The notes under the pieces: model-generated
Seen by the model: the letters and a program-made list of their open reading frames with translations, nothing else
Told to the model about the DNA's origin: nothing
The model's database searches: none
From: a virus
Lineage: Duplodnaviria > Caudoviricetes
Reading direction: 5' to 3' (one strand)
DNA: 64,000 nt
IMG/VR virus record: IMGVR_UViG_3300029288_000079
Coordinates: 117,734 to 181,733 of that record
In this document: piece after piece, positions 1 to 64,000 of the stretch
Position numbering within the stretch: the first letter of the stretch is position 1
Layout: the number at the start of each line of letters is the position of its first letter
Made by a program: the position numbers and the translations under genes

Positions 1-324
1 AGATTTTTCTATAGCAAATCCTAACAACCCAACATCTAGACCATTATCAATTAATACTAAAGCATTAAGGGCATAAACATAGTGTTTAAAAAAATCAGAC
101 CCTTTACTACCCCCCTCGGCATCTTTATTTTCTACAAACTCATGCCCCGGCATTCTCTTTACAGTTTCTTCAGGAAGTACATAATTATCTTTATTACCAT
201 AAGGATGCTCCCATGATAACCAACCTCTAAAAAAAGATTGATCTATAGGTTTTAAATTTTTCAATTCCCATCGAAATCCTATGCCAGAACCATCAAAGCT
301 TAATATATTTCTAACCTTCTCCAT
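1..324 (-). CDS. Hypothetical protein, runs off the window edge (MEKVRNILSFDGSGIG...)
   Basis: ATG at 324 overlaps the portal stop; open frame to position 1; absent from the ORF track because truncated. Confidence 0.6.
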   Translation of the reverse strand, partial: MEKVRNILSFDGSGIGFRWELKNLKPIDQSFFRGWLSWEHPYGNKDNYVLPEETVKRMPGHEFVENKDAEGGSKGSDFFKHYVYALNALVLIDNGLDVGLLGFAIEKS

Positions 325-2299
325 TTATCTTCCTAAGTAATGCAATATTCTCAATTTTCTTTGCATCTAACAAACTCTTGTTTTCAAATGAAAGAGTAAC
401 ATCATCTCGAGTAACATCTCCAATTACTTCTCGATGTAATTGATCCATTTGACTTGCCATTCCTGCTGGAGGAGTTTGACCTCCTGCAGATTCCGGAGGA
501 CCACCCATACCTATTGGAGCTGGTCCTAGACCATCAGCCCCACCTTCCGGACCACCTGGAGCTTCACCCTCTGGACCACCTACACTAATATCTCCTATAC
601 CCCCAAAATCAATAGGACCACCTCCACCCCCCGCACCACCCTTTTTATTATCCTGCATAAATGGTAACAATCCTGATTTAGATATAGTTATTAACCGCTG
701 TTGCTTACGTCTCAAATCCTCAATATAGGCTTTTTCTTGAGTATCACGATCAAGTCTGCCAAGTCTAGCTAATGTAGCATCATCAACTAAATGTGGCCTT
801 TTATCTACCAACCATTTTATAAAATTCTTTAAATTTTCATCTGTAGAAGCTGATAAAGATCCCCAATCTAATTTAGGATATACATATTCACGCACTTGAC
901 GTTGTTGCTGTTGCTGAACTTCATCAGCCTTCACCTTTAAGTAACTTTTAAATTCTTTATTATCTTGAATATCACGCAGAGTAGTAAATTGTTGCCCAAT
1001 CTTTTGCATAATGTCATTACCACTACCATATTTGGAAGATCTAACTCCACCATACCCTGCAACAGCATTTTTTACACGATAGAATCCACAAAGATCAGCC
1101 GTTGTTTTAAACACACCTGAGTGAACAAAGTTTTCAATCTTTAATTGATAGTTAAGGTAACGCTGTCTTTGTACTTCCATATTTATGTACGCTTGACTGT
1201 ATGACCCACCTTGACCTGCAAGTAATTGTTCATGAACTCCGAGTCCAATAAATTTCAATCGATATATGCGATCAAGCTCGGGTCCAACAGGAAGCATTTT
1301 ACCATTACTACCCACGTGTTCCACATTTATTCCATAATGGTAGAAGATTGAAAAATTGGGATCCAATTCAAATGCAGCAAACATATTACGAACTTCCTCA
1401 AGCTCTGCATTGTCTGGCATATACCCAGAAGTTGGATCTCCGATTTTAACAAGCATCATTGGAACTGCATGGCGTGTGGCTAATGCAAAATTAGCTTGAT
1501 TGAATCTATCCTCCAACATTAAGGTTTTAAGAATACGTTTAATTATACTCTTACCCTGCTGTTCATAAGGTCGTTTCGCATGAGCTATATGAAATACGTT
1601 GTTTGGGTCCAGTGGAATCTCTTGATTAAATAATACATATCTTACAATCTCGGGAGGCAGTTGATCATATATGAATCTAGGAGTCTTTGTTTGTACTATT
1701 TTCCTCAATGTCTCATCAGGAATTAATTTGATCAATGGACGTTGATTAACCCATGTTGATTCTATCTTAACATAGTCAGGATTCAATATTGCAAATTGAT
1801 CCCACATGTAATCCGCATTGTTCCACGCACCAAAGGCATAAACATTTCCTATTTCAAAATATTCTTGTGAGATATCTGTCAACATTTTAAAACCATTTAT
1901 TCTCTCCCACATATCTGTAAAATGCTGCTGTATACCTGAATCCTCGCATTGCCCTAACCGTAAATCTGATAGAGGCATTTCCGCAAGCATCTTAACGGCA
2001 GCACCTACAATAGGATCAGTCTCTCCAAAGAAACGATACAGGCCATGCAAAGTTCTACTATCTGGCGGAATAGCCAATGTAGAACTAGAATAGCGAGGAT
2101 CGTTGAACATTGGAGCTATACGTGTTATATCAGACGAAGCCTTAGCTCGAATCTGTGCTACCTTATCCAATGACAGATTACTACGTTGTGGTAATATTGA
2201 AGGGGTTTGAACTAATGTTGCCTCTATTCTTGCAGCCTCAATATTACTATTCGAGATATCTGTTATAATGTGTTTGCCACCTGGTTGTAGTTTGTACAT
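311..2299 (-). CDS. Phage portal protein
   Basis: Large-phage portal-like blocks YRFFGETDPIVGAAV, ILNPDYVKI, LDPNNVFHIAH, GKSIIKRILKTLM; Gly/Pro-rich C-tail; same strand as terminase. Confidence 0.75.
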   Translation of the reverse strand: MYKLQPGGKHIITDISNSNIEAARIEATLVQTPSILPQRSNLSLDKVAQIRAKASSDITRIAPMFNDPRYSSSTLAIPPDSRTLHGLYRFFGETDPIVGAAVKMLAEMPLSDLRLGQCEDSGIQQHFTDMWERINGFKMLTDISQEYFEIGNVYAFGAWNNADYMWDQFAILNPDYVKIESTWVNQRPLIKLIPDETLRKIVQTKTPRFIYDQLPPEIVRYVLFNQEIPLDPNNVFHIAHAKRPYEQQGKSIIKRILKTLMLEDRFNQANFALATRHAVPMMLVKIGDPTSGYMPDNAELEEVRNMFAAFELDPNFSIFYHYGINVEHVGSNGKMLPVGPELDRIYRLKFIGLGVHEQLLAGQGGSYSQAYINMEVQRQRYLNYQLKIENFVHSGVFKTTADLCGFYRVKNAVAGYGGVRSSKYGSGNDIMQKIGQQFTTLRDIQDNKEFKSYLKVKADEVQQQQQRQVREYVYPKLDWGSLSASTDENLKNFIKWLVDKRPHLVDDATLARLGRLDRDTQEKAYIEDLRRKQQRLITISKSGLLPFMQDNKKGGAGGGGGPIDFGGIGDISVGGPEGEAPGGPEGGADGLGPAPIGMGGPPESAGGQTPPAGMASQMDQLHREVIGDVTRDDVTLSFENKSLLDAKKIENIALLRKINGEG

Positions 2300-2317
2300 A
2301 ACTTTACCTTTTTAGTT

Positions 2318-5300
2318 TCAAATTAATTCCATGTCTGTATAAAATATAAACCAACTATCCTTTAAATGCGTATATGTATCCAATATTACATACCAATAAT
2401 AAGGGTTTCCACATTGTTTTAATAATGTTCCTTCCGATCCTTTAGCCAAATTAACTTCAGAAATTCCTATAAAATTAAATACATCATTTTTTAGTCTAAC
2501 CCTATCTCCAGCTATAAACTCATTTTCTATTATAGGTATATCCCAAGATTGTTTTTGTTCAGAATATTGATCCACTATCTCTATATCTTTACTTAACATA
2601 TATACAGAACCCTCCTCACTTATAAATACATTATATATAGGTTCCTCCAGATATTTTTTAGTTAAGCCTGCTGGACAAACTCCTTTAGCATCTCTATTTG
2701 CTTCCTCAGAATTTTTAAAAATTAAATATATATAACCTATTTTACCAATAATTGATTTTACAAAGTTAGGGTCTAAATTACCAATAGATTTAGATAATAT
2801 TTTTACCTTATCCCCAACTTTGGGATCTATATCTGGTATATCCCAAGATAATCTTGGTAAAGCATTATCATGCCTTTCCATACAATGAATAGCTAAATGT
2901 TGGAGTTCTTGTGTAGGTATACCCTCAGTCTTTTTAGATTCTTTTTTGGGTACTATAGTATCAAAGAGGTTATATTGAGAAAGGTCGATATTTTGTTCAT
3001 AATTATCCTCATTAATATCCGATTCAATATAGATATTTCTTATATTATTGTCAATAGCTATCTCACTTGCACTTATATCACATGCTTCCGGAGCTATATG
3101 ATCCGGTGTCTCCATATCAATATCAGGTTCTTCAGCTTCAGATTCTGGTATCAAGTTTAATTGAGTCTCCGGTTCTACAGGATCTACCCGTCTCTGCCTA
3201 CGCTGTCTAGGCTGTAATTGCTCATAATTTCCTATTGGAATTCCATCCCACCCAATTTCTATTCTATAATTAGCATCAAATTTATAAGGGTGCTCAAAAT
3301 CATAATTTAGAGTATAAAGCATTTCACCCCTTTTACTAAATACACTCCCAGGAACATTAAATTTGTTTAGCCAGAAATTAATTCTAGATTTTGTTGTAGG
3401 TGTATTATAATTTCCATTATCTACTATAATTCTATCCCCATAAAATACTACAACATCAGTAGACCAGTATCTTATAGCTATACCATCTCCAAATACCCTA
3501 TGCATTATGGTTTTATGGCCCACTACTCTTTCTGACTTATTCTTAAACCTTCCATTATTAGTTAATATATTTTCAATATCTTGCATCTGCCATGCAGGAG
3601 TATTAGAAATATCCCATGCTAAAGTATTAATATTATCATCAACTTTAACTAAGGTCATAGGCATGTTAGATTCCCAAACTACAGCATAAGCTGTTTTAGG
3701 ATATTTAATTTTATAGACAGGTCTTATATTACTAAAATATTTAGAATCAGCTAGATTTACAGCCCTACTTTCTAAATTATCTTCATTATTATTAAAATCA
3801 TAAATACCAAAATTTTCATAGTTTGGCCCTATATGTAAATAATTATCCCCAAGATGAGTATCATCTTTCCATACTTGCCCTGGTGCAGCTACTTCTAAGA
3901 ACTCTTCTAGTGTATTTACAATATGTCCCTCTTGTAAAAATGGTATATCCCAACTATGCATATATCTTGTTTTATTTGCATTTTCTACTTGAACAAGTTC
4001 CATAGGATATGCTTCATCCATTACATAACATCTATCAGATATAGCTACAGATTTCCAATGTCGATCTTCATTACTTCCAAACCATTGACTAGATCTGATA
4101 GATAAAGCTTTACCAGCTTTAATAGCACTGATCTCACTACTATCTTCTGTAACAATAAAAATATTAGGATTGCTCTTAATATATAAGAATGATCCTAAAG
4201 TCTTACTTCTCCAGACCTGCCCGGCTCTTGCATTTTCTCTAAACTCTTTTTGACTATTTGCAATATCACCTAATTCAGGATCTATAGATATATTCCAAGC
4301 CAATACATCTGTAGCAATTTTACCCTCTGTATCAAAATCATAATCATTAGACTCAATTAATTCTATAATAGCTTCTTTAGATGTTAAATATTCATATTCA
4401 TGTCTCAGCATAGTTAGATAATCGTCACAAAGAGCTTTTTTAAACTCATCCTCAAGATCTTCTATTGACCCATCAATCTCATATTCATTGTCCTCTGTTC
4501 TTTCACTCTCCAATAATCTTAAACTTTCTTTAAATCTCAGTGCAGTTTTATATGTATCACAAGTATTACCATGATCACGCATTATATCTGCAATGCATTC
4601 CGACATACTTTGAGTAAGTTCTCCTGAACAATAACTACCCCTATCAATATCGAATCCTGTTATTTTTAGTCCAATATTTGCAGCATCGTCATATGTACAC
4701 TCCCACCAATCATAATCTACATTTTTATCATAAAGGTTTTCAATAGCTTTTTCCTGTATATCTTCAGGTAATTCATTATATTTATATGTAGTATCTTTAT
4801 CATCGGGATCAAATATAGGAGATATATCCCATGAAAGATTTAAATTATTTCTAAATCTTAAACTACTAGTAGTTTCTTGTGTATATTCCCATATATCATT
4901 TTCTGCTTTAGCTAGTAAACTATCAAAATCAATATTTTTATTAACCTGTTCAGCAGCTCTTTTAGCATATTTTATAGCATAAGCAGCATCAATAGCAGCA
5001 TCAATAGCAGCATCAATAGCAGCATCAATAGCATAAGCAGCAGCATTAGCAACATAATAAGCAGCAGCATTAGCAACATAAGCAGCAGCATCAATAGCAG
5101 CATCATAAGCAGCATCAGCAGCAGCAGTAGCAGCATAACCAGCAGAATAAGCTTTATTTCTATTTTCTTTACTAGGATTCTTAAGACAAGCTTTTGCTGC
5201 CTCTATTGCTGCTCTAGGTCTGCTATCATTAGGATATTTAGATTCAAATATAGGTAGTACAGCTTCTGCACAGTAAATAGCATAAAGTAAATTTACTTTT

Positions 5301-8300
5301 TTAGGATCTACTTCTATAGGTTTAATATCCCAGGAGAGGTTTTCATTTATTAATTTAATATCATTTATATTAACAGCCCACCCTAGACGAGAAGTACCTG
5401 GATGACTTATTGATAAAAGAGAGAAATTATCCCAATCAACACTAACATACCCATCACCTCTTAATTCTGTTATAGTACCTTTACTACCCTTCCGTATAGG
5501 TTCCACATTATTAACATAATAGGCTTCATCATCACGTATGAATTCTATTCTATCCCCTATTTCGAATTCTCCAGGAATTCTAGGTAAGTCCCAGCTTAAA
5601 CTAGATCCATAAGGCATCAAAGGACGCATATCGTTTACTTTATCAAGAGTTCTATGCAAGCCACGTTCAAACCACATATCAGAATCATCTTTATCAAGCT
5701 TTCTAGCTGCAGGATCCTGCTGTTGTTTCTGATCCGTCGGTCCTCTACGAACCACCTCTTCAGGTTGTGGATCTAACACACTATCATATTCATCTGAAGC
5801 TTTAACCTCAAATGGAAATACACCTACAAATCTTATAGGTTTTAAAGTAGTAATATTAGTAAAACTTAATTTTCCACCATCAATAATCACCTTAGCTAAT
5901 TCAGGCTTTGCTAAAAGTTCATTAAAAAATGCTTCAGCATCTTCTTCACTAAATCCAACATACCGATATGCATAATTAATTTTTACAGCTACAACTACTC
6001 CATAAGTATTGTAGAGATTAGCGTATGTCATCCACCCTAAGAAACTCTCAGGATTTGATATATCAGGTTTTGCGGGAGATATATCCCATGACATTTTCTC
6101 TGGATCTTTAAATTTATTCAAAAGATTAATTATCACTCTATCATGATCATCTAAATAATCTTTTTTAGTTATGTAAGATGCCTCCCTATCTGAAAGTGCC
6201 AAATTAGAAATTCTAGCTACATCAGCATTTGATGGACTATCATCTATATCTTGATGAATTAGCGTAGATGGAAAATACTTTATATCATTTTCTCCGGGCA
6301 ACCAATCCTTTGGAGTAGTTATATCTAAGTGATCTTCTTGTCTAAAGAATAAAGCCTGCTGATCAAACTGATCTTTAGACATATCTATATCTGATTTATC
6401 TGTATAAGATTCCGGAGTTGAAACTTTTATAGATGCTTCTCTTATATCTCCATCCTGCAAAGAATCTTCATTCTTTCTACGATCTAACTCTTGTTCAATC
6501 CATTCCCTTAACTTCAGATCAAATACACTAAAACATTGCTCCGCATCCTCTATAATGCTATTCAATGACTTTAGTTCTTTTTCAAGGTTCTCTGTAGGTC
6601 CTTTTAGTAATTTTACAACCCAATTCTCCTCAGGCTTGGGATCTGAAATATCCCATGCCAACTTACTAATCTTTTCCTTTACCTTACCTGAATTTAATGA
6701 TACTTTATACATCTCATCATCCGAGAACTTACAACATATTTCTTTTGCTGACCAACTAAAAGGTTTGAGATCCTTAAGATTAGCTTTACCATTACCCTCG
6801 TATTTTAATGTAACATGGGGTAAGTATCCAAACTTGCGATCAAATTCATCAATTACTGATTCAACGGCTTCTAAACATTTCTGATAAACCTCGGCACCAT
6901 CAATGCAATTAACCAATGCAGCAACTGTGTTATCTCCATTATCAAATGTACCTAAACCTGTAAATTTACATTTTATCTTCTTATATTGTTTCGCTACTGA
7001 TTGGATAGCCTTAACAATCTTTTTCTTTTCATTAGGCGTGAGTTTCTTATCCTTCACGCATATCAATGTCATATGTAAGTCTTGATCAAGATTACTTATA
7101 TGATTGAATCTTTTTCTAACAGACTTAGGAAGATCTAAATAAATGAATATCTCATCCTTGAATTCATTTTTCTTAGATGCTGTGTTATCTATAGAAGGTA
7201 TAAATTCTAAATCCTGAGCAATATAAAAAGACCAAGCAACATTATTACGTACTCCAGTTTTGTATTCTACTGTGTAGTAATGTTGTCCCAAATATTTCTC
7301 ACCTTGATTCTCATAAAAAGTAGAACTGTTAATAGTATCTTCTGATATCCCCACAATTCTACCAGTAAGACCTATACCCATAGTAGCAAATTTGGGTCTT
7401 GCATACACACTTTTTGATAGTATCTTTACTTTGTCCCCAACTTTAAACTCTGGAGTGTATGATATATCCCAAGATAAAGTTTCAAGTATTCCTATATATC
7501 GAATAGGTTTAAGCCATGTTAAATAACATTCAAATGTTTCAATATTTTTAGATAGTCTAGCCTCAGTTCTATTTACTCCTATAGTAGCAGCTACCTCATA
7601 CCAATTACTAAAACCCATGCCCTGTCCTATTAATTTGATGCCCTGAATTACACAATACTGATTATCAAAATCTCTTTTACATAACCATCCTATAAAATCT
7701 TCGGGAGAACTATTATATGTAGGTACCTCAGGATCCATAGATATATTCCAAGATAAATGTGAGCCTATTTTTTCTATGTATCTCTGCCAATAACTCAAGG
7801 GTATATCAAAATGAATTTCATTACCATCTTTATTATAGCCTTCAATAATGACCTTACCCCTCCCCCAGTTAGGTATGTCTTTAGGAAGTTCCCAAACATC
7901 ACAACCTTCATCAACATAATTATATTTAAAATTAATTTCTACAACCTCAAATTCATTTTTATCAAAATCATCAAAGTATTCATTATCAATATCAATTTCA
8001 GACGATGATTGAGGTATAAGACTTACCTTATCCCCAACTTTTAATTCTATATCAGGTATATCCCAAGCCAAAGCTGATCTATAATCTTCCAACATACTAT
8101 GTAGATGTAATGGAAAATCATATTTTTCATCAACGATAGTAGTTCCAAAATCTTGCTCTATATCCACATCAGATTTATTTTCAGGTTTCATCCATACCGC
8201 ATTCTTCAAAATAAGCTTATTATCATTTTTTCTCTCATACTCAATAGGATGATTTGGAGATAATACCAATGCAAATCCTGACCGACTATACCATATCTGA

Positions 8301-9883
8301 CTTGGTTGTGCTTCTTTTATAAATTTCTCTACAGCAGCTTCATTAGCAGCAGTAGACTCAAAAGATAATTTATCATTCACAACTTCTAAAAAATCTTCCC
8401 ATTTATTGTATGGAAATGTATTTGTAGCTCCATGAAAATGAACATATACTCTTCCTGTGTATAATCCTCCACAATCATACTCATATTCATGATCAGGCAA
8501 AATTTCAATAACTTTTCCTACAGATCCCTGAAAATAAGAATCTACATCAATATTATCTAAATAATTTCTATCAGCTATGACTCGAACAATATCCCCTTCT
8601 TTTATGTTAGTAATAATATCCCAAGACTTCTTATTATTATTAGAATCTATGAGTGTAACCCACCTATCATAATCTGGAAGAGGTATGATAAAAGATATCA
8701 TATCACCCTCTACGTCTTTACCTTCTATACGCATGGCTCCTGCATGTCCTTCGGAAGAAAACCATGAACTACTTTTTTTCACAATTGTAACTACAAAATC
8801 ATTTTTGTCAAAGAGATTACTAAACGTAACAGGATCTGAATATGCTGGATCCTTAATAATCTCATGTAAATTTTCAGGTATTATGGAAAAGTGGTCCCCA
8901 ATTTTAGGTACATACAGTTTAATGTTCCATTCTTCAGAAAATCTCAAACTACTAGTAGTTTCTTGTGTATATTCCCATATATCTTCTTGAGCTTTAGCTA
9001 GTAAACTATCAAAATCAATATTCTTATTAGTTCGTTTAGCAGCTTGTCTTGCATATTTTATAGCATTAGCAGCAAAAAAAGCAGCAGCATTATCAGAAAA
9101 AAAAGCAGCAGCATTATCAGCATAATAAGCAGTAGCATAAGCAGCATAATAAGCAGTAGCATTAGCAGCATAAGCAGCAGTAGCAGCATAACCAGCAGCA
9201 GCATTAGCAGCAGAATAAGCAGAATAAACTTTATCTCTATTTTCTTTACTAGGATTCTTAAAACAAGTTTTTGCTGCTTCTATACATTTTCTAACTCTAT
9301 CATCATTAGGATATTGCTCTTCATAAATACTTAATACAGCTTCTGCACAGTATATAGCATAAAGTAAATTTACTTTTTTAGGATCTACTTCTATAGGTTT
9401 AATGTCCCAGGAGAGAGTATTTGAATCTCCTTCAAGATTTATAATATCTGCTTTTATAACAGCCCAATGTTTATTTGCATCACCGAAAGCATCTTCACAT
9501 GTGGGCTGATTATCCCAATCTACAAATACAAAATCCTGGCCCTTCATTAAATCCATAACCACACCCGTAGAACCATATGAGACTTCACAACTATAATCAA
9601 TGGTCCCCCAATAAGAATTTCGATCTTTCTTAATCCATTTAACTCTATCACCTATTTCAAACTGGCCCGGCTTTCTAATCGTAACTATGTCCCATGCACT
9701 TACAGGAGTTCCATATTCCTTAACTTTAAATAATTCCTTATCTTCTCTATCCAAATCTGGAAGAGCTAGATCTGTATTCCAAGGTTCTTGAAAATCTAAG
9801 GAATTATATCCAGGGGCAGGAGACTCCTTTTCAAAAGGATCACCTATACTTTTCAATCTATCTATGATAACATCTTTTGCCAT
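2318..9883 (-). CDS. Giant modular acidic protein (2521 aa), ~19 modules mostly opened by [SA]W[DN][IL]; includes 2 Imm5-like cassettes and a 2H phosphoesterase
   Basis: 16 copies of the motif counted in the translation; SH3/KOW-like and 'GQVW' modules; HxT...HxT domain; directly upstream of portal. Confidence 0.8.
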   Translation of the reverse strand: MAKDVIIDRLKSIGDPFEKESPAPGYNSLDFQEPWNTDLALPDLDREDKELFKVKEYGTPVSAWDIVTIRKPGQFEIGDRVKWIKKDRNSYWGTIDYSCEVSYGSTGVVMDLMKGQDFVFVDWDNQPTCEDAFGDANKHWAVIKADIINLEGDSNTLSWDIKPIEVDPKKVNLLYAIYCAEAVLSIYEEQYPNDDRVRKCIEAAKTCFKNPSKENRDKVYSAYSAANAAAGYAATAAYAANATAYYAAYATAYYADNAAAFFSDNAAAFFAANAIKYARQAAKRTNKNIDFDSLLAKAQEDIWEYTQETTSSLRFSEEWNIKLYVPKIGDHFSIIPENLHEIIKDPAYSDPVTFSNLFDKNDFVVTIVKKSSSWFSSEGHAGAMRIEGKDVEGDMISFIIPLPDYDRWVTLIDSNNNKKSWDIITNIKEGDIVRVIADRNYLDNIDVDSYFQGSVGKVIEILPDHEYEYDCGGLYTGRVYVHFHGATNTFPYNKWEDFLEVVNDKLSFESTAANEAAVEKFIKEAQPSQIWYSRSGFALVLSPNHPIEYERKNDNKLILKNAVWMKPENKSDVDIEQDFGTTIVDEKYDFPLHLHSMLEDYRSALAWDIPDIELKVGDKVSLIPQSSSEIDIDNEYFDDFDKNEFEVVEINFKYNYVDEGCDVWELPKDIPNWGRGKVIIEGYNKDGNEIHFDIPLSYWQRYIEKIGSHLSWNISMDPEVPTYNSSPEDFIGWLCKRDFDNQYCVIQGIKLIGQGMGFSNWYEVAATIGVNRTEARLSKNIETFECYLTWLKPIRYIGILETLSWDISYTPEFKVGDKVKILSKSVYARPKFATMGIGLTGRIVGISEDTINSSTFYENQGEKYLGQHYYTVEYKTGVRNNVAWSFYIAQDLEFIPSIDNTASKKNEFKDEIFIYLDLPKSVRKRFNHISNLDQDLHMTLICVKDKKLTPNEKKKIVKAIQSVAKQYKKIKCKFTGLGTFDNGDNTVAALVNCIDGAEVYQKCLEAVESVIDEFDRKFGYLPHVTLKYEGNGKANLKDLKPFSWSAKEICCKFSDDEMYKVSLNSGKVKEKISKLAWDISDPKPEENWVVKLLKGPTENLEKELKSLNSIIEDAEQCFSVFDLKLREWIEQELDRRKNEDSLQDGDIREASIKVSTPESYTDKSDIDMSKDQFDQQALFFRQEDHLDITTPKDWLPGENDIKYFPSTLIHQDIDDSPSNADVARISNLALSDREASYITKKDYLDDHDRVIINLLNKFKDPEKMSWDISPAKPDISNPESFLGWMTYANLYNTYGVVVAVKINYAYRYVGFSEEDAEAFFNELLAKPELAKVIIDGGKLSFTNITTLKPIRFVGVFPFEVKASDEYDSVLDPQPEEVVRRGPTDQKQQQDPAARKLDKDDSDMWFERGLHRTLDKVNDMRPLMPYGSSLSWDLPRIPGEFEIGDRIEFIRDDEAYYVNNVEPIRKGSKGTITELRGDGYVSVDWDNFSLLSISHPGTSRLGWAVNINDIKLINENLSWDIKPIEVDPKKVNLLYAIYCAEAVLPIFESKYPNDSRPRAAIEAAKACLKNPSKENRNKAYSAGYAATAAADAAYDAAIDAAAYVANAAAYYVANAAAYAIDAAIDAAIDAAIDAAYAIKYAKRAAEQVNKNIDFDSLLAKAENDIWEYTQETTSSLRFRNNLNLSWDISPIFDPDDKDTTYKYNELPEDIQEKAIENLYDKNVDYDWWECTYDDAANIGLKITGFDIDRGSYCSGELTQSMSECIADIMRDHGNTCDTYKTALRFKESLRLLESERTEDNEYEIDGSIEDLEDEFKKALCDDYLTMLRHEYEYLTSKEAIIELIESNDYDFDTEGKIATDVLAWNISIDPELGDIANSQKEFRENARAGQVWRSKTLGSFLYIKSNPNIFIVTEDSSEISAIKAGKALSIRSSQWFGSNEDRHWKSVAISDRCYVMDEAYPMELVQVENANKTRYMHSWDIPFLQEGHIVNTLEEFLEVAAPGQVWKDDTHLGDNYLHIGPNYENFGIYDFNNNEDNLESRAVNLADSKYFSNIRPVYKIKYPKTAYAVVWESNMPMTLVKVDDNINTLAWDISNTPAWQMQDIENILTNNGRFKNKSERVVGHKTIMHRVFGDGIAIRYWSTDVVVFYGDRIIVDNGNYNTPTTKSRINFWLNKFNVPGSVFSKRGEMLYTLNYDFEHPYKFDANYRIEIGWDGIPIGNYEQLQPRQRRQRRVDPVEPETQLNLIPESEAEEPDIDMETPDHIAPEACDISASEIAIDNNIRNIYIESDINEDNYEQNIDLSQYNLFDTIVPKKESKKTEGIPTQELQHLAIHCMERHDNALPRLSWDIPDIDPKVGDKVKILSKSIGNLDPNFVKSIIGKIGYIYLIFKNSEEANRDAKGVCPAGLTKKYLEEPIYNVFISEEGSVYMLSKDIEIVDQYSEQKQSWDIPIIENEFIAGDRVRLKNDVFNFIGISEVNLAKGSEGTLLKQCGNPYYWYVILDTYTHLKDSWFIFYTDMELI
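4853..5338 (-). repeat. Cassette copy B (LSWDIKPIEVD...TTSSLRF; Imm5-like helical domain with Ala-rich core)
   Basis: Near-identical DNA to 8939-9415, 12589-13056 and 44906-45352. Confidence 0.95.
6660..7185 (-). other. 2H phosphoesterase domain (LigT/Acb1-like) within the 2521-aa ORF
   Basis: Two HxT motifs, DLHMTL and YLPHVTL, about 85 aa apart; boundaries approximate. Confidence 0.75.
8939..9415 (-). repeat. Cassette copy A
   Basis: Near-identical to the other three copies; most diverged core. Confidence 0.95.
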
Positions 9884-9885
9884 AG

Positions 9886-12800
9886 TTATTCTTCAAATTT
9901 TAAACCACCCGATACTTCTGCTTTAGGAGTTTTACCATTATTACCATACCCATAGTCAATACCAAATTCTAAACCCTTACTTGGTCTATATCTTTGCTCA
10001 GGATATACTGAAGGATGTCTGCATTCTGCACATAGACCTGAAGGATTACCCATCGTATTTCTACCACATTCTCGACATTCATGACTTAATGGAAGATTCA
10101 TCTCTCTAGCTGAATGAAGCCCCCCTAATCTTTCCATTATACTATCTTCAAAAAAGTTTAGTGAACTTTCTGCTGATAAATACTGTAGCATCTTATTTAT
10201 TTTTTCTATTCTCTCAATATTACCCTCGGACTTAGCTTGTGCTAATTCATCTAAATATTCATCCATAAGATGTTGCTTGTGACGCTCCAAAGATTGAGGA
10301 GACATTTGTTGATTATCAAATTTCAAATCATCATACTTTTTACGAGGATCATTATCGGCCAATCCAAGATCAGGAGTATCTAAAGTTTCCTCCCCCATAT
10401 TAGGAGACCCTGCAGGAGCCAATTCATTTAAATCTGACTCATCAAATCCAAGGTCATCAATCTCATCTTTAGGATACTTTGTCTGGGATTTCAAAGCCTC
10501 TGGTAGAACAATGCTAACTACATTCTTGATCATACCAATAGCCGTCTCATCCAATGTAAGACCTTTCAAAATTCTTACTATTGCTGCATTAAAAGCCTCT
10601 GGAGACTTTAATAAAAGATCAGAGTTTTGCTTTACATGTTCTACTATTGTAATTATAGATTTCACATAGTTTATGATTGGAAGATCCATTGGAATTTTAG
10701 AAACCTGTTCCATTTCTTCAGCCAATTTTTGAACTTCTTCAGGTTTAAGATTAAATTCCTCTTGACGTTTTGTTATACCACTAGCTATCAGCATATTTTT
10801 AGGGGCATCTTTAAGATATGGATAATCATTCAATTGCCGATCCACATATCTTAAAACCTTATCTTTATAAACAGAACCATACACATCCCCCGAAAATTTA
10901 AGATCGGTAGAGCTATAAAGCTGTCTTGTAGAATACTTGTCACTAAAATCTTTACAAGAAGATATAAAATATTTTCCGGGAGCTGTACTCAATTGATAAA
11001 CCACAACTATCTGACTATCTACTAATTTTTCCGTTATAATAGTCATAGTGCCCAATGATTTCTTAAACTTAGTAAGCTTATTCAGATCTGTTACAGTAGC
11101 CACCGAATTAGGATCCTGTTTATCAGAACATTTAACTCCTTTACGCAAATCTAACTTATAAGGTAATAGATCTATAGCATACCATGTTTTTGGATAGTTT
11201 TGCTTAGTAGTATTACTCCAAATGTCACTACCTGTATCTGGAGTAATATCCATCGCCGGATGAAAAGGAACTCCACCAAGTCTTAATGCAGCATAGTCAT
11301 AATAAGGCCTGCGATCCTTATCATTATTTTCTTTCATGCAATCTTCAAATGTAGGCACCCAAACCTCATCAACCCCTCCATGCTCAATAGCCCTTTTAAT
11401 TATCTCAAGCATAACCATTTCAGGCCAGTCTCTAAAATAATTACGAAAAGCTACTATAGCTTTCAATGCATATATATCTTGGCTCATCTCTGAATTAAAG
11501 CTGACATTATTACCGTTCAATTTAACATAACCACTCTTTGATAACTTATTAAAGGTATCTATAGTGAATCCTGAAGATCCATCTAAAACATCTTGTATAG
11601 GCACTGATTTATTCATATCTCCTTTAAGGATATCATAAAGTTTTGATATAGCTAATGTCTCAGGAGCTTTTAACTCAAATGGAATATTTTTACCTTTTAC
11701 CATATGTTTAAAATAGTTATCACCTCTACCTGCAGCTTGCTGTAAAGCATCGCTTTGATTCTCCACATCTAACCATACATTACGTTTTTGAGTGGACCCC
11801 TCAACCCCACTATTATCAACTATATAAGTAGGCCTTACTCTAGCCGAAGCAAAAGCGTTCATCCAGTGTGTATTATGTGGCATCCCCTCAGTAAAATTTC
11901 TATTTTTTAAGGTATGGGGAGATGTTAAGTCTATCATATCTACAATACTCTTAACTTCCTGAGGCAATCCATTAGGATTGGGTTCCAAAATAATACCAAA
12001 TGTATTGGGATATTTTGAGCCAGCTTCACCTCCCGGAGGATTTCTCCTGCCTAAAGTAATGTCATCTATACGACTCCCATGAGGAAATTGACTTATATCT
12101 CTTAATTGTTGCTGAAGTAGTACAGAATCACCTGCTTTACTATCATACTGTGAATTTAATAATATTGCATATATCTGAGATATCTGCTGTGCATCTAATT
12201 GATCATTGGGAAATTGTATTATAATGTTTCTTAAATTATATGCATCTGCAGGTAAAGCATCTAGTAATGCCTGCTTGGACATTGTCCCCCTACCCGAATG
12301 CTGTTGAAACACTTCTTGAAGTTTCTGTTCTTGCTGAGTTTGTTGCTCGATCTCCATCTGTTCTTTTGAAGGTTTGTTTTCCTTTGGCCCAGATATCATA
12401 CCTATAATCTTGCCCATTGATTGAGCTAGCCCCATTGTAGCTAACTCACCACTCTTATTCATTTGTATGATGATACCTTTTGCCTCAGGAAGAGTAAGCC
12501 ATTCAGCTTTCTGACCTGACTGAAGTAAATTCTCTAGATCTTGTTTAATAATTGATTTATCATCAGGTATTGCAGGCATCTCTTCAGAAAATCTCAAACT
12601 ACTAGTAGTTTCTTGTGTATATTCCCATATATCATTTTCTGCTTTAATTTTTAAACTATCAAAATCAATATTCTTATTAACCTGTTCAGCAGCTCTTTTA
12701 GCATATTTTATAGCATAAGCAGCAGCATCAGCATAAGCAGCATCAGTAGCATCAATAGCAGCATTAGCAGCATAATAAGCAGCAGCATTAGCAACATAAG

Positions 12801-14532
12801 CAGCAGCATCAATAGCAGCATCATAAGCAGCATCAGCAGCAGCAGTAGCAGCATAACCAGCAGAATAAGCTTTATTTCTATTTTCTTTACTAGGATTCTT
12901 AAGACAAGCTTTTGCTGCCTCTATTGCTGCTCTAGGTCTGCTATCATTAGGATATTGCTCTTCATAAATACTTAATACAGCTTCCACACAGTATATAGCA
13001 TAAAGTAAATTTACTTTTTTAGGATCTACTTCTATAGGTTTAATATCCCAGGAGAGATTAAGATCCAAAGAAGATAATTTCCTATTTTTATGCGTAAGAA
13101 AACCATGTAAATGCTGTAATAAAGGATCGGCTAATTTACGTTCTGCAGGTGTTAGGGGTAGAGAATTATATTGTTTACGCTTCATACCTCCGATAACTAA
13201 TGCATTAAAATCATCTGTATTATATATAGCCTTCTGAATTACTAATCCAATAGGTTTTCCCAAATTTTCACTAAAGTCTACATCTTCAGAATTATAACCA
13301 CCTGAACCAGTAAAGTCTGTACCCTCAACCACATTTCTAGTAAACTTTTTAACATCTAATTGACATCTAGAAAATGAAGAATTTGTAAGATTATTTTGTG
13401 ATATAGTACCTTCACTGAATATGCTACCAGTAAAGTTAACTTCTGTAGCCTTACTACCTGTAATAGTAATATTATTAAATTTACATTTAATCAATTTAGT
13501 TCCGGCTGGAATCTCTGTGTTACTTAATGCCTTACTTAGATATTGAGTACCTTTCTCATTGAGCAATACTCTATTAACAATTGTAGAAACAGGTGATAGT
13601 GATTTAGATTTTTTAAATAATAAATCTCGTAATATTTTTATAATAACCTTGTCATCCATAGAGTCAAACATAATACCTGTAGTAGCTGGATCTATGCTAT
13701 TAATAAGTTTACTCATGCTTTGCCTTAAAACAAAATCTATCTCCTTATGATCAGTTATATTATTTGTTTTCAATAGTTCTGTAAGGAATTTACGAATATC
13801 ATTCTTACCCAAAATATTTCCTGGACCGAACTCAGACAATAAAGATCCTTTAACATCATCAAATCCTGCACCAAGAAAGCTCCTGGTAATGTCTATAACA
13901 TTCTCATTGGGTATTAATATATCTCGTAGCTTCGTATGTCGAGAAAATTTAATAGCTCTTACCATACAATTAGCAATAACATTATCTATACTACTTGCTA
14001 ATTTATCACTATATTCATAATTTGGTTCAACATTATTACCATAAGGCTGAACTATTTTGTTATTAATTATAGACCAAACCTCGGCCAATAACATAGGAAA
14101 CTCTTTTTTATGCACTCCATTCTCTAAATCATCATATACTTCTGCATATTCCGGATGACTCTCTTTGAAATGTTCCCAATAAGGCATTATGGCTTGTACA
14201 GCTTTTATAGGGTTCTTAAACTTAGTCATTAATTCTTTATGAGGCTGAGAATAATCTGTAGTAAAGTTGTTATGTTGCCCCCCTTGAATACCTTCTTTAG
14301 CATCTTTAGTTAAACTAAAAGTAACATTATCAATAGTATAGAGATAACCTTTCATAATCATATCATCTATTATTCTATTAAATTGCAATATAGATGCTGT
14401 AGACTTTGCTGTTACTCCTAGCTGCTCTTTAACACTATTAAACATACTTTGTTTTGTTACAGGAATAGTTTCATTCTGTAATTGCTGAATAACTATTGGA
14501 GCAATTTGAGAAATAGTAAATGCCTTATTCAT
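9886..14532 (-). CDS. Large modular protein (1548 aa) with pentapeptide-like segment and cassette copy C
   Basis: Long ORF coupled to neighbours; NLTNSSFSRC/VEGTDFTGS pentapeptide-like stretch; embedded cassette. Confidence 0.75.
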   Translation of the reverse strand: MNKAFTISQIAPIVIQQLQNETIPVTKQSMFNSVKEQLGVTAKSTASILQFNRIIDDMIMKGYLYTIDNVTFSLTKDAKEGIQGGQHNNFTTDYSQPHKELMTKFKNPIKAVQAIMPYWEHFKESHPEYAEVYDDLENGVHKKEFPMLLAEVWSIINNKIVQPYGNNVEPNYEYSDKLASSIDNVIANCMVRAIKFSRHTKLRDILIPNENVIDITRSFLGAGFDDVKGSLLSEFGPGNILGKNDIRKFLTELLKTNNITDHKEIDFVLRQSMSKLINSIDPATTGIMFDSMDDKVIIKILRDLLFKKSKSLSPVSTIVNRVLLNEKGTQYLSKALSNTEIPAGTKLIKCKFNNITITGSKATEVNFTGSIFSEGTISQNNLTNSSFSRCQLDVKKFTRNVVEGTDFTGSGGYNSEDVDFSENLGKPIGLVIQKAIYNTDDFNALVIGGMKRKQYNSLPLTPAERKLADPLLQHLHGFLTHKNRKLSSLDLNLSWDIKPIEVDPKKVNLLYAIYCVEAVLSIYEEQYPNDSRPRAAIEAAKACLKNPSKENRNKAYSAGYAATAAADAAYDAAIDAAAYVANAAAYYAANAAIDATDAAYADAAAYAIKYAKRAAEQVNKNIDFDSLKIKAENDIWEYTQETTSSLRFSEEMPAIPDDKSIIKQDLENLLQSGQKAEWLTLPEAKGIIIQMNKSGELATMGLAQSMGKIIGMISGPKENKPSKEQMEIEQQTQQEQKLQEVFQQHSGRGTMSKQALLDALPADAYNLRNIIIQFPNDQLDAQQISQIYAILLNSQYDSKAGDSVLLQQQLRDISQFPHGSRIDDITLGRRNPPGGEAGSKYPNTFGIILEPNPNGLPQEVKSIVDMIDLTSPHTLKNRNFTEGMPHNTHWMNAFASARVRPTYIVDNSGVEGSTQKRNVWLDVENQSDALQQAAGRGDNYFKHMVKGKNIPFELKAPETLAISKLYDILKGDMNKSVPIQDVLDGSSGFTIDTFNKLSKSGYVKLNGNNVSFNSEMSQDIYALKAIVAFRNYFRDWPEMVMLEIIKRAIEHGGVDEVWVPTFEDCMKENNDKDRRPYYDYAALRLGGVPFHPAMDITPDTGSDIWSNTTKQNYPKTWYAIDLLPYKLDLRKGVKCSDKQDPNSVATVTDLNKLTKFKKSLGTMTIITEKLVDSQIVVVYQLSTAPGKYFISSCKDFSDKYSTRQLYSSTDLKFSGDVYGSVYKDKVLRYVDRQLNDYPYLKDAPKNMLIASGITKRQEEFNLKPEEVQKLAEEMEQVSKIPMDLPIINYVKSIITIVEHVKQNSDLLLKSPEAFNAAIVRILKGLTLDETAIGMIKNVVSIVLPEALKSQTKYPKDEIDDLGFDESDLNELAPAGSPNMGEETLDTPDLGLADNDPRKKYDDLKFDNQQMSPQSLERHKQHLMDEYLDELAQAKSEGNIERIEKINKMLQYLSAESSLNFFEDSIMERLGGLHSAREMNLPLSHECRECGRNTMGNPSGLCAECRHPSVYPEQRYRPSKGLEFGIDYGYGNNGKTPKAEVSGGLKFEE
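12589..13056 (-). repeat. Cassette copy C
   Basis: Near-identical DNA to the other copies. Confidence 0.95.
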
Positions 14533-14547
14533 ATTAACCTCTGTAAA

Positions 14548-15987
14548 TTATTTTCTACTTTTATAGTATATATCTCTAGACTCATGGGGTAATGCCGTAT
14601 CTTTTAATTTATTATAAAATGTCATAAACTTTTGTATACAATGCTTAACTTGTGGTACTATAGCTCGTGATTCTTTATTATGAGAATCATATGCTCCAGT
14701 ACCAAAATTAAAAGCCTTAACCCCAAGATGTTCCATATGTGCGATATCACTATAGCTACCCTTACCTACATGAATACCACTATCTTCTAATAGTTTTTTA
14801 GATTCTTCATCTTCGTATTGATACATCACTGCATCTGTTCCTGCACGATCAAACTCAAATATCCATTTATAGGGTTTTAGAGGTACAAAGTGTTTTGCGG
14901 TAGAATTCCCTGATTCTTCATTCTCCGTTAATAGGATATCTGCCTTGACCCCTAACTTAGGCAATACATCTAATATAATATAAGCCCCTAACCTGTCATC
15001 AAGCTGAGCATTATGAATCAATTCCTCTTCGTCATGTTGCAAAGTATAATAATGCTGATTATCTTGAACAGTATCCAAATGTGCCACAGCCAATATACTA
15101 GCCCCCCTATCAATAAAGATATATATACCATCCTCAGTATCCGTAACTTCACCATATTTTTTAAAATCTTCTATATTAGATAGAGCTATAGTCTTTAAAT
15201 CATCATGATTAATCTCAGGTTGTGGCTCTGTATTGTTAAACTCCATGTTAGTATTAGGAGCTCCAATATGTATCTTGTTGTCAAATAATTGAAACTTCTC
15301 TGGATTTTTCTCAGCTAATGACTTTACAAATTCAACAAGCTGATCATTTCTAAAACTCATATACTTAAATACATAATCTTTTAAAATATTTGCAATAGAA
15401 TTTATAGAAAATGTAGTACCACTATAATATTTTATAAGCCAATCAATAGCTTTTTGTTCATCTATCTTGTCTTCATGTGGTACATAAGTTTGACCTCTAC
15501 CAAACCCCCTACCCGAGTTCTGATACTTATATTTAGGTAATCTTTTAGGTTGAGTAGGAACTCTATTAATATACTTCTCTTTATCATACCCTGGCATCCA
15601 GTCAGAACCCTTATCTATAAAATTTGCTACTTCCTCTTCTAAAATAACATAAAGATTTCCATAAACAATATTATAATCTATATTATATACTTTTGATATA
15701 TTATTTATAACATATATCATAGTTTCATCAAATAAATCTATCTTTGCCCAATCATTCAATTCTTCTGTAGGAATATTATATTGTTCCAAAAAATATTGAA
15801 TAATATTACGCCACATCCTTACAGATTTAGGGTTTGAGTATAAATAATCATCTTTAGTCTTTTCAGACTGCTGAACGGGTTGTTGAGAGGGACCCCATTC
15901 TTTCCAAATAAACTCTTTTGAAAATTCCTGTCCTATAGGAAATTCTTTATCTATATCATCACTAATATCTATACTATAATCTACCAT
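14548..15987 (-). CDS. Protein with C-terminal M28/M20-like Zn peptidase domain
   Basis: Metal-ligand motifs AHLDTV, LDDRLG, ENEESG, EFDRAG, YSDI and a distal His. Confidence 0.7.
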   Translation of the reverse strand: MVDYSIDISDDIDKEFPIGQEFSKEFIWKEWGPSQQPVQQSEKTKDDYLYSNPKSVRMWRNIIQYFLEQYNIPTEELNDWAKIDLFDETMIYVINNISKVYNIDYNIVYGNLYVILEEEVANFIDKGSDWMPGYDKEKYINRVPTQPKRLPKYKYQNSGRGFGRGQTYVPHEDKIDEQKAIDWLIKYYSGTTFSINSIANILKDYVFKYMSFRNDQLVEFVKSLAEKNPEKFQLFDNKIHIGAPNTNMEFNNTEPQPEINHDDLKTIALSNIEDFKKYGEVTDTEDGIYIFIDRGASILAVAHLDTVQDNQHYYTLQHDEEELIHNAQLDDRLGAYIILDVLPKLGVKADILLTENEESGNSTAKHFVPLKPYKWIFEFDRAGTDAVMYQYEDEESKKLLEDSGIHVGKGSYSDIAHMEHLGVKAFNFGTGAYDSHNKESRAIVPQVKHCIQKFMTFYNKLKDTALPHESRDIYYKSRK

Positions 15988-15988
15988 C

Positions 15989-18622
15989 TTATTTCCTAAT
16001 CAATAAAGTAAAATCATTGTCTTCTGGATGATCTAATAATTCAATCTTAGCATCCAAAGCCTTTTCCAACATATCCACAACTCTATTAGGATTGTCATAA
16101 TGCAAACCACCACCAATATAATTCATGTGTTCATGTAGAAAATTTACTCCTATACCAAGCTTGCAAGAGTTCAAAATGCTCTTAAGAATCTCGATAACAT
16201 GATCATCCCAATTATTATGATCATTGGCAAATATTCCGCTAGCTATACCATAATCAAATATATCTGTATCAAAAGGATCTATTCTCACATTACGTAATTC
16301 AAAGAATTCTTCAGGATGCTGCTTCCTAGCTTCATCTAGCATCTTCTCTGATAGATCTATACCTACGTATCTTTCAGGTATTTGACCATGTTCTTTTATA
16401 AAATCTAAAAAAGAACCAAAACCACAACCAATGTCTAATATCTTCTTATCCGTAAAGTCACCAAGCTTCAATAGTTCAGTGAATCTAAATTCTTGTACCT
16501 CAGGACTACTCCATACTACATTTGTTGAGGGCCCCAATCTTTGCAATCTATTTTCATGCTGAGTGACGTAATCCTTTTCAGATTTATCAAATGCATCCAA
16601 CAAATTAGGATCCAAAGTTGCTGCAGTCTTTTCAAACCCCTTTAGTTTTAATACATATTGTAGTATAACATTCAACATGGCCACCACTGCCTCGGGATTC
16701 TTCTTTAATAACTCAGGTGTACCATACAAATCTACCTCTAAATCATCTGGATGAACATACCCAGGAATAGATGGATCTATTCCATATGGCCTATTAGTAA
16801 ATACAAACTCAATGTTATTCATACCCTGAAGAATCTCGGGATGACGATTAAATAGGTCCTGATGCTGTTCTCTGAATTTAAATCTTATATCTTGAGGTAT
16901 AGATTCATAACTAACTCTATTATCATCCAAATCAAATGCTTGCTTCGATTCAATTAATTCCAGATCTTCTCTTGTAAATAGCCCTAAATCACCCACAACA
17001 TAAATAACTTTATCTTTAAAGTATTTCCAATCTACATCATAAAATTCAAATTCATTATCTATCCCAAATACATCTTTTACATATTTAGATGATTCTGGTG
17101 AAATAATAAAGTCCACAGATCCTGTGCAATCAACACTATAAGAAATACCTGCATTACCTACATTAGATACAATCTTGACTACATCTCCAACTTTAATCTC
17201 TTCCTGTTCTGGTAAGTCCCATGATTGTTTTTTACTAACTAAATCAAGGTCAGATTCTAGATAGTAATGTAAATCTTCACCCTTAGGTATACTTTCTACT
17301 CCATAAACATTTTCATCTGTTCTATTTATTACTACAATACCTATATCACCTTTTCCTGTATTATGGGCAGGAATTTTAGATATAATTATACCTTTGTCTA
17401 CAAATTGCATATTATCCCAAATCGTACCAAAATAATCCTTTGATTTAATAATACCACCAGAATTAAATATACAACATTTACTATGATGGGTTACAATATC
17501 TTCAACTTCTAATTCTATATTAGGTATATCCCAGCCCAATGCAGCACGTTTAGATATTAATCTATTCAATATACCTTTTTCATCTCGACCCCCATTAACC
17601 AATGCATCTATCTGCCAATCCAATTCCTCTATTAGTGAACTTTTCTTTAGATCATCCTCTATAGAACTCATTAATTCATCAAACTCTTTCTTTCTATCTT
17701 TAGGGCACCACATTCTACCATTTCTTTTTTTCAACTCAAAAGCAGCACCTATGGACCCAGAAGCTCCCGATGGATCTGGCAATCTAACATATATTTTACC
17801 ATCAATCTCCATTTCATCTGCTAAAGATAATTTTGAAGATACTACTTTACCCTCTCTTAAATATAGTTTCATTGGAAAATCGTTAACATTAAACCCACTA
17901 TTAAAATCTCTTTGAAATTCTGGTTCTGATCTAGACCAGTAACCCCCATTAATAATTGGATCTCCATTAATATCTTTTTTATCTGTTATAGTTAAAGCAT
18001 CTTCTACGTAGTAATAAAAATCCTTTTGAGATCTTTGCCAAACATCTCCTTGTTGTGCAAACTCTAGAAACTCCCCAATATTTTCTGCTATATCTAAAGG
18101 CCATAGTATATCCCAACTTAATTTATCATAATCTTTAGGAACTTCAAAATCCTCAATATTAATAAGTGGAAAAATATCTGAAGGATTGGACCAAGAAGCC
18201 CCTCTCATACCTGGATCTTTATATTTTTCAATAGCTTTATTTACACTCCAAGCCCATGTAGCCCCACCTATCCAATATCTTCCTTTTTTATAAGGTTTAT
18301 CAAATATATATAAATACTGCGTACCCTCTGAATTTTTAGATTTCCAAATTTGCCCAGGTACAGCCATTTCTATTAGTTCATCTATATTATTTGCAATGGG
18401 TTCAGATATGTTCCAACTAAGAAGAGATGGTGGATCTTCAAATCTATTCTCTATTCCTGAATCATGTCCCGCATCATTGTTATCATCATACTGATCATGA
18501 CGTTTATCATAACGTTTAGGATTTGTTCTACGCATCTGTATATCATCAGGAGGGTTTAATCCAGCTCTCTCCTCAGGTGTTTGAATTTCAGATGGGGTGC
18601 TATCGAAATAGGTGTCGCTCAA
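15989..18622 (-). CDS. Modular WDI-motif protein with C-terminal class I SAM methyltransferase
   Basis: 4 motif copies; ILDIGCGFG, YVGIDLS, FDYGIASGIF; TTG start with GGAG SD. Confidence 0.8.
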   Translation of the reverse strand: MSDTYFDSTPSEIQTPEERAGLNPPDDIQMRRTNPKRYDKRHDQYDDNNDAGHDSGIENRFEDPPSLLSWNISEPIANNIDELIEMAVPGQIWKSKNSEGTQYLYIFDKPYKKGRYWIGGATWAWSVNKAIEKYKDPGMRGASWSNPSDIFPLINIEDFEVPKDYDKLSWDILWPLDIAENIGEFLEFAQQGDVWQRSQKDFYYYVEDALTITDKKDINGDPIINGGYWSRSEPEFQRDFNSGFNVNDFPMKLYLREGKVVSSKLSLADEMEIDGKIYVRLPDPSGASGSIGAAFELKKRNGRMWCPKDRKKEFDELMSSIEDDLKKSSLIEELDWQIDALVNGGRDEKGILNRLISKRAALGWDIPNIELEVEDIVTHHSKCCIFNSGGIIKSKDYFGTIWDNMQFVDKGIIISKIPAHNTGKGDIGIVVINRTDENVYGVESIPKGEDLHYYLESDLDLVSKKQSWDLPEQEEIKVGDVVKIVSNVGNAGISYSVDCTGSVDFIISPESSKYVKDVFGIDNEFEFYDVDWKYFKDKVIYVVGDLGLFTREDLELIESKQAFDLDDNRVSYESIPQDIRFKFREQHQDLFNRHPEILQGMNNIEFVFTNRPYGIDPSIPGYVHPDDLEVDLYGTPELLKKNPEAVVAMLNVILQYVLKLKGFEKTAATLDPNLLDAFDKSEKDYVTQHENRLQRLGPSTNVVWSSPEVQEFRFTELLKLGDFTDKKILDIGCGFGSFLDFIKEHGQIPERYVGIDLSEKMLDEARKQHPEEFFELRNVRIDPFDTDIFDYGIASGIFANDHNNWDDHVIEILKSILNSCKLGIGVNFLHEHMNYIGGGLHYDNPNRVVDMLEKALDAKIELLDHPEDNDFTLLIRK

Positions 18623-18635
18623 AGATTCTCCAATC

Positions 18636-18671
18636 TACACCTATATTTGGGTTATTTAAAAATAAAATCAA
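18636..18671 (-). promoter_or_regulatory. Candidate promoter TTGATT-N17-AAATATAGGTGTA
   Basis: Same layout and 13-mer as 22453-22488; lies after a terminator and ahead of the giant-ORF/portal operon. Confidence 0.5.
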
Positions 18672-18796
18672 CTTGGAAGGGTAAAAATAAATATAATTTC
18701 AACATTTACTGAAAGGAGATGTAAAGGGATGTATGCTAAAAATTGTATTCTATTTTTAGTATATTGTCTGGTAAACAATCAATAAGATATAGAATA

Positions 18797-18840
18797 CAAA
18801 AATACAGCACAATTACCTTAAATAAGAAATTGTGCTGTAT
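18797..18840 (-). terminator. Rho-independent terminator
   Basis: 13-bp perfect inverted repeat ATACAGCACAATT/AATTGTGCTGTAT followed by a T-run on the minus strand. Confidence 0.75.
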
Positions 18841-18858
18841 ATATGCAACATATTAAAC

Positions 18859-19188
18859 CTATGTTGTAGGTGTAGCTTGACTGAGATCTGCAACAGTTGC
18901 GGTTGAATTCACAGGTGGTGGGGTATCGATAGGCTTATTATTCAATAATCTACTTATAAAGTCTTCCAGACAACTTCCTCCCTGTTTACCCGCAAGATGA
19001 ACAAAATGAAGGCCCTCATCATTCAATGGCAGAGAGTCCTGCTCACTATATATGCTTTCCCCGATCACAATAACTTTATCACCTGGATTAAAAGCTTGGC
19101 TACATTCCGCACATCTACGTCTATTGCCTTTAATATCTGATATAGTCAAATCCGTAAGTTCTACTACTAAACTACCTTGAAATTTCAT
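18859..19188 (-). CDS. Hypothetical Zn-binding protein
   Basis: CxxC ... H ... C; AGGAG SD. Confidence 0.6.
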   Translation of the reverse strand: MKFQGSLVVELTDLTISDIKGNRRRCAECSQAFNPGDKVIVIGESIYSEQDSLPLNDEGLHFVHLAGKQGGSCLEDFISRLLNNKPIDTPPPVNSTATVADLSQATPTT

Positions 19189-19197
19189 AAATGCTCC

Positions 19198-19989
19198 TTA
19201 TAATAATTTACTTAAGAATTTACCTGCATCAAACACCCAATAAACACCTCCAATAACAGTCTTATCTAAAGGACTATATTCTATCATGTAGTATTTATAG
19301 AATATACCTGCTGTAGGATTGAGTTGTACCAAATTATTTTCTAAATTAAGTCTACCCGTCAGTTCCAGCCTTAATCCAAACGATGGAAGAACTATCTCAT
19401 TATCCACCCCACCTTGCCTAACAGCAATATACAGTGTAGAATCTACCTCACTATTAGAACTGAACTTAACACCAGGTGACTCAGTTGTGGTTCTGAACTT
19501 CCATAGACCATCGGTGTCTCTATATAAACTATTAGATATTGGGATAATATCATATTCCAATGCTAAATTCCACTGAGGCTTTACACCATTAGAGTAATAT
19601 TTTGTATCCCCTTTGAATGATGTTATACCTTGTTTACCATTGAAGGCCACACCACAATATTGACCCAAACTGTCAGTACCATTTGAAGCAATACCTTGAC
19701 CTGATCCTTTGGATGAGTCTATCTTGGCCTGCAACTGCTGAGATGTCAGGATCCAATATCCCTTTTCTTTTTCTAGATGTGATACTTTACTATTCAAGTC
19801 GTTTACTTTAGCTGACAGAACTAAGTTATTACTATCTTTCTGATGCAACTGAGATTCATATGCAGCTGTATTCTGAGTTATAATTGCAGCATTGTTATTA
19901 CGCTCTTTTCTAGCATCAACCAAAAAGTAGAGGCATACACCTAATGCTGCACATAAAGCTACAATTATCCCGTATAGTTTTAAATTCAT
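19198..19989 (-). CDS. Membrane-anchored coiled-coil protein (possible spanin-like lysis accessory)
   Basis: N-terminal TM helix then coiled coil; near the transglycosylase. Confidence 0.45.
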   Translation of the reverse strand: MNLKLYGIIVALCAALGVCLYFLVDARKERNNNAAIITQNTAAYESQLHQKDSNNLVLSAKVNDLNSKVSHLEKEKGYWILTSQQLQAKIDSSKGSGQGIASNGTDSLGQYCGVAFNGKQGITSFKGDTKYYSNGVKPQWNLALEYDIIPISNSLYRDTDGLWKFRTTTESPGVKFSSNSEVDSTLYIAVRQGGVDNEIVLPSFGLRLELTGRLNLENNLVQLNPTAGIFYKYYMIEYSPLDKTVIGGVYWVFDAGKFLSKLL

Positions 19990-20178
19990 ATTAACTCCAA
20001 TTTATTTAGCTCAAACTTAACAATTTCTTGTATTCTATCTGGCCAATCTTTCTCATGATGCCAGGCCCCACATGCACAAGGACCTTCAAACATATCACAT
20101 CTTTCTGTGCAAGCATTTCTTACATTAACTATAGATGGCATTACTATAAAACCATTCATGAATACCCCTTAATAAATT

Positions 20179-20550
20179 TTACTGTTTTTTGTTTTCAAAA
20201 TAAAAAGTATCTTTCAAATTCTCATCTTCTTTATAAATATCAGATACATAAATGAAACTAAATTCTGACCAGTTTCGCAAAGCTTGCCAAAATCTCAAAT
20301 CTGGGTTTGCTTTACAGTATTCTGTGAAACTATTCAATAAATCTTTAGATTTAATCACGTCTCCTATTTGAAGCCCTACCATCATATTTGCATATCCACT
20401 ATCAAACCGAACTAATCCTAAATGTATTAACTCCGCATGTAAATTCCTTAGTGATGAGTCTTTAATTACTCTAAGAGCATCATCACAATTCAAAATATGC
20501 TTATCCATATATCTCTCTTTAAAAGTTATATTTTGAAACAACTTCTCCAA
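20179..20550 (-). CDS. Hypothetical protein
   Basis: ORF track; true start may be internal. Confidence 0.5.
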   Translation of the reverse strand: MEKLFQNITFKERYMDKHILNCDDALRVIKDSSLRNLHAELIHLGLVRFDSGYANMMVGLQIGDVIKSKDLLNSFTEYCKANPDLRFWQALRNWSEFSFIYVSDIYKEDENLKDTFYFENKKQ

Positions 20551-21109
20551 TAGCAGTATAAACCTTTTTTACAAATTCTGGATTATTAATTTTATGATTA
20601 CTTATTGTACCTGCATTATGAGCTGCAATAGCATATTCATTAGTACCATATCTATCTAAGTTCTTCTGGAATATAACTGCTGCCAAATGAGTATTATATC
20701 TTGGAGTCATTAATTTAGCTTCTGTAACACTTTTATCATATAATTTAGCCGTTTCCATTTGAATCATAAACAAACCATAGGACCATCTATTATTTCTGTC
20801 CATAATCTTTCTATGTGCATATTTAAATCTTTCACTTTCATGATATGCAAGACCACAAAAAACTGCAGTCTTTATACTATAAACCTTAGCTGTATCTATT
20901 AACATCTGCATTATTTCTTTTTCTTTTATTTGATAAAACTCTTCCTCCGTCATTTCAATAACATCCATATTTTTATACACAGGAATATCTACTTTATCAA
21001 CAGAATTTCTAAAAAATACTTTATCTCCAATTATACTCCCGGCACCTAAAATTAATAATATTCCTATTGTACCTCCCAAATATCCAAGAATATCTTTAAA
21101 TTTAACCAT
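20519..21109 (-). CDS. Lytic transglycosylase (SLT/lysozyme-like) with N-terminal TM anchor
   Basis: YHES catalytic Glu, SYGLFMI, AIAAHNAG. Confidence 0.8.
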   Translation of the reverse strand: MVKFKDILGYLGGTIGILLILGAGSIIGDKVFFRNSVDKVDIPVYKNMDVIEMTEEEFYQIKEKEIMQMLIDTAKVYSIKTAVFCGLAYHESERFKYAHRKIMDRNNRWSYGLFMIQMETAKLYDKSVTEAKLMTPRYNTHLAAVIFQKNLDRYGTNEYAIAAHNAGTISNHKINNPEFVKKVYTAIGEVVSKYNF

Positions 21110-21135
21110 TGTTTTTCCTTTTTGTTGTTTTTTAA

Positions 21136-21915
21136 TTATTCATAGATTGGCTGGGAACTAACCGCCTCTATTTGCCATGTATTAGGTATATGAGTTAGAC
21201 TATATGCACCCCCAACCATGGGCTTAAGTACTGTATGCTTTAAGCCTTGTGGAATTGTTATTTTTACTACATCCCATATTATATCACTAAAATGTAAAAC
21301 ATCTCTATATGTATCCCAAACGAATACATACTTGCTACTGAAATGCTGATCCTCCGGAAAGATACCCATTTCTATTTTGTGGTCCTTAGGAATTACTGTA
21401 TAAACTTCATCATGATATAAATTAGACTGAATATTAGAGGCTTCTACTTCTGAGAAATCATCGGGTTCTATAATTTCTATAAGCGTTGCTGGAAGACTAT
21501 CTTTAGTTATTAAACACCAATCGCTAGGATTATTAGGACTATGAAATTTACTAACAGCCCGATAGGCAAGTTCTGCAATAGAACATTGTAAAACTTGTTC
21601 ATCTGCAGATATATTAATATTTACACTACCCTGATTTGCAGATATAACAAGATACTTTAAATTGCCAAAGGTAGGATTCTCTAGTACCCATACTTGCCCA
21701 GGTTTTAAAGCATCCCTTAATTCTTCAATAGTATTTACAACCATACCTATCTCAGAATCAACAGGTTTAATATCCCAAGATAGTTTCATCTCTGAAGATG
21801 GAATAACAACACGCTGATCCTCAAAGTTAAGATCATCATGCTTTACAATGTCCGGTTGTTCTAAGGGTATTATCTTATCTATGTCAGATTGCTGTAGGTG
21901 TGACTTCTGATCCAT
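21136..21915 (-). CDS. WDI-motif protein with one GQVW module
   Basis: KLSWDIKPVDSEIGMVVNTIEELRDALKPGQVW. Confidence 0.7.
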   Translation of the reverse strand: MDQKSHLQQSDIDKIIPLEQPDIVKHDDLNFEDQRVVIPSSEMKLSWDIKPVDSEIGMVVNTIEELRDALKPGQVWVLENPTFGNLKYLVISANQGSVNINISADEQVLQCSIAELAYRAVSKFHSPNNPSDWCLITKDSLPATLIEIIEPDDFSEVEASNIQSNLYHDEVYTVIPKDHKIEMGIFPEDQHFSSKYVFVWDTYRDVLHFSDIIWDVVKITIPQGLKHTVLKPMVGGAYSLTHIPNTWQIEAVSSQPIYE

Positions 21916-22453
21916 TTTCTTTACCCTTTAACCGTTGAACCTTTTCTACTATATGAAAGCCATCATCTACCAATTTAACTGAAGGTGCTGTCTCTACCCA
22001 TATAGAATCAATCCCATATCCTGTAGTAGCAATCTCTTTTTCTTTTTGAACTAGATCTCGAATAGCCGAACCAATAGGATCCGTCCCATTAATTTCATAA
22101 CGTCTAGTTTCGATAGACCAAATTGTACCATGAATATCTCTATCCTTTGGTATAGAGTCAAATACTACAACGCCCATACTCTTTCTGAAATCTTCTAATT
22201 GTTTAACATCTATACCTATGGTACGAAGATCAATAGTCTCTTCAGCTTCAGGCTTTTGTATACCCATAGCTTGAGGCTTTCCTACCCCAACAGCCTCAAC
22301 TATATCAGTATTTTCTGATACATCGGGTTCAATAGGAATAAGATTCAATTTTATTACAGTTTCATAATCTTCAAACTCCTTGTGTTGAATAGACACACCT
22401 AGAAATTCTACCTCGTGCTCTTCACCATTTATTATTAGTAATGATTTCATCAT
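21884..22453 (-). CDS. Hypothetical protein
   Basis: ORF track; directly follows the promoter motif. Confidence 0.6.
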   Translation of the reverse strand: MMKSLLIINGEEHEVEFLGVSIQHKEFEDYETVIKLNLIPIEPDVSENTDIVEAVGVGKPQAMGIQKPEAEETIDLRTIGIDVKQLEDFRKSMGVVVFDSIPKDRDIHGTIWSIETRRYEINGTDPIGSAIRDLVQKEKEIATTGYGIDSIWVETAPSVKLVDDGFHIVEKVQRLKGKENGSEVTPTAI

Positions 22454-22488
22454 ACACCTATATTTAGAGTTTTTTAAATAAAAAGCAA
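22453..22488 (-). promoter_or_regulatory. Candidate promoter TTGCTT-N17-AAATATAGGTGTA
   Basis: Second copy of the 18636-18671 motif. Confidence 0.5.
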
Positions 22489-22731
22489 CATGATAATATA
22501 GTTTAATTTAGACAGAGAGACAACTATTCCTTGAAGCTTTCATTCCACTTTTTTATCTCCTTCTCAGCCTTCTTTTTACCAGTTTTACCACCTAACCACC
22601 AGGCAATACTAATTGTACCGAAAACAGTAATAAATACTACAATAAACACCATCCAATCAACTTCTATCATTTCATACTCCTAATTTATAATAATAAAGTA
22701 ACTTAATATGCATAGTCCCATCTTAAGTTAT

Positions 22732-22923
22732 TCAACTAGTTTCTAATATATCATCTATTGGATTCATGTATACGCTTGTAGCAAACCACTCCTTTTTATT
22801 AGGATGGCAGTCTTTTCCATTCATTCTATCTTCAGCAGCTATTCGTGCCTGATATGCATTATCGGCCTCGACAGTTATAAGTCTAGTCTGCACTATAAGA
22901 ACATCAAACTTTTCTTTAGACAT
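22732..22923 (-). CDS. Hypothetical protein
   Basis: AGGAG SD. Confidence 0.6.
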   Translation of the reverse strand: MSKEKFDVLIVQTRLITVEADNAYQARIAAEDRMNGKDCHPNKKEWFATSVYMNPIDDILETS

Positions 22924-22966
22924 TTTTTATCTCCTATATTAAACGTACTTACCATTAGGACACACT

Positions 22967-23308
22967 TCATTGGACTTCTCTAAATTCATAAATTTTACTT
23001 TTATTTAATAATCTTAGATCAGAATTCATCCTCTTCTTGTCTGTGTATTTGAGTAATGCTTGTGTATGCCACATACCATGATAATAACGCCTTCTACCTT
23101 CTATACGATATTCTTTCGTTGTTTCGGGATGATGCTTTCTTATCAGCGTGTCTGAATGAAATCTTTTTTTGCAAAGAGTGCATCTAAAATTGCTTCCAGT
23201 TGTATCATGTATCACCGGATCATAAATCACTTTCTTCTTTTTGCAGTATGGGCAATTTTGATACAGCAATGTTCCACTTCCCCATCCACTACCAGGTGTT
23301 CTTGGCAT
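22967..23308 (-). CDS. Zn-ribbon hypothetical protein
   Basis: CPYC...CTLC. Confidence 0.6.
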   Translation of the reverse strand: MPRTPGSGWGSGTLLYQNCPYCKKKKVIYDPVIHDTTGSNFRCTLCKKRFHSDTLIRKHHPETTKEYRIEGRRRYYHGMWHTQALLKYTDKKRMNSDLRLLNKSKIYEFREVQ

Positions 23309-23428
23309 GTCTCATCTACCTTCTTATAATCCACTCACAACCACATTTTTCACATTTACATAGTGAAGAACCTATGCGTACAGGTATCAGCTTCGACCCT
23401 CTATGGAATAGCCAACAAATTATCTTTT

Positions 23429-23689
23429 TCATACTCGTTGATCCTCCCTAACTCTATATACCCAAAGTTTGCTTCCATGATCTGTTTTACTTTGCAGATT
23501 TTTTAATGCTTTATCTCTGTCACGTATCCTTGCATATGCACTGTGCTTGGTCCATAATTTAGGATGGTCCCAAAATGGCTCATCATCCTTTATTATTTTA
23601 TACTCAATAATATAAGACCTTTTAACTTTTTTACTCACAATTACAAGATCATGCTCTCTCACCTGTTTCTTCTTTATTAAGGGCTGCAC
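23429..23689 (-). CDS. Hypothetical protein
   Basis: Coupled ORF. Confidence 0.55.
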   Translation of the reverse strand: MQPLIKKKQVREHDLVIVSKKVKRSYIIEYKIIKDDEPFWDHPKLWTKHSAYARIRDRDKALKNLQSKTDHGSKLWVYRVREDQRV

Positions 23690-24087
23690 TAGTATAACTC
23701 CTCACTTATTAATATAGGATTATCATCATGAATTAAACCTGAGAATAATTGCCCTGCTTTTTTTGCAATACAATAAGCTAAACTACGACTTACATATCTA
23801 TCAAAGCTAGTAATAAAACCCTGTTCAATTAGGTTTGCATCATAGTTACCTTTACCTTTTAGAATGTATAAGGTAATAAAACAATTATGATGTCTTCGGC
23901 CAGCGATCACAATTCCTTTATGTATGTTTTTAGGCTGATGCACATACTCCTTACCATCATTGTACCAAATTGCAGCGCATAGAATATATTCTCTAGGCTT
24001 TATTCCTAGAAATTTCTTAAGCTTAAACACAAGAGTAGTATATCTATCCTTTAATGTAACTTCTGTTGTAAACATATTAGTAGTCAT
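23689..24087 (-). CDS. Conserved phage hypothetical protein
   Basis: CAAIWY, GRRHHNC, QGFITS.DRYVSR..A, L.SEELY pattern common in phages. Confidence 0.65.
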   Translation of the reverse strand: MTTNMFTTEVTLKDRYTTLVFKLKKFLGIKPREYILCAAIWYNDGKEYVHQPKNIHKGIVIAGRRHHNCFITLYILKGKGNYDANLIEQGFITSFDRYVSRSLAYCIAKKAGQLFSGLIHDDNPILISEELY

Positions 24088-24130
24088 TATAAATCCTTAA
24101 TCTCTTCTTTCATCCGCTTAGTATACATAA

Positions 24131-24415
24131 TTATACTGATTTCAAAATTACTTTGCAATCATCTTTAGCAATTGTAAAGCCAGTTCTTCTCCATGTTCCA
24201 TCTAAATCTATTTTCACAACTTCCCAACCATCATTGATTATATCGCATTCACCAGAAATATCTTTAGCAATGAAAAAATATTTTCCAATCTCACTCTTAT
24301 ACCAATAGGTACAAAGTGTAGATTTCATAATCTTAACAAACGCAAGTGGCATAACTGATGCAGGTTGATGAGATAAGCGTTTTGCTTTATTACATTTTTT
24401 ATTTTCAGCTTTCAT
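24131..24415 (-). CDS. Hypothetical protein
   Basis: AAGGA SD. Confidence 0.55.
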   Translation of the reverse strand: MKAENKKCNKAKRLSHQPASVMPLAFVKIMKSTLCTYWYKSEIGKYFFIAKDISGECDIINDGWEVVKIDLDGTWRRTGFTIAKDDCKVILKSV

Positions 24416-24445
24416 AACATTATCCTTTCAATAAAATTCAGTTAC

Positions 24446-24655
24446 TCACAAGCTAACCGTATCTGTTCCATTTGGTTTTGTTACTTCTAGATATACATCA
24501 ACAACTTTACTTACCTTTTCTACACGCATTGCCTCAATATGAGCATACTCCTTCTTATCACATTTAACTCTCACAGCTCTAAATCGATTAGAACCCTCCT
24601 CATAAAATTCAACAATATATGTATCTAAATTGCTCTCCTTAGACACAGACTCCAT
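24446..24655 (-). CDS. Hypothetical protein
   Basis: Coupled ORF, GGAG SD. Confidence 0.55.
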   Translation of the reverse strand: MESVSKESNLDTYIVEFYEEGSNRFRAVRVKCDKKEYAHIEAMRVEKVSKVVDVYLEVTKPNGTDTVSL

Positions 24656-24960
24656 TATACGATCTCCTTGGTTACATTTAATCCTGTAACAACCTTTACA
24701 CCTTTATTATACGGACTTTTATAATCAAATGCAATTGGAGGTAGTGAAGACATAGGTACTGGAGGTCCTTCAATACCCATCTCGTGAAAATGAATTTCAT
24801 ATATCTCAGGATATATAGTTTGCAATCTATTAACAATTTCAAGAATTAGTTCAGGTGGGCCAAGAAAAGCTAAACTAAACTTAATTCTATACTTATTCTT
24901 TACCCCAACCAATCCCTTTGGAGTGTAATTTTTCTTTTTCTTCATATTAAGTTCTGCCAT
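24655..24960 (-). CDS. Hypothetical protein
   Basis: ORF track. Confidence 0.55.
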   Translation of the reverse strand: MAELNMKKKKNYTPKGLVGVKNKYRIKFSLAFLGPPELILEIVNRLQTIYPEIYEIHFHEMGIEGPPVPMSSLPPIAFDYKSPYNKGVKVVTGLNVTKEIV

Positions 24961-24976
24961 AGGTTATATTTTAATT

Positions 24977-25016
24977 TAGGTAATTGATATACTTATTACA
25001 GCATATCAATTACCTA
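24977..25016. terminator. Intergenic hairpin (possible terminator or processing site)
   Basis: 14-bp inverted repeat TAGGTAATTGATAT/ATATCAATTACCTA right after the stop of 25021-25704; no clear T-run. Confidence 0.45.
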
Positions 25017-25020
25017 TTTA

Positions 25021-25704
25021 TTATGGAGTTAAATATTTGAATATGAAATCCTTTGGAGGACCTTCCTTCAATTGGAAATGTAACATAGCCTGCTGATCCA
25101 TACCCTTGTTCTCAGTAGGGTTTCCAAGTACCTTTTCTAACCAAATAGTAAGATATTTGTTATAACCAAGCTCAAGATCCTCAAACTTACCTATGCCCAC
25201 TCCTTTAGAGTTAGCGGTATGAACTCCTGGAAAAGTTGTATACCATAACCAAGTAGCACGTTGAAGTGTAGAATCTAAAGTTACACCCACAGAATCATAT
25301 ATACTTCTATAAGATGAGTCTGGTAAGGCTACATACCTTTCTTTGTATCTTATCCACTGCCCAGCATTATTCTTAATAGGTATCTTAATGGTAAGCAAAG
25401 CTTGACGCTTATCTCCTCTACCTACAATTGAATCTATTGTAAAAACATATGTCTTATATCGATCAGCATCTGATACAATCACTGTATCAGGATATTGATT
25501 CACTACCCAATAAACACTCTTATTAGGATTAATTTTCAAAACAGTATCAATTAAATAGTCCTCACGAGTTGCCATATAAACTTGAGCAGCTCGAGCTTCT
25601 GTGTATTCCCAAGCATTATTGGGTATAGTAATAAATCTTTTTGGTTGAGAACATAGCTCAACAGTACTGAGTATAATTAATATACTCAAGATAAATCTTT
25701 TCAT
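25021..25704 (-). CDS. Secreted hypothetical protein
   Basis: Signal-peptide-like N-terminus; AGGAGGAG SD. Confidence 0.65.
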   Translation of the reverse strand: MKRFILSILIILSTVELCSQPKRFITIPNNAWEYTEARAAQVYMATREDYLIDTVLKINPNKSVYWVVNQYPDTVIVSDADRYKTYVFTIDSIVGRGDKRQALLTIKIPIKNNAGQWIRYKERYVALPDSSYRSIYDSVGVTLDSTLQRATWLWYTTFPGVHTANSKGVGIGKFEDLELGYNKYLTIWLEKVLGNPTENKGMDQQAMLHFQLKEGPPKDFIFKYLTP

Positions 25705-25738
25705 AAATTGCTCCTCCTAAATTATATTTATGTTTGTT

Positions 25739-26218
25739 TTAATCTGTATGTGATAACCACTGCCAGCCTAAGTTTGTTGCAGCAGAAACTTGTTGTTCAT
25801 TTTTTGCAACAAGAAGTAAATTAGAACTATCCTTTTGTGTACCATTATCTCCAATAGTACGAATAAATAAAACTATACTAGATCCCGTTTCAAACTGAAG
25901 ATCAGCACTTTCAGCACTTGATGAAAGATCTGCACCAAGTTGTGTAAATCTGGCATCATCAATTGCAGCCATGATTTGTTGCTTCTCAACAAACGAATCT
26001 GTTGAAGGAAGCCAAGTTAATTTTCCTATTTCCATATTGTTTATCCTTTGTATGAATGTATATGTTAAGTTAGTTGCTAATGAAACACATTTCTTATTGT
26101 TAAAGTAAAGAAATAATCCCACCAATGTCAATACTACTAAAATTATTATCCACATGATATTTCCTTCTAGCATGCATATTAAGGGATTCCCTGCATCATT
26201 TTTTGAACTAAACCACAT
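25739..26218 (-). CDS. Hypothetical beta-rich protein with TM segment; real start probably internal
   Basis: Internal Mets (MWIII, MEIGK) with SD-like sequences. Confidence 0.5.
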   Translation of the reverse strand: MWFSSKNDAGNPLICMLEGNIMWIIILVVLTLVGLFLYFNNKKCVSLATNLTYTFIQRINNMEIGKLTWLPSTDSFVEKQQIMAAIDDARFTQLGADLSSSAESADLQFETGSSIVLFIRTIGDNGTQKDSSNLLLVAKNEQQVSAATNLGWQWLSHTD

Positions 26219-26358
26219 TGTTCTGAATTCTTAAAGCAATCTTCAGAAATTCCAGAGCATCCAATTAGCTTGCAATATTCATCATTAATAAACTTTCTTA
26301 ATTTGATTTCTTGTTCTGAATTAAGAATGCAATTTATAATTTTATCTCCCATATATTC

Positions 26359-26862
26359 TTAATCCTCCACAAACTTAATTCTTTGATTCCAAAACTTGTG
26401 TGTCATACTTCTACATAACTGTATAAGATCCTTTACATCAAGCTTATCTCTATGCAGTCTAGGTGCTTTTTTAACAACATCTAGTCGCCATCGTTCATCA
26501 AATAGAACAAGTCCAGCATACTCCGGAACCTCTGTTTTATCTACCATTCCCTTAGGACAGGCATACCAAAAATAATTAGCTGGCTTCAATACATCCCATT
26601 GATAATCACCATACTTCCCAGACTTATTAAACTTTCTTTCCCCTTTAATATACCGTTGTATATGATCATGTTTCTCTTTTTTACTATCTGATAGATAGTC
26701 TTGTCTACTAAGTTTTATCTCAAATTCATGTGTAAAAAATGCTCGTGTTACTACAACAATATCAGCCTCCCACCCAAACACTTGTGAACATGGCACAACA
26801 AGTAATGTTCCTCCCTGCATATGATTTGCATAGATCCTATTTTGAACATCTATCTCTGTCAT
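26359..26862 (-). CDS. MmcB-like PD-(D/E)xK nuclease-fold protein
   Basis: EADIVV...EFEIKLSRQDY.SD.KK, ANYFWYACP, YAGL. Confidence 0.65.
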   Translation of the reverse strand: MTEIDVQNRIYANHMQGGTLLVVPCSQVFGWEADIVVVTRAFFTHEFEIKLSRQDYLSDSKKEKHDHIQRYIKGERKFNKSGKYGDYQWDVLKPANYFWYACPKGMVDKTEVPEYAGLVLFDERWRLDVVKKAPRLHRDKLDVKDLIQLCRSMTHKFWNQRIKFVED

Positions 26863-26889
26863 AATAATAATTTAGTTTTCAATAGTCAT

Positions 26890-27093
26890 CTATTTACTTA
26901 ATGTTATATAGAAAACACCTCTTTTCAAATCCTCCAATTCAAACAACATACCCACCATATCTTTTAAATCACTACTTATCTTCACATATTCTATAAACTT
27001 ACATTCACCACTAATACAAAAGGCATCTTTAAGAAAGATTCTCATATCCTCAATATATTCTTCTTCTTCTTTTGTAATTGTTTTATATGACAT
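26890..27093 (-). CDS. Hypothetical protein
   Basis: ORF track. Confidence 0.5.
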   Translation of the reverse strand: MSYKTITKEEEEYIEDMRIFLKDAFCISGECKFIEYVKISSDLKDMVGMLFELEDLKRGVFYITLSK

Positions 27094-27111
27094 TGTTATT
27101 CATACCTTAAT

Positions 27112-27396
27112 TTATGGAATAATTTCACCATTAAGTTTGAATCCCCATCCAAAAGCATCAACATATTCCTGATCCAGGACCTGGAAGCTCATAATACCAT
27201 TAAACAGAAATTGCCGGATATGATCATTAAGTGTATTATCCCATAACCATAATACTTGATTACCCTTCTTATTAATACCAATCTCAGTAATACCTCCTGT
27301 ATGAGTTACTTGTTCACCGTTCTCTTTAGTGTATTGCAACGTAATACATTTATGGGCTTGCAAGGCCTCTACTAATGGTGCTGTATCTGTAATCAT
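27112..27396 (-). CDS. Stand-alone WYL-like (SH3-fold) domain protein
   Basis: ITLQYTKENGE...LWLWD...IRQFLFNGI pattern. Confidence 0.55.
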   Translation of the reverse strand: MITDTAPLVEALQAHKCITLQYTKENGEQVTHTGGITEIGINKKGNQVLWLWDNTLNDHIRQFLFNGIMSFQVLDQEYVDAFGWGFKLNGEIIP

Positions 27397-27620
27397 TTTC
27401 TACCTACCTCCCATTTTGTAAAATATCTACCCTTATCCTCTTTGTTAATTCTAATTAGAGTTTTTTGTAATTCTTTTAACAGTCTCCTAGCAACTCTAAT
27501 ATGCATTTCTATCGTCTGCTCAGGAAATAAAGGATTTATAGGAGTGGCATAATACCGCTTACAAATACTTCTGTATTCTTGAGCACGTTTAGCATGGATT
27601 CCTGTTCTATCAAGGGCCAT
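27393..27620 (-). CDS. Hypothetical protein
   Basis: Coupled ORF. Confidence 0.5.
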   Translation of the reverse strand: MALDRTGIHAKRAQEYRSICKRYYATPINPLFPEQTIEMHIRVARRLLKELQKTLIRINKEDKGRYFTKWEVGRK

Positions 27621-27627
27621 AATTATT

Positions 27628-28128
27628 TCATCTCCTCTCCTCTAACTTCTCATAACCCACTATATTTTGGTATTTAACAACATGTAACTTTCCAATATCT
27701 TTACTTTCATAATCCATAACCTCATTACCAATGTAGTAAACTATATCACAAATATCAACCTTATCAAACTGAGGTTTAGTTGACATCGAACTACCTATAG
27801 ATACTACAGTTCCTTCTAACAATGGGGATTGATGAGATGTAGCTATAATAATCCCAGGTGTAACACCTTCTTTTCCAGATTCATCAGGTTTGATAAATAC
27901 AAAATCATTTAATGCTTGCATATTGAGCTCCTTATTATTTAGTTTTTGTTCAACCTCAAATATCATACTCTCTTCATCGCTTGATAGACATGCAGCTCCT
28001 TTAGCCCCACACTCAGGACATCTTATGGCATCTCCATCATAACAAAAATCACTGGCATTTGTAAAGACTTCCAGATCATCTCCACAGATATTACACTCCT
28101 CATTAGTTGTTACCCAACGCTTTTCCAT
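27628..28128 (-). CDS. groES: GroES-like co-chaperonin, in frame with an upstream Zn-ribbon (internal ATG at 27921)
   Basis: MQALNDFVFIKP...GIII...EGTVVSIG...IVG; AAGGAG SD before the internal ATG. Confidence 0.7.
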   Translation of the reverse strand: MEKRWVTTNEECNICGDDLEVFTNASDFCYDGDAIRCPECGAKGAACLSSDEESMIFEVEQKLNNKELNMQALNDFVFIKPDESGKEGVTPGIIIATSHQSPLLEGTVVSIGSSMSTKPQFDKVDICDIVYYIGNEVMDYESKDIGKLHVVKYQNIVGYEKLEERR

Positions 28129-28134
28129 AGTCTC

Positions 28135-28569
28135 TTATAGATTTTTTATAAATTTAGGTAATATTTTTCTGGGTACATCTATAGAAAAACTAAATCTATT
28201 ATTACCCGCCTCTGTCTCTCCACCTTTTTTAGTAAAATCCTCATAGGATTGATTCACAACATTCCATATATACTTTCGAAATGGTTTAGAGTCAGGAGAT
28301 AATATTTGAAGAGCTCTTGTAAAAGCTATTTTTCTACCTAGAGTTTCATTAAATCTATCTCGAGGATTACAATATGTAATAGCATGAGTTAGAGGAAATA
28401 AACTTAAAGGATATTCATTTGTCCCCTTTATAAAGATATCACACGTAATAGCTCTGCGCTTTATCATAGGTAAGCGGATAGGCAATAAAGGGACCTTTAT
28501 TCCACTAACCTTTCTAGGCATACCCTTAAACTCCCCAAATGCAATCTGCAGAATTACTTTATTCTTCAT
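28135..28569 (-). CDS. Phage hypothetical protein with CxPxDxF...GRxIAxxRA motif
   Basis: YCNPRDRFNETLGRKIAFTRAL. Confidence 0.55.
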   Translation of the reverse strand: MKNKVILQIAFGEFKGMPRKVSGIKVPLLPIRLPMIKRRAITCDIFIKGTNEYPLSLFPLTHAITYCNPRDRFNETLGRKIAFTRALQILSPDSKPFRKYIWNVVNQSYEDFTKKGGETEAGNNRFSFSIDVPRKILPKFIKNL

Positions 28570-28591
28570 AATTACTCCTCTATTAATATAC

Positions 28592-29140
28592 TTAGTCCCA
28601 ATATGCTAAAACATTTTTATAATCCGGATAATTTTTACTAAGCCAATCCATAACTTCCTTATCAAGTTCTCTTTCTATTAAAATATATGCTTCATCATAT
28701 GCCTTAATAAATTTTACTGTTGCCGTTGCATAGATAATATTATCCTCATCCATAACAAAAAATTGCAAAGCATCTTTTAGATCATAGTTCTGACTACTAC
28801 TAAATCTTGTATAAAGGCCCATATTAGCACTTCGATCATAGAATGCTGCTTTATAAAATATAAATGCCCTTCTCCTACCCCTATCATCAATTAAATAACT
28901 CCACATATCATGATCAGATTTCTCTTTCTTCCATCCTTTTGGCATCTCAACTTTCAGAAAAATATCATCATGATCCCCAAGAAACTTGAATCCGAGCTTC
29001 TGTAACTCTTTCTTCGGACATTGTTTGGGTAATATATCAGAATTAACGAGAGCTTGTTGACCCCTCTTTTCCTGAGCTTCAATACCTCCAGGAGTAATAG
29101 CAGTAAGAAAATTCTCTATAACAGTAGGTCTAGTTGTCAT
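28592..29140 (-). CDS. Conserved phage hypothetical protein
   Basis: PGGIEAQEKRGQ...PKGW...IFYKAAFYDR. Confidence 0.65.
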   Translation of the reverse strand: MTTRPTVIENFLTAITPGGIEAQEKRGQQALVNSDILPKQCPKKELQKLGFKFLGDHDDIFLKVEMPKGWKKEKSDHDMWSYLIDDRGRRRAFIFYKAAFYDRSANMGLYTRFSSSQNYDLKDALQFFVMDEDNIIYATATVKFIKAYDEAYILIERELDKEVMDWLSKNYPDYKNVLAYWD

Positions 29141-29333
29141 ATAATCTCCTATGTATAAATTAAAGATTATTGGTACAAACTTTTACTTGTTAGTTAGACT
29201 TTCATTATTTGTACCAATAAATTCTTTCTTTATTTTTTGACCAAGCTGGTGTTAAAGATAATGAAAGCACCTCACGCATAGTCACCTTTTGTAAGAACTA
29301 CCAAACTACTCAGTGCTAACTGTCCTAAATATA

Positions 29334-29732
29334 TTATTCTTTTGCTATTGCTCCACAATCTATCTTTACAAATTTACTAATAATATTATTAAATTCCAAT
29401 AGCTCTGCCTTTGTTTTAGGAATTTCTATATTCTTTATAAGATATGCAGCTTTATTTTGTAGCTTCTTAAGATACAACTCCTCCCTAAGTTCGGGAGTCA
29501 GTTTACATAAAAGATTATGATTCCAAACATTACCTCCAATACTTATACCATTAGATCTTCTAAATCTTTCTATACTACATGGCTTAACACCTGAGGATTT
29601 ATATTCTACAATTATCTGTGTCTTGGTTATTCTAGAAATTTTTACAATTCTACCAGCGTTATTTCCAGACACATAAACTTTATCACCTGCTTTTAATTGA
29701 GCTAACCATTCAGTGTCATGTATCAATGTCAT
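29334..29732 (-). CDS. Hypothetical beta-barrel protein
   Basis: LKAGDKV...ITKTQI. Confidence 0.55.
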   Translation of the reverse strand: MTLIHDTEWLAQLKAGDKVYVSGNNAGRIVKISRITKTQIIVEYKSSGVKPCSIERFRRSNGISIGGNVWNHNLLCKLTPELREELYLKKLQNKAAYLIKNIEIPKTKAELLEFNNIISKFVKIDCGAIAKE

Positions 29733-29980
29733 ATTTCAGTACTCCTTTTTTCTTCTATATCTTTCTTCAAGAAATTTATTATATAATCATAATCAATATG
29801 TGGCAATATACAAAGACTACAATCTTTCTTACCTTTAATATATGTAAAATTACCTTTACAGTCAAATGTAAACAAAGGACAAAAGCAGAAAAGACAGGAA
29901 AAATTATCTAAATGAATATTACTATGACATGGAAAATATTCACAGTCCTTATTACAAAAGAATTTACTATTGTTATCCAT
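29729..29980 (-). CDS. Cysteine-rich small (zf-like) domain protein
   Basis: NKDCEYFPCH...CLFCFCPL...C.GNF...KDCSLC..PH. Confidence 0.75.
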   Translation of the reverse strand: MDNNSKFFCNKDCEYFPCHSNIHLDNFSCLFCFCPLFTFDCKGNFTYIKGKKDCSLCILPHIDYDYIINFLKKDIEEKRSTEI

Positions 29981-29983
29981 ATA

Positions 29984-30208
29984 TCATTTCATATCACGAG
30001 GTGGAGTTGGCGGTATATACATCCAAAATTGCACTCTGCCATTATATTGCTTTGTCCACCCTATAAGATCATTATAAACGATCCAAGTCTTGTCTACATA
30101 CTTGCCCTGTAATATATCAGAATAAGTACGTTTACGTTCCATCCAAGCAACTACTACCAAGCAAAGTTCTGGCAAGTCAGGAAGTTTCTCTTTTATATCT
30201 ATCCACAT
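29984..30208 (-). CDS. DUF551-like phage protein
   Basis: WIDIKEKLP...V.FWMYIP.P. Confidence 0.6.
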   Translation of the reverse strand: MWIDIKEKLPDLPELCLVVVAWMERKRTYSDILQGKYVDKTWIVYNDLIGWTKQYNGRVQFWMYIPPTPPRDMK

Positions 30209-30264
30209 TTTATCTCTCCTTTATAGTTTGATTAGACTAATCATCTGTTTTTCTACACAACAAT

Positions 30265-30669
30265 CTATATTTTTGGTAGTGGCTTAAATAGTCCCTCATC
30301 AATAAATATAATAAAATCTTCCATTGAATGTCTATCATACATACTTCTGCCTATTGTTTCCCTCCCTTCACAAAAAGTATATTCATATCTATAACTATCT
30401 CTATGTAAGAAATCCATTTTAATCTCTCTATCACCCTTCTTAAATAATATATGGGATCCTTGATGAGTCCATTTAGTATTATAATGAGCTGTGTAAGTAA
30501 TACCCTCCTCTAATAATAAAGGAATAATATCTGAAAAAGCAATTTCAAATTCACTAATAATACGTTTAAGATCTTTCTCGAGCTTTCTATCTAAAAATTC
30601 AGATTCAATTCTCTCCTTCTCAAGTCGTTCTTGTCTTATTTTTACTGCTTTATCCATTAATTTTGACAT
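30265..30669 (-). CDS. Hypothetical protein
   Basis: AAGGAG SD; upstream promoter. Confidence 0.6.
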   Translation of the reverse strand: MSKLMDKAVKIRQERLEKERIESEFLDRKLEKDLKRIISEFEIAFSDIIPLLLEEGITYTAHYNTKWTHQGSHILFKKGDREIKMDFLHRDSYRYEYTFCEGRETIGRSMYDRHSMEDFIIFIDEGLFKPLPKI

Positions 30670-30697
30670 TGATTTCTCCTTATATTATATACATAGA

Positions 30698-30726
30698 AAT
30701 ATAATAAATGATATTATAAGAATCAA
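30698..30726 (-). promoter_or_regulatory. Sigma70-like promoter TTGATT-N17-TATATT
   Basis: Consensus-like hexamers with 17-bp spacing in an intergenic gap. Confidence 0.5.
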
Positions 30727-30763
30727 GTGTTCATGAAAGTCTAATGTTCATAAATTATGAACA

Positions 30764-33700
30764 TTACCGAATAGGTCTTACCTTAGATTTATTCCCCCAG
30801 CCTGTAGGTCCTGCTAGTGGAGAAACACCTTTACGTCTAAATTTAGCGGGTAAACCATCTCTATGAGCTTGTTTAATGCTCTCCTTCGTAGGATTCATCC
30901 TTAAACATAATCTATGTATTAAGTTACTAACTACATCGGCCAGGTCATCTGTTTGTACTGGACCAGTGGCAGGGTGATGATAATACACAATGCCCCCAGC
31001 ATGATCCTCTTGCAGATACTTCATTTCAGTTTTCCACAGCTGTACCCAACCCCCATCATCCACTCCATACATCTTCACATTACCTAATTGAGCTTCAGAT
31101 AGGAAACTGCCATACATTTCAGCCTTATATGGATTGGTAAATGTTGTTTCAACTGCAGGTAATCCTACGGCTTGTAATGCATGGACTGGAGGCGAGGATT
31201 CAAATTGGTCATAAGCTATCTCTAAAATATAATTTCTGCCCCCAAGATCATCCACAAGTTTAAATACAAATTCCAACACTACATTAGGATCCACCTGAAT
31301 TATCTCATGTCTACCCATACCTACATTTTTAAGTGTAGCATTGAACCCAAACATACCATCCACAATATAAGTATACTTCTTTGTAGTAAAATCCTGTTCA
31401 GCATGTCCCCAGGATACTGCATATGTATCAGCTTTCTTTTTCTTGGCTTTTCCACCAGGATCCAGAGTAATAATGTAATGCTTTCTTCCACCAATGTTAT
31501 CCCTACACATTGGTACGGTTGATTGAGGTATTGCATTTATAACTGCTTCAGATATAAACTGCCCAGATGGATTTCTAAAATGAGCTCCATATTCTGAATT
31601 ACATCCAACAGGATCTGCTCTAAATTCTGAATCTAATACTTCTCTTGTAATTGTGGGTCTGACTTCCCATGTAGCAAATTGAAATAAGCAGTAACCCACT
31701 TCAGGTTCAATATTTGCAAAGTTTTCCTGCTCCATTCCTCCAGCCATACAATAGTAATGATAGAACTCCCCACCTTTCTCTACGGGAGAAGATTCCATAA
31801 TAACCCTACCCTCGTCTCCAAAGTCCTGTACAGATGGAATTAATGCTTTAGTAATGGCATAATCAGATCTAGGATTCTCAGATACTAACTGTTCCTCAGA
31901 CTTAGTAGGATCAAATTTAGCTCTTACGAAATGAGCAAACTCAGACAGCATTAACAAATACGTAGCATCACCACGTTTTGTAGTTCCTGATGTTGTTACA
32001 GATTTGATATTGATAGTGCCGGGTTTCCTAGGTTCCTTCGATTCTCCACTTCCCCTGAGTACCTTCCTATTCATTTCAAATATCTTATCATTCTCTAATT
32101 TATCTACAGGTGTAAACAACCTCAACTCAGTAGAACTATCCTTATCAAAATCTATAAAAGGCTTGAAAAAATCAGTAGAACGAATATTATCTCTTGATAA
32201 AGTAAATACAGCTTCTGCTTGATCTCCACCCGCAGCAACGTGAGTAATATATATAGGATGTCTATCACGTATGCCAAAATGTTTCTGAGGATTACCTAAT
32301 GTAATCAGCTCATATGTACTTACACATGAAAAGAAAGACATCAAAGTACTATTATGAACAACAATATCATTAGCTATAAAATTATGTGTATCTTCAACAC
32401 TCAGATCATAGGTATCTTCTTCCCCAATGTATTCTATTTTATTTATAATGTCCCAATCTACATCTGATATAGATAGATCTCTCAATAATTCATCGTCCAG
32501 TACATCAGCTATTCTACCCAATTTTTCACGATTAATAGACCAGCCTTGCCCTATTCTACCATTAATCTCTCTCAATCTTTGTTTACTTAACTTTTTTTCA
32601 ATTCTTTTATCATTAATATAGTTTAAGATTTCTTTAGGTATGCAAGATATTAAAGTATTAGGTTTTTTATGAAGTCTTTCCTTTTTAAGAACTATACCCA
32701 ATCTCTTTTCTTTTTCTCCAATAAATCCTATCTTATTAAAATACTTCTCAATATCCTCTTTTCGTCTTATATATAACTTATACGAATCAAATCTCTTATA
32801 AAGACCTTCTTTATTACTAAAGTAACCGCTTTTTACCTTTTTAACACTTCCAACTATTCCAAATCTTAAAAGCAGACTTTGTACTTGTAGAATTAATTTA
32901 TACGAACTAGAAGAGTAAAATATAAAACCATCTTTTCCATTATCTACCACGCACCCATCACAAGAGAACAAAGCTTTTAAAAAATTAGCAATGATTTCAT
33001 TAGAAGAATAATTTATAACTTCTGGAACTTCTTTATCTATAGACAAAACACCATATAAACCATGTATCTTACAAAACTCTCTCGCATCATTTGGAATTCT
33101 ACAATTCTTGGAAATAACATTTTTGACTATTCTATAACTATATCTATTATGACCTGTATAATTCATTTTACAGTTAAATTCCTTACAGCAAGTTGCCATA
33201 TCTGATAATATTGCAGAATCTGTATTTGTAAAACTAAAATTGCCATGGGTTCCACCATCCCCAATCATATAACCTAAAAACCTAGATTTTTTGTCAGATA
33301 AAATATCTGTATTAATATCTACCGAGATTGGAATATTATTTGGTATGGCTATTCTAGATTCTATCGTAAGTTCACTTAACTGCCTCCACCCTGAAATAGT
33401 TAAAAATTTATGATTTTGAGTAGTCTTTAAAGTTTTCCCAGTTCTAGTTGAAATTCTATAGACAGGTTTTTTACCATTGAAATTAATACTATAATTTATA
33501 GTAGACGTAATCTTATAATGAGAGTCTAATGTTAATATTTTTGGTTTTAGATTATTATTATATATATCATCTAATCTAAGTAATGATCCTGTATCTACAT
33601 CATATATAGTAGAATCTCCTGTAAGACATTTGGTACCGCGGCGGCCTAGGGCAAGAATAAATCTTTTAGGCCTGGCATCTGTATTGATGTTAACAGCTAT

Positions 33701-33934
33701 ATGCCACTTCTCCCATAAAAGATTTAGTAGGGCCATCTCGTCTGCTGTTGGAGGATATAGTAACCACAATCCATAGTATGTCTTAATAGCACAAGATTGA
33801 AAAACAGTTGGAGTCTCCCCCATAAACTCTGTACTAGCTATGAACTCCAGAGCATCCACCTTCTCCATAGGCTGAACTTCTTCTACAGCCTCTTCAAAGT
33901 ATTGCTGACCAGCTTGTAGGAAATCAAAATCCAT
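30764..33934 (-). CDS. terL: Terminase large subunit, intein-containing
   Basis: Walker A GRRGTK|S split by the intein; Walker B-like LLMLSEFAHF; coupling motif MESSP; RNase-H-like ITLDPG, YDQFES, QTDDLAD. Confidence 0.88.
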   Translation of the reverse strand: MDFDFLQAGQQYFEEAVEEVQPMEKVDALEFIASTEFMGETPTVFQSCAIKTYYGLWLLYPPTADEMALLNLLWEKWHIAVNINTDARPKRFILALGRRGTKCLTGDSTIYDVDTGSLLRLDDIYNNNLKPKILTLDSHYKITSTINYSINFNGKKPVYRISTRTGKTLKTTQNHKFLTISGWRQLSELTIESRIAIPNNIPISVDINTDILSDKKSRFLGYMIGDGGTHGNFSFTNTDSAILSDMATCCKEFNCKMNYTGHNRYSYRIVKNVISKNCRIPNDAREFCKIHGLYGVLSIDKEVPEVINYSSNEIIANFLKALFSCDGCVVDNGKDGFIFYSSSSYKLILQVQSLLLRFGIVGSVKKVKSGYFSNKEGLYKRFDSYKLYIRRKEDIEKYFNKIGFIGEKEKRLGIVLKKERLHKKPNTLISCIPKEILNYINDKRIEKKLSKQRLREINGRIGQGWSINREKLGRIADVLDDELLRDLSISDVDWDIINKIEYIGEEDTYDLSVEDTHNFIANDIVVHNSTLMSFFSCVSTYELITLGNPQKHFGIRDRHPIYITHVAAGGDQAEAVFTLSRDNIRSTDFFKPFIDFDKDSSTELRLFTPVDKLENDKIFEMNRKVLRGSGESKEPRKPGTINIKSVTTSGTTKRGDATYLLMLSEFAHFVRAKFDPTKSEEQLVSENPRSDYAITKALIPSVQDFGDEGRVIMESSPVEKGGEFYHYYCMAGGMEQENFANIEPEVGYCLFQFATWEVRPTITREVLDSEFRADPVGCNSEYGAHFRNPSGQFISEAVINAIPQSTVPMCRDNIGGRKHYIITLDPGGKAKKKKADTYAVSWGHAEQDFTTKKYTYIVDGMFGFNATLKNVGMGRHEIIQVDPNVVLEFVFKLVDDLGGRNYILEIAYDQFESSPPVHALQAVGLPAVETTFTNPYKAEMYGSFLSEAQLGNVKMYGVDDGGWVQLWKTEMKYLQEDHAGGIVYYHHPATGPVQTDDLADVVSNLIHRLCLRMNPTKESIKQAHRDGLPAKFRRKGVSPLAGPTGWGNKSKVRPIR
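32351..33628 (-). mobile_element. Intein (426 aa) with LAGLIDADG homing endonuclease
   Basis: N-terminal CLTGDS, block B TQNHKFLT, FLGYMIGDG and FLKALFSCDG, C-terminal TYDLSV...HNF.AN.IVVHN followed by Ser. Confidence 0.93.
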
Positions 33935-33935
33935 A

Positions 33936-34190
33936 CTAATTTACCTGACCATACTGTTTATCCCACCAATCTCTATTTTCATTATTACTTTCTTCCGCCT
34001 CAATAAACGGAAGTTCATCTTCATCAAAAAGATTCAACATAAAGCCTTCCTCAGCAAAATCTCTAGCAAATTTATTGGTTAAAGCATGGTGCATTGAATC
34101 ATCAATATATATGTCGCCCTCTTTTGGTATGGATCTTGCTGCACAGATTGCTATTGTTCTATCACCTACCTTACGTATTCTAATTGCCAT
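33936..34190 (-). CDS. Hypothetical protein
   Basis: Coupled ORF. Confidence 0.6.
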   Translation of the reverse strand: MAIRIRKVGDRTIAICAARSIPKEGDIYIDDSMHHALTNKFARDFAEEGFMLNLFDEDELPFIEAEESNNENRDWWDKQYGQVN

Positions 34191-34194
34191 AATA

Positions 34195-35007
34195 TTACTC
34201 TTTCAATCTCTTTTGTTTTACAGTCACAGCTTTGGATACATCTAAAGGTTTCAATGCAGGAGCTACAATCATATTCATAATACTAAGAATACTATTATAT
34301 ACTTCCCTACCCTTCTTAATATCATTCAAGAAAGCTTCTTTAACAATATAGCCAGATAAGGCTTGGAGCATATGTCCAAATGTCTCTTGTAAACTCTCCA
34401 TTATCTCTATCCTTACCGCCAGTTTTTCCTTCTCTATAATATTACTAGCTATATTTACAACGTCACCCTTCATACTATTCCAAAGTCCCTGCCGTCTTTC
34501 TATAAGATCAAATAATCTATTTTCAGCCCCTCTAACCTTTACAGCAGCTGCTTTCAAAGTTTCATCTCCAGGTACGCTCGTTGCTTTTAACAAATCAAAA
34601 GCTTCCACAGAGTCATCCAAATGACAACTAGCCCTGCGTACCACTTTTTCTACACTCACACAATCTTCCATACGACATCTTAGCATAATGTCTAGCATAT
34701 GAATGTAATCTAGAGTAGATTCCTTTCTTGAATCATATAATTGATTATAAATATCTTTATCAGCAGCAGATGTATCATTACGCTGTATCACTAAAGGCCT
34801 CAATAGAATAGATACATCAGTATGATGTTTATGGCCTGTAATGTTCAGACGAGATATTGGAGAAAATCCACTGGGTAAAAAAGGAGAGTAATATTCACCT
34901 ATTTCTTTAAGAGTCTTTATACCCGAAAAGATATCAAAATTTATACTATTTATTAGATTTGGTTGTGATCCAAATGCATTACATATTTTACAAAGATGAT
35001 GTGGCAT
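34195..35007 (-). CDS. Candidate terminase small subunit (CxxC...HxxH, helical)
   Basis: Just upstream of terL; GAGGAG SD favours ATG at 35007; function inferred from position. Confidence 0.4.
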   Translation of the reverse strand: MPHHLCKICNAFGSQPNLINSINFDIFSGIKTLKEIGEYYSPFLPSGFSPISRLNITGHKHHTDVSILLRPLVIQRNDTSAADKDIYNQLYDSRKESTLDYIHMLDIMLRCRMEDCVSVEKVVRRASCHLDDSVEAFDLLKATSVPGDETLKAAAVKVRGAENRLFDLIERRQGLWNSMKGDVVNIASNIIEKEKLAVRIEIMESLQETFGHMLQALSGYIVKEAFLNDIKKGREVYNSILSIMNMIVAPALKPLDVSKAVTVKQKRLKE

Positions 35008-35039
35008 GATTTTGCTCCTCACGCTTATCCATTATGTTA

Positions 35040-35135
35040 TTAAATTAATTCTATATCAGACTCCAACAAAAATATACTATCTAAGTCACCAACATTGAAT
35101 TTACTAAATGTAATATCCCAAGCTAATGATGTCAT
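35040..35135 (-). CDS. 31-aa mini-ORF MTSLAWDITFSKFNVGDLDSIFLLESDIELI (collapsed WDI/SH3-like module)
   Basis: Hand-translated; ATGA overlap with the upstream stop; keeps only the ends of a module. Confidence 0.6.
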   Translation of the reverse strand: MTSLAWDITFSKFNVGDLDSIFLLESDIELI

Positions 35136-35731
35136 GACAATGGAACTCCATCTATTGCATCTAACATCATAATCCACTGATCTATTATTTCTAATTTTTT
35201 ATCTATGGCTGTAAGAGCATTAGCCGCATGTTTAGATACTGATGTTGCAGCAACAATCTTATATTCAATATCATCAAGCTTATCTTTCAGATCAGAATAA
35301 CTCTTCACACCATTAAAGAACTCCGTGTCCCCGGTCCCCATATCTAGATAGGAAGGTATGGCTACAGGCAAGGATCCAATCAAACTATTAAGAAAGTCCG
35401 ATATTAATTTCAATGTTCCTGCATCGGCCCCACTACTATCTGTACCACTCAATGGTATTGAATTTATAATAGTATTTACTAACCCACTATTAGGTGTTAG
35501 AAGAGAATTTACAACTAATCTTTGCTTCTGTAATGCGTTAGAAACTACATCACAAGATTGTATATTAAACAATATTGTACTGCGAGTACTCATCAATAAG
35601 GAAGCTTTCTGAGTAAATAAGAATGATTTAATACCCACTCTTAATGGTCTCGACAGATTGATGAAAAACTGAACCAATCTAGCATCAATCCCAGTAGACT
35701 CAGCTATTGTTTTTGCTTGAGTGCTTGACAT
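35132..35731 (-). CDS. Hypothetical protein
   Basis: TAATG coupling favours start at 35731 over 35767. Confidence 0.6.
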   Translation of the reverse strand: MSSTQAKTIAESTGIDARLVQFFINLSRPLRVGIKSFLFTQKASLLMSTRSTILFNIQSCDVVSNALQKQRLVVNSLLTPNSGLVNTIINSIPLSGTDSSGADAGTLKLISDFLNSLIGSLPVAIPSYLDMGTGDTEFFNGVKSYSDLKDKLDDIEYKIVAATSVSKHAANALTAIDKKLEIIDQWIMMLDAIDGVPLS

Positions 35732-36993
35732 TATATTAACTCCACATTGTCCACAGCAAACCCCCAACCAATTTCCTCATGGCGAGATGCTGGATATAAG
35801 TCCCAACTTACACCAATATGAGGTGTGATCATTTCATTTAAACCTACACTAACAACTGTACCCTTTGCACCTATAGGAAGTTCACCAATGGATGTATATG
35901 TTCTTGCTAGACGAGGTGTACCTTCTTTAATCCTAATTCTATCCCCTATTTGAAAATCATTTTCAAGTCTAGGTATATCCCAACTTAATGTATCTTCTGC
36001 AAGTTCTAGATCTTCAGTTGTGAAAAAATCTTCCCTATTACAAGTTGGATACAAATTAACTACCCAATAATCGTCACCTCGAAGTGTGCCTTTGCCCACT
36101 ATATAGAATATGTGATTAGAATCCTCTCTGTAAGCATTAGGAAAATCAGAATCATATTTCATCCACACATTAAGTGGTGCATAAATAGATTTATTCTTAA
36201 TCCTTACCTTGCTCCCAACTTTTAACTCTAGATCAGGTATATCCCAAGATAATAATGGATCCTTCTCAGGTTTAATATATTTTAATAATCCCTTTCTTAT
36301 CATACCATTATTGAATTTAATAAAATCATCAAACTCTGCCTGACTATTAGCCTGACCCACAATATAAAAACCACTAAAAGGTTTAACATTCAAAATTCCG
36401 GGTGATGGGACTATAGTAGACTCAGGTTTCTCACCCTTAAAGGGAACTACACATCCATATATTCCGGTTATGTTTTCACTATCTTTATCATGCTTCACAC
36501 AACCATAAGATATTAAATCTAAACCTTGCCTCCATATTGCACATATTATTGTCCCATAAGATATATTTATTTCCTCTAATTGGTCTATTGTATATGGACC
36601 ATCTAATACAATACCTATGTCCCAAGACAATTTCTCTATTGATTGAATATAACTTTCTATTTCTGATTTATTCTCCTCAATAAATCTTTCAAACTCTTCA
36701 GAAGTTATATTAGTAGCAATAGTATTAAATGTTGTTCCCTCATGATATCCTATTTCTCTAGTATCAAATTTGGTATCAATTGTATCTATGAAACCTTTAA
36801 GTTTATTATTGTAAACATGACAATATTTGTCTACTAAACCCTCTGAATCTACATGTATTATATTAAAAATCCCTCTACATATTGAAAATCTAACCAGTAT
36901 TACATCCAACGGAACATCCCTTAGTTCAGGTATACTTATAAAATTTCCTGGATTAAAAGTTCCTACTGATATGTCCCACGCCAATGATTTCAA
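35731..36993 (-). CDS. Four-module WDI-motif protein
   Basis: LAWDI plus LSWDI x3; last two modules SH3/KOW-like. Confidence 0.75.
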   Translation of the reverse strand: MKSLAWDISVGTFNPGNFISIPELRDVPLDVILVRFSICRGIFNIIHVDSEGLVDKYCHVYNNKLKGFIDTIDTKFDTREIGYHEGTTFNTIATNITSEEFERFIEENKSEIESYIQSIEKLSWDIGIVLDGPYTIDQLEEINISYGTIICAIWRQGLDLISYGCVKHDKDSENITGIYGCVVPFKGEKPESTIVPSPGILNVKPFSGFYIVGQANSQAEFDDFIKFNNGMIRKGLLKYIKPEKDPLLSWDIPDLELKVGSKVRIKNKSIYAPLNVWMKYDSDFPNAYREDSNHIFYIVGKGTLRGDDYWVVNLYPTCNREDFFTTEDLELAEDTLSWDIPRLENDFQIGDRIRIKEGTPRLARTYTSIGELPIGAKGTVVSVGLNEMITPHIGVSWDLYPASRHEEIGWGFAVDNVELI

Positions 36994-39900
36994 TTATAAC
37001 TCCGTTGATAGCAATTGCTCTATTACCGCAGTATTAATTGGTATCATCTCTCTAATCCATTGTTCAAACTGTTTAAGAAGAGAACTAATACTAGCTCCAT
37101 CAGAACCTTCATCAGCACTTTGAATTTTCTTTTGCTGAGTACCAGATATCGGGAATTCATATAAGAATCTCTCAACCACCATCTGCATATCCTTATTCTC
37201 AATAATAGCCTTGAGCTTTCGAATCTGCTCAGATAATGTTTTGTCAAGCTTATCAGCCTCAGCTAAAACTTGTGTTAATGATGCTGTAGGAGATGTAGCT
37301 TTCTCTCTCGAGACTGCAGCCCAAATCTTATTCTCATATGCCTGAACATGATCTTCTGATTGAGTCAATTGATCATATACCATATCAATATAACTTCTCA
37401 TCTGATCGGCTTGCTTTGCTATCTCAGATTCATATGGCTTTCTAATATTAGCCATAGTTTCTTCAACAGGTTTCAAAGCAGCTTTCAACGCAGCCTCAAC
37501 TTCCTGCTTTTTCTGAATAACCTGTCTCAACTTAGTAATAGCCTCACTAGCTTTTCCACCCGCTTCAGGAATAACTTCTGGCTCTTTATATTCTTCAATA
37601 TTAGGTGCCTTCTTCATATCTAGTTTAGGCTCTACGGGTTTTGTTAACGTAGGTTTCGCTGCAGAAGCTGGGGCACTAGGAGCTGTTACCGTTACTTCTG
37701 AAGGACTATGTCTTACAACACTAGGCTTTGTAGTTGTACCTTCTTGGTCAGGCCGATTGATCTTAACATCAAAGCCTACGGCCTCTCTTAAAGACGATTC
37801 AACCTCATCCAGTGGAGAATTTGTCTTTGGTCCTTTATACTCAATATCCCGGGCAGGCTGTTTACCATAAGGAAGCATATCACGATCAGGAAAATTCTCA
37901 CGTTCCTTTACCTGGTTCTCATCCATTTTACGAAAAGGTATATTATATCCCTTACCCGTACCCCTGGTCTTACCTGCAGGAAACTCAGTCAACCCAATAT
38001 CAATCTTCTTCGTCTCTCCCAAAGGTACACCATGATCTGAATGACCTGTCTCATCCTTGTCACCTTTATCAGGTTTAAATCCCATCTCCTGCAAGGCTCT
38101 TACTTCTCGTGGCATACGACTAGGATCCCCATTATACTCGTTATTATACCCCTTAGAAGCTCTGATTACAATAGGTTCTTGATCTACCATCATAATAGTT
38201 CCACCAAGATTACAAGCCTTCTTCTCGGTCCCATCATCAAACTGAACCGTTATATCTTCATGGCCCTTAAGCAAAGTATAACGAATGCTTTGTGGATCTG
38301 TTATCACATTACCATTTACGTCTGTTATTGATGCAACTATAGCAAGGCTAGAAAAATGATCTATCCCATTTGTGATGGATCCCTTCCAACCCCCTGCTTG
38401 CAGAGTATTTCGAAAACTTTTTCGTATCTCATTCCATCTTGGTGACATAGTTTTTATTCTCGCTTTCTTTAATTCTATTTTTTCCAAACTTTTAGAATTT
38501 TCCTTATCATTGTTTGCATAGATATGTTCTCTTAATGCAGTATCTTCAAGCTCAGATGTAGTATGCACAACAGGCTTCAAATATTGCTCTTGACCTGCAG
38601 GCACAACTGCCTCCTGATTAGTTTGTGTATCTACAATAGTTGTAGCCTGCGGAGTTTGCTGCTTCACAGTATACTGCTTACTATCTTGAGGATTGTATAC
38701 AGTCTGCTGAGGAGTCAATTGCTGCTGAACTACACCTGTAGGCTTTTGCGGAGCATATGCTGTAGCAGGTTGATTGGATATCGATGATGGATTATCCCAA
38801 GAAACTTTGCTAGAGTATAATATATCATTAGCCTGTTGCACTAAATCATTAACGGATTGTGAAACGCCACCAACACTACTGTTATGCTGATCAATTATAT
38901 TTTGAAGCATGGCAACCTGTGATTCCGAAAGATTGTTAGCTTCCGGCATTGTTAACCCAGTTGTGTTGCTAGTATCTCCATATAATGATCTAATATTTGC
39001 TAACAGTTCCGTATTGCTTTGCGTAGATGGCTCAGGAAAATTTAAATTATAATCATCATCACTCTTAGGCATTGCATTGGGACCCGATGGTGCCTGAGAA
39101 TTTACAGCATCATTCAATGCCTCATCTTCGGCAATCTTCTTATTATCCTCATTAGTCCAAACATCAGATTCACCCGATGGATTATGCTTAGATTTTATTT
39201 TATCCTCAGCTGATTTTATTACCTTTACTTCAGTTGGATTTAATGCTAAATCCTTTTCAGAAAGTTTATCAAACACAACTATATGCTGAGGTGACACAAC
39301 TTCTTTAACCACATATTTCTCTAAATTACTCCAGACATAGCTTTTACTTCCAGGTTTAAATTCTTTTTGAATAACAGTATCCCCAATTTTAATAGGCTTA
39401 CCTTCAGCATCTGCAATTGTATTAGGAGTTTCAGCAGGTTTTCCTATATCTCCATACATCTCTTCAATATAACCCTCACCCTTTCCTTCTACACCTTCCC
39501 CACCTTCATCAGCTACCTTCTCACTTGCCATATGAAAATTTGTAGGATCAGGTTTACGGAACGTAGGAATATCGGTCTTACGCATCTGACGTTCAAATTG
39601 TTTCTTAAAGTCAACATCAGTCATAAGGTTAGCTACGGTTTCCTTATCAAAAGGATATTCTTGATTTGAGGAGGTCTTAAATACTCGAGGCATTAAGATC
39701 TTGCCTGCCGGATCTATTTGAACGCTGGCATAAACACGAGCATGTTGATTACGACCATACTGCCAATCTATCTGACAGTCTATGGAATTCAACATATCAT
39801 TCTGCTGTCCTGCTTGTTTTGTATGCTCTGAACGCTGATATCGTACATCTGCACGATACATACCAACCTTGCTAGCAAACTTGCTCAAAGCATCCAAAGC

Positions 39901-40290
39901 TTTCATTACAACTAACCGATCTGTGAAAGTACTATAATTAGCTTCTTTTTCCATATGGAATGAATCTGCTGTACGAGATTCTTTATATCCTTCTAAAGCT
40001 TTAACTTCCTGTGAAACTTTCAGAAGGCCATCACATTCCGGACATTTAAACTTAGCCTGTGTATTCTTCAGAGCAGCCAGACGTTGTTGGTTCTTAAGCT
40101 CCGGATGATCAGCTAAAAATGTCTTAGCACAGCCATCACAGGCATATTTAATAACAACAAGACTTGAATCACTTGCTGTTTTTTGAATTGGTTTATCTCC
40201 CTTTTGAGAGCATTTTAACAACTCATCTGTATTCATCCATTTGGGTGCAGACTGATGACTGTTATTTTCTTGCGGAACTATTCTAGACAT
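36994..40290 (-). CDS. Large putative virion/head protein (Zn ribbon, low-complexity linkers, C-terminal coiled coil)
   Basis: 1098 aa; CDGC/CPEC; KTAS/RTAD/KSAE/VSWD junction-like motifs; AAGGAG SD. Confidence 0.65.
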   Translation of the reverse strand: MSRIVPQENNSHQSAPKWMNTDELLKCSQKGDKPIQKTASDSSLVVIKYACDGCAKTFLADHPELKNQQRLAALKNTQAKFKCPECDGLLKVSQEVKALEGYKESRTADSFHMEKEANYSTFTDRLVVMKALDALSKFASKVGMYRADVRYQRSEHTKQAGQQNDMLNSIDCQIDWQYGRNQHARVYASVQIDPAGKILMPRVFKTSSNQEYPFDKETVANLMTDVDFKKQFERQMRKTDIPTFRKPDPTNFHMASEKVADEGGEGVEGKGEGYIEEMYGDIGKPAETPNTIADAEGKPIKIGDTVIQKEFKPGSKSYVWSNLEKYVVKEVVSPQHIVVFDKLSEKDLALNPTEVKVIKSAEDKIKSKHNPSGESDVWTNEDNKKIAEDEALNDAVNSQAPSGPNAMPKSDDDYNLNFPEPSTQSNTELLANIRSLYGDTSNTTGLTMPEANNLSESQVAMLQNIIDQHNSSVGGVSQSVNDLVQQANDILYSSKVSWDNPSSISNQPATAYAPQKPTGVVQQQLTPQQTVYNPQDSKQYTVKQQTPQATTIVDTQTNQEAVVPAGQEQYLKPVVHTTSELEDTALREHIYANNDKENSKSLEKIELKKARIKTMSPRWNEIRKSFRNTLQAGGWKGSITNGIDHFSSLAIVASITDVNGNVITDPQSIRYTLLKGHEDITVQFDDGTEKKACNLGGTIMMVDQEPIVIRASKGYNNEYNGDPSRMPREVRALQEMGFKPDKGDKDETGHSDHGVPLGETKKIDIGLTEFPAGKTRGTGKGYNIPFRKMDENQVKERENFPDRDMLPYGKQPARDIEYKGPKTNSPLDEVESSLREAVGFDVKINRPDQEGTTTKPSVVRHSPSEVTVTAPSAPASAAKPTLTKPVEPKLDMKKAPNIEEYKEPEVIPEAGGKASEAITKLRQVIQKKQEVEAALKAALKPVEETMANIRKPYESEIAKQADQMRSYIDMVYDQLTQSEDHVQAYENKIWAAVSREKATSPTASLTQVLAEADKLDKTLSEQIRKLKAIIENKDMQMVVERFLYEFPISGTQQKKIQSADEGSDGASISSLLKQFEQWIREMIPINTAVIEQLLSTEL

Positions 40291-40343
40291 TTTATGTCTC
40301 CTTTAATAGAAATTAGTTATTTATTTTTCTTTATTATATATTT

Positions 40344-42197
40344 TTATACCCACGCCTTAGAATCTTCTATATTATCAAAGTCAATGCTAAAATCCTGTGA
40401 ATCCCTAGACTCCATATCTCCATAATCAATGCCTTGTTCATATAAATCTCTCACCTGTCTTTTACAGACACCCCTCATAATAACATCTCCAAGCACAGTC
40501 TCACTATAAGGTATATAGAATTTCCTCACCGGAGCATAATCCTTTTCATTAATATACGCACCATCATCCTTAGGATCCTCAATATCATTTTCTGTATTAT
40601 TTATATCCCAAGCCTTAGTCTGATTAGATGCAATGTCTATATTCCGTGAGTCTACAATATAAAATCCTTTATCTTCATACCCATCCCATACCACTGCAAC
40701 CAGATATTCTCCCTCTTCATTAAAATATTCAGGTCCTGGATCTACAACAGTTCCTAATGTTCCTATGGGTAAAGTACCAAAACCCCAAGTTCTACTACTC
40801 GAAGCACAATCATTTATTACAACTCTAGCACCTACAATGAAAAAATCCCTATTCTTTTCTATTGAAATATTCCAGGCTTGATGTTCATTATTTTGTATTT
40901 CCACAGGTGAGAGGTTTTTAGAATTAATCCATACTTCACTTGGTATATTTTTATTAGTATTCTCTAATTTTAAAGGAAAATTATCTGGATATACATACAT
41001 ATATTTACATATTATATAAGAAGCATTAGATGCATTAATTAATATGTAACATTTACCATTAGTTCCTTCATAATATTTTAAATTATAATCCAAAACCTTA
41101 CAATCCTTACCCGTGTATAAATCTTTCGTATTAAACTCACCAAAAATAGATTTACTCCAATGTTGTCCCGGACGAATAACCTCCCCCAACTCTTCAATTG
41201 TATTCACAACAAGACCTACTTCAGGTTCAGGTAATTCAATATCCCATCCAAATTTCTCAGCATCAGTCTGCTCATCATCTACTTTACGAATAGATTCTAC
41301 ATCTGTTGTCCATCCTAAATATTCTTTGTTACCCCAATACCAACTACATTTAGGTAAATGAAACCACTCCACTTCAACCATATCCCCATTTTCAGAAACA
41401 GACTCGACAGTACCTCTAGAACCTACATCTATCTCACCTGCATCAAGATTATCCTCTATTAAAGATTCTACAAGATCTCCAACTTTAAAATCCGGTTCAG
41501 GTAAATCCCAGGACTGCTTTATATTATCAAATGTTTTATCAGTCTTAACTAACCTCATAGGAAAGGAATCTTTAATTACTATACAATCAGACCATGCTTG
41601 ATTTACCTTTTCATCTATTGTAAATGTCCAAGCACAATTTGGAAACGTCCACGCAGCCAGATGATAATCTGACTTTACTCCTGACCCCTCAGCATCAAAA
41701 TTAGGACATATATTAAGATATATACACCCAATCCCACCACCACTCCACACCTGCCCCACTTGAGCATTACTAATGAGTTCACTAATATCCTCCACTACCG
41801 TACCTACAGTAACTTCTAATGGTATATCCCAAGAATGTTTGTCTTCTATGCTTAATTTATCATATTCTATAGAGTCCATATCCCAGTCAACATTATCATT
41901 GTTCAAATATTCTCTTACAGCAACCACTAAATTACCAGTTTCATATTTATTCCATTTAAAATTACCAGCATCCTCACAAAATTCCAACCCCGATTCATCA
42001 AAGTATTTAACAGCCTCATCAAATGTTCTACACCATATAGCCCATACACTACCCCCACTCTTACTCAAAGAAGGACTACAAGGTAGAATTAATACAGGAA
42101 CACCATATAATAATCCACCCCTTACATGATAAACTTTAGGTTCTATAAAGGGTATATCCCAAGATTGAGTTTCAGTATGTTCGGCTATCTCATTCAT
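40344..42197 (-). CDS. Six-module WDI-motif protein
   Basis: QSWDI, HSWDI, QSWDL, FGWDI, QAWNI, KAWDI. Confidence 0.75.
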   Translation of the reverse strand: MNEIAEHTETQSWDIPFIEPKVYHVRGGLLYGVPVLILPCSPSLSKSGGSVWAIWCRTFDEAVKYFDESGLEFCEDAGNFKWNKYETGNLVVAVREYLNNDNVDWDMDSIEYDKLSIEDKHSWDIPLEVTVGTVVEDISELISNAQVGQVWSGGGIGCIYLNICPNFDAEGSGVKSDYHLAAWTFPNCAWTFTIDEKVNQAWSDCIVIKDSFPMRLVKTDKTFDNIKQSWDLPEPDFKVGDLVESLIEDNLDAGEIDVGSRGTVESVSENGDMVEVEWFHLPKCSWYWGNKEYLGWTTDVESIRKVDDEQTDAEKFGWDIELPEPEVGLVVNTIEELGEVIRPGQHWSKSIFGEFNTKDLYTGKDCKVLDYNLKYYEGTNGKCYILINASNASYIICKYMYVYPDNFPLKLENTNKNIPSEVWINSKNLSPVEIQNNEHQAWNISIEKNRDFFIVGARVVINDCASSSRTWGFGTLPIGTLGTVVDPGPEYFNEEGEYLVAVVWDGYEDKGFYIVDSRNIDIASNQTKAWDINNTENDIEDPKDDGAYINEKDYAPVRKFYIPYSETVLGDVIMRGVCKRQVRDLYEQGIDYGDMESRDSQDFSIDFDNIEDSKAWV

Positions 42198-42202
42198 AAT
42201 AA

Positions 42203-45200
42203 TTAGAAGCTTATCGGAACTTCTTTCTCGCCAAGCTCACCGTTTGGATTCACTTGTGTATTAGGCTTCTGTGGAGGATTACCAAGTCCCGCACCTGGAG
42301 CCGGAGCTGCCTGGGCTTGCGGAGGAGCACCAATAGCTTCATTCAAAGCCTGCTCTTCAGGACTATCTACAAACTTAATATTAACTTCTGCAGGTTTACC
42401 ATTTGTCTTTGGAATTACAGTTGTTTGTATTTGTTGCCCCGTATCTTTATTAGAATCATACAATACATTAGCATCTGCGGGCTTTTGATTCTGTGTTGGT
42501 TGTTCATTTTGCAAGTTCTGATTCGGAGGCAATGGAGCTCCGGCACCTGTAGGTTGGTCTTTCTTACTCTCATCATTTTCCCAACCCATCGGAGGAACTG
42601 AGTCAGAAATATCAGCTGCCATACGAGACTTAGGAAGATATTGTTTAACAAAGCTACCCTTGGTCCAGATATCGGATTCACCTGATTGATTATGCTCAGA
42701 TTTTATAAAGTACTTAGCATCTAGTCCTAAGCCTTTTCCGTTACCATAATCAACATGAATATCATTCATATCACCTGCATGAAGACTTGTTACCATTCCT
42801 GTTTTACCTAAAAATTCTCTGACATTATTATTCAAAAGATCATTAGGAGTACTTGCAGCCTCTTCAATAGTATCAGGATTCAATGTTACTTTATCCCCTA
42901 TTTTGAATTTGCTGAATCTATCACCATAATTCTCCTGAATCATATCTCTATCGCTGTGAGCATTAGGATCTACATCAAAAGCTTTATGTTTATTCACTTG
43001 TATAGCCCTTTCTTGTGCATTAGCTTCTTCTTTTGTATCATGCTTATATGTTTTACCATGACATTTAACATCATATTTACCATCCTCTTTAACTACTTTA
43101 GCTTCTGCCATCAAAGCAGCTACTACTTCTTGATTACGTTCCATATGTGCCTCACTTCTTTTATTATTAAATTGCATTTTTAAATATTCTATCAAATACT
43201 TTGCATATGACTTTAAAACATCTTGACCCTTAAATTTGAATACACCACCATCAGGACAATCATTATAAAGTCTTTCTAACTCTTTCAAATCTTCTCTTGT
43301 AACACTTATTGTATTATCTTTCTCTTCGATATCCCAAGATAGCGTTGTGTTTTCATCAAATATTTTTAGATCAGAATCCATATTATCACCACGTCTTACC
43401 CATGTCATCCCATAATCAAGACCATTTTTAACTCTAAAATCTACTTCCTTTCTTAAAGCATCCACATAATGATCATAGGCCACATTATCTACCAATCTTA
43501 TTTTGTTATTCTTATCACGATAAACAACATAATATTTATCATTCTGAATACTACCTTTCTTTAAACTAGACTCAAGCAATAAATCATTATTATCTTCAAT
43601 AAAATCATCATCGTCATTTGAGTCTGACAAACAAATACCGCATACTGGATTTCCATTATAATACCCATGTGGCTTACTATAATATCTTTTTCCACACTTA
43701 GAACACACAAATGATATTCCCTCAGAAGCACATGGCAGTCTTGAATAATCATTAGGTATAATTTCCTCATTTTTATGTTTGTCCTTCATCATACGGTGGT
43801 AATCATAAAAATGAATATCCTTATCCCAACTAAGCGTAGTATTATTTTCCTCTGGCTGATTATCAACCATCTCTTGGATTTTTTGCTTAGCTGCAAGATC
43901 TCCGGACAATACACCTTTCATTAATGAATTAAATTGCTCTGCCGGAAGCTTAACTATCTGCTCGAATATCATAGCTCTCTTACGAGGGTCTGCAATATTC
44001 ATTGCCTGTAATAGCTTATCCCAATAATCTTGCCCAAATCTAATATCCCAACGTTCATTCTTTAAATCTTCTGTCTCCTTAAATACATGAGGAGTAATAT
44101 CTTCATCAGGCAATCCAAGCGAAGCCACGAGTTCCATAGCACCTTTAACCATCTCGGCCAGCAAGACTACAAAGTTTGTAGCTGTAGCATGGATGCAAGG
44201 CTTCTTTTCTTCGCCCTCTTCACCATCCATAGAGAACGATGTAGATCCACCTATCTGTGGTGTCTCTGCTGGATCTCCTTTAACCCAATATCTATACTGA
44301 GTCAAAGGAATATATTGTTTATACAATTGTGTCAACTGAGGAGATATCTGATTCAATTCTTGTTGAGCAAAGAAAAACATATTCTTCGCCTTTTGTGCAG
44401 CTCCTTGAGATAGACTATTTATAATTCTACGCTTGTCTACTTCCCTCTTAATATCTTCTTCATCAAACTGCCTAATCTGAAATCCACCCAGATCCTGTGA
44501 AGGAATCTGTGGAGGCTCAGTCTTATTCTCTATTTGGAATTGATCTGGATCTATATCTTCTCGTTTACCTAACTTAATATCCCAATCAACCTCCCCATGT
44601 TGAATACCCATCTGCTCTTCAACTATCTTTATAGCTAACTGCTCCAACTGTTGAGCTCGAGGTTGTTCTATTGCCTGGATCTGCTTTCTTAAATTCTTAA
44701 CATTATGATATGCTTCGTCGGCACTGGTACCTGATGTATTTCTAACTTGTTCTACATTCTTATTAAATGTATTTGAAGCATTCTGTTCTACATATCCTTC
44801 AGGTAAGGAAGCATTACCATGATGCAAAGATTGACCTGTGTTGATCTTCTCCTCAATTTCAGGATGCATTCTCTCTTCTCGTTCAGGGTTGTATTGAACT
44901 GCTGCAAATCTCAAACTACTAGTAGTTTCTTGTGTATATTCCCATATATCATTTTCTGCTTTAGCTAGTAAACTATCAAAATCTATATTCTTATTAACCT
45001 GTTCAGCAGCTCTTTTAGCATATTTTATAGCACTAGCAGCAGCATCATTAGCAGCATAACCAGCATAACCAGCATCATAAGCAGTAGCATAATAAGCAGC
45101 ACGAGCAGCATCAGCAGCAGCAGCAGCAGCAGTAGCAGCAGTAGCAGCATAACCAGCAGAATAAGCTTTATCTCTATTTTCTTTACTAGGATTCTTAAGA

Positions 45201-45661
45201 CAAGTTTTTGCTGCCTCTATTGCTGCCCTAGGTCTGCTATCATTAGGATATTTAGATTCAAATATAGGTAGTACAGCTTCCACACAGTATATAGCATAAA
45301 GTAAATTTACTTTTTTAGGATCTACTTCTATAGGTTTAATGTCCCAGGAGAGGTTTTCACCATCATCTAAATTACTAATTTCCTCAATCTCCTTATCAGA
45401 TAATTCTATATAAGAATCTTTATCTTCTAACCCTACTATAGGATCTTTGGTAATCATTGTACCCCAAAAGTTAACATATACATACCGTTCAAGGGTAATA
45501 GGTACACTCCAATTTTCATCATCGGATCTAAACTCATAATAATATAAGTTTTTATCACGATCACGAACTCTATCTTCTATAATTTTAACATCCCTACCCC
45601 TAAATTTAAAATTACTATCAAATTTAAGCTCAGGTATATCCCATGATAATGCGATTTTCAT
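42203..45661 (-). CDS. Modular WDI-motif protein with N-terminal LPD28-like domain and cassette copy D
   Basis: YYYEFRSDD...P.TLE..V.VNF.GT.IT..PI; embedded cassette; further LSWD junctions. Confidence 0.7.
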   Translation of the reverse strand: MKIALSWDIPELKFDSNFKFRGRDVKIIEDRVRDRDKNLYYYEFRSDDENWSVPITLERYVYVNFWGTMITKDPIVGLEDKDSYIELSDKEIEEISNLDDGENLSWDIKPIEVDPKKVNLLYAIYCVEAVLPIFESKYPNDSRPRAAIEAAKTCLKNPSKENRDKAYSAGYAATAATAAAAAADAARAAYYATAYDAGYAGYAANDAAASAIKYAKRAAEQVNKNIDFDSLLAKAENDIWEYTQETTSSLRFAAVQYNPEREERMHPEIEEKINTGQSLHHGNASLPEGYVEQNASNTFNKNVEQVRNTSGTSADEAYHNVKNLRKQIQAIEQPRAQQLEQLAIKIVEEQMGIQHGEVDWDIKLGKREDIDPDQFQIENKTEPPQIPSQDLGGFQIRQFDEEDIKREVDKRRIINSLSQGAAQKAKNMFFFAQQELNQISPQLTQLYKQYIPLTQYRYWVKGDPAETPQIGGSTSFSMDGEEGEEKKPCIHATATNFVVLLAEMVKGAMELVASLGLPDEDITPHVFKETEDLKNERWDIRFGQDYWDKLLQAMNIADPRKRAMIFEQIVKLPAEQFNSLMKGVLSGDLAAKQKIQEMVDNQPEENNTTLSWDKDIHFYDYHRMMKDKHKNEEIIPNDYSRLPCASEGISFVCSKCGKRYYSKPHGYYNGNPVCGICLSDSNDDDDFIEDNNDLLLESSLKKGSIQNDKYYVVYRDKNNKIRLVDNVAYDHYVDALRKEVDFRVKNGLDYGMTWVRRGDNMDSDLKIFDENTTLSWDIEEKDNTISVTREDLKELERLYNDCPDGGVFKFKGQDVLKSYAKYLIEYLKMQFNNKRSEAHMERNQEVVAALMAEAKVVKEDGKYDVKCHGKTYKHDTKEEANAQERAIQVNKHKAFDVDPNAHSDRDMIQENYGDRFSKFKIGDKVTLNPDTIEEAASTPNDLLNNNVREFLGKTGMVTSLHAGDMNDIHVDYGNGKGLGLDAKYFIKSEHNQSGESDIWTKGSFVKQYLPKSRMAADISDSVPPMGWENDESKKDQPTGAGAPLPPNQNLQNEQPTQNQKPADANVLYDSNKDTGQQIQTTVIPKTNGKPAEVNIKFVDSPEEQALNEAIGAPPQAQAAPAPGAGLGNPPQKPNTQVNPNGELGEKEVPISF
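44906..45352 (-). repeat. Cassette copy D
   Basis: Near-identical DNA to copies A-C, 32 kb away. Confidence 0.95.
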
Positions 45662-48118
45662 TTATACTTTCCCTATAGCTTTAGGTCCTGGTAAATACTC
45701 GGGAGCTCTTTGTGGACCTCTGAAAGGACTTCTATTAGGTTCTACCGGAGTTATTTTCTCTGGTGTTTCTACATCAGGATCCACTTTCGTAGGAACCTCA
45801 ACATCAGGTTCAGCCTCTGTACCAAAGTTTAAAGCTTCAACCTTCTTCAGTTTCTTATAATAATCTCTATCCTCAGCTAAGTGATCAATAGCTATTTGCC
45901 TTGCAACTTTGTCATCAGTAGTATGTTCTTTCTCTATGATAACACCCTCATTGATCATAGCTTCAGTTATACCCTCAATAGAAGTCTCTGTTGAAACCAT
46001 ATCGGCTATGCTTTGAGTTGTGGCCATAATATTTATATCACTCTTCTGATCTACACTATGATATTTACAGCCACACTTCGGACACATATCATTAAGATCA
46101 TCTTTCCATTCAATTAGCTTCTTACATCCTGGACAAGGATGTGTATTGATTATATCAGCTGCTAATTGTTCCACAGGAGCTTTTGTTCTTTGTACAAACT
46201 CAGCCTCTGTCATACATTCACCATCTATGAAATACTTTACAGAACCATCCGGAGACACTACTGCTGGACCTTTATCATTATGGAATTTGCCATGTTTAAA
46301 ATACTGCTGGCTTCCATCGTAACCTACAAATGCAGGACCTTCACTATTATGATATTCACCCTTATTATCATAATAATGCTGATTACCCTTAAAATCCACG
46401 CGGCTCCTATGAAAAGGAAGATCAACACCCTCATCAGCTGCAAGAACGGCTATGATATCATCATTATCAGCATAACTAACTTCCTTGTAACCCGCTACTC
46501 GAGCTTCTACACCAGTGTCGGGACGTAAAAATGTATCACCTACCTGAAGTCTTTTCTTCCAAGATAATGTAACTTTCTGACCATCTTCATTGATAAAACT
46601 ATATGCATCTTCGTCATCCTCAAGAAGATCTTCTACATCAGGAATGACAACACTTTTTGGTAATTTATCTTTTATACCCCTCTCACTTATAGGTATATTA
46701 TCATCAAGTGCTTCCTCATCCCTCTTTACAGATTCAGGCCATTCTTTGGTTTTGAACCTGCTTATATCTAGTTCATGAGGAAGTACTGGTTTTGGATAGC
46801 TACCTTTATCTCTGTGTTTAATAATTCTATTATCAATCCTACCTTCACCACTCATATAATCTGTAGCAACTTTCTCAAGAGTGATCATTATATTCTGTTT
46901 CCCACCTCGAGTATAGTTTTGAACACTAGACATAGGAGCTAAACCACCCATACCCCCAGAATTAGGTGCTGGCACCTGTGGGACCTCTGGGACAGGAGCC
47001 TGTGCCTTTGGTCCCCCTTCGGGTTCTTTAGCTTCCTCTTTTGGTGCTTCTTCTTTTGGAGCTTCTGCAGGTTTCTCATTCCCGCCCCCAACATTATTCT
47101 TGTAAAAATCTAATCCCTTTGCAGGATCCGTAAATTCAATTGTGACCTTGGCTGTACCACCCGCACCTGTCTCATCCATTGTAATATTTTTTGATTTAAT
47201 ACCCTGAGCAATAGGAATATCTTTTGGATCAGGAATTTTATCAGCTGCAGTTTTATTTAATGATGCTATTGTTATGCGATTATTTTCTGGAAGGTCAACT
47301 AAAATAACTTGTCCTGATAAAGAAGAAGCTTTGCATGCATCATCGTTATAAAAATGTATTATAGGATCATTCTCAATACTAGACAATATTTCTTTAATCT
47401 CTACAGGATCGGTAATATGATCTTCACTTCCTTCCATTGTAATATATTTTATGGTCCAAGGATCTGCATACTTATGTCTATAACCTCTATTTTCTTTTGT
47501 CCTTAAGTCAGCATCCTTACTTAAACTTGCAACTGAATATTTACTTGCAACTGTAACCCTACCTCCACCAGTAACATCAAATGTCTGTCCACTTATTGCA
47601 CCCGCCATTGTGGAACTACCATCATCAAACTCAACGATAGTATCTTTAAAATCTCCACTCTCAAGCATACTAGTTATATCAAATGGATCGGTAACAGTTG
47701 GAGCATCAGTAGCACTATCTACATGCAATCTAACAATGACTTTACCCACACCTAGACCTGCGTCATCTAGCTCAGCAGTCTTTATTAATACTTCGTTGGC
47801 CACCTTCAAAGCAATATCATCGTCACTATCCTGATAAGATACTAACCATTTCTCTTGCTGATGCGTCTCTGGGTTTTCAAACTCTTTAACTGCCCAAACC
47901 CCACCAATCTTCTGCATTGTTGAAGCCTCTCGATAAAGTCCCCTCCCCAAGGACTCAAATCGATTAGAGGCTATAGCTGAATCTAATTTAATATGTTGTT
48001 CATCCTCTTGTAATTCCGATACTTTTACTTTGGGTTTTTTTATATCCCTGCGGATATTTGCTAGAATCTTTTGCATTGAATCCGACATAGCATAGATACT
48101 ACGACTCGGTATAGGCAT
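45662..48118 (-). CDS. Modular protein with H-x3-GPA repeats, Zn ribbon and DUF5661-like domain
   Basis: YHNSEGPA/FHNDKGPA; EGVIIEKEHTTD..VARQIAIDHL.ED.DYYKKL. Confidence 0.7.
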   Translation of the reverse strand: MPIPSRSIYAMSDSMQKILANIRRDIKKPKVKVSELQEDEQHIKLDSAIASNRFESLGRGLYREASTMQKIGGVWAVKEFENPETHQQEKWLVSYQDSDDDIALKVANEVLIKTAELDDAGLGVGKVIVRLHVDSATDAPTVTDPFDITSMLESGDFKDTIVEFDDGSSTMAGAISGQTFDVTGGGRVTVASKYSVASLSKDADLRTKENRGYRHKYADPWTIKYITMEGSEDHITDPVEIKEILSSIENDPIIHFYNDDACKASSLSGQVILVDLPENNRITIASLNKTAADKIPDPKDIPIAQGIKSKNITMDETGAGGTAKVTIEFTDPAKGLDFYKNNVGGGNEKPAEAPKEEAPKEEAKEPEGGPKAQAPVPEVPQVPAPNSGGMGGLAPMSSVQNYTRGGKQNIMITLEKVATDYMSGEGRIDNRIIKHRDKGSYPKPVLPHELDISRFKTKEWPESVKRDEEALDDNIPISERGIKDKLPKSVVIPDVEDLLEDDEDAYSFINEDGQKVTLSWKKRLQVGDTFLRPDTGVEARVAGYKEVSYADNDDIIAVLAADEGVDLPFHRSRVDFKGNQHYYDNKGEYHNSEGPAFVGYDGSQQYFKHGKFHNDKGPAVVSPDGSVKYFIDGECMTEAEFVQRTKAPVEQLAADIINTHPCPGCKKLIEWKDDLNDMCPKCGCKYHSVDQKSDINIMATTQSIADMVSTETSIEGITEAMINEGVIIEKEHTTDDKVARQIAIDHLAEDRDYYKKLKKVEALNFGTEAEPDVEVPTKVDPDVETPEKITPVEPNRSPFRGPQRAPEYLPGPKAIGKV

Positions 48119-48155
48119 TATTTTATTCCTTATTAAATATTATTATTGTTTAATT

Positions 48156-48545
48156 TCAAAGTATTATAATTCGATTACTATATTCTGGATATGTCTTGGT
48201 AAAATATTCATAGGCTACTTGATCCGCTCGTTCTTGAGATGTAGTGTATACTTTAACTGTACCTATATTTGAATCAAAAGACTCCAACAGATCTATAAAC
48301 CCATCTTTTCTAAGGATTAGATCTACCTTATCTCTTTTTAAAAAAGCCTCACATAAATAATAGTTCATAGTCCCAATTTTCTTACAAACAAATCTAGAAA
48401 CCCAACCTACCAACCACTTTTTACGAAATAATTTTAGTGTGGTTTCATCTTCTATTGTTACAACTTTACATCCGTCACTGCTCTGCAGACTTTTCATTTT
48501 CAATATCCCCCATACTAAGTTTATAGCATTCCGGACACAGATCAT
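48156..48545 (-). CDS. Hypothetical protein
   Basis: ORF track; start uncertain. Confidence 0.5.
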   Translation of the reverse strand: MICVRNAINLVWGILKMKSLQSSDGCKVVTIEDETTLKLFRKKWLVGWVSRFVCKKIGTMNYYLCEAFLKRDKVDLILRKDGFIDLLESFDSNIGTVKVYTTSQERADQVAYEYFTKTYPEYSNRIIIL

Positions 48546-48782
48546 CCTTCAATATGTTTATCAGAAATAATTTCTTACAGGAAATGCAATGCTTTTGCTC
48601 AGCTTGCTCGGGATTCAGATCGATGCTCATGGTTTTAACTAGCATATAACCTCCATTCACAGTATATATAGCATCCTGCGTGAAAAAAGCAAGTTTAAAA
48701 TATAAAAATAGTAAAGGAGTGTATAAGTAGATCAATGTTTTTGAAGCATTTTACAGCAGGTCTAATTATTGAAGAACTACAC

Positions 48783-48812
48783 AAAAAAGCCCTAGGCTTT
48801 TGACCTAAGGCT
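48783..48812 (-). terminator. Rho-independent terminator closing the RAMP/array operon
   Basis: AGCCTTAGG-TCAAAAG-CCTAGGGCT then T-run on the minus strand. Confidence 0.8.
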
Positions 48813-48818
48813 CATTTT

Positions 48819-48980
48819 AAATCTTATCATATCAAACCTAACCTTACCTAAACGAACCACACCCAACCGTAACCTAGACACTACCTAGACACTACCTAGA
48901 CACTACCTAGACACTACCTAGACACTAGTTAACTTACTGCGAACTTACTCCGAACTTACTCCGAACTTACTCCGAACATG
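48819..48980 (-). ncRNA. GGT-NN array 4 (11 pentamers) preceded by two 11-bp tandem repeat tracts
   Basis: Minus strand GTTAC GGTTG GGTGT GGTTC GTTTA GGTAA GGTTA GGTTT GATAT GATAA GATTT; shared leader TTAAAATTAACATG. Confidence 0.65.
48872..48974. repeat. Tandem 11-mers: 5x ACCTAGACACT and 4x AACTTACT(G/C)CG
   Basis: Counted directly at 48872-48926 and 48931-48974. Confidence 0.95.
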
Positions 48981-49006
48981 TTAATTTTAAATAATTCACA
49001 GTTTCA

Positions 49007-49085
49007 TATAAAAACAACCCTTGACTTATCGTATCTTATCCCACCTAACCCAACCACACCAAACCTAACCACACCAAACCGTATT
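49007..49085 (-). ncRNA. GGT-NN array 3 with conserved tail GGGTTGTTTTTATA
   Basis: AATAC GGTTT GGTGT GGTTA GGTTT GGTGT GGTTG GGTTA GGTGG GATAA GATAC GATAA GTCAA then tail. Confidence 0.75.
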
Positions 49086-49087
49086 AG

Positions 49088-49990
49088 TTATACATACTTT
49101 GATCTAGGAGCTTTCAATTTATTGCTTACTTTTATACCTGGCATTGAAGACATACACTCAGTATCAATAATCTCCCTGACCCTCCTCACCTGAGATACTC
49201 TCATCCTTGCTGCCTTGGCTATAAGTTTTGTCTCCTCCTCATAACTCTTTTGAATTATCTCTTTAGTAATACCTTCGTAACCACCCATTTTCTGTTCTAT
49301 TTCTTGAGGTATAGGAAATATTACAGGAGAAGGTAATATCAGTTTACTATCAATATTAATATTCAATGCTCCTATAGATACAGCATTACCCAGTCTCATA
49401 AAAGGAGTAGGATATTGAAAACAGGGGGTATGAATAATCTGTATAGCCCCATCATCTGTATGTTCATATCTATGCAGATGTGCTCCCACTAGCATAGCTA
49501 TTTTAGATTGACCATGAAAATATCTCTGATGTATTATTTTACGCTCTGTTACAGGATTCTTTGATGAATGATGAAAATAAATTGTACCTGCTGGAGTATT
49601 CAATAAATAATAACTCCTATTATGTTCTCCATGAAGCTTCTCCGTTACTTGTAGATCCCCATCAAATCCGGTGCCTTTACCATAATGATACCCAGATCCC
49701 GTTACTCCTATCACCTTTATCTTTTTTGTATAAAGCAAGGGTTGCAAAAGTTGTACTGCATAACTTACTTGATTATCAACATTTGTTTCCCACTTATCCG
49801 TAGAGTCCTTGCTTCCATAACCGTCTATAATGTCTCCTACTAGAGCAAGATAATCGATGTCCATATTCTTCTGTATCATCTCTTCGAATTTATCTATCAC
49901 CCACTTTTGATATTCATTTTGTAGTTTCTGTCTTGGAGCTATTCCATACAGAGATCCTACATGCATATCACCTATCACTAGTATTTTCAT
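49088..49990 (-). CDS. Calcineurin-like metallophosphoesterase
   Basis: GDMHVG, GDIIDG, GSGYH, FHH, GAHLH. Confidence 0.8.
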   Translation of the reverse strand: MKILVIGDMHVGSLYGIAPRQKLQNEYQKWVIDKFEEMIQKNMDIDYLALVGDIIDGYGSKDSTDKWETNVDNQVSYAVQLLQPLLYTKKIKVIGVTGSGYHYGKGTGFDGDLQVTEKLHGEHNRSYYLLNTPAGTIYFHHSSKNPVTERKIIHQRYFHGQSKIAMLVGAHLHRYEHTDDGAIQIIHTPCFQYPTPFMRLGNAVSIGALNINIDSKLILPSPVIFPIPQEIEQKMGGYEGITKEIIQKSYEEETKLIAKAARMRVSQVRRVREIIDTECMSSMPGIKVSNKLKAPRSKYV

Positions 49991-50003
49991 TTTATTTTTC
50001 CTT

Positions 50004-50072
50004 TATAAAAACAACCCTTGACTTATCGTGTCTTACCTCATCCCACCAGACCACACCCGACCTGACCATGTT
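50004..50072 (-). ncRNA. GGT-NN array 2 with conserved tail
   Basis: AACAT GGTCA GGTCG GGTGT GGTCT GGTGG GATGA GGTAA GACAC GATAA GTCAA then GGGTTGTTTTTATA. Confidence 0.75.
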
Positions 50073-50096
50073 AATTTAAAATATTCCATAATTTCA

Positions 50097-50180
50097 TATA
50101 AAAACAACCCTTATCTTATCTTACCTCACCCCACCCTACCATACCGGACCACACTATACCGGACCAAACCATACCTAGCT
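50097..50180 (-). ncRNA. GGT-NN array 1 with conserved tail
   Basis: AGCTA GGTAT GGTTT GGTCC GGTAT AGTGT GGTCC GGTAT GGTAG GGTGG GGTGA GGTAA GATAA GATAA then GGGTTGTTTTTATA; begins 15 nt after the RAMP gene stop. Confidence 0.78.
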
Positions 50181-50195
50181 AATTTTAAATAAAGT

Positions 50196-50774
50196 TTAAT
50201 TCTTGGTCTTTTCCCAGCTTACAATTTTTGCATCGAATCGACCATAGTAGCCCCCACTTGCTGGACGGAATCTTCCTAGTCCAACAAATAGACCTGCTTG
50301 TTTTAGATAACGCTCTAAAACATCTTTTGTGATCTTCTCATCTACTACATATATAATAGCTTCTCCGGACCATTTATCAATCTTAGGAAAACATTTCATA
50401 ACCCTTTTTGTTCCCCCGGTTTGACCATCAGAAGGCACGTGTAACCATTCTCCCTCTATCTTATCTTTTATAATAGGAAGTTCAATAGGATCGGTAACAA
50501 GAATGCCTGCCTTGAAATTCTTTGTCCATTTGCAATTACCCTCACCCTCGATCTTCTCACTCAGGTACTTTGCAATATTTGCCAGGCAATTCTTTATAGC
50601 TGTTGGAGGTATATAAACATAACCCTCAGAATTGTAATGACATCTCTCCCGCCAAGTTCTTGCTTCATATGCCTTATCAGACTCTTTGCCTGACTCTTTC
50701 GGTGTGTCATGAAACCGACTGAAAGATATAGGACTGTTCTCTAAGGACTTGAATTGAACTCTTGCTGTATACAT
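50196..50774 (-). CDS. Solo Cas7-like RAMP protein (Vipr-like)
   Basis: N-terminal strand plus SPI, YIPPTAIKNCL (Cas7 IP..s.K..l motif), C-terminal Gly-rich loop AGLFVGLGRFRPASGGYYGRF; adjacent pentamer arrays. Confidence 0.75.
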   Translation of the reverse strand: MYTARVQFKSLENSPISFSRFHDTPKESGKESDKAYEARTWRERCHYNSEGYVYIPPTAIKNCLANIAKYLSEKIEGEGNCKWTKNFKAGILVTDPIELPIIKDKIEGEWLHVPSDGQTGGTKRVMKCFPKIDKWSGEAIIYVVDEKITKDVLERYLKQAGLFVGLGRFRPASGGYYGRFDAKIVSWEKTKN

Positions 50775-50831
50775 AATTTTAAACCTTTCTTTAAATGTGT
50801 TACATTTAGTTAGTTATACAACTATAATCTA

Positions 50832-51407
50832 TTATACAGGAAATTCTTCACCTAAGTATTGCCTTAATTCACTTCCTCGATGCTTGATATGTCGAAGAGC
50901 CTTCTCTTTAATTGCCCTTACCACTTCTCTAGACAAATTTAATTCAGCTCCTATTTCATCTAGAGTTTTCCTATCTTGACCTAAACCAAAGTATTCCTTA
51001 ATAACAATCGCCTCCCGTCCAGGCAATTTTTTCAAAACACCACTCAAGTCCTCATCAAAGGATTCTTTTAACAACTTCAACATTATTGGATCACCTCTTT
51101 GATCGATGATTCTTTTTCCCACCTCGTCATCTACTAGAAAATATTTCTTCCCTTCATTTAAAGCCCATCCATAAGATTGTGCCCATTCTGGAAATAGTTC
51201 TGCCGGATCAAGCCTCATCTCAAATGCTATTTTTTCCAAATGATGCTTAGCTGTTTTTTGGAATCTCTCAGCAGATGCATATACACTCTTACTTACCCCT
51301 AATTGTTCAGCCATATCAGTTTGCGTTAACCCGAGATGCTCACGTTTTGTAAGTAACACATTGTTCTTTGCTTTGAACTCTATCCTAATATTTTTTATGA
51401 TATCCAT
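50832..51407 (-). CDS. XRE-HTH plus sigma70 region-4 transcriptional regulator
   Basis: REHLGLTQTDMAEQLGVS; LPGREAIVIKEYFGL...TLDEIGAELNLSREVVRAIKEKALR. Confidence 0.8.
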   Translation of the reverse strand: MDIIKNIRIEFKAKNNVLLTKREHLGLTQTDMAEQLGVSKSVYASAERFQKTAKHHLEKIAFEMRLDPAELFPEWAQSYGWALNEGKKYFLVDDEVGKRIIDQRGDPIMLKLLKESFDEDLSGVLKKLPGREAIVIKEYFGLGQDRKTLDEIGAELNLSREVVRAIKEKALRHIKHRGSELRQYLGEEFPV

Positions 51408-51456
51408 AATTTTAAAGTTGTTAAATATGCTGAGCCCTCTCTTGCAAAACTAGAGT

Positions 51457-51642
51457 TCATCTTGTTTTATTCTGAGATAAATTTTTCAATTCATTCTGTG
51501 CTCTTTGTAAAGAAAGCTTGGGTAAGCAAACTGAATTTTGAGTATAATTATAGATTGGACAATCTATGCAATCGAAATGTCCATAAAAACACAATCCCTT
51601 GTGATCAATGATATACTGCAATATTTTCTTTTTATCTTTCAT
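51457..51642 (-). CDS. Small Cys-rich protein
   Basis: G.C...C..CPI...C. Confidence 0.55.
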   Translation of the reverse strand: MKDKKKILQYIIDHKGLCFYGHFDCIDCPIYNYTQNSVCLPKLSLQRAQNELKNLSQNKTR

Positions 51643-51988
51643 GATTTTTTTTATTTCCTTTCTTTATAATCCCCCTGCCGTAACAATGTGTACATTTGGA
51701 ACCTACTCCAGTTCCACCACATGTATAACATGTATATTGAGTTTCTCTCATACCTTTACAAGCAAGACAGGGATGATATCCTCTTACGCCACTACCCCTA
51801 CAAGTAACGCAAAGTTTAATTACCATTCCAGTACCTCTGCATTTATAACAGATACTGGAATAGCCTCTTCCATTACAATATATACATTTGGAATATTTCA
51901 CAATCTGCCTGTGAGATGCAGTATCCTGAGCATTCATAGGCAGACTGATTGCAAATAGTAATAACGATATGTATAAAATCTTCTTCAT
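51632..51988 (-). CDS. Secreted protein with DnaJ-type CxxCxGxG repeats
   Basis: Signal peptide plus six CxxCxGx(G) units. Confidence 0.7.
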   Translation of the reverse strand: MKKILYISLLLFAISLPMNAQDTASHRQIVKYSKCIYCNGRGYSSICYKCRGTGMVIKLCVTCRGSGVRGYHPCLACKGMRETQYTCYTCGGTGVGSKCTHCYGRGIIKKGNKKNHER

Positions 51989-51994
51989 AGTAAA

Positions 51995-53224
51995 TTACTT
52001 AGAACTAGCACAGCGAAATCCATGAAAACCCTCTACTCCATTAGGATACTTATCATTACGAAAATCTATGTCACAATTAGCTTTACCCCAATAGAATATA
52101 CCACCACGAAGCACTCTAAGAGATTGTGTTGTTGATGGGCCTTTTGGGTCTACACTACCTCCATTTGGATAAACGGTAGTATACCAATCCCAACACCATT
52201 CATCCGTGTTCCCACTCATATCATAGAGTCCAAGCTCATTAGGCAATTTCAATCCCACATCATGAGTAGTAGACCCAGCATTCAAACTATACCATGCTAC
52301 GGCTTCAATATCATTTCCCCCACTGTATGTATAGCCCATACTATTGTTACCACCTCGAGCTGCAAAGTTCCACTCTGCCTCTGTAGGCAAACGATAGCCA
52401 TTAACTGCCCAATTCACAGCATCTATATTAATATCAATAGATCCTATACGATATACTGTTGCTTTCGTACTGTCTGTGTAATATGCGGGAGTAAATCCTT
52501 CCTTTTCAGAACGAGCGTTGCACCATTTTACAGCATCATACCAACTTATTCCTACAACAGGATTATTTGTCCCATTAGGATTACGTCCATCCGATCCTGA
52601 AGCCAAATCGGAGTACCCGTGAGATATTGCCCAATCCCTCACCTCAGTCCATATGGGGTATGTTACTTCATATTTGTCTATCTTAAAATTACTGATAGCA
52701 ATATTAACCGTATCTATACTAAATGTACCTCCAGTAATTGATACCATATCTGTTGTTATCACAGGAATTACTTCAGCTTCAGTTTTAAATGACCATACAT
52801 CACTTGTTGCTAAAATGCCTTTATTATTTTTTACAACAATCTTCCGATAATAATATGTATTGCTTAAAAGATTATTGACATATAAACTATCTACATTTAA
52901 ATTTTCATATGTAACAGAGATTAATGTACTATCATTCCCAAAGTAAACATCGTAGAGAAGTGTGTCATTATTTGTATTTGGATACGCCCATTTGAGAATT
53001 ACAGATGAATATGGTATATCTGTAGCATTGTTTGCAGGTGAGAGATTGAGGATAACTTCATTTGTGATATATTGATTAGTATCAACTGGATCCTCTGTAT
53101 CAGAACTAACAGGACTACTTTCTTTACAAGAACTTAATACAAGAATAAATAATAGAGACAAACACAATCGAGTAATAAATTCATATAAATTATTCCACTC
53201 AAAATATTTGCTTGTACTTTTCAT
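51995..53224 (-). CDS. Lipoprotein with formylglycine-generating-enzyme (SUMF1/C-lectin fold) domain
   Basis: Lipobox LSSC; KYEVT, PVVGISWYDAVKWCN, YRLPTEAEW, PNELGLYDMSGN..EWCWD, RVLRGG, GFRC. Confidence 0.9.
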   Translation of the reverse strand: MKSTSKYFEWNNLYEFITRLCLSLLFILVLSSCKESSPVSSDTEDPVDTNQYITNEVILNLSPANNATDIPYSSVILKWAYPNTNNDTLLYDVYFGNDSTLISVTYENLNVDSLYVNNLLSNTYYYRKIVVKNNKGILATSDVWSFKTEAEVIPVITTDMVSITGGTFSIDTVNIAISNFKIDKYEVTYPIWTEVRDWAISHGYSDLASGSDGRNPNGTNNPVVGISWYDAVKWCNARSEKEGFTPAYYTDSTKATVYRIGSIDINIDAVNWAVNGYRLPTEAEWNFAARGGNNSMGYTYSGGNDIEAVAWYSLNAGSTTHDVGLKLPNELGLYDMSGNTDEWCWDWYTTVYPNGGSVDPKGPSTTQSLRVLRGGIFYWGKANCDIDFRNDKYPNGVEGFHGFRCASSK

Positions 53225-53297
53225 TGTAAAATCCTCCTATTATATTGAGAACAATAATTAGTTAATTAATTTGTTTCTTCATTCTGTTCTCTGATAT

Positions 53298-53326
53298 AAT
53301 ATACACATATTAATCATATGAGTCAA
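53298..53326 (-). promoter_or_regulatory. Sigma70-like promoter TTGACT-N17-TATATT
   Basis: Near-consensus hexamers with 17-bp spacer. Confidence 0.6.
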
Positions 53327-53360
53327 TACTTACAAAAGTATAATTTTAGTGTATTTTAGG

Positions 53361-54323
53361 CTAAAATAGCATAATTTTCAATCTTTCCTTTCCGATTTCA
53401 CCATAAGTTAAAGCCCCGCTCCAAAACAACATTAAGCTTGGTATGAAAAAATAACGATCCCCACCACCAAACCAATCTACCATAAAAAAATTTTCAGATA
53501 ACCTAAATAATGCAGCTATCAAAAATAAAAAATGTATTGCAATAAATATAGAAACTTCTTTTACCTTCCTTCCATAATACATGAAAGATAATAATATAAC
53601 ATAGTATAATACATTCATATAGATCAATAAATTTGATATTCCTAACATTTGACCTATAGTTCTGTGAGGTACAATAAATATATAATGAACTATATCAACT
53701 GAATGTGTAAATGGTGGAATTGATGTAATACCTATTAATTGTATTGTAGTACTTATGCAAACAGTAACTAATAAATCTCTCCTACACAAAATATATAATG
53801 GTATTAAAATAATAGCAAAAACACTTGATAATCCTACAAATAACACAAGTAAATTATCTCCAATAGATTGCCACTTGGTTTTAGGATATTCTTTTATAAA
53901 TAACATGATAAGAGCTACAGCTAAAATCCATTGCAAGTAACTTATACTAAATAATATCTCTGAATATGTTATCGATACTATAGCAAGAGAAAACATCATT
54001 ACACATTTTATGTCATCATTTAATTTTATTCTACTTGATAAAATATTAATAAAGACTATACAGGTAATACCAAAACTAATCCAAGAATACAATAGAGGGG
54101 AATCGGTTAAGAATGCAATAATTCTTGGAATAAGATGATAATAACCATTATAAGGTGTAATAAAGGCCATCAATGAGCTCCGTTGAGAGCTAAATATCCA
54201 TAAATCTTCACGGAATAGTTCTGGATTAATTAAAAATTCCAAACGACCTATTACTATAAATAAAATACTAAGCACTAATATTGCTACTACCTTTATATTT
54301 TGTAATCTTATCATGTAATTCAT
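53361..54323 (-). CDS. Multi-pass membrane protein, GT-C/Gtr glycosyltransferase-like
   Basis: About 9 TM segments; ED...PYNGYYHLIPR..A and DRYFFIP. Confidence 0.55.
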   Translation of the reverse strand: MNYMIRLQNIKVVAILVLSILFIVIGRLEFLINPELFREDLWIFSSQRSSLMAFITPYNGYYHLIPRIIAFLTDSPLLYSWISFGITCIVFINILSSRIKLNDDIKCVMMFSLAIVSITYSEILFSISYLQWILAVALIMLFIKEYPKTKWQSIGDNLLVLFVGLSSVFAIILIPLYILCRRDLLVTVCISTTIQLIGITSIPPFTHSVDIVHYIFIVPHRTIGQMLGISNLLIYMNVLYYVILLSFMYYGRKVKEVSIFIAIHFLFLIAALFRLSENFFMVDWFGGGDRYFFIPSLMLFWSGALTYGEIGKERLKIMLF

Positions 54324-54925
54324 AGATTGGTTATTACACCTTTATCATTACATCTATAAAATACACTATCCTTATTCTTAGGAAACAACCATCGATGAGG
54401 TATCTCGTAAAGATATGAGTTAATTACATGTAATTCTTCCTTAGCAGTAATCCAATTCTCCTCAAATATAGCTAAGTCTACTATTGTGTATCCCCTCAAT
54501 GTAAGATCTGTTTCCCTATCAGGTTTCTTAGAATCCCCATTCCAATAGTATGGAAGATAAGAAAGAACTAAATCACGCAGGGTAAGGTATACAGGTTCTC
54601 TTCCCTTTAACTCCTTATGTAAGGCTTGGCCAACAGTACCCCACATACCCCCCTTTCTATAGACGAATAACATATGATCCATATCCCTGGCCTCACAACA
54701 TAGAATCAATGGTGGATATTTATGTTGTGAAAGTATTGCAGCAGTAAATAGAGCCCCTTCTAAACAATGAGCTCTATTTGACTTCAATACTCTACGAAAA
54801 GATTTGATGGTATCCCCTCCATCATAGGTAATATTTTTATCTATAAACCGCTGCACCTTTTCAGGTGTATCCAGCCTATTTATAAGAGATTGCTCTTCCG
54901 GAGTATATACAATTTCTACTTTCAT
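54320..54925 (-). CDS. Transglutaminase/papain-like fold hypothetical protein
   Basis: AHCLEGALFTAA, DHMLFVY, LRDLVLSY. Confidence 0.55.
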   Translation of the reverse strand: MKVEIVYTPEEQSLINRLDTPEKVQRFIDKNITYDGGDTIKSFRRVLKSNRAHCLEGALFTAAILSQHKYPPLILCCEARDMDHMLFVYRKGGMWGTVGQALHKELKGREPVYLTLRDLVLSYLPYYWNGDSKKPDRETDLTLRGYTIVDLAIFEENWITAKEELHVINSYLYEIPHRWLFPKNKDSVFYRCNDKGVITNL

Positions 54926-54953
54926 GTCGGCCCTTTTTAATTAATATTTTTCA

Positions 54954-55125
54954 TAGTTCCCAAGACTGGACTCGAACCAGCATTATCCATGTCCGTATTT
55001 TGTCCGAATGGCGTTTTTCCTGTTTTTTTTGTTTATCAATCGAGCCGTTTTCTAGCCTTTTATGGCGTGATTCAGTGTTTGAATTAACATATGCTATTAC
55101 CAAACGATAATAGCTTACAAGGGAA
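54954..55125 (-). ncRNA. tRNA-like element with a 92-nt insert in place of the anticodon loop
   Basis: T-arm GCTGG-TTCGAGT-CCAGT, D-arm GCTATT/AATAGC, stem TATGTT/GACATG, acceptor TTCCCTTG/CTTGGGAA (2 mismatches). Confidence 0.55.
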
Positions 55126-55161
55126 ACCAAAATAATCAAATTAACAACCACCACTTGACTT

Positions 55162-56163
55162 CTATTTAGTTAACAACATTCTTTGTACCAAGCTTTGTTC
55201 TTTATATTGCAGCCGTGCAAAGTATATTCCTGATGCCAGACAATGAGCATTGAATGTAGCTATAATATAATGACCTGCTTGGGCCTGACCTGAGAATAAA
55301 ATTGCCACCTCCTGTCCAATCACATTATAAACCTTCAATGATACATACCCATCCTGAGGAACTGAGAATCTGATCTCTGTAGAAGGATTAAATGGATTTG
55401 GATAATTATTTCCAAGTCGTAGTTCACCGCTTACCCCAACATCTATTTTTGGTTGATTGGCTATATATACAGTTTCAACTCCATTATTATCAATCTGAAT
55501 AAGACGATAGATATATGCATTAGGAGAAAGGCTTTCATCTTTATATGAATAAGAATTCTCTACATCACTCGTCCCTCTACCTTCAATGAATGTAACATAT
55601 ACCCAGTTATCTGTATTCTCAATACTACGTTCGACTCTAAAACCACTATTGTTCAACTCTGTCGCAGTAACCCAATTAAGCTGGGCAGTATTACCAGTAA
55701 GTTTGACTGTGAAAGATGTCAATTCTACAGGCAAAACTCTGGGTTCTGTATCTCTGTTAATAATAACTGAATCATTACCAATCTTAACTATTACTTCATT
55801 TAAAACTCCAGGACTTTTAAACGTGGGGAACTTAATCCACATTGTTTTTCCACTATCAACGGGAAATTCTGGACCATACAATGTGTTATGAGTTCCAGGA
55901 TAAAAATATTGAAGATTAGTCAGTGATGAGCTCCAACTAGATCTTGCTGGTAATGTTATTAAAAAATATGGGTCATCATTTGAAATATATATCATTGTAT
56001 CTGCATCATTAATATATCCAAATGTGCAGGTTGTATATCCGCTACCATGCACATTGGTAAGCAATGTAATATGTATATTTTCATATACACCAGGATCATA
56101 TGCCGAGACAGACACACTGGCCAGTAACAACACAAATAAACTTACAAATAACAAGCGTTTCAT
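55162..56163 (-). CDS. Secreted protein with T9SS type-A C-terminal sorting domain
   Basis: Signal peptide; LPVELTSFT..LNW.TATE.NN.GF.VERS; NYPNPFNPSTEIRFS...LKVYN..GQEVA.L...LASGIYF. Confidence 0.9.
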   Translation of the reverse strand: MKRLLFVSLFVLLLASVSVSAYDPGVYENIHITLLTNVHGSGYTTCTFGYINDADTMIYISNDDPYFLITLPARSSWSSSLTNLQYFYPGTHNTLYGPEFPVDSGKTMWIKFPTFKSPGVLNEVIVKIGNDSVIINRDTEPRVLPVELTSFTVKLTGNTAQLNWVTATELNNSGFRVERSIENTDNWVYVTFIEGRGTSDVENSYSYKDESLSPNAYIYRLIQIDNNGVETVYIANQPKIDVGVSGELRLGNNYPNPFNPSTEIRFSVPQDGYVSLKVYNVIGQEVAILFSGQAQAGHYIIATFNAHCLASGIYFARLQYKEQSLVQRMLLTK

Positions 56164-56226
56164 AAAACCTCCTTTATTTAATATACAACAAATTGCTCAC
56201 TTAGTGAGCGTTATTTATATAGATAA

Positions 56227-56634
56227 TCAAATTCCTTCATGCCCTTCAATACCCACATTTGGAGTAATAATTGGATCTACAGTCCCATTATCTGGAACTA
56301 TTATGGCAGACTTTTCAGCTGCCTGGTCCTCCTGAAGTTTATTCCATGCATTTAAAATAGATTGCATAATAAAAGGATACCCTGAATATTTTAATGCGGG
56401 GGCTTTAAATATTGAATATGCCAACCACTCTAGTGCATGCAACATGTATGCACCGTTCATATTATTATATATAGACATAACATCTACATGATCTTTATTT
56501 TCCACCCCCTCAACGAAACAAATTAACACTGAGCTTACAGGATTAGAATTTATTATTTCTATCATTTTTTTCTTTGCTTCCTCTTTACTCGCAAAAGTTT
56601 CCCCCTGCATAGTTTCATTCGTGTCTTGATTCAT
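56227..56634 (-). CDS. Hypothetical protein
   Basis: AAGGA SD. Confidence 0.6.
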   Translation of the reverse strand: MNQDTNETMQGETFASKEEAKKKMIEIINSNPVSSVLICFVEGVENKDHVDVMSIYNNMNGAYMLHALEWLAYSIFKAPALKYSGYPFIMQSILNAWNKLQEDQAAEKSAIIVPDNGTVDPIITPNVGIEGHEGI

Positions 56635-56668
56635 AACTATATCCTTTAATTTATAATTATTAGAATTT

Positions 56669-57010
56669 TTATTTAAGATCCTTACCTGCTAATTTATCTT
56701 TTACTCTTCTTACAATCCAAGGATAATCTTCTGCAAATACCTCATTAAAATCAGTCAAGTATAAAATAAGAGTATCCTGAAACATATCAGTAGTATCATT
56801 ATTTATCATCTTCAATCTCACAGTATCCAAATCACTTTTAAACCTAATAACTTGATTTTTTACACATATAAATTCACTCTTATTAACCAAAGTATCAATA
56901 ACTATGTTATTCTTCACAGAGATACACTTTATACTATCCTCTAAATAATATACCCATATAAAGGCTAATGATATACAAATTATTATAAACATATTATATT
57001 TCTTATACAT
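56669..57010 (-). CDS. Hypothetical membrane-anchored protein
   Basis: N-terminal TM. Confidence 0.55.
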   Translation of the reverse strand: MYKKYNMFIIICISLAFIWVYYLEDSIKCISVKNNIVIDTLVNKSEFICVKNQVIRFKSDLDTVRLKMINNDTTDMFQDTLILYLTDFNEVFAEDYPWIVRRVKDKLAGKDLK

Positions 57011-57491
57011 TTTTATTTACTCCATTTAATATATCAATAGCTTTTAATGAATCATTATAATTTATACCATATCTCTCATCTACCTTAACAAAATTATTAT
57101 TTTGATTACCCAACATATCAGTATCATCGTCCAGTATAACATGGGATTCTACATCTTTATGTGTGGATAGCCAAGCCTCAATCTCCGCACCTCGAACTGA
57201 ATTAACAATGGAAGGAGTAATATCAATAACTTCACCAAAAATACCTCTATCTCTCCACATCTGTTGCATAATAGATAATCCACTAAACCTCCACACCGAA
57301 GATATAACTATCTTTGCATTAGTTTGTCTTATTATACTTTCAAGATGCATGCAACATCTCGGATCAAAGCAATCCCCGTACTTATCAAAATGTTTAATAT
57401 CTTCTTTTCTAGATTCTTGAACAGCATAATATGCATGAAGATAATCCATAGAATTTAAAACTCCATCAATATCTAAAAATATAATCTTCAT
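57003..57491 (-). CDS. HAD-domain protein (RNA-repair 'Swiss Army Knife' type)
   Basis: IFLDIDGVLN, IVISSVWR, RGAEIEAWL, VILDDD. Confidence 0.8.
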   Translation of the reverse strand: MKIIFLDIDGVLNSMDYLHAYYAVQESRKEDIKHFDKYGDCFDPRCCMHLESIIRQTNAKIVISSVWRFSGLSIMQQMWRDRGIFGEVIDITPSIVNSVRGAEIEAWLSTHKDVESHVILDDDTDMLGNQNNNFVKVDERYGINYNDSLKAIDILNGVNKNV

Positions 57492-57645
57492 TACTTATCA
57501 TTCCCCCTAAGATCCTCACTAAAATCTAATTCAAAATCTAAATCTTTAAGCTGATGATTTAAAAATACTACACCACCAATTACAACAATACCTGCTAAGA
57601 TGCTAAGTAACAATAATTTTTTCATAATCACTCCTATTTTATAAA

Positions 57646-57843
57646 TTACTTTTGTAAACGATAAAGAGCATACCCCATTAGTAATATAAATATAGCTATG
57701 GGTATTATTGCTTTAGGTTCTGCAATCATTAGTATAACTATAAAAATACTCAAACCTATTATTCCAATAAATGCAAATACAGAAGAATCACTATCTTTAC
57801 TTAAAATACAAAGAAGTAATATAAAAGAAAGTAATGCTATCAT
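57646..57843 (-). CDS. Small membrane protein
   Basis: Three hydrophobic segments. Confidence 0.55.
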   Translation of the reverse strand: MIALLSFILLLCILSKDSDSSVFAFIGIIGLSIFIVILMIAEPKAIIPIAIFILLMGYALYRLQK

Positions 57844-57872
57844 ATAGTATTTTCCTTAAATCCTTCATAAGA

Positions 57873-57901
57873 AATTTAATAAAAATACTATGCTAAGTCA
57901 A
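57873..57901 (-). promoter_or_regulatory. Sigma70-like promoter TTGACT-N17-TAAATT
   Basis: Shares GTATTGACT with 53298-53326. Confidence 0.5.
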
Positions 57902-57904
57902 TAC

Positions 57905-59713
57905 TTATAAAAATAAAGTTTCTTTATCTGCTGCTATTAAACCTGCCTTAGATTTAATTAGTCGAGCTGTCCTCAAATCCGTCTTATATGAGCTGTAAGT
58001 TCCAGAATTAGCCAATTCTGCCTCCTGTTGAAGCTGCTCATCAGGTATATACTCACCCATATGACTAACAAGACATTCTAGCATACGTCTAGCCCCTAAC
58101 CGTAACTTAGGTAGCCAAATATCCATTACTTCCTGAGTATTTGTGGGTGCCTGAATATCATGGCCTATATAAGTAATACCTGCAGATGTGGCATATATTA
58201 AACCATTCCTCTCTTCAATGAATCCACTATGTCTTAGATCAGTCATATAAGCTGAATATGTCCCAGACTTCTTTAACCCAGCATGAGATCTCATCTGTGA
58301 TTCAGCCATACCTTCTGGAGACCATTGAACCAAAGCCTCAAGCATTCTTCTTACACCTGCTCTAAGCCTTATTTCATCACCATTATTAATTCTATCGTTA
58401 TCTTTTTTAAATCCAGAAATATCGTTATTAATATCCCTACGATAAGACTTAATTACACCAAATCTTCGTTCTGGAATTTCTTTTATAGATATTGGAGTAA
58501 TTGATGGACACTCCTTCATCCTGCTTAATTTAAGATCCTGTATACCACCCCCCAATACTTGAATAGCCCTACTTATCTTATCATTTTGTTGTTCCACAAT
58601 TTTATTATATTGTTTATCTACTACAACAAACTCCTGTAATAGTTTTTGTCTTATCTTTTCTTCTAACTTCAATAGATATTCATTAGAAGGTAATATTGTA
58701 GCTTTTGTATTAACTTTAATCTCCTGTTCAAGCTGTCTGATTCTCTTTTTCAACTCACTTGGATCATTTTGTTTGGACCTCTCAATTGTAGCTTCCATCT
58801 GTCTTCGCAAAGCCTCAAGATCTACCTCAGCAGCTTTCTTAGGCTCTACACGCTTTTCACCCGGTTTCGGTGTAGCCCCTGAATCAAACGTAGTTATGGG
58901 TAATACATGAGAACGCTGAAATATACCCACCTCAGTTGGCCATCCTGGAGACCAAAACCAGGCATCCCCTGTTGGTAATGACGGTAAAGATCCCATCAAT
59001 GTCTTTTGTTGTTCTATAGTACCATGAACCTCTATCCAAGCATTCATTGCAGCAAGATCTTGAGGAGCTATAGTCCTAAGTGTTATCAATATTTGAATTT
59101 GAGTCAACACATTCTTATTTAATACTGCAGATCTCTGAGTAATAAGACAGCATCCAATACCCCGCTGTCCTCCCCGTCTTACAACATCTTCAATTGCTCC
59201 AAGCATACGCTCCTCACCTTTCTGAGGACGCTGCGGAGCTATGGCATCAGCTTCATCTACTACCAGCATCATAGGAGTTCTATATTTCTCCTTAGCCTTC
59301 AATCTATAAAGATTCTCTAAGAAACTAGTCATAAATGTAGATACTTCATGCTTTCTAAATAAAGATAGATCAAGCAATATACTTACATGCTCTTCTACTA
59401 CTAATTTAGCTACAATCTCACCTGAGTTTACTTCTAAGGGTACATCTTGATGCTCTCCCCCAAGTATGATAATACTATACCCTGGATCCTTACCATTTGC
59501 TGCAGATCTAATACCCCACTGGTCCCCTTTAGGATCAACTAGTACTACCTGTTGGTTACATCTTAATAATTCCTCTACAACTTTTCTCATCGTATAAGAT
59601 TTACCCGCCCGTCTCTTAGCTAGTATCCCTATGGATTGAGTAACTGCATCTAAAGGTAATGACAGATCTTTTGCTATTTTAATTACCATTACTTTATTTT
59701 CCTTAATGTTCAA
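57905..59713 (-). CDS. HerA/DUF87-like P-loop ATPase with two C-terminal winged-helix-like repeats
   Basis: Walker A AKRRAGKS, VDPKGD, Walker B VVDEAD, RRGGQRGIG, TQR; duplicated L..G.RRMLE.LV...SGTYS.Y.TDLR. Confidence 0.8.
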   Translation of the reverse strand: MNIKENKVMVIKIAKDLSLPLDAVTQSIGILAKRRAGKSYTMRKVVEELLRCNQQVVLVDPKGDQWGIRSAANGKDPGYSIIILGGEHQDVPLEVNSGEIVAKLVVEEHVSILLDLSLFRKHEVSTFMTSFLENLYRLKAKEKYRTPMMLVVDEADAIAPQRPQKGEERMLGAIEDVVRRGGQRGIGCCLITQRSAVLNKNVLTQIQILITLRTIAPQDLAAMNAWIEVHGTIEQQKTLMGSLPSLPTGDAWFWSPGWPTEVGIFQRSHVLPITTFDSGATPKPGEKRVEPKKAAEVDLEALRRQMEATIERSKQNDPSELKKRIRQLEQEIKVNTKATILPSNEYLLKLEEKIRQKLLQEFVVVDKQYNKIVEQQNDKISRAIQVLGGGIQDLKLSRMKECPSITPISIKEIPERRFGVIKSYRRDINNDISGFKKDNDRINNGDEIRLRAGVRRMLEALVQWSPEGMAESQMRSHAGLKKSGTYSAYMTDLRHSGFIEERNGLIYATSAGITYIGHDIQAPTNTQEVMDIWLPKLRLGARRMLECLVSHMGEYIPDEQLQQEAELANSGTYSSYKTDLRTARLIKSKAGLIAADKETLFL

Positions 59714-59957
59714 TTATGAGCTCTTCTGTTATAGGAGGAGCCTCCGCTGTTAAAATATTATTGCCTAAAGACACAAACCTCTCCTCGACCCAAATAAACC
59801 TGTCAATTTCATCATCTATTTTTGCTAATATCCCATATTTAATACCAGATTCTTTATGAAATTCTACTGATACTATTTTACCTCTATAAGATTGCAATAA
59901 ATTTAATTTAAATAAAACTTCATCATCATAACCAAAATTAGATATAAATTGCGACAT
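59703..59957 (-). CDS. Hypothetical protein
   Basis: AAGGAG SD. Confidence 0.55.
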   Translation of the reverse strand: MSQFISNFGYDDEVLFKLNLLQSYRGKIVSVEFHKESGIKYGILAKIDDEIDRFIWVEERFVSLGNNILTAEAPPITEELIIEH

Positions 59958-59993
59958 AAAATCATCTCCTTTAAAAATTACAATATTATTATA

Positions 59994-60203
59994 CTATATA
60001 AAAGAAGGTCTACATTTTGGACATGGACAACTTATATTGTGAAAACATCTACTACCATCTAACTTTACACCAGTACCATGACACGATTCACAGCCATCAT
60101 GTAAACATGGCTGCCAATTTATATCATTTCTACCACCACGAACATTTTTTAAATGTTCTGCTTGTTTTTGTTTAAGATCTTCTTCATATTTTTTCCTATC
60201 CAT
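59994..60203 (-). CDS. Small Cys-rich protein
   Basis: CLHDGCESCHGTG...C.H.ISCPCPKC. Confidence 0.65.
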   Translation of the reverse strand: MDRKKYEEDLKQKQAEHLKNVRGGRNDINWQPCLHDGCESCHGTGVKLDGSRCFHNISCPCPKCRPSFI

Positions 60204-60394
60204 ATAACTACTCCTATGTTGGATATTGAATATGAAACTTAGTTACATCAATTTTAAATACTTTACAATAAAAATCAATCCATTTGCCCAATCTCTGTGC
60301 ATGCTCATCTCCTAAATACCAAGCTAACAAAGACCCAAATGCTGAATAACTAGTTCCATGAGGGTATCTCATACAGGTATATTTCATAATATTC

Positions 60395-60643
60395 TCAACT
60401 CCCCGTTAGTATATTTGAATTGGGGATGGTAAGGATGTCATCTACTGAGTTTCTTTTAGTCTTATGCTTATTTTTTTCCCACCTACGATATTGTTTCATA
60501 TTCTTAAGACCTAAGTGCTTCATCTTCTTTAATCTATCCTGACGAAGTGGATTAGTATGTATATCAGTATATCCAAATGAAAGACCTGGAGACAATGCAG
60601 TTAAACTATGTGCCATAGCCAATGCTTTACTATGAAAATTCAT
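60395..60643 (-). CDS. Hypothetical basic protein
   Basis: GGAG SD. Confidence 0.5.
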   Translation of the reverse strand: MNFHSKALAMAHSLTALSPGLSFGYTDIHTNPLRQDRLKKMKHLGLKNMKQYRRWEKNKHKTKRNSVDDILTIPNSNILTGS

Positions 60644-60652
60644 AACACTCCC

Positions 60653-60859
60653 TTAATTTAATGTAGTAATTTGTGGATCTTTTTCTACAACATCCATATT
60701 TCCACCAAGAGACATACATCTGACACTACAGAAGAAAGCTAATTGATACTGAAAATCATGTCCTTTAACATGAGGTATAGAATCCCTAGTTGCTACTTCT
60801 GCCCCACATGCATCACAATGAATTGTCGGCATCCAAACTACTGCCTGCGATACTAGCAT
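60653..60859 (-). CDS. Small Zn-finger (TRASH-like) protein
   Basis: CDAC...FFCSVRC. Confidence 0.55.
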   Translation of the reverse strand: MLVSQAVVWMPTIHCDACGAEVATRDSIPHVKGHDFQYQLAFFCSVRCMSLGGNMDVVEKDPQITTLN

Positions 60860-61391
60860 TTTGTTTCTCCTTCTCTTTTACCTGTTTAAAAAATTCATTT
60901 AATTCATTTTCGTCCTTATCTCCAAAAATGTTACTCTTTATTTCCTTTCTTCCAGCTCCATTAACCAATACACCATAAATATGATCGTTCTCGTGTTGAA
61001 TTACTTCAGCTTCCAATCCTGAAAATCTTCTCGTAACCTCTTTACCATTCTTACGCTGATACTTTAAAACTATACCGGGATATCGATCTACCTCATAAAA
61101 TTTGCCTTCCTCTAAAGATAAACATCCTTCCAAAGCTTTATATGATTCTCCTATATATTCCCTTACAACAGGATTACAAAATATTTCAAGATCTTTCTGT
61201 AAAATAAATATTGAAAACCTTATTCCTATCTGAACAGCTGCCAAACCTAATGCTGTTTTCTTCCTCTCCTTCAATACACACTTCATCTCTTTTATACATT
61301 CTTCTAATTCTGCGGATCCAAATAACTCTGCAGTTACAGTTTGAGATGGTATTATAAGATTAGGATTAGGATATTTTAAAATTTTACTCAT
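60813..61391 (-). CDS. def: Peptide deformylase
   Basis: GLAAVQIG, EGCLS, QHENDH. Confidence 0.92.
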   Translation of the reverse strand: MSKILKYPNPNLIIPSQTVTAELFGSAELEECIKEMKCVLKERKKTALGLAAVQIGIRFSIFILQKDLEIFCNPVVREYIGESYKALEGCLSLEEGKFYEVDRYPGIVLKYQRKNGKEVTRRFSGLEAEVIQHENDHIYGVLVNGAGRKEIKSNIFGDKDENELNEFFKQVKEKEKQNASIAGSSLDADNSL

Positions 61392-61603
61392 ATTAATTTC
61401 TCATAAAAATCTTTTACACTAATTATAGTTTTTAAATCATCTCGATCATCCCCACAATCATCTATTATGTAATTTCTAAATGTAGATTCAGGCAATGCTT
61501 GAAGCATTGCCTCTAATTCTGAATCATTAGCTATAATTATAGAGGACATCAAAACTTGCTGAGCTACAGATTTTGTAATATAACATGTGTTTTTACAACC
61601 CAT
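61388..61603 (-). CDS. Hypothetical protein
   Basis: Coupled ORF. Confidence 0.5.
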   Translation of the reverse strand: MGCKNTCYITKSVAQQVLMSSIIIANDSELEAMLQALPESTFRNYIIDDCGDDRDDLKTIISVKDFYEKLI

Positions 61604-61839
61604 TTCAATCCTCTTTCTTTAAACAATCACATAAAGTTTTTATATCTTTTTTAGTAAGTATTTTATTTACATAAGAATTATGAACCCATCTCCCAGGCCT
61701 GAGTCTGTATAGGACATGATAAACGTCTTTTTCATGTATCACTCTCTTACCTATAATTTTCCTTACTCTATTACGTACCTTTTCATAAGCATATATCTCA
61801 CATGTCACTTTTGTTCCAATACGTAATCCTACACACATA

Positions 61840-62349
61840 TCAAACTCTCCAATATATCTCACCCACAACTTGTAATAATGTTTTAGACAGTTTTTTTGAT
61901 ACATATACAGGACAACCCATACAATAACAAATTGCCACGTCATTCAATAGAAAATATTGCTCGAGTTGCTTCATTCTATCTATATCTTCTATAACCGATT
62001 TCAAAGCTTCTTGCAATAGATTCCAAACTATAATCATTGCTATAGGTGATTTTTCCTCTTTTACTAAATATTGAAACTGGGCTAGCATTGCACTAGCCAC
62101 TTTCTTATTCTGTTGAGTAAGATAAATAGCAATAGAATCTTTCTCAGATTGCATAATTTCTTTAATGATAGGTATATCAGTAGGAACAAATTGACATAAC
62201 TTACATATACAACATAACCCTGGACGAACAATTAATCTCTCATTATTTGTTACTTTTGTACCTTCTACCAGTTCTTTCTCTGCATATGGACAAAAAGAAG
62301 GGGCTATAACTTTTCCAGAATTTGTTATCTCTAGTTTTATTTTAGTCAT
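61840..62349 (-). CDS. Hypothetical protein
   Basis: Coupled ORF. Confidence 0.5.
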   Translation of the reverse strand: MTKIKLEITNSGKVIAPSFCPYAEKELVEGTKVTNNERLIVRPGLCCICKLCQFVPTDIPIIKEIMQSEKDSIAIYLTQQNKKVASAMLAQFQYLVKEEKSPIAMIIVWNLLQEALKSVIEDIDRMKQLEQYFLLNDVAICYCMGCPVYVSKKLSKTLLQVVGEIYWRV

Positions 62350-62890
62350 GATAAGTCCAATCCAAATCTCTAGTGTTAGAACGTGGAGTGTTTGGTATAG
62401 TCAAAGGATTACTTCTGAACGTCTCACTAAGATAATCCTGCATAGAATTTAAAAGACCCTCTGATGCATAATAATCAGGTTTAATTCCCTGAGTACAAAT
62501 GTCCACATTTAATTTTTTTAGCTCATCTCTTTTTTGATACAAACGATGTCTTGTTGTCTCCAAGGCAATATCTATAATTTTACTCACTAATTCAGATGGC
62601 TCTGGACCATATAACATTCTAAGCTCATGAAACTCCATAATCAATACTTCTTCAACCTCAACCTCAAATTCTTTTCTGGCTTTATCAGTTGCTAGCTTAT
62701 CCAATTGTGATAATATATTATCAGGTGTTTTAGATGCTTTTACTAGTTCCATGTCAGATGTGACAGCTCTCACTTCCAATTCAATATATCGGCTAACAGG
62801 ATCCCGAGTCAGATTAATAGATTTCACACCTTCTATTACAATTCCATTCGTAGTTAAAACTCTACCTCTATCAACCATTAAGTATGCCAT
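62342..62890 (-). CDS. Hypothetical protein
   Basis: AGGTGA SD; carries a duplicated segment. Confidence 0.6.
   Translation of the reverse strand: MAYLMVDRGRVLTTNGIVIEGVKSINLTRDPVSRYIELEVRAVTSDMELVKASKTPDNILSQLDKLATDKARKEFEVEVEEVLIMEFHELRMLYGPEPSELVSKIIDIALETTRHRLYQKRDELKKLNVDICTQGIKPDYYASEGLLNSMQDYLSETFRSNPLTIPNTPRSNTRDLDWTYHD
62396..62522. repeat. 127-bp exact direct repeat, copy 1
   Basis: Identical to 63874-64000. Confidence 0.9.
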
Positions 62891-62909
62891 GTCTCACCTA
62901 TATTTTGAC

Positions 62910-63644
62910 TTATACAGCAGGAAACATTTTATCTTGAGTTGCAAAGTACTCTCTCAAACAATTTCCACAATATTTACAAGATGTTTTTCCCTTTTCACCT
63001 TCCATCTTACCACAACTATAAACTCGAATTTCATCCTCAAAATTCTGCATTACACTTCTCCAAGCTTCAGTTGTAATCGCATAGTAAGAATTCAACGTTC
63101 TCTTACGATAAATATATTTACTTCTATGTTCTTCAGGTATGGATTCTAAAGAATAATATGCCATAAATGTAAGAACAACAGCTATATCATTTTCTGCATA
63201 GTATTCGATAGCCCTACGTACTAAACCCAAATTCCAAGTGTTTGTTCTTACCCGAACAAACATCAAATTTTTAGGTATGGGGTACAGTATATGAATATCA
63301 CAGTCTGTCATTTTACCTGGATTCAATGTCAATACAACAGGAGCATTAAATCTTTCTATATCTTTTGAAATGGAAGTATTATAAAACTTCATTGGATAAT
63401 GTTTTGTCTCTTCCATTACTAAATCACTCTTGTTATTGCTATCGTTACCATCATTTACACGAACCACATTTCTTGCACAATATCCTGCAGGCATATTGGG
63501 AAGATTATCTGCCAAAGGTTCCAAATAACTACGACCTCCCTGAAAAAAACAATCATCACATTTTATTGGACAAACTCCTGTCTGAGGTATACAACACACT
63601 ATACCTGAACCTGCAGTCTTTGGATTTTCTTTATACATTCTCAA
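62910..63644 (-). CDS. Radical-SAM-like Fe-S protein
   Basis: CPIKCDDCFF (CxxxCxxC), VRVNDGND, C-terminal C..C..C. Confidence 0.65.
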   Translation of the reverse strand: MRMYKENPKTAGSGIVCCIPQTGVCPIKCDDCFFQGGRSYLEPLADNLPNMPAGYCARNVVRVNDGNDSNNKSDLVMEETKHYPMKFYNTSISKDIERFNAPVVLTLNPGKMTDCDIHILYPIPKNLMFVRVRTNTWNLGLVRRAIEYYAENDIAVVLTFMAYYSLESIPEEHRSKYIYRKRTLNSYYAITTEAWRSVMQNFEDEIRVYSCGKMEGEKGKTSCKYCGNCLREYFATQDKMFPAV

Positions 63645-64000
63645 CTCCTTTTATATTAAAATCTATTAGATACTTACTAACTGTAGATAATTCATCCTTT
63701 CTAAATACTTGCTTACCCAATAAGTACTTAAAAATCCTTCTTCTAAGACCATACACACCATCTTTCTGCAATCTTATTCCACTAGGTAATCTTTTGTTTT
63801 CTGCAATAACGTCTTTCCATATGTTGCTAGCTACTTTTTCTGCTAAGTCCATTTTATCAATACATCCATCACATATAGTCAAAGGATTACTTCTGAACGT
63901 CTCACTAAGATAATCCTGCATAGAATTTAAAAGACCCTCTGATGCATAATAATCAGGTTTAATTCCCTGAGTACAAATGTCCACATTTAATTTTTTTAGC
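63631..64000 (-). CDS. Hypothetical protein, 5' end beyond the window
   Basis: Frame is open to the window edge; shares a segment with 62342-62890. Confidence 0.5.
   Translation of the reverse strand, partial: LKKLNVDICTQGIKPDYYASEGLLNSMQDYLSETFRSNPLTICDGCIDKMDLAEKVASNIWKDVIAENKRLPSGIRLQKDGVYGLRRRIFKYLLGKQVFRKDELSTVSKYLIDFNIKGVENV
63874..64000. repeat. 127-bp exact direct repeat, copy 2 (truncated by window)
   Basis: Identical to 62396-62522. Confidence 0.9.

Follow-up and report, generated by a model that had tools for sequence, protein, structure and literature searches.

A recurrent junction peptide precedes exchangeable modules in the polyvalent proteins of an uncultured phage

Introduction

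Why should one short peptide recur in front of unrelated protein domains in genes that flank the portal and terminase genes of a phage? We addressed this question in a window of 64,000 nucleotides from a genome of 181,733 bp; the phage that is the source of the motif is uncultured. An initial annotation of the window had recorded about 35 copies of the motif [SAG]W[DN][IL] and had suggested that they open captured domains in a cargo system not previously described. Polyvalent proteins, the class to which such multi-domain chains would belong, are regarded as the earliest phage weapons to reach the inside of the cell. They combine unrelated conflict domains and are found in phages and conjugative elements, and it has been proposed that their domains are freed by proteolysis (Iyer, Burroughs, Anand, de Souza and Aravind 2017, PMC5512222). 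Short sites of processing are established in giant phages, where three-residue motifs direct the cutting of head and ejection proteins by prohead proteases (PMC10052503); in phiKZ, 201phi2-1 and SPN3US, gp175 or gp245 cuts these proteins at S/A/G-X-E or A-X-E (PMC10052503, PMC5694885).

Results

The gene neighbourhood confirms that the motif-bearing open reading frames flank portal and terminase: the polyprotein genes lie between a peptidase gene and the portal gene, and upstream of the terminase gene, and the same synteny is seen in relatives. All window features given here are on the minus strand. Neither the portal protein (311..2299) nor the large terminase, which has an intein interruption (30764..33934), carries the motif. 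Directly upstream of the portal gene, the giant polyvalent protein P0001 (2318..9883; 2521 aa) contains 16 junction motifs and comprises two Imm5-like cassettes, a 2H phosphoesterase, at least seven SH3-like modules and others. Next to it are polyvalent protein P0008 (9886..14532; 1548 aa), in which a single motif (13042-13053) opens an Imm5-like cassette and which also carries pentapeptide repeats and a C-terminal zinc ribbon; the motif-free P0007 (14548..15987; 479 aa), whose C-terminal domain is an M42/M20-type metallopeptidase; and an 877-aa polyvalent protein (15989..18622), which carries a SAM methyltransferase at its C-terminus as well as SH3-like and QVW-type modules and four motifs. 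A 259-aa protein (21136..21915) has one motif, at residue 46, which opens a QVW-type module. Upstream of the terminase gene, P0003 (35731..36993; 420 aa) and P0002 (40344..42197; 617 aa) contain four and six modules, respectively, with a motif at the start of each, and an 1152-aa polyvalent protein (42203..45661) has three motifs, the N-terminal one followed by LPD28, and also contains an Imm5-like cassette.

The motif count gave 36 copies in the genes of the window, close to the number first recorded, and 47 in the whole 181,733-bp genome, where 3.2 are expected from composition. The initial per-ORF counts (16, 1, 4, 1, 6 and 3) were reproduced; for 35731..36993 the four copies reported do lie at junctions, but there are five in all, the fifth (VSWDL) being inside a module. 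The copy assigned to a mini-ORF is present in a 52-codon remnant (35043..35198) that starts M-T-S-L-A-W-D-I; it is truncated relative to the stand-alone 97-aa SH3-like gene of which it is a copy, and which a relative has in intact form (P0018, L001:4287-4580). Across the genome, 46 copies fall in the 9,431 aa of 11 bearer proteins versus one in the 47,791 aa of other ORFs, and the proteins from which the core motif is missing include the identified portal and a capsid-protein fragment. Within the bearers only 0.85 copies would be expected, the maximum in 1000 shuffles being 5, and the non-coding frames of the 64-kb window hold only two chance matches. Individual proteins carry up to 16-17 copies, most of them internal; as the initial annotation had noticed, the motif can also fall within the first residues of an ORF, as in 5 of the 11 proteins and in several stand-alone modules, where it is 4-12 residues from Met. 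The extended consensus of the junction peptide is K-L-S-W-D-I-[PS]; 33 of 45 copies have a Pro no more than three residues downstream, and the clearer degenerate copies are EEWNI, EEWDI, LSWDV, LSWDK and KAWDN. The variants LSFE, QAFD, KAFD and SLRF exist as reported, but the [SAG]F[DE]x class shows no clear enrichment (0.74 versus 0.42 per 1000 aa). The initial annotation expected the motif to be enriched in virion genes, with the N-termini of capsid or scaffold included; this was not borne out, the motif being confined to the 11 polyproteins.

The motif is located in a linker, 2-10 residues before each module, and Pfam and PHROG domain matches start 2-8 aa after it, consistent with its original description as a linker element opening modules of 60-160 aa. 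Module clustering gave at least five families plus singletons, and the families that the motif precedes are unrelated to one another (SH3-like, all-alpha Imm5-like, LPD28, QVW-type and PEDFIGW-type). Pfam matches in the window comprise Imm5_like (four times), LPD28, 2_5_RNA_ligase2, Methyltransf_25 and pentapeptide repeats; LPD28 (PF18843) matches residues 30-90 of the 1152-aa protein with E=4.2e-12 and 46 bits against a cut-off of 27. For the commonest module, the SH3-like one, an AF2 model (pLDDT 87.7) was compared by Foldseek, which placed the nitrile hydratase beta C-terminal domain, PetP, NdhS/PsaE, CAP-Gly, chromo and SH3 domains on top, with a best E of only 0.028; the module also has a weak Pfam match to NHase_beta_C.

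The presence of several unrelated Pfam domains per chain, together with LPD28, agrees with the initial view of these chains as multi-domain polyvalent proteins and, judged by their sequences, the 11 motif-bearing proteins are polyvalent proteins as in Iyer et al. 2017 (PMC5512222). They share with that class the giant chains, the LPD28, Imm5-like, 2H and methyltransferase domains, and genes beside head-morphogenesis genes; for members of the class, transfer together with the DNA has been predicted and proteolytic processing proposed (PMC5512222). In contrast to that class, no zincin MPTase or other hub peptidase domain was found within the phage's proteins (no Pfam peptidase match and no HExxH), and one five-residue code stands at nearly every junction, where it is also the site of cassette exchange. 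The claim that the system was undescribed therefore holds only in part: the protein class is already described, but its description (PMC5512222) mentions neither a junction motif nor module exchange at such a motif, the word 'linker' having 0 occurrences. The Iyer/Aravind polyvalent-protein literature that we examined contains nothing on junction motifs and we found no published description of the junction code, literature matches to SWDI being confined to mouse-model and soil-index papers.

An Imm5-like cassette occurs in five genes, and its DNA homology begins 0 to -10 nt from the motif. This left boundary is seen in the copies at 4853..5345, at 12581..13060 in P0008 and at 44906..45359 in the 1152-aa protein. 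The copy at 8917..9412 has 99.6% DNA identity to genome positions 110798-111293, outside the window, and the identity extends from the S codon of SWDI to the TGG of the next motif. P0005, the ortholog of P0003, contains two extra modules between motif copies, a 198-aa indel bounded by the motif, and P0001 is a mosaic when compared with its ortholog P0012. Between orthologous giants, the ends of conserved blocks lie within 12 aa of a motif in 9 of 15 and 10 of 15 cases, versus 2.3 expected (P<1e-4). These comparisons of gene sequences show that copying, insertion and replacement of modules take place at the motif. Exchanges could come to end exactly at the motif through the TGGGAYAT identity that the code imposes, combined with selection for in-frame products.

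The codons of the motif vary. Among the window copies, Ser is encoded by AGY in 11 and by TCN in 25, Leu at position -1 by five different codons, and synonymous differences separate orthologous junctions, while an 8-nt core, TGGGAYAT, is common to nearly all copies. With both Ser codon boxes in use and Leu spread over five codons, conservation does not lie in the DNA identity, and a signal at the DNA or RNA level is ruled out by this codon variety; together with the invariant Trp, it upholds the earlier suggestion that selection acts on the peptide. In 24 SH3-like modules with a mean column identity of 22%, invariance is limited to two columns, the motif Trp and one Gly. Other lineages have the dialects SWEV, SWEE or SWKQ, often after SSLKL, and each dialect (SWDI, SWEV/SWEE, SWKQ) is repeated many times within one protein. 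Self-cleavage at Asp/Asn was not retained as an explanation, since Glu or Lys takes that position in other lineages. Overall, the motif is shown to lie in a short linker before each module, to be kept by peptide selection and to change as a block between lineages, a pattern of dialects that would fit co-evolution with a reader. When P0003, P0014 and P0019 were compared by tblastn with 50,697 phage records, the result was either nothing or a short unrelated stretch, and no cultured relative with the motif was found among these records; in Rctr197k, a portal relative, the giant gene upstream of the portal gene is without the W motif.

Protease profiles searched across the whole genome gave no match to Peptidase_S77, S78, CLP_protease or S49 (E<=1), and the genome has no Pfam match to trypsin-like (Trypsin_2), caspase-like (C14) or M16 peptidases. 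Scans for HExxH and HxxEH matched only a deformylase-like protein and small ORFs. These results leave room for a divergent prohead protease in the genome. The only peptidase found was P0007, whose gene lies between two motif-bearing genes, and it is a weak candidate for the motif reader, downgraded because its family (1241 clusters) also occurs in non-head or unrelated phage contexts. Peptidases of the M42/M20 type are exopeptidases. The phage G gp2 peptidase, considered as a P0007 homologue, proved not to be homologous. PDB sequence and profile searches with P0007 and with the conserved 1098-aa and 818-aa proteins of the region were uninformative, as were PHROG, Pfam and NCBIfam scans of unknown head-region and conserved proteins (the 1098-aa protein has no family match) and ESM Atlas searches with two head-region proteins that lack annotation.

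Discussion

Our best explanation, which we advance tentatively, is that the motif may be a dedicated cleavage signal, the junction peptide of polyvalent (multi-effector) proteins. Counted in its favour are the enrichment of the motif, its confinement to 11 proteins, its linker position, the dialects, and the exchange of modules at the motif, along with two precedents: the processing of head and ejection proteins in giant phages (PMC10052503) and the proteolytic freeing of domains proposed by Iyer et al. (PMC5512222). We infer that all copies in one genome would be read by one common partner. Under the cleavage reading this partner would be an endoprotease dedicated to the code, and it would release ~50 small modules from the polyproteins, either inside the capsid or once these have been delivered to the host; whatever domain the code flanks could then join the set. 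Cleavage, capsid docking, packaging and injection are all putative steps. Several results count against cleavage: no endoprotease was found in the genome scans, and the only peptidase found, P0007, is of an exopeptidase type; the motif is confined to polyproteins, unlike known prohead-protease motifs; and single-module proteins retain an N-terminal motif, while in one relative a copy is followed by just 7 residues before the protein ends, neither of which is required for pure module release.

As in T4 (internal proteins and gp21), phiKZ and SPN3US, a short conserved motif is present at N-termini and internally, there in packaged head proteins, and in both [SAG]-W-[DN] and the phiKZ-type [SAG]-X-E a small residue stands two positions before an acidic one. 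However, T4- and phiKZ-type motifs also mark capsid, portal and protease, whereas the present motif is confined to polyproteins and has an invariant Trp, and those systems have a T4-type protease whereas none was detected in the present genome. RNA-virus polyproteins have 3C or 3CL-type sites at domain borders, one protease reading a repeated short site. The phage chains are similar in that many functional units are joined with a repeated short site between them, but they belong to a DNA phage in which no protease was identified, and their modules are accessory, freely shuffled and also present as separate genes. In CdiA and Rhs, a conserved peptide before a swappable toxin domain (VENN and PxxxxDPxGL, respectively) is a recombination joint, and that of Rhs is also a cleavage site. 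The phage motif is likewise a short conserved peptide and recombination joint in front of a variable cassette, but CdiA and Rhs have one joint per protein, before a C-terminal toxin with an immunity gene, whereas the phage has up to 16-17.

It is possible, if more speculative, that lineage-specific codes (LSWDI; SWEV, SWKQ), each with a dedicated reader, constitute a general plug-in system. A flanked domain would then undergo processing or be loaded as cargo of the virion, and the code would also serve as an in-frame recombination joint for trading effector modules. The junction code predicts the exact borders of ~50 uncharacterised candidate counter-defence domains and predicts a reader, either protease or receptor. 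It also reveals, down to the nucleotide, the movement of modules as cassettes from one gene or phage to another. Were the reader to be identified, the code could be used to load chosen proteins into phage capsids, or release them, in laboratory work on phages and bacteria.

It is unlikely that the motif is an uncleaved docking tag whose copies bind a common receptor. As such a tag it would recruit polyproteins and single modules multivalently into the prohead, in the manner of a repeated T4 capsid-targeting sequence. Candidate receptors would be the scaffold or capsid interior, the portal, a chaperone, or one of two conserved, non-modular, motif-free neighbours: the 1098-aa protein (36994..40290), which sits among the polyprotein genes and keeps its synteny in lineages that use other dialects, and the 818-aa DUF5661 protein (45662..48118), syntenic in the SWKQ lineage. 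Docking would account for the motif being kept at the N-terminus of single-module proteins and of first modules, and once near a C-terminus; the dialects, which imply a co-evolving reader, the failure to find a protease, and the position of the genes in the head module also speak for it. However, no receptor was identified, and one tag per protein would be enough for targeting, yet up to 16-17 are present. We know of no precedent for internal repeated targeting tags, which also counts against docking. Cargo of the T4 type bears a short tag at its N-terminus and then a cleavage site; in the present phage, five of the 11 proteins and several stand-alone modules have a motif copy near the initial Met, most copies being internal.

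Equally improbable, in our judgement, is a joint without any reader: a well-behaved linker that insulates folds, where recombination between copies re-creates the peptide and only in-frame joints survive. Breakpoints exactly at the motif, the 8-nt core in nearly all copies and the lower-confidence coil that the motif forms in models are all expected of such a joint. On the other hand, the codon variety indicates that DNA identity is not kept, the invariant Trp and five-residue consensus go far beyond the needs of a passive linker, simple Pro/Glu linkers suffice in related tandem SH3-like arrays, and lineage-wide switches of dialect are hard to explain without a reader.

The weakest reading, that the motif forms an integral part of the folded modules as their N-terminal strand or cap, is largely refuted and we consider it very improbable: the motif does always precede a module, but what follows it is at least five unrelated families plus singletons, and Pfam profiles begin after it. 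Moreover, 50 of 75 homologous SH3-like domains elsewhere are without the motif, and stand-alone ones begin directly at the first strand. In the AF2 model of the SH3-like module (91-row alignment), the core has a pLDDT of 94-96 and the first strand starts from residue 24, while the motif (residues 11-14) is coil; mean pLDDT is 57 over residues 1-10 and an intermediate 74 over residues 11-20, the latter counting for a strand or cap. The structural strand inside the modules, named beforehand as one finding that would refute the initial interpretation, therefore fails, which favours the initial annotation. In the model of P0003, which is weak, the four motif sites match coil segments with pLDDT<50.

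The junction motif is concentrated in polyvalent proteins

The motif [SAG]W[DN][IL] (usually LSWDI) occurs 36 times in minus-strand ORFs of the window, and our counts per ORF reproduced those of the initial annotation, with one additional copy inside a module of the four-module 420-aa protein (35731-36993); one copy lies in a 52-codon remnant ORF (35043-35198). Genome-wide there are 47 copies compared to 3.2 expected, of which 46 fall within 11 proteins (9,431 residues; henceforth referred to as bearers) and one in the other 47,791 residues. Besides those of the window, the genome has four bearers, three of which are encoded just upstream of the window; the copy in the fourth (genome 11674-12159) seems to be a chance hit. 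Extended, the consensus reads K-L-S-W-D-I-[PS], and in 33 of 45 copies a Pro is no more than 3 residues away. The motif Ser is encoded by AGY (11 copies) or TCN (25 copies) and the Leu before it by five different codons, and the orthologous junctions of a related phage show synonymous differences, S/A and D/N swaps and diverging flanks. This codon variety, together with the synonymous changes between orthologous junctions, demonstrates that selection acts on the peptide, as had been proposed.

Pfam matches in the polyproteins are to unrelated domains, namely Imm5_like (five, of which four are in the window), LPD28 ('large polyvalent protein associated domain 28'), 2H phosphoesterase, SAM methyltransferase and pentapeptide repeats, which confirms their multi-domain nature. 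The motif-bearing proteins belong to a class already known, the polyvalent proteins described by Iyer et al. 2017 (PMC5512222); no account of the junction code was found in the literature searched. The bearer genes form tight runs adjoining the portal gene (311-2299) and upstream of the large terminase gene (30764-33934), and this previously noted position, as well as the gene order, is kept in relatives.

The motif is a linker element outside the modules

Family matches begin 2-8 residues past the motif, and the folds that it precedes are unrelated (SH3-like barrel, helical Imm5-like, LPD28, QVW-type and PEDFIGW-type families and many singletons). When 24 SH3-like modules were aligned with their ten upstream residues (mean column identity 22%), the only invariant columns were the motif Trp and one Gly. 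Searching 1.84 billion representative proteins with a profile of this module returned 198 relatives; a Trp motif was present in 25 of the 75 well-covered domain instances and absent from 50, which include stand-alone proteins that open directly with the first strand, as well as tandem arrays with plain Pro/Glu linkers. An AF2 model built with a 91-row alignment gave a confident barrel (pLDDT 94-96), with a mean pLDDT of 57 in the ten residues before the motif and 74 in the motif-containing block, and no secondary structure before residue 24. In a weaker model of the 420-aa protein, the four coil stretches with pLDDT<50 are exactly the four motif sites. Overall, the match starts, the unrelated folds and the homologous domains without the motif bear out the view of a linker opening unrelated domains.

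Modules are exchanged at the motif

The Imm5-like cassette is present in five different genes, and all pairwise DNA alignments of its copies (81-99.6% identity) start at positions 0 to -10 nt relative to the opening base of the motif Ser codon, the DNA upstream being unrelated between copies. The 99.6% pair (496 nt) ends ~15 nt into the next motif, which is degenerate, and, codon by codon, is identical from the motif Ser codon through the TGG of the next motif. The second half of the Imm5-like cassettes (window 8917-9412 and others) is a variable Ala/Tyr/Asn-rich low-complexity tract whose length varies by copy.

Similar exchange was evident between two phages with 81% identity between their portals. 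The giant polyvalent proteins upstream of the portal are mosaics of 2521 aa (2318-9883, 16 motifs) and 2858 aa (17 motifs), in which the ends of blocks with 60% identity or more fall no further than 12 residues from a motif in 9 of 15 and 10 of 15 cases, compared to 2.3 expected (P<1e-4). The ortholog of the 420-aa protein in a related phage (73% identity) has two additional modules (198 aa) between two motif copies. Fusion and fission also occur at the motif: one module, fused in the present genome, stands as a gene of its own in the relative, where it retains the motif near its N-terminus. A relative's neighbouring giant has 2H/Acb1-like and Fic matches, in line with counter-defence cargo. 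The Fic match of the orthologous 2858-aa giant (L011:16033-21431, a locus of the relative) is absent from the giant of the present genome, which amounts to different cargo in the same slot.

Lineage dialects and candidate readers

Other lineages show comparable punctuation with different residues following the Trp: SWEV (about 7-10 copies in one 1670-aa protein), SWKQ (~10 copies in a 1180-aa protein just upstream of a terminase homologue) and SWEE (in further proteins, where S-S-L-K-L often precedes). All these dialects share L-[SA]-W; the following two residues are fixed per lineage. Dozens of sites shifting together would be the expected product of a co-evolving reader, that is, a common partner (protease or receptor) acting on the motif copies.

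The observation of the motif is solid. Its linker position, the selection on the peptide, the lineage dialects and the cassette exchange are shown; cleavage or docking is inferred. A dedicated cleavage signal is our tentative first choice, followed by an uncleaved targeting tag and a joint that has no reader, each about equally unlikely. The motif had been expected in virion genes, including capsid or scaffold N-termini, and this expectation was not supported: the other proteins lack it, among them the portal and the capsid-protein fragment that were identified. This speaks for a dedicated reader and against the protease of general head maturation. A genome search found no S77, S78, ClpP, S49, trypsin-like, caspase-like or M16 peptidases, and the bearers contain no HExxH. 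The polyprotein operon includes an M42/M20-like peptidase gene (P0007, 14548-15987), with 62% conservation in the relative. However, M42/M20-type enzymes are exopeptidases and this family is common in unrelated phage contexts, both of which count against it as the reader. The C-terminal peptidase domain of P0007 is part of a large family that has no annotation (1241 clusters at E<=0.001, with identity of about 50%); one member carries Peptidase_M42, and the family occurs across many phage-like contigs with differing gene surroundings. In all lineages examined, two conserved proteins that are not modular (1098 and 818 aa), for which no matches were found, stand beside the polyprotein genes.

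Genome setting

The virus record (181,733 bp; G+C 33.5%) is rated 100% complete by CheckV, the window being its right-hand 64 kb, and nearly all genes are on the minus strand. The portal shares ~30% identity with the Bacillus phage G portal, and portal comparison revealed no close cultured relative. A Bacteroidota host is suggested by the type IX secretion C-terminal sorting domain of one protein (window 55162-56163); an FGE-sulfatase-type domain protein (window 51995-53224) also matches a phage 'kinase' PHROG.

The terminase intein includes a LAGLIDADG endonuclease (Intein_splicing E=8e-23), and relative L001 is arranged alike. The match to the major head protein (L006:2004-3664; genome 100004-101664), which lies outside the window, is limited to the C-terminal half of that family's profile and is preceded by a LAGLIDADG_2 endonuclease ORF, and the capsid gene is therefore probably interrupted by an intron or homing element. 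A 498-aa protein (L006:16880-18376; genome 114880-116376), encoded just downstream of the portal region, has a Hint/mini-intein-like segment at residues 202-344 (weak Pfam matches). Close to the contig ends are two pairs of exact 127-nt repeats (genome 1-127 = 181482-181608 and 180129-180255 = 181607-181733; window 62396-62522 and 63749-64000); they may be terminal redundancy or, since 127 is a common assembler k-mer, an assembly artefact. A 192-aa ORF (window 60813-61391) has the Q-H-E-N-D-H metal site typical of peptide deformylase.
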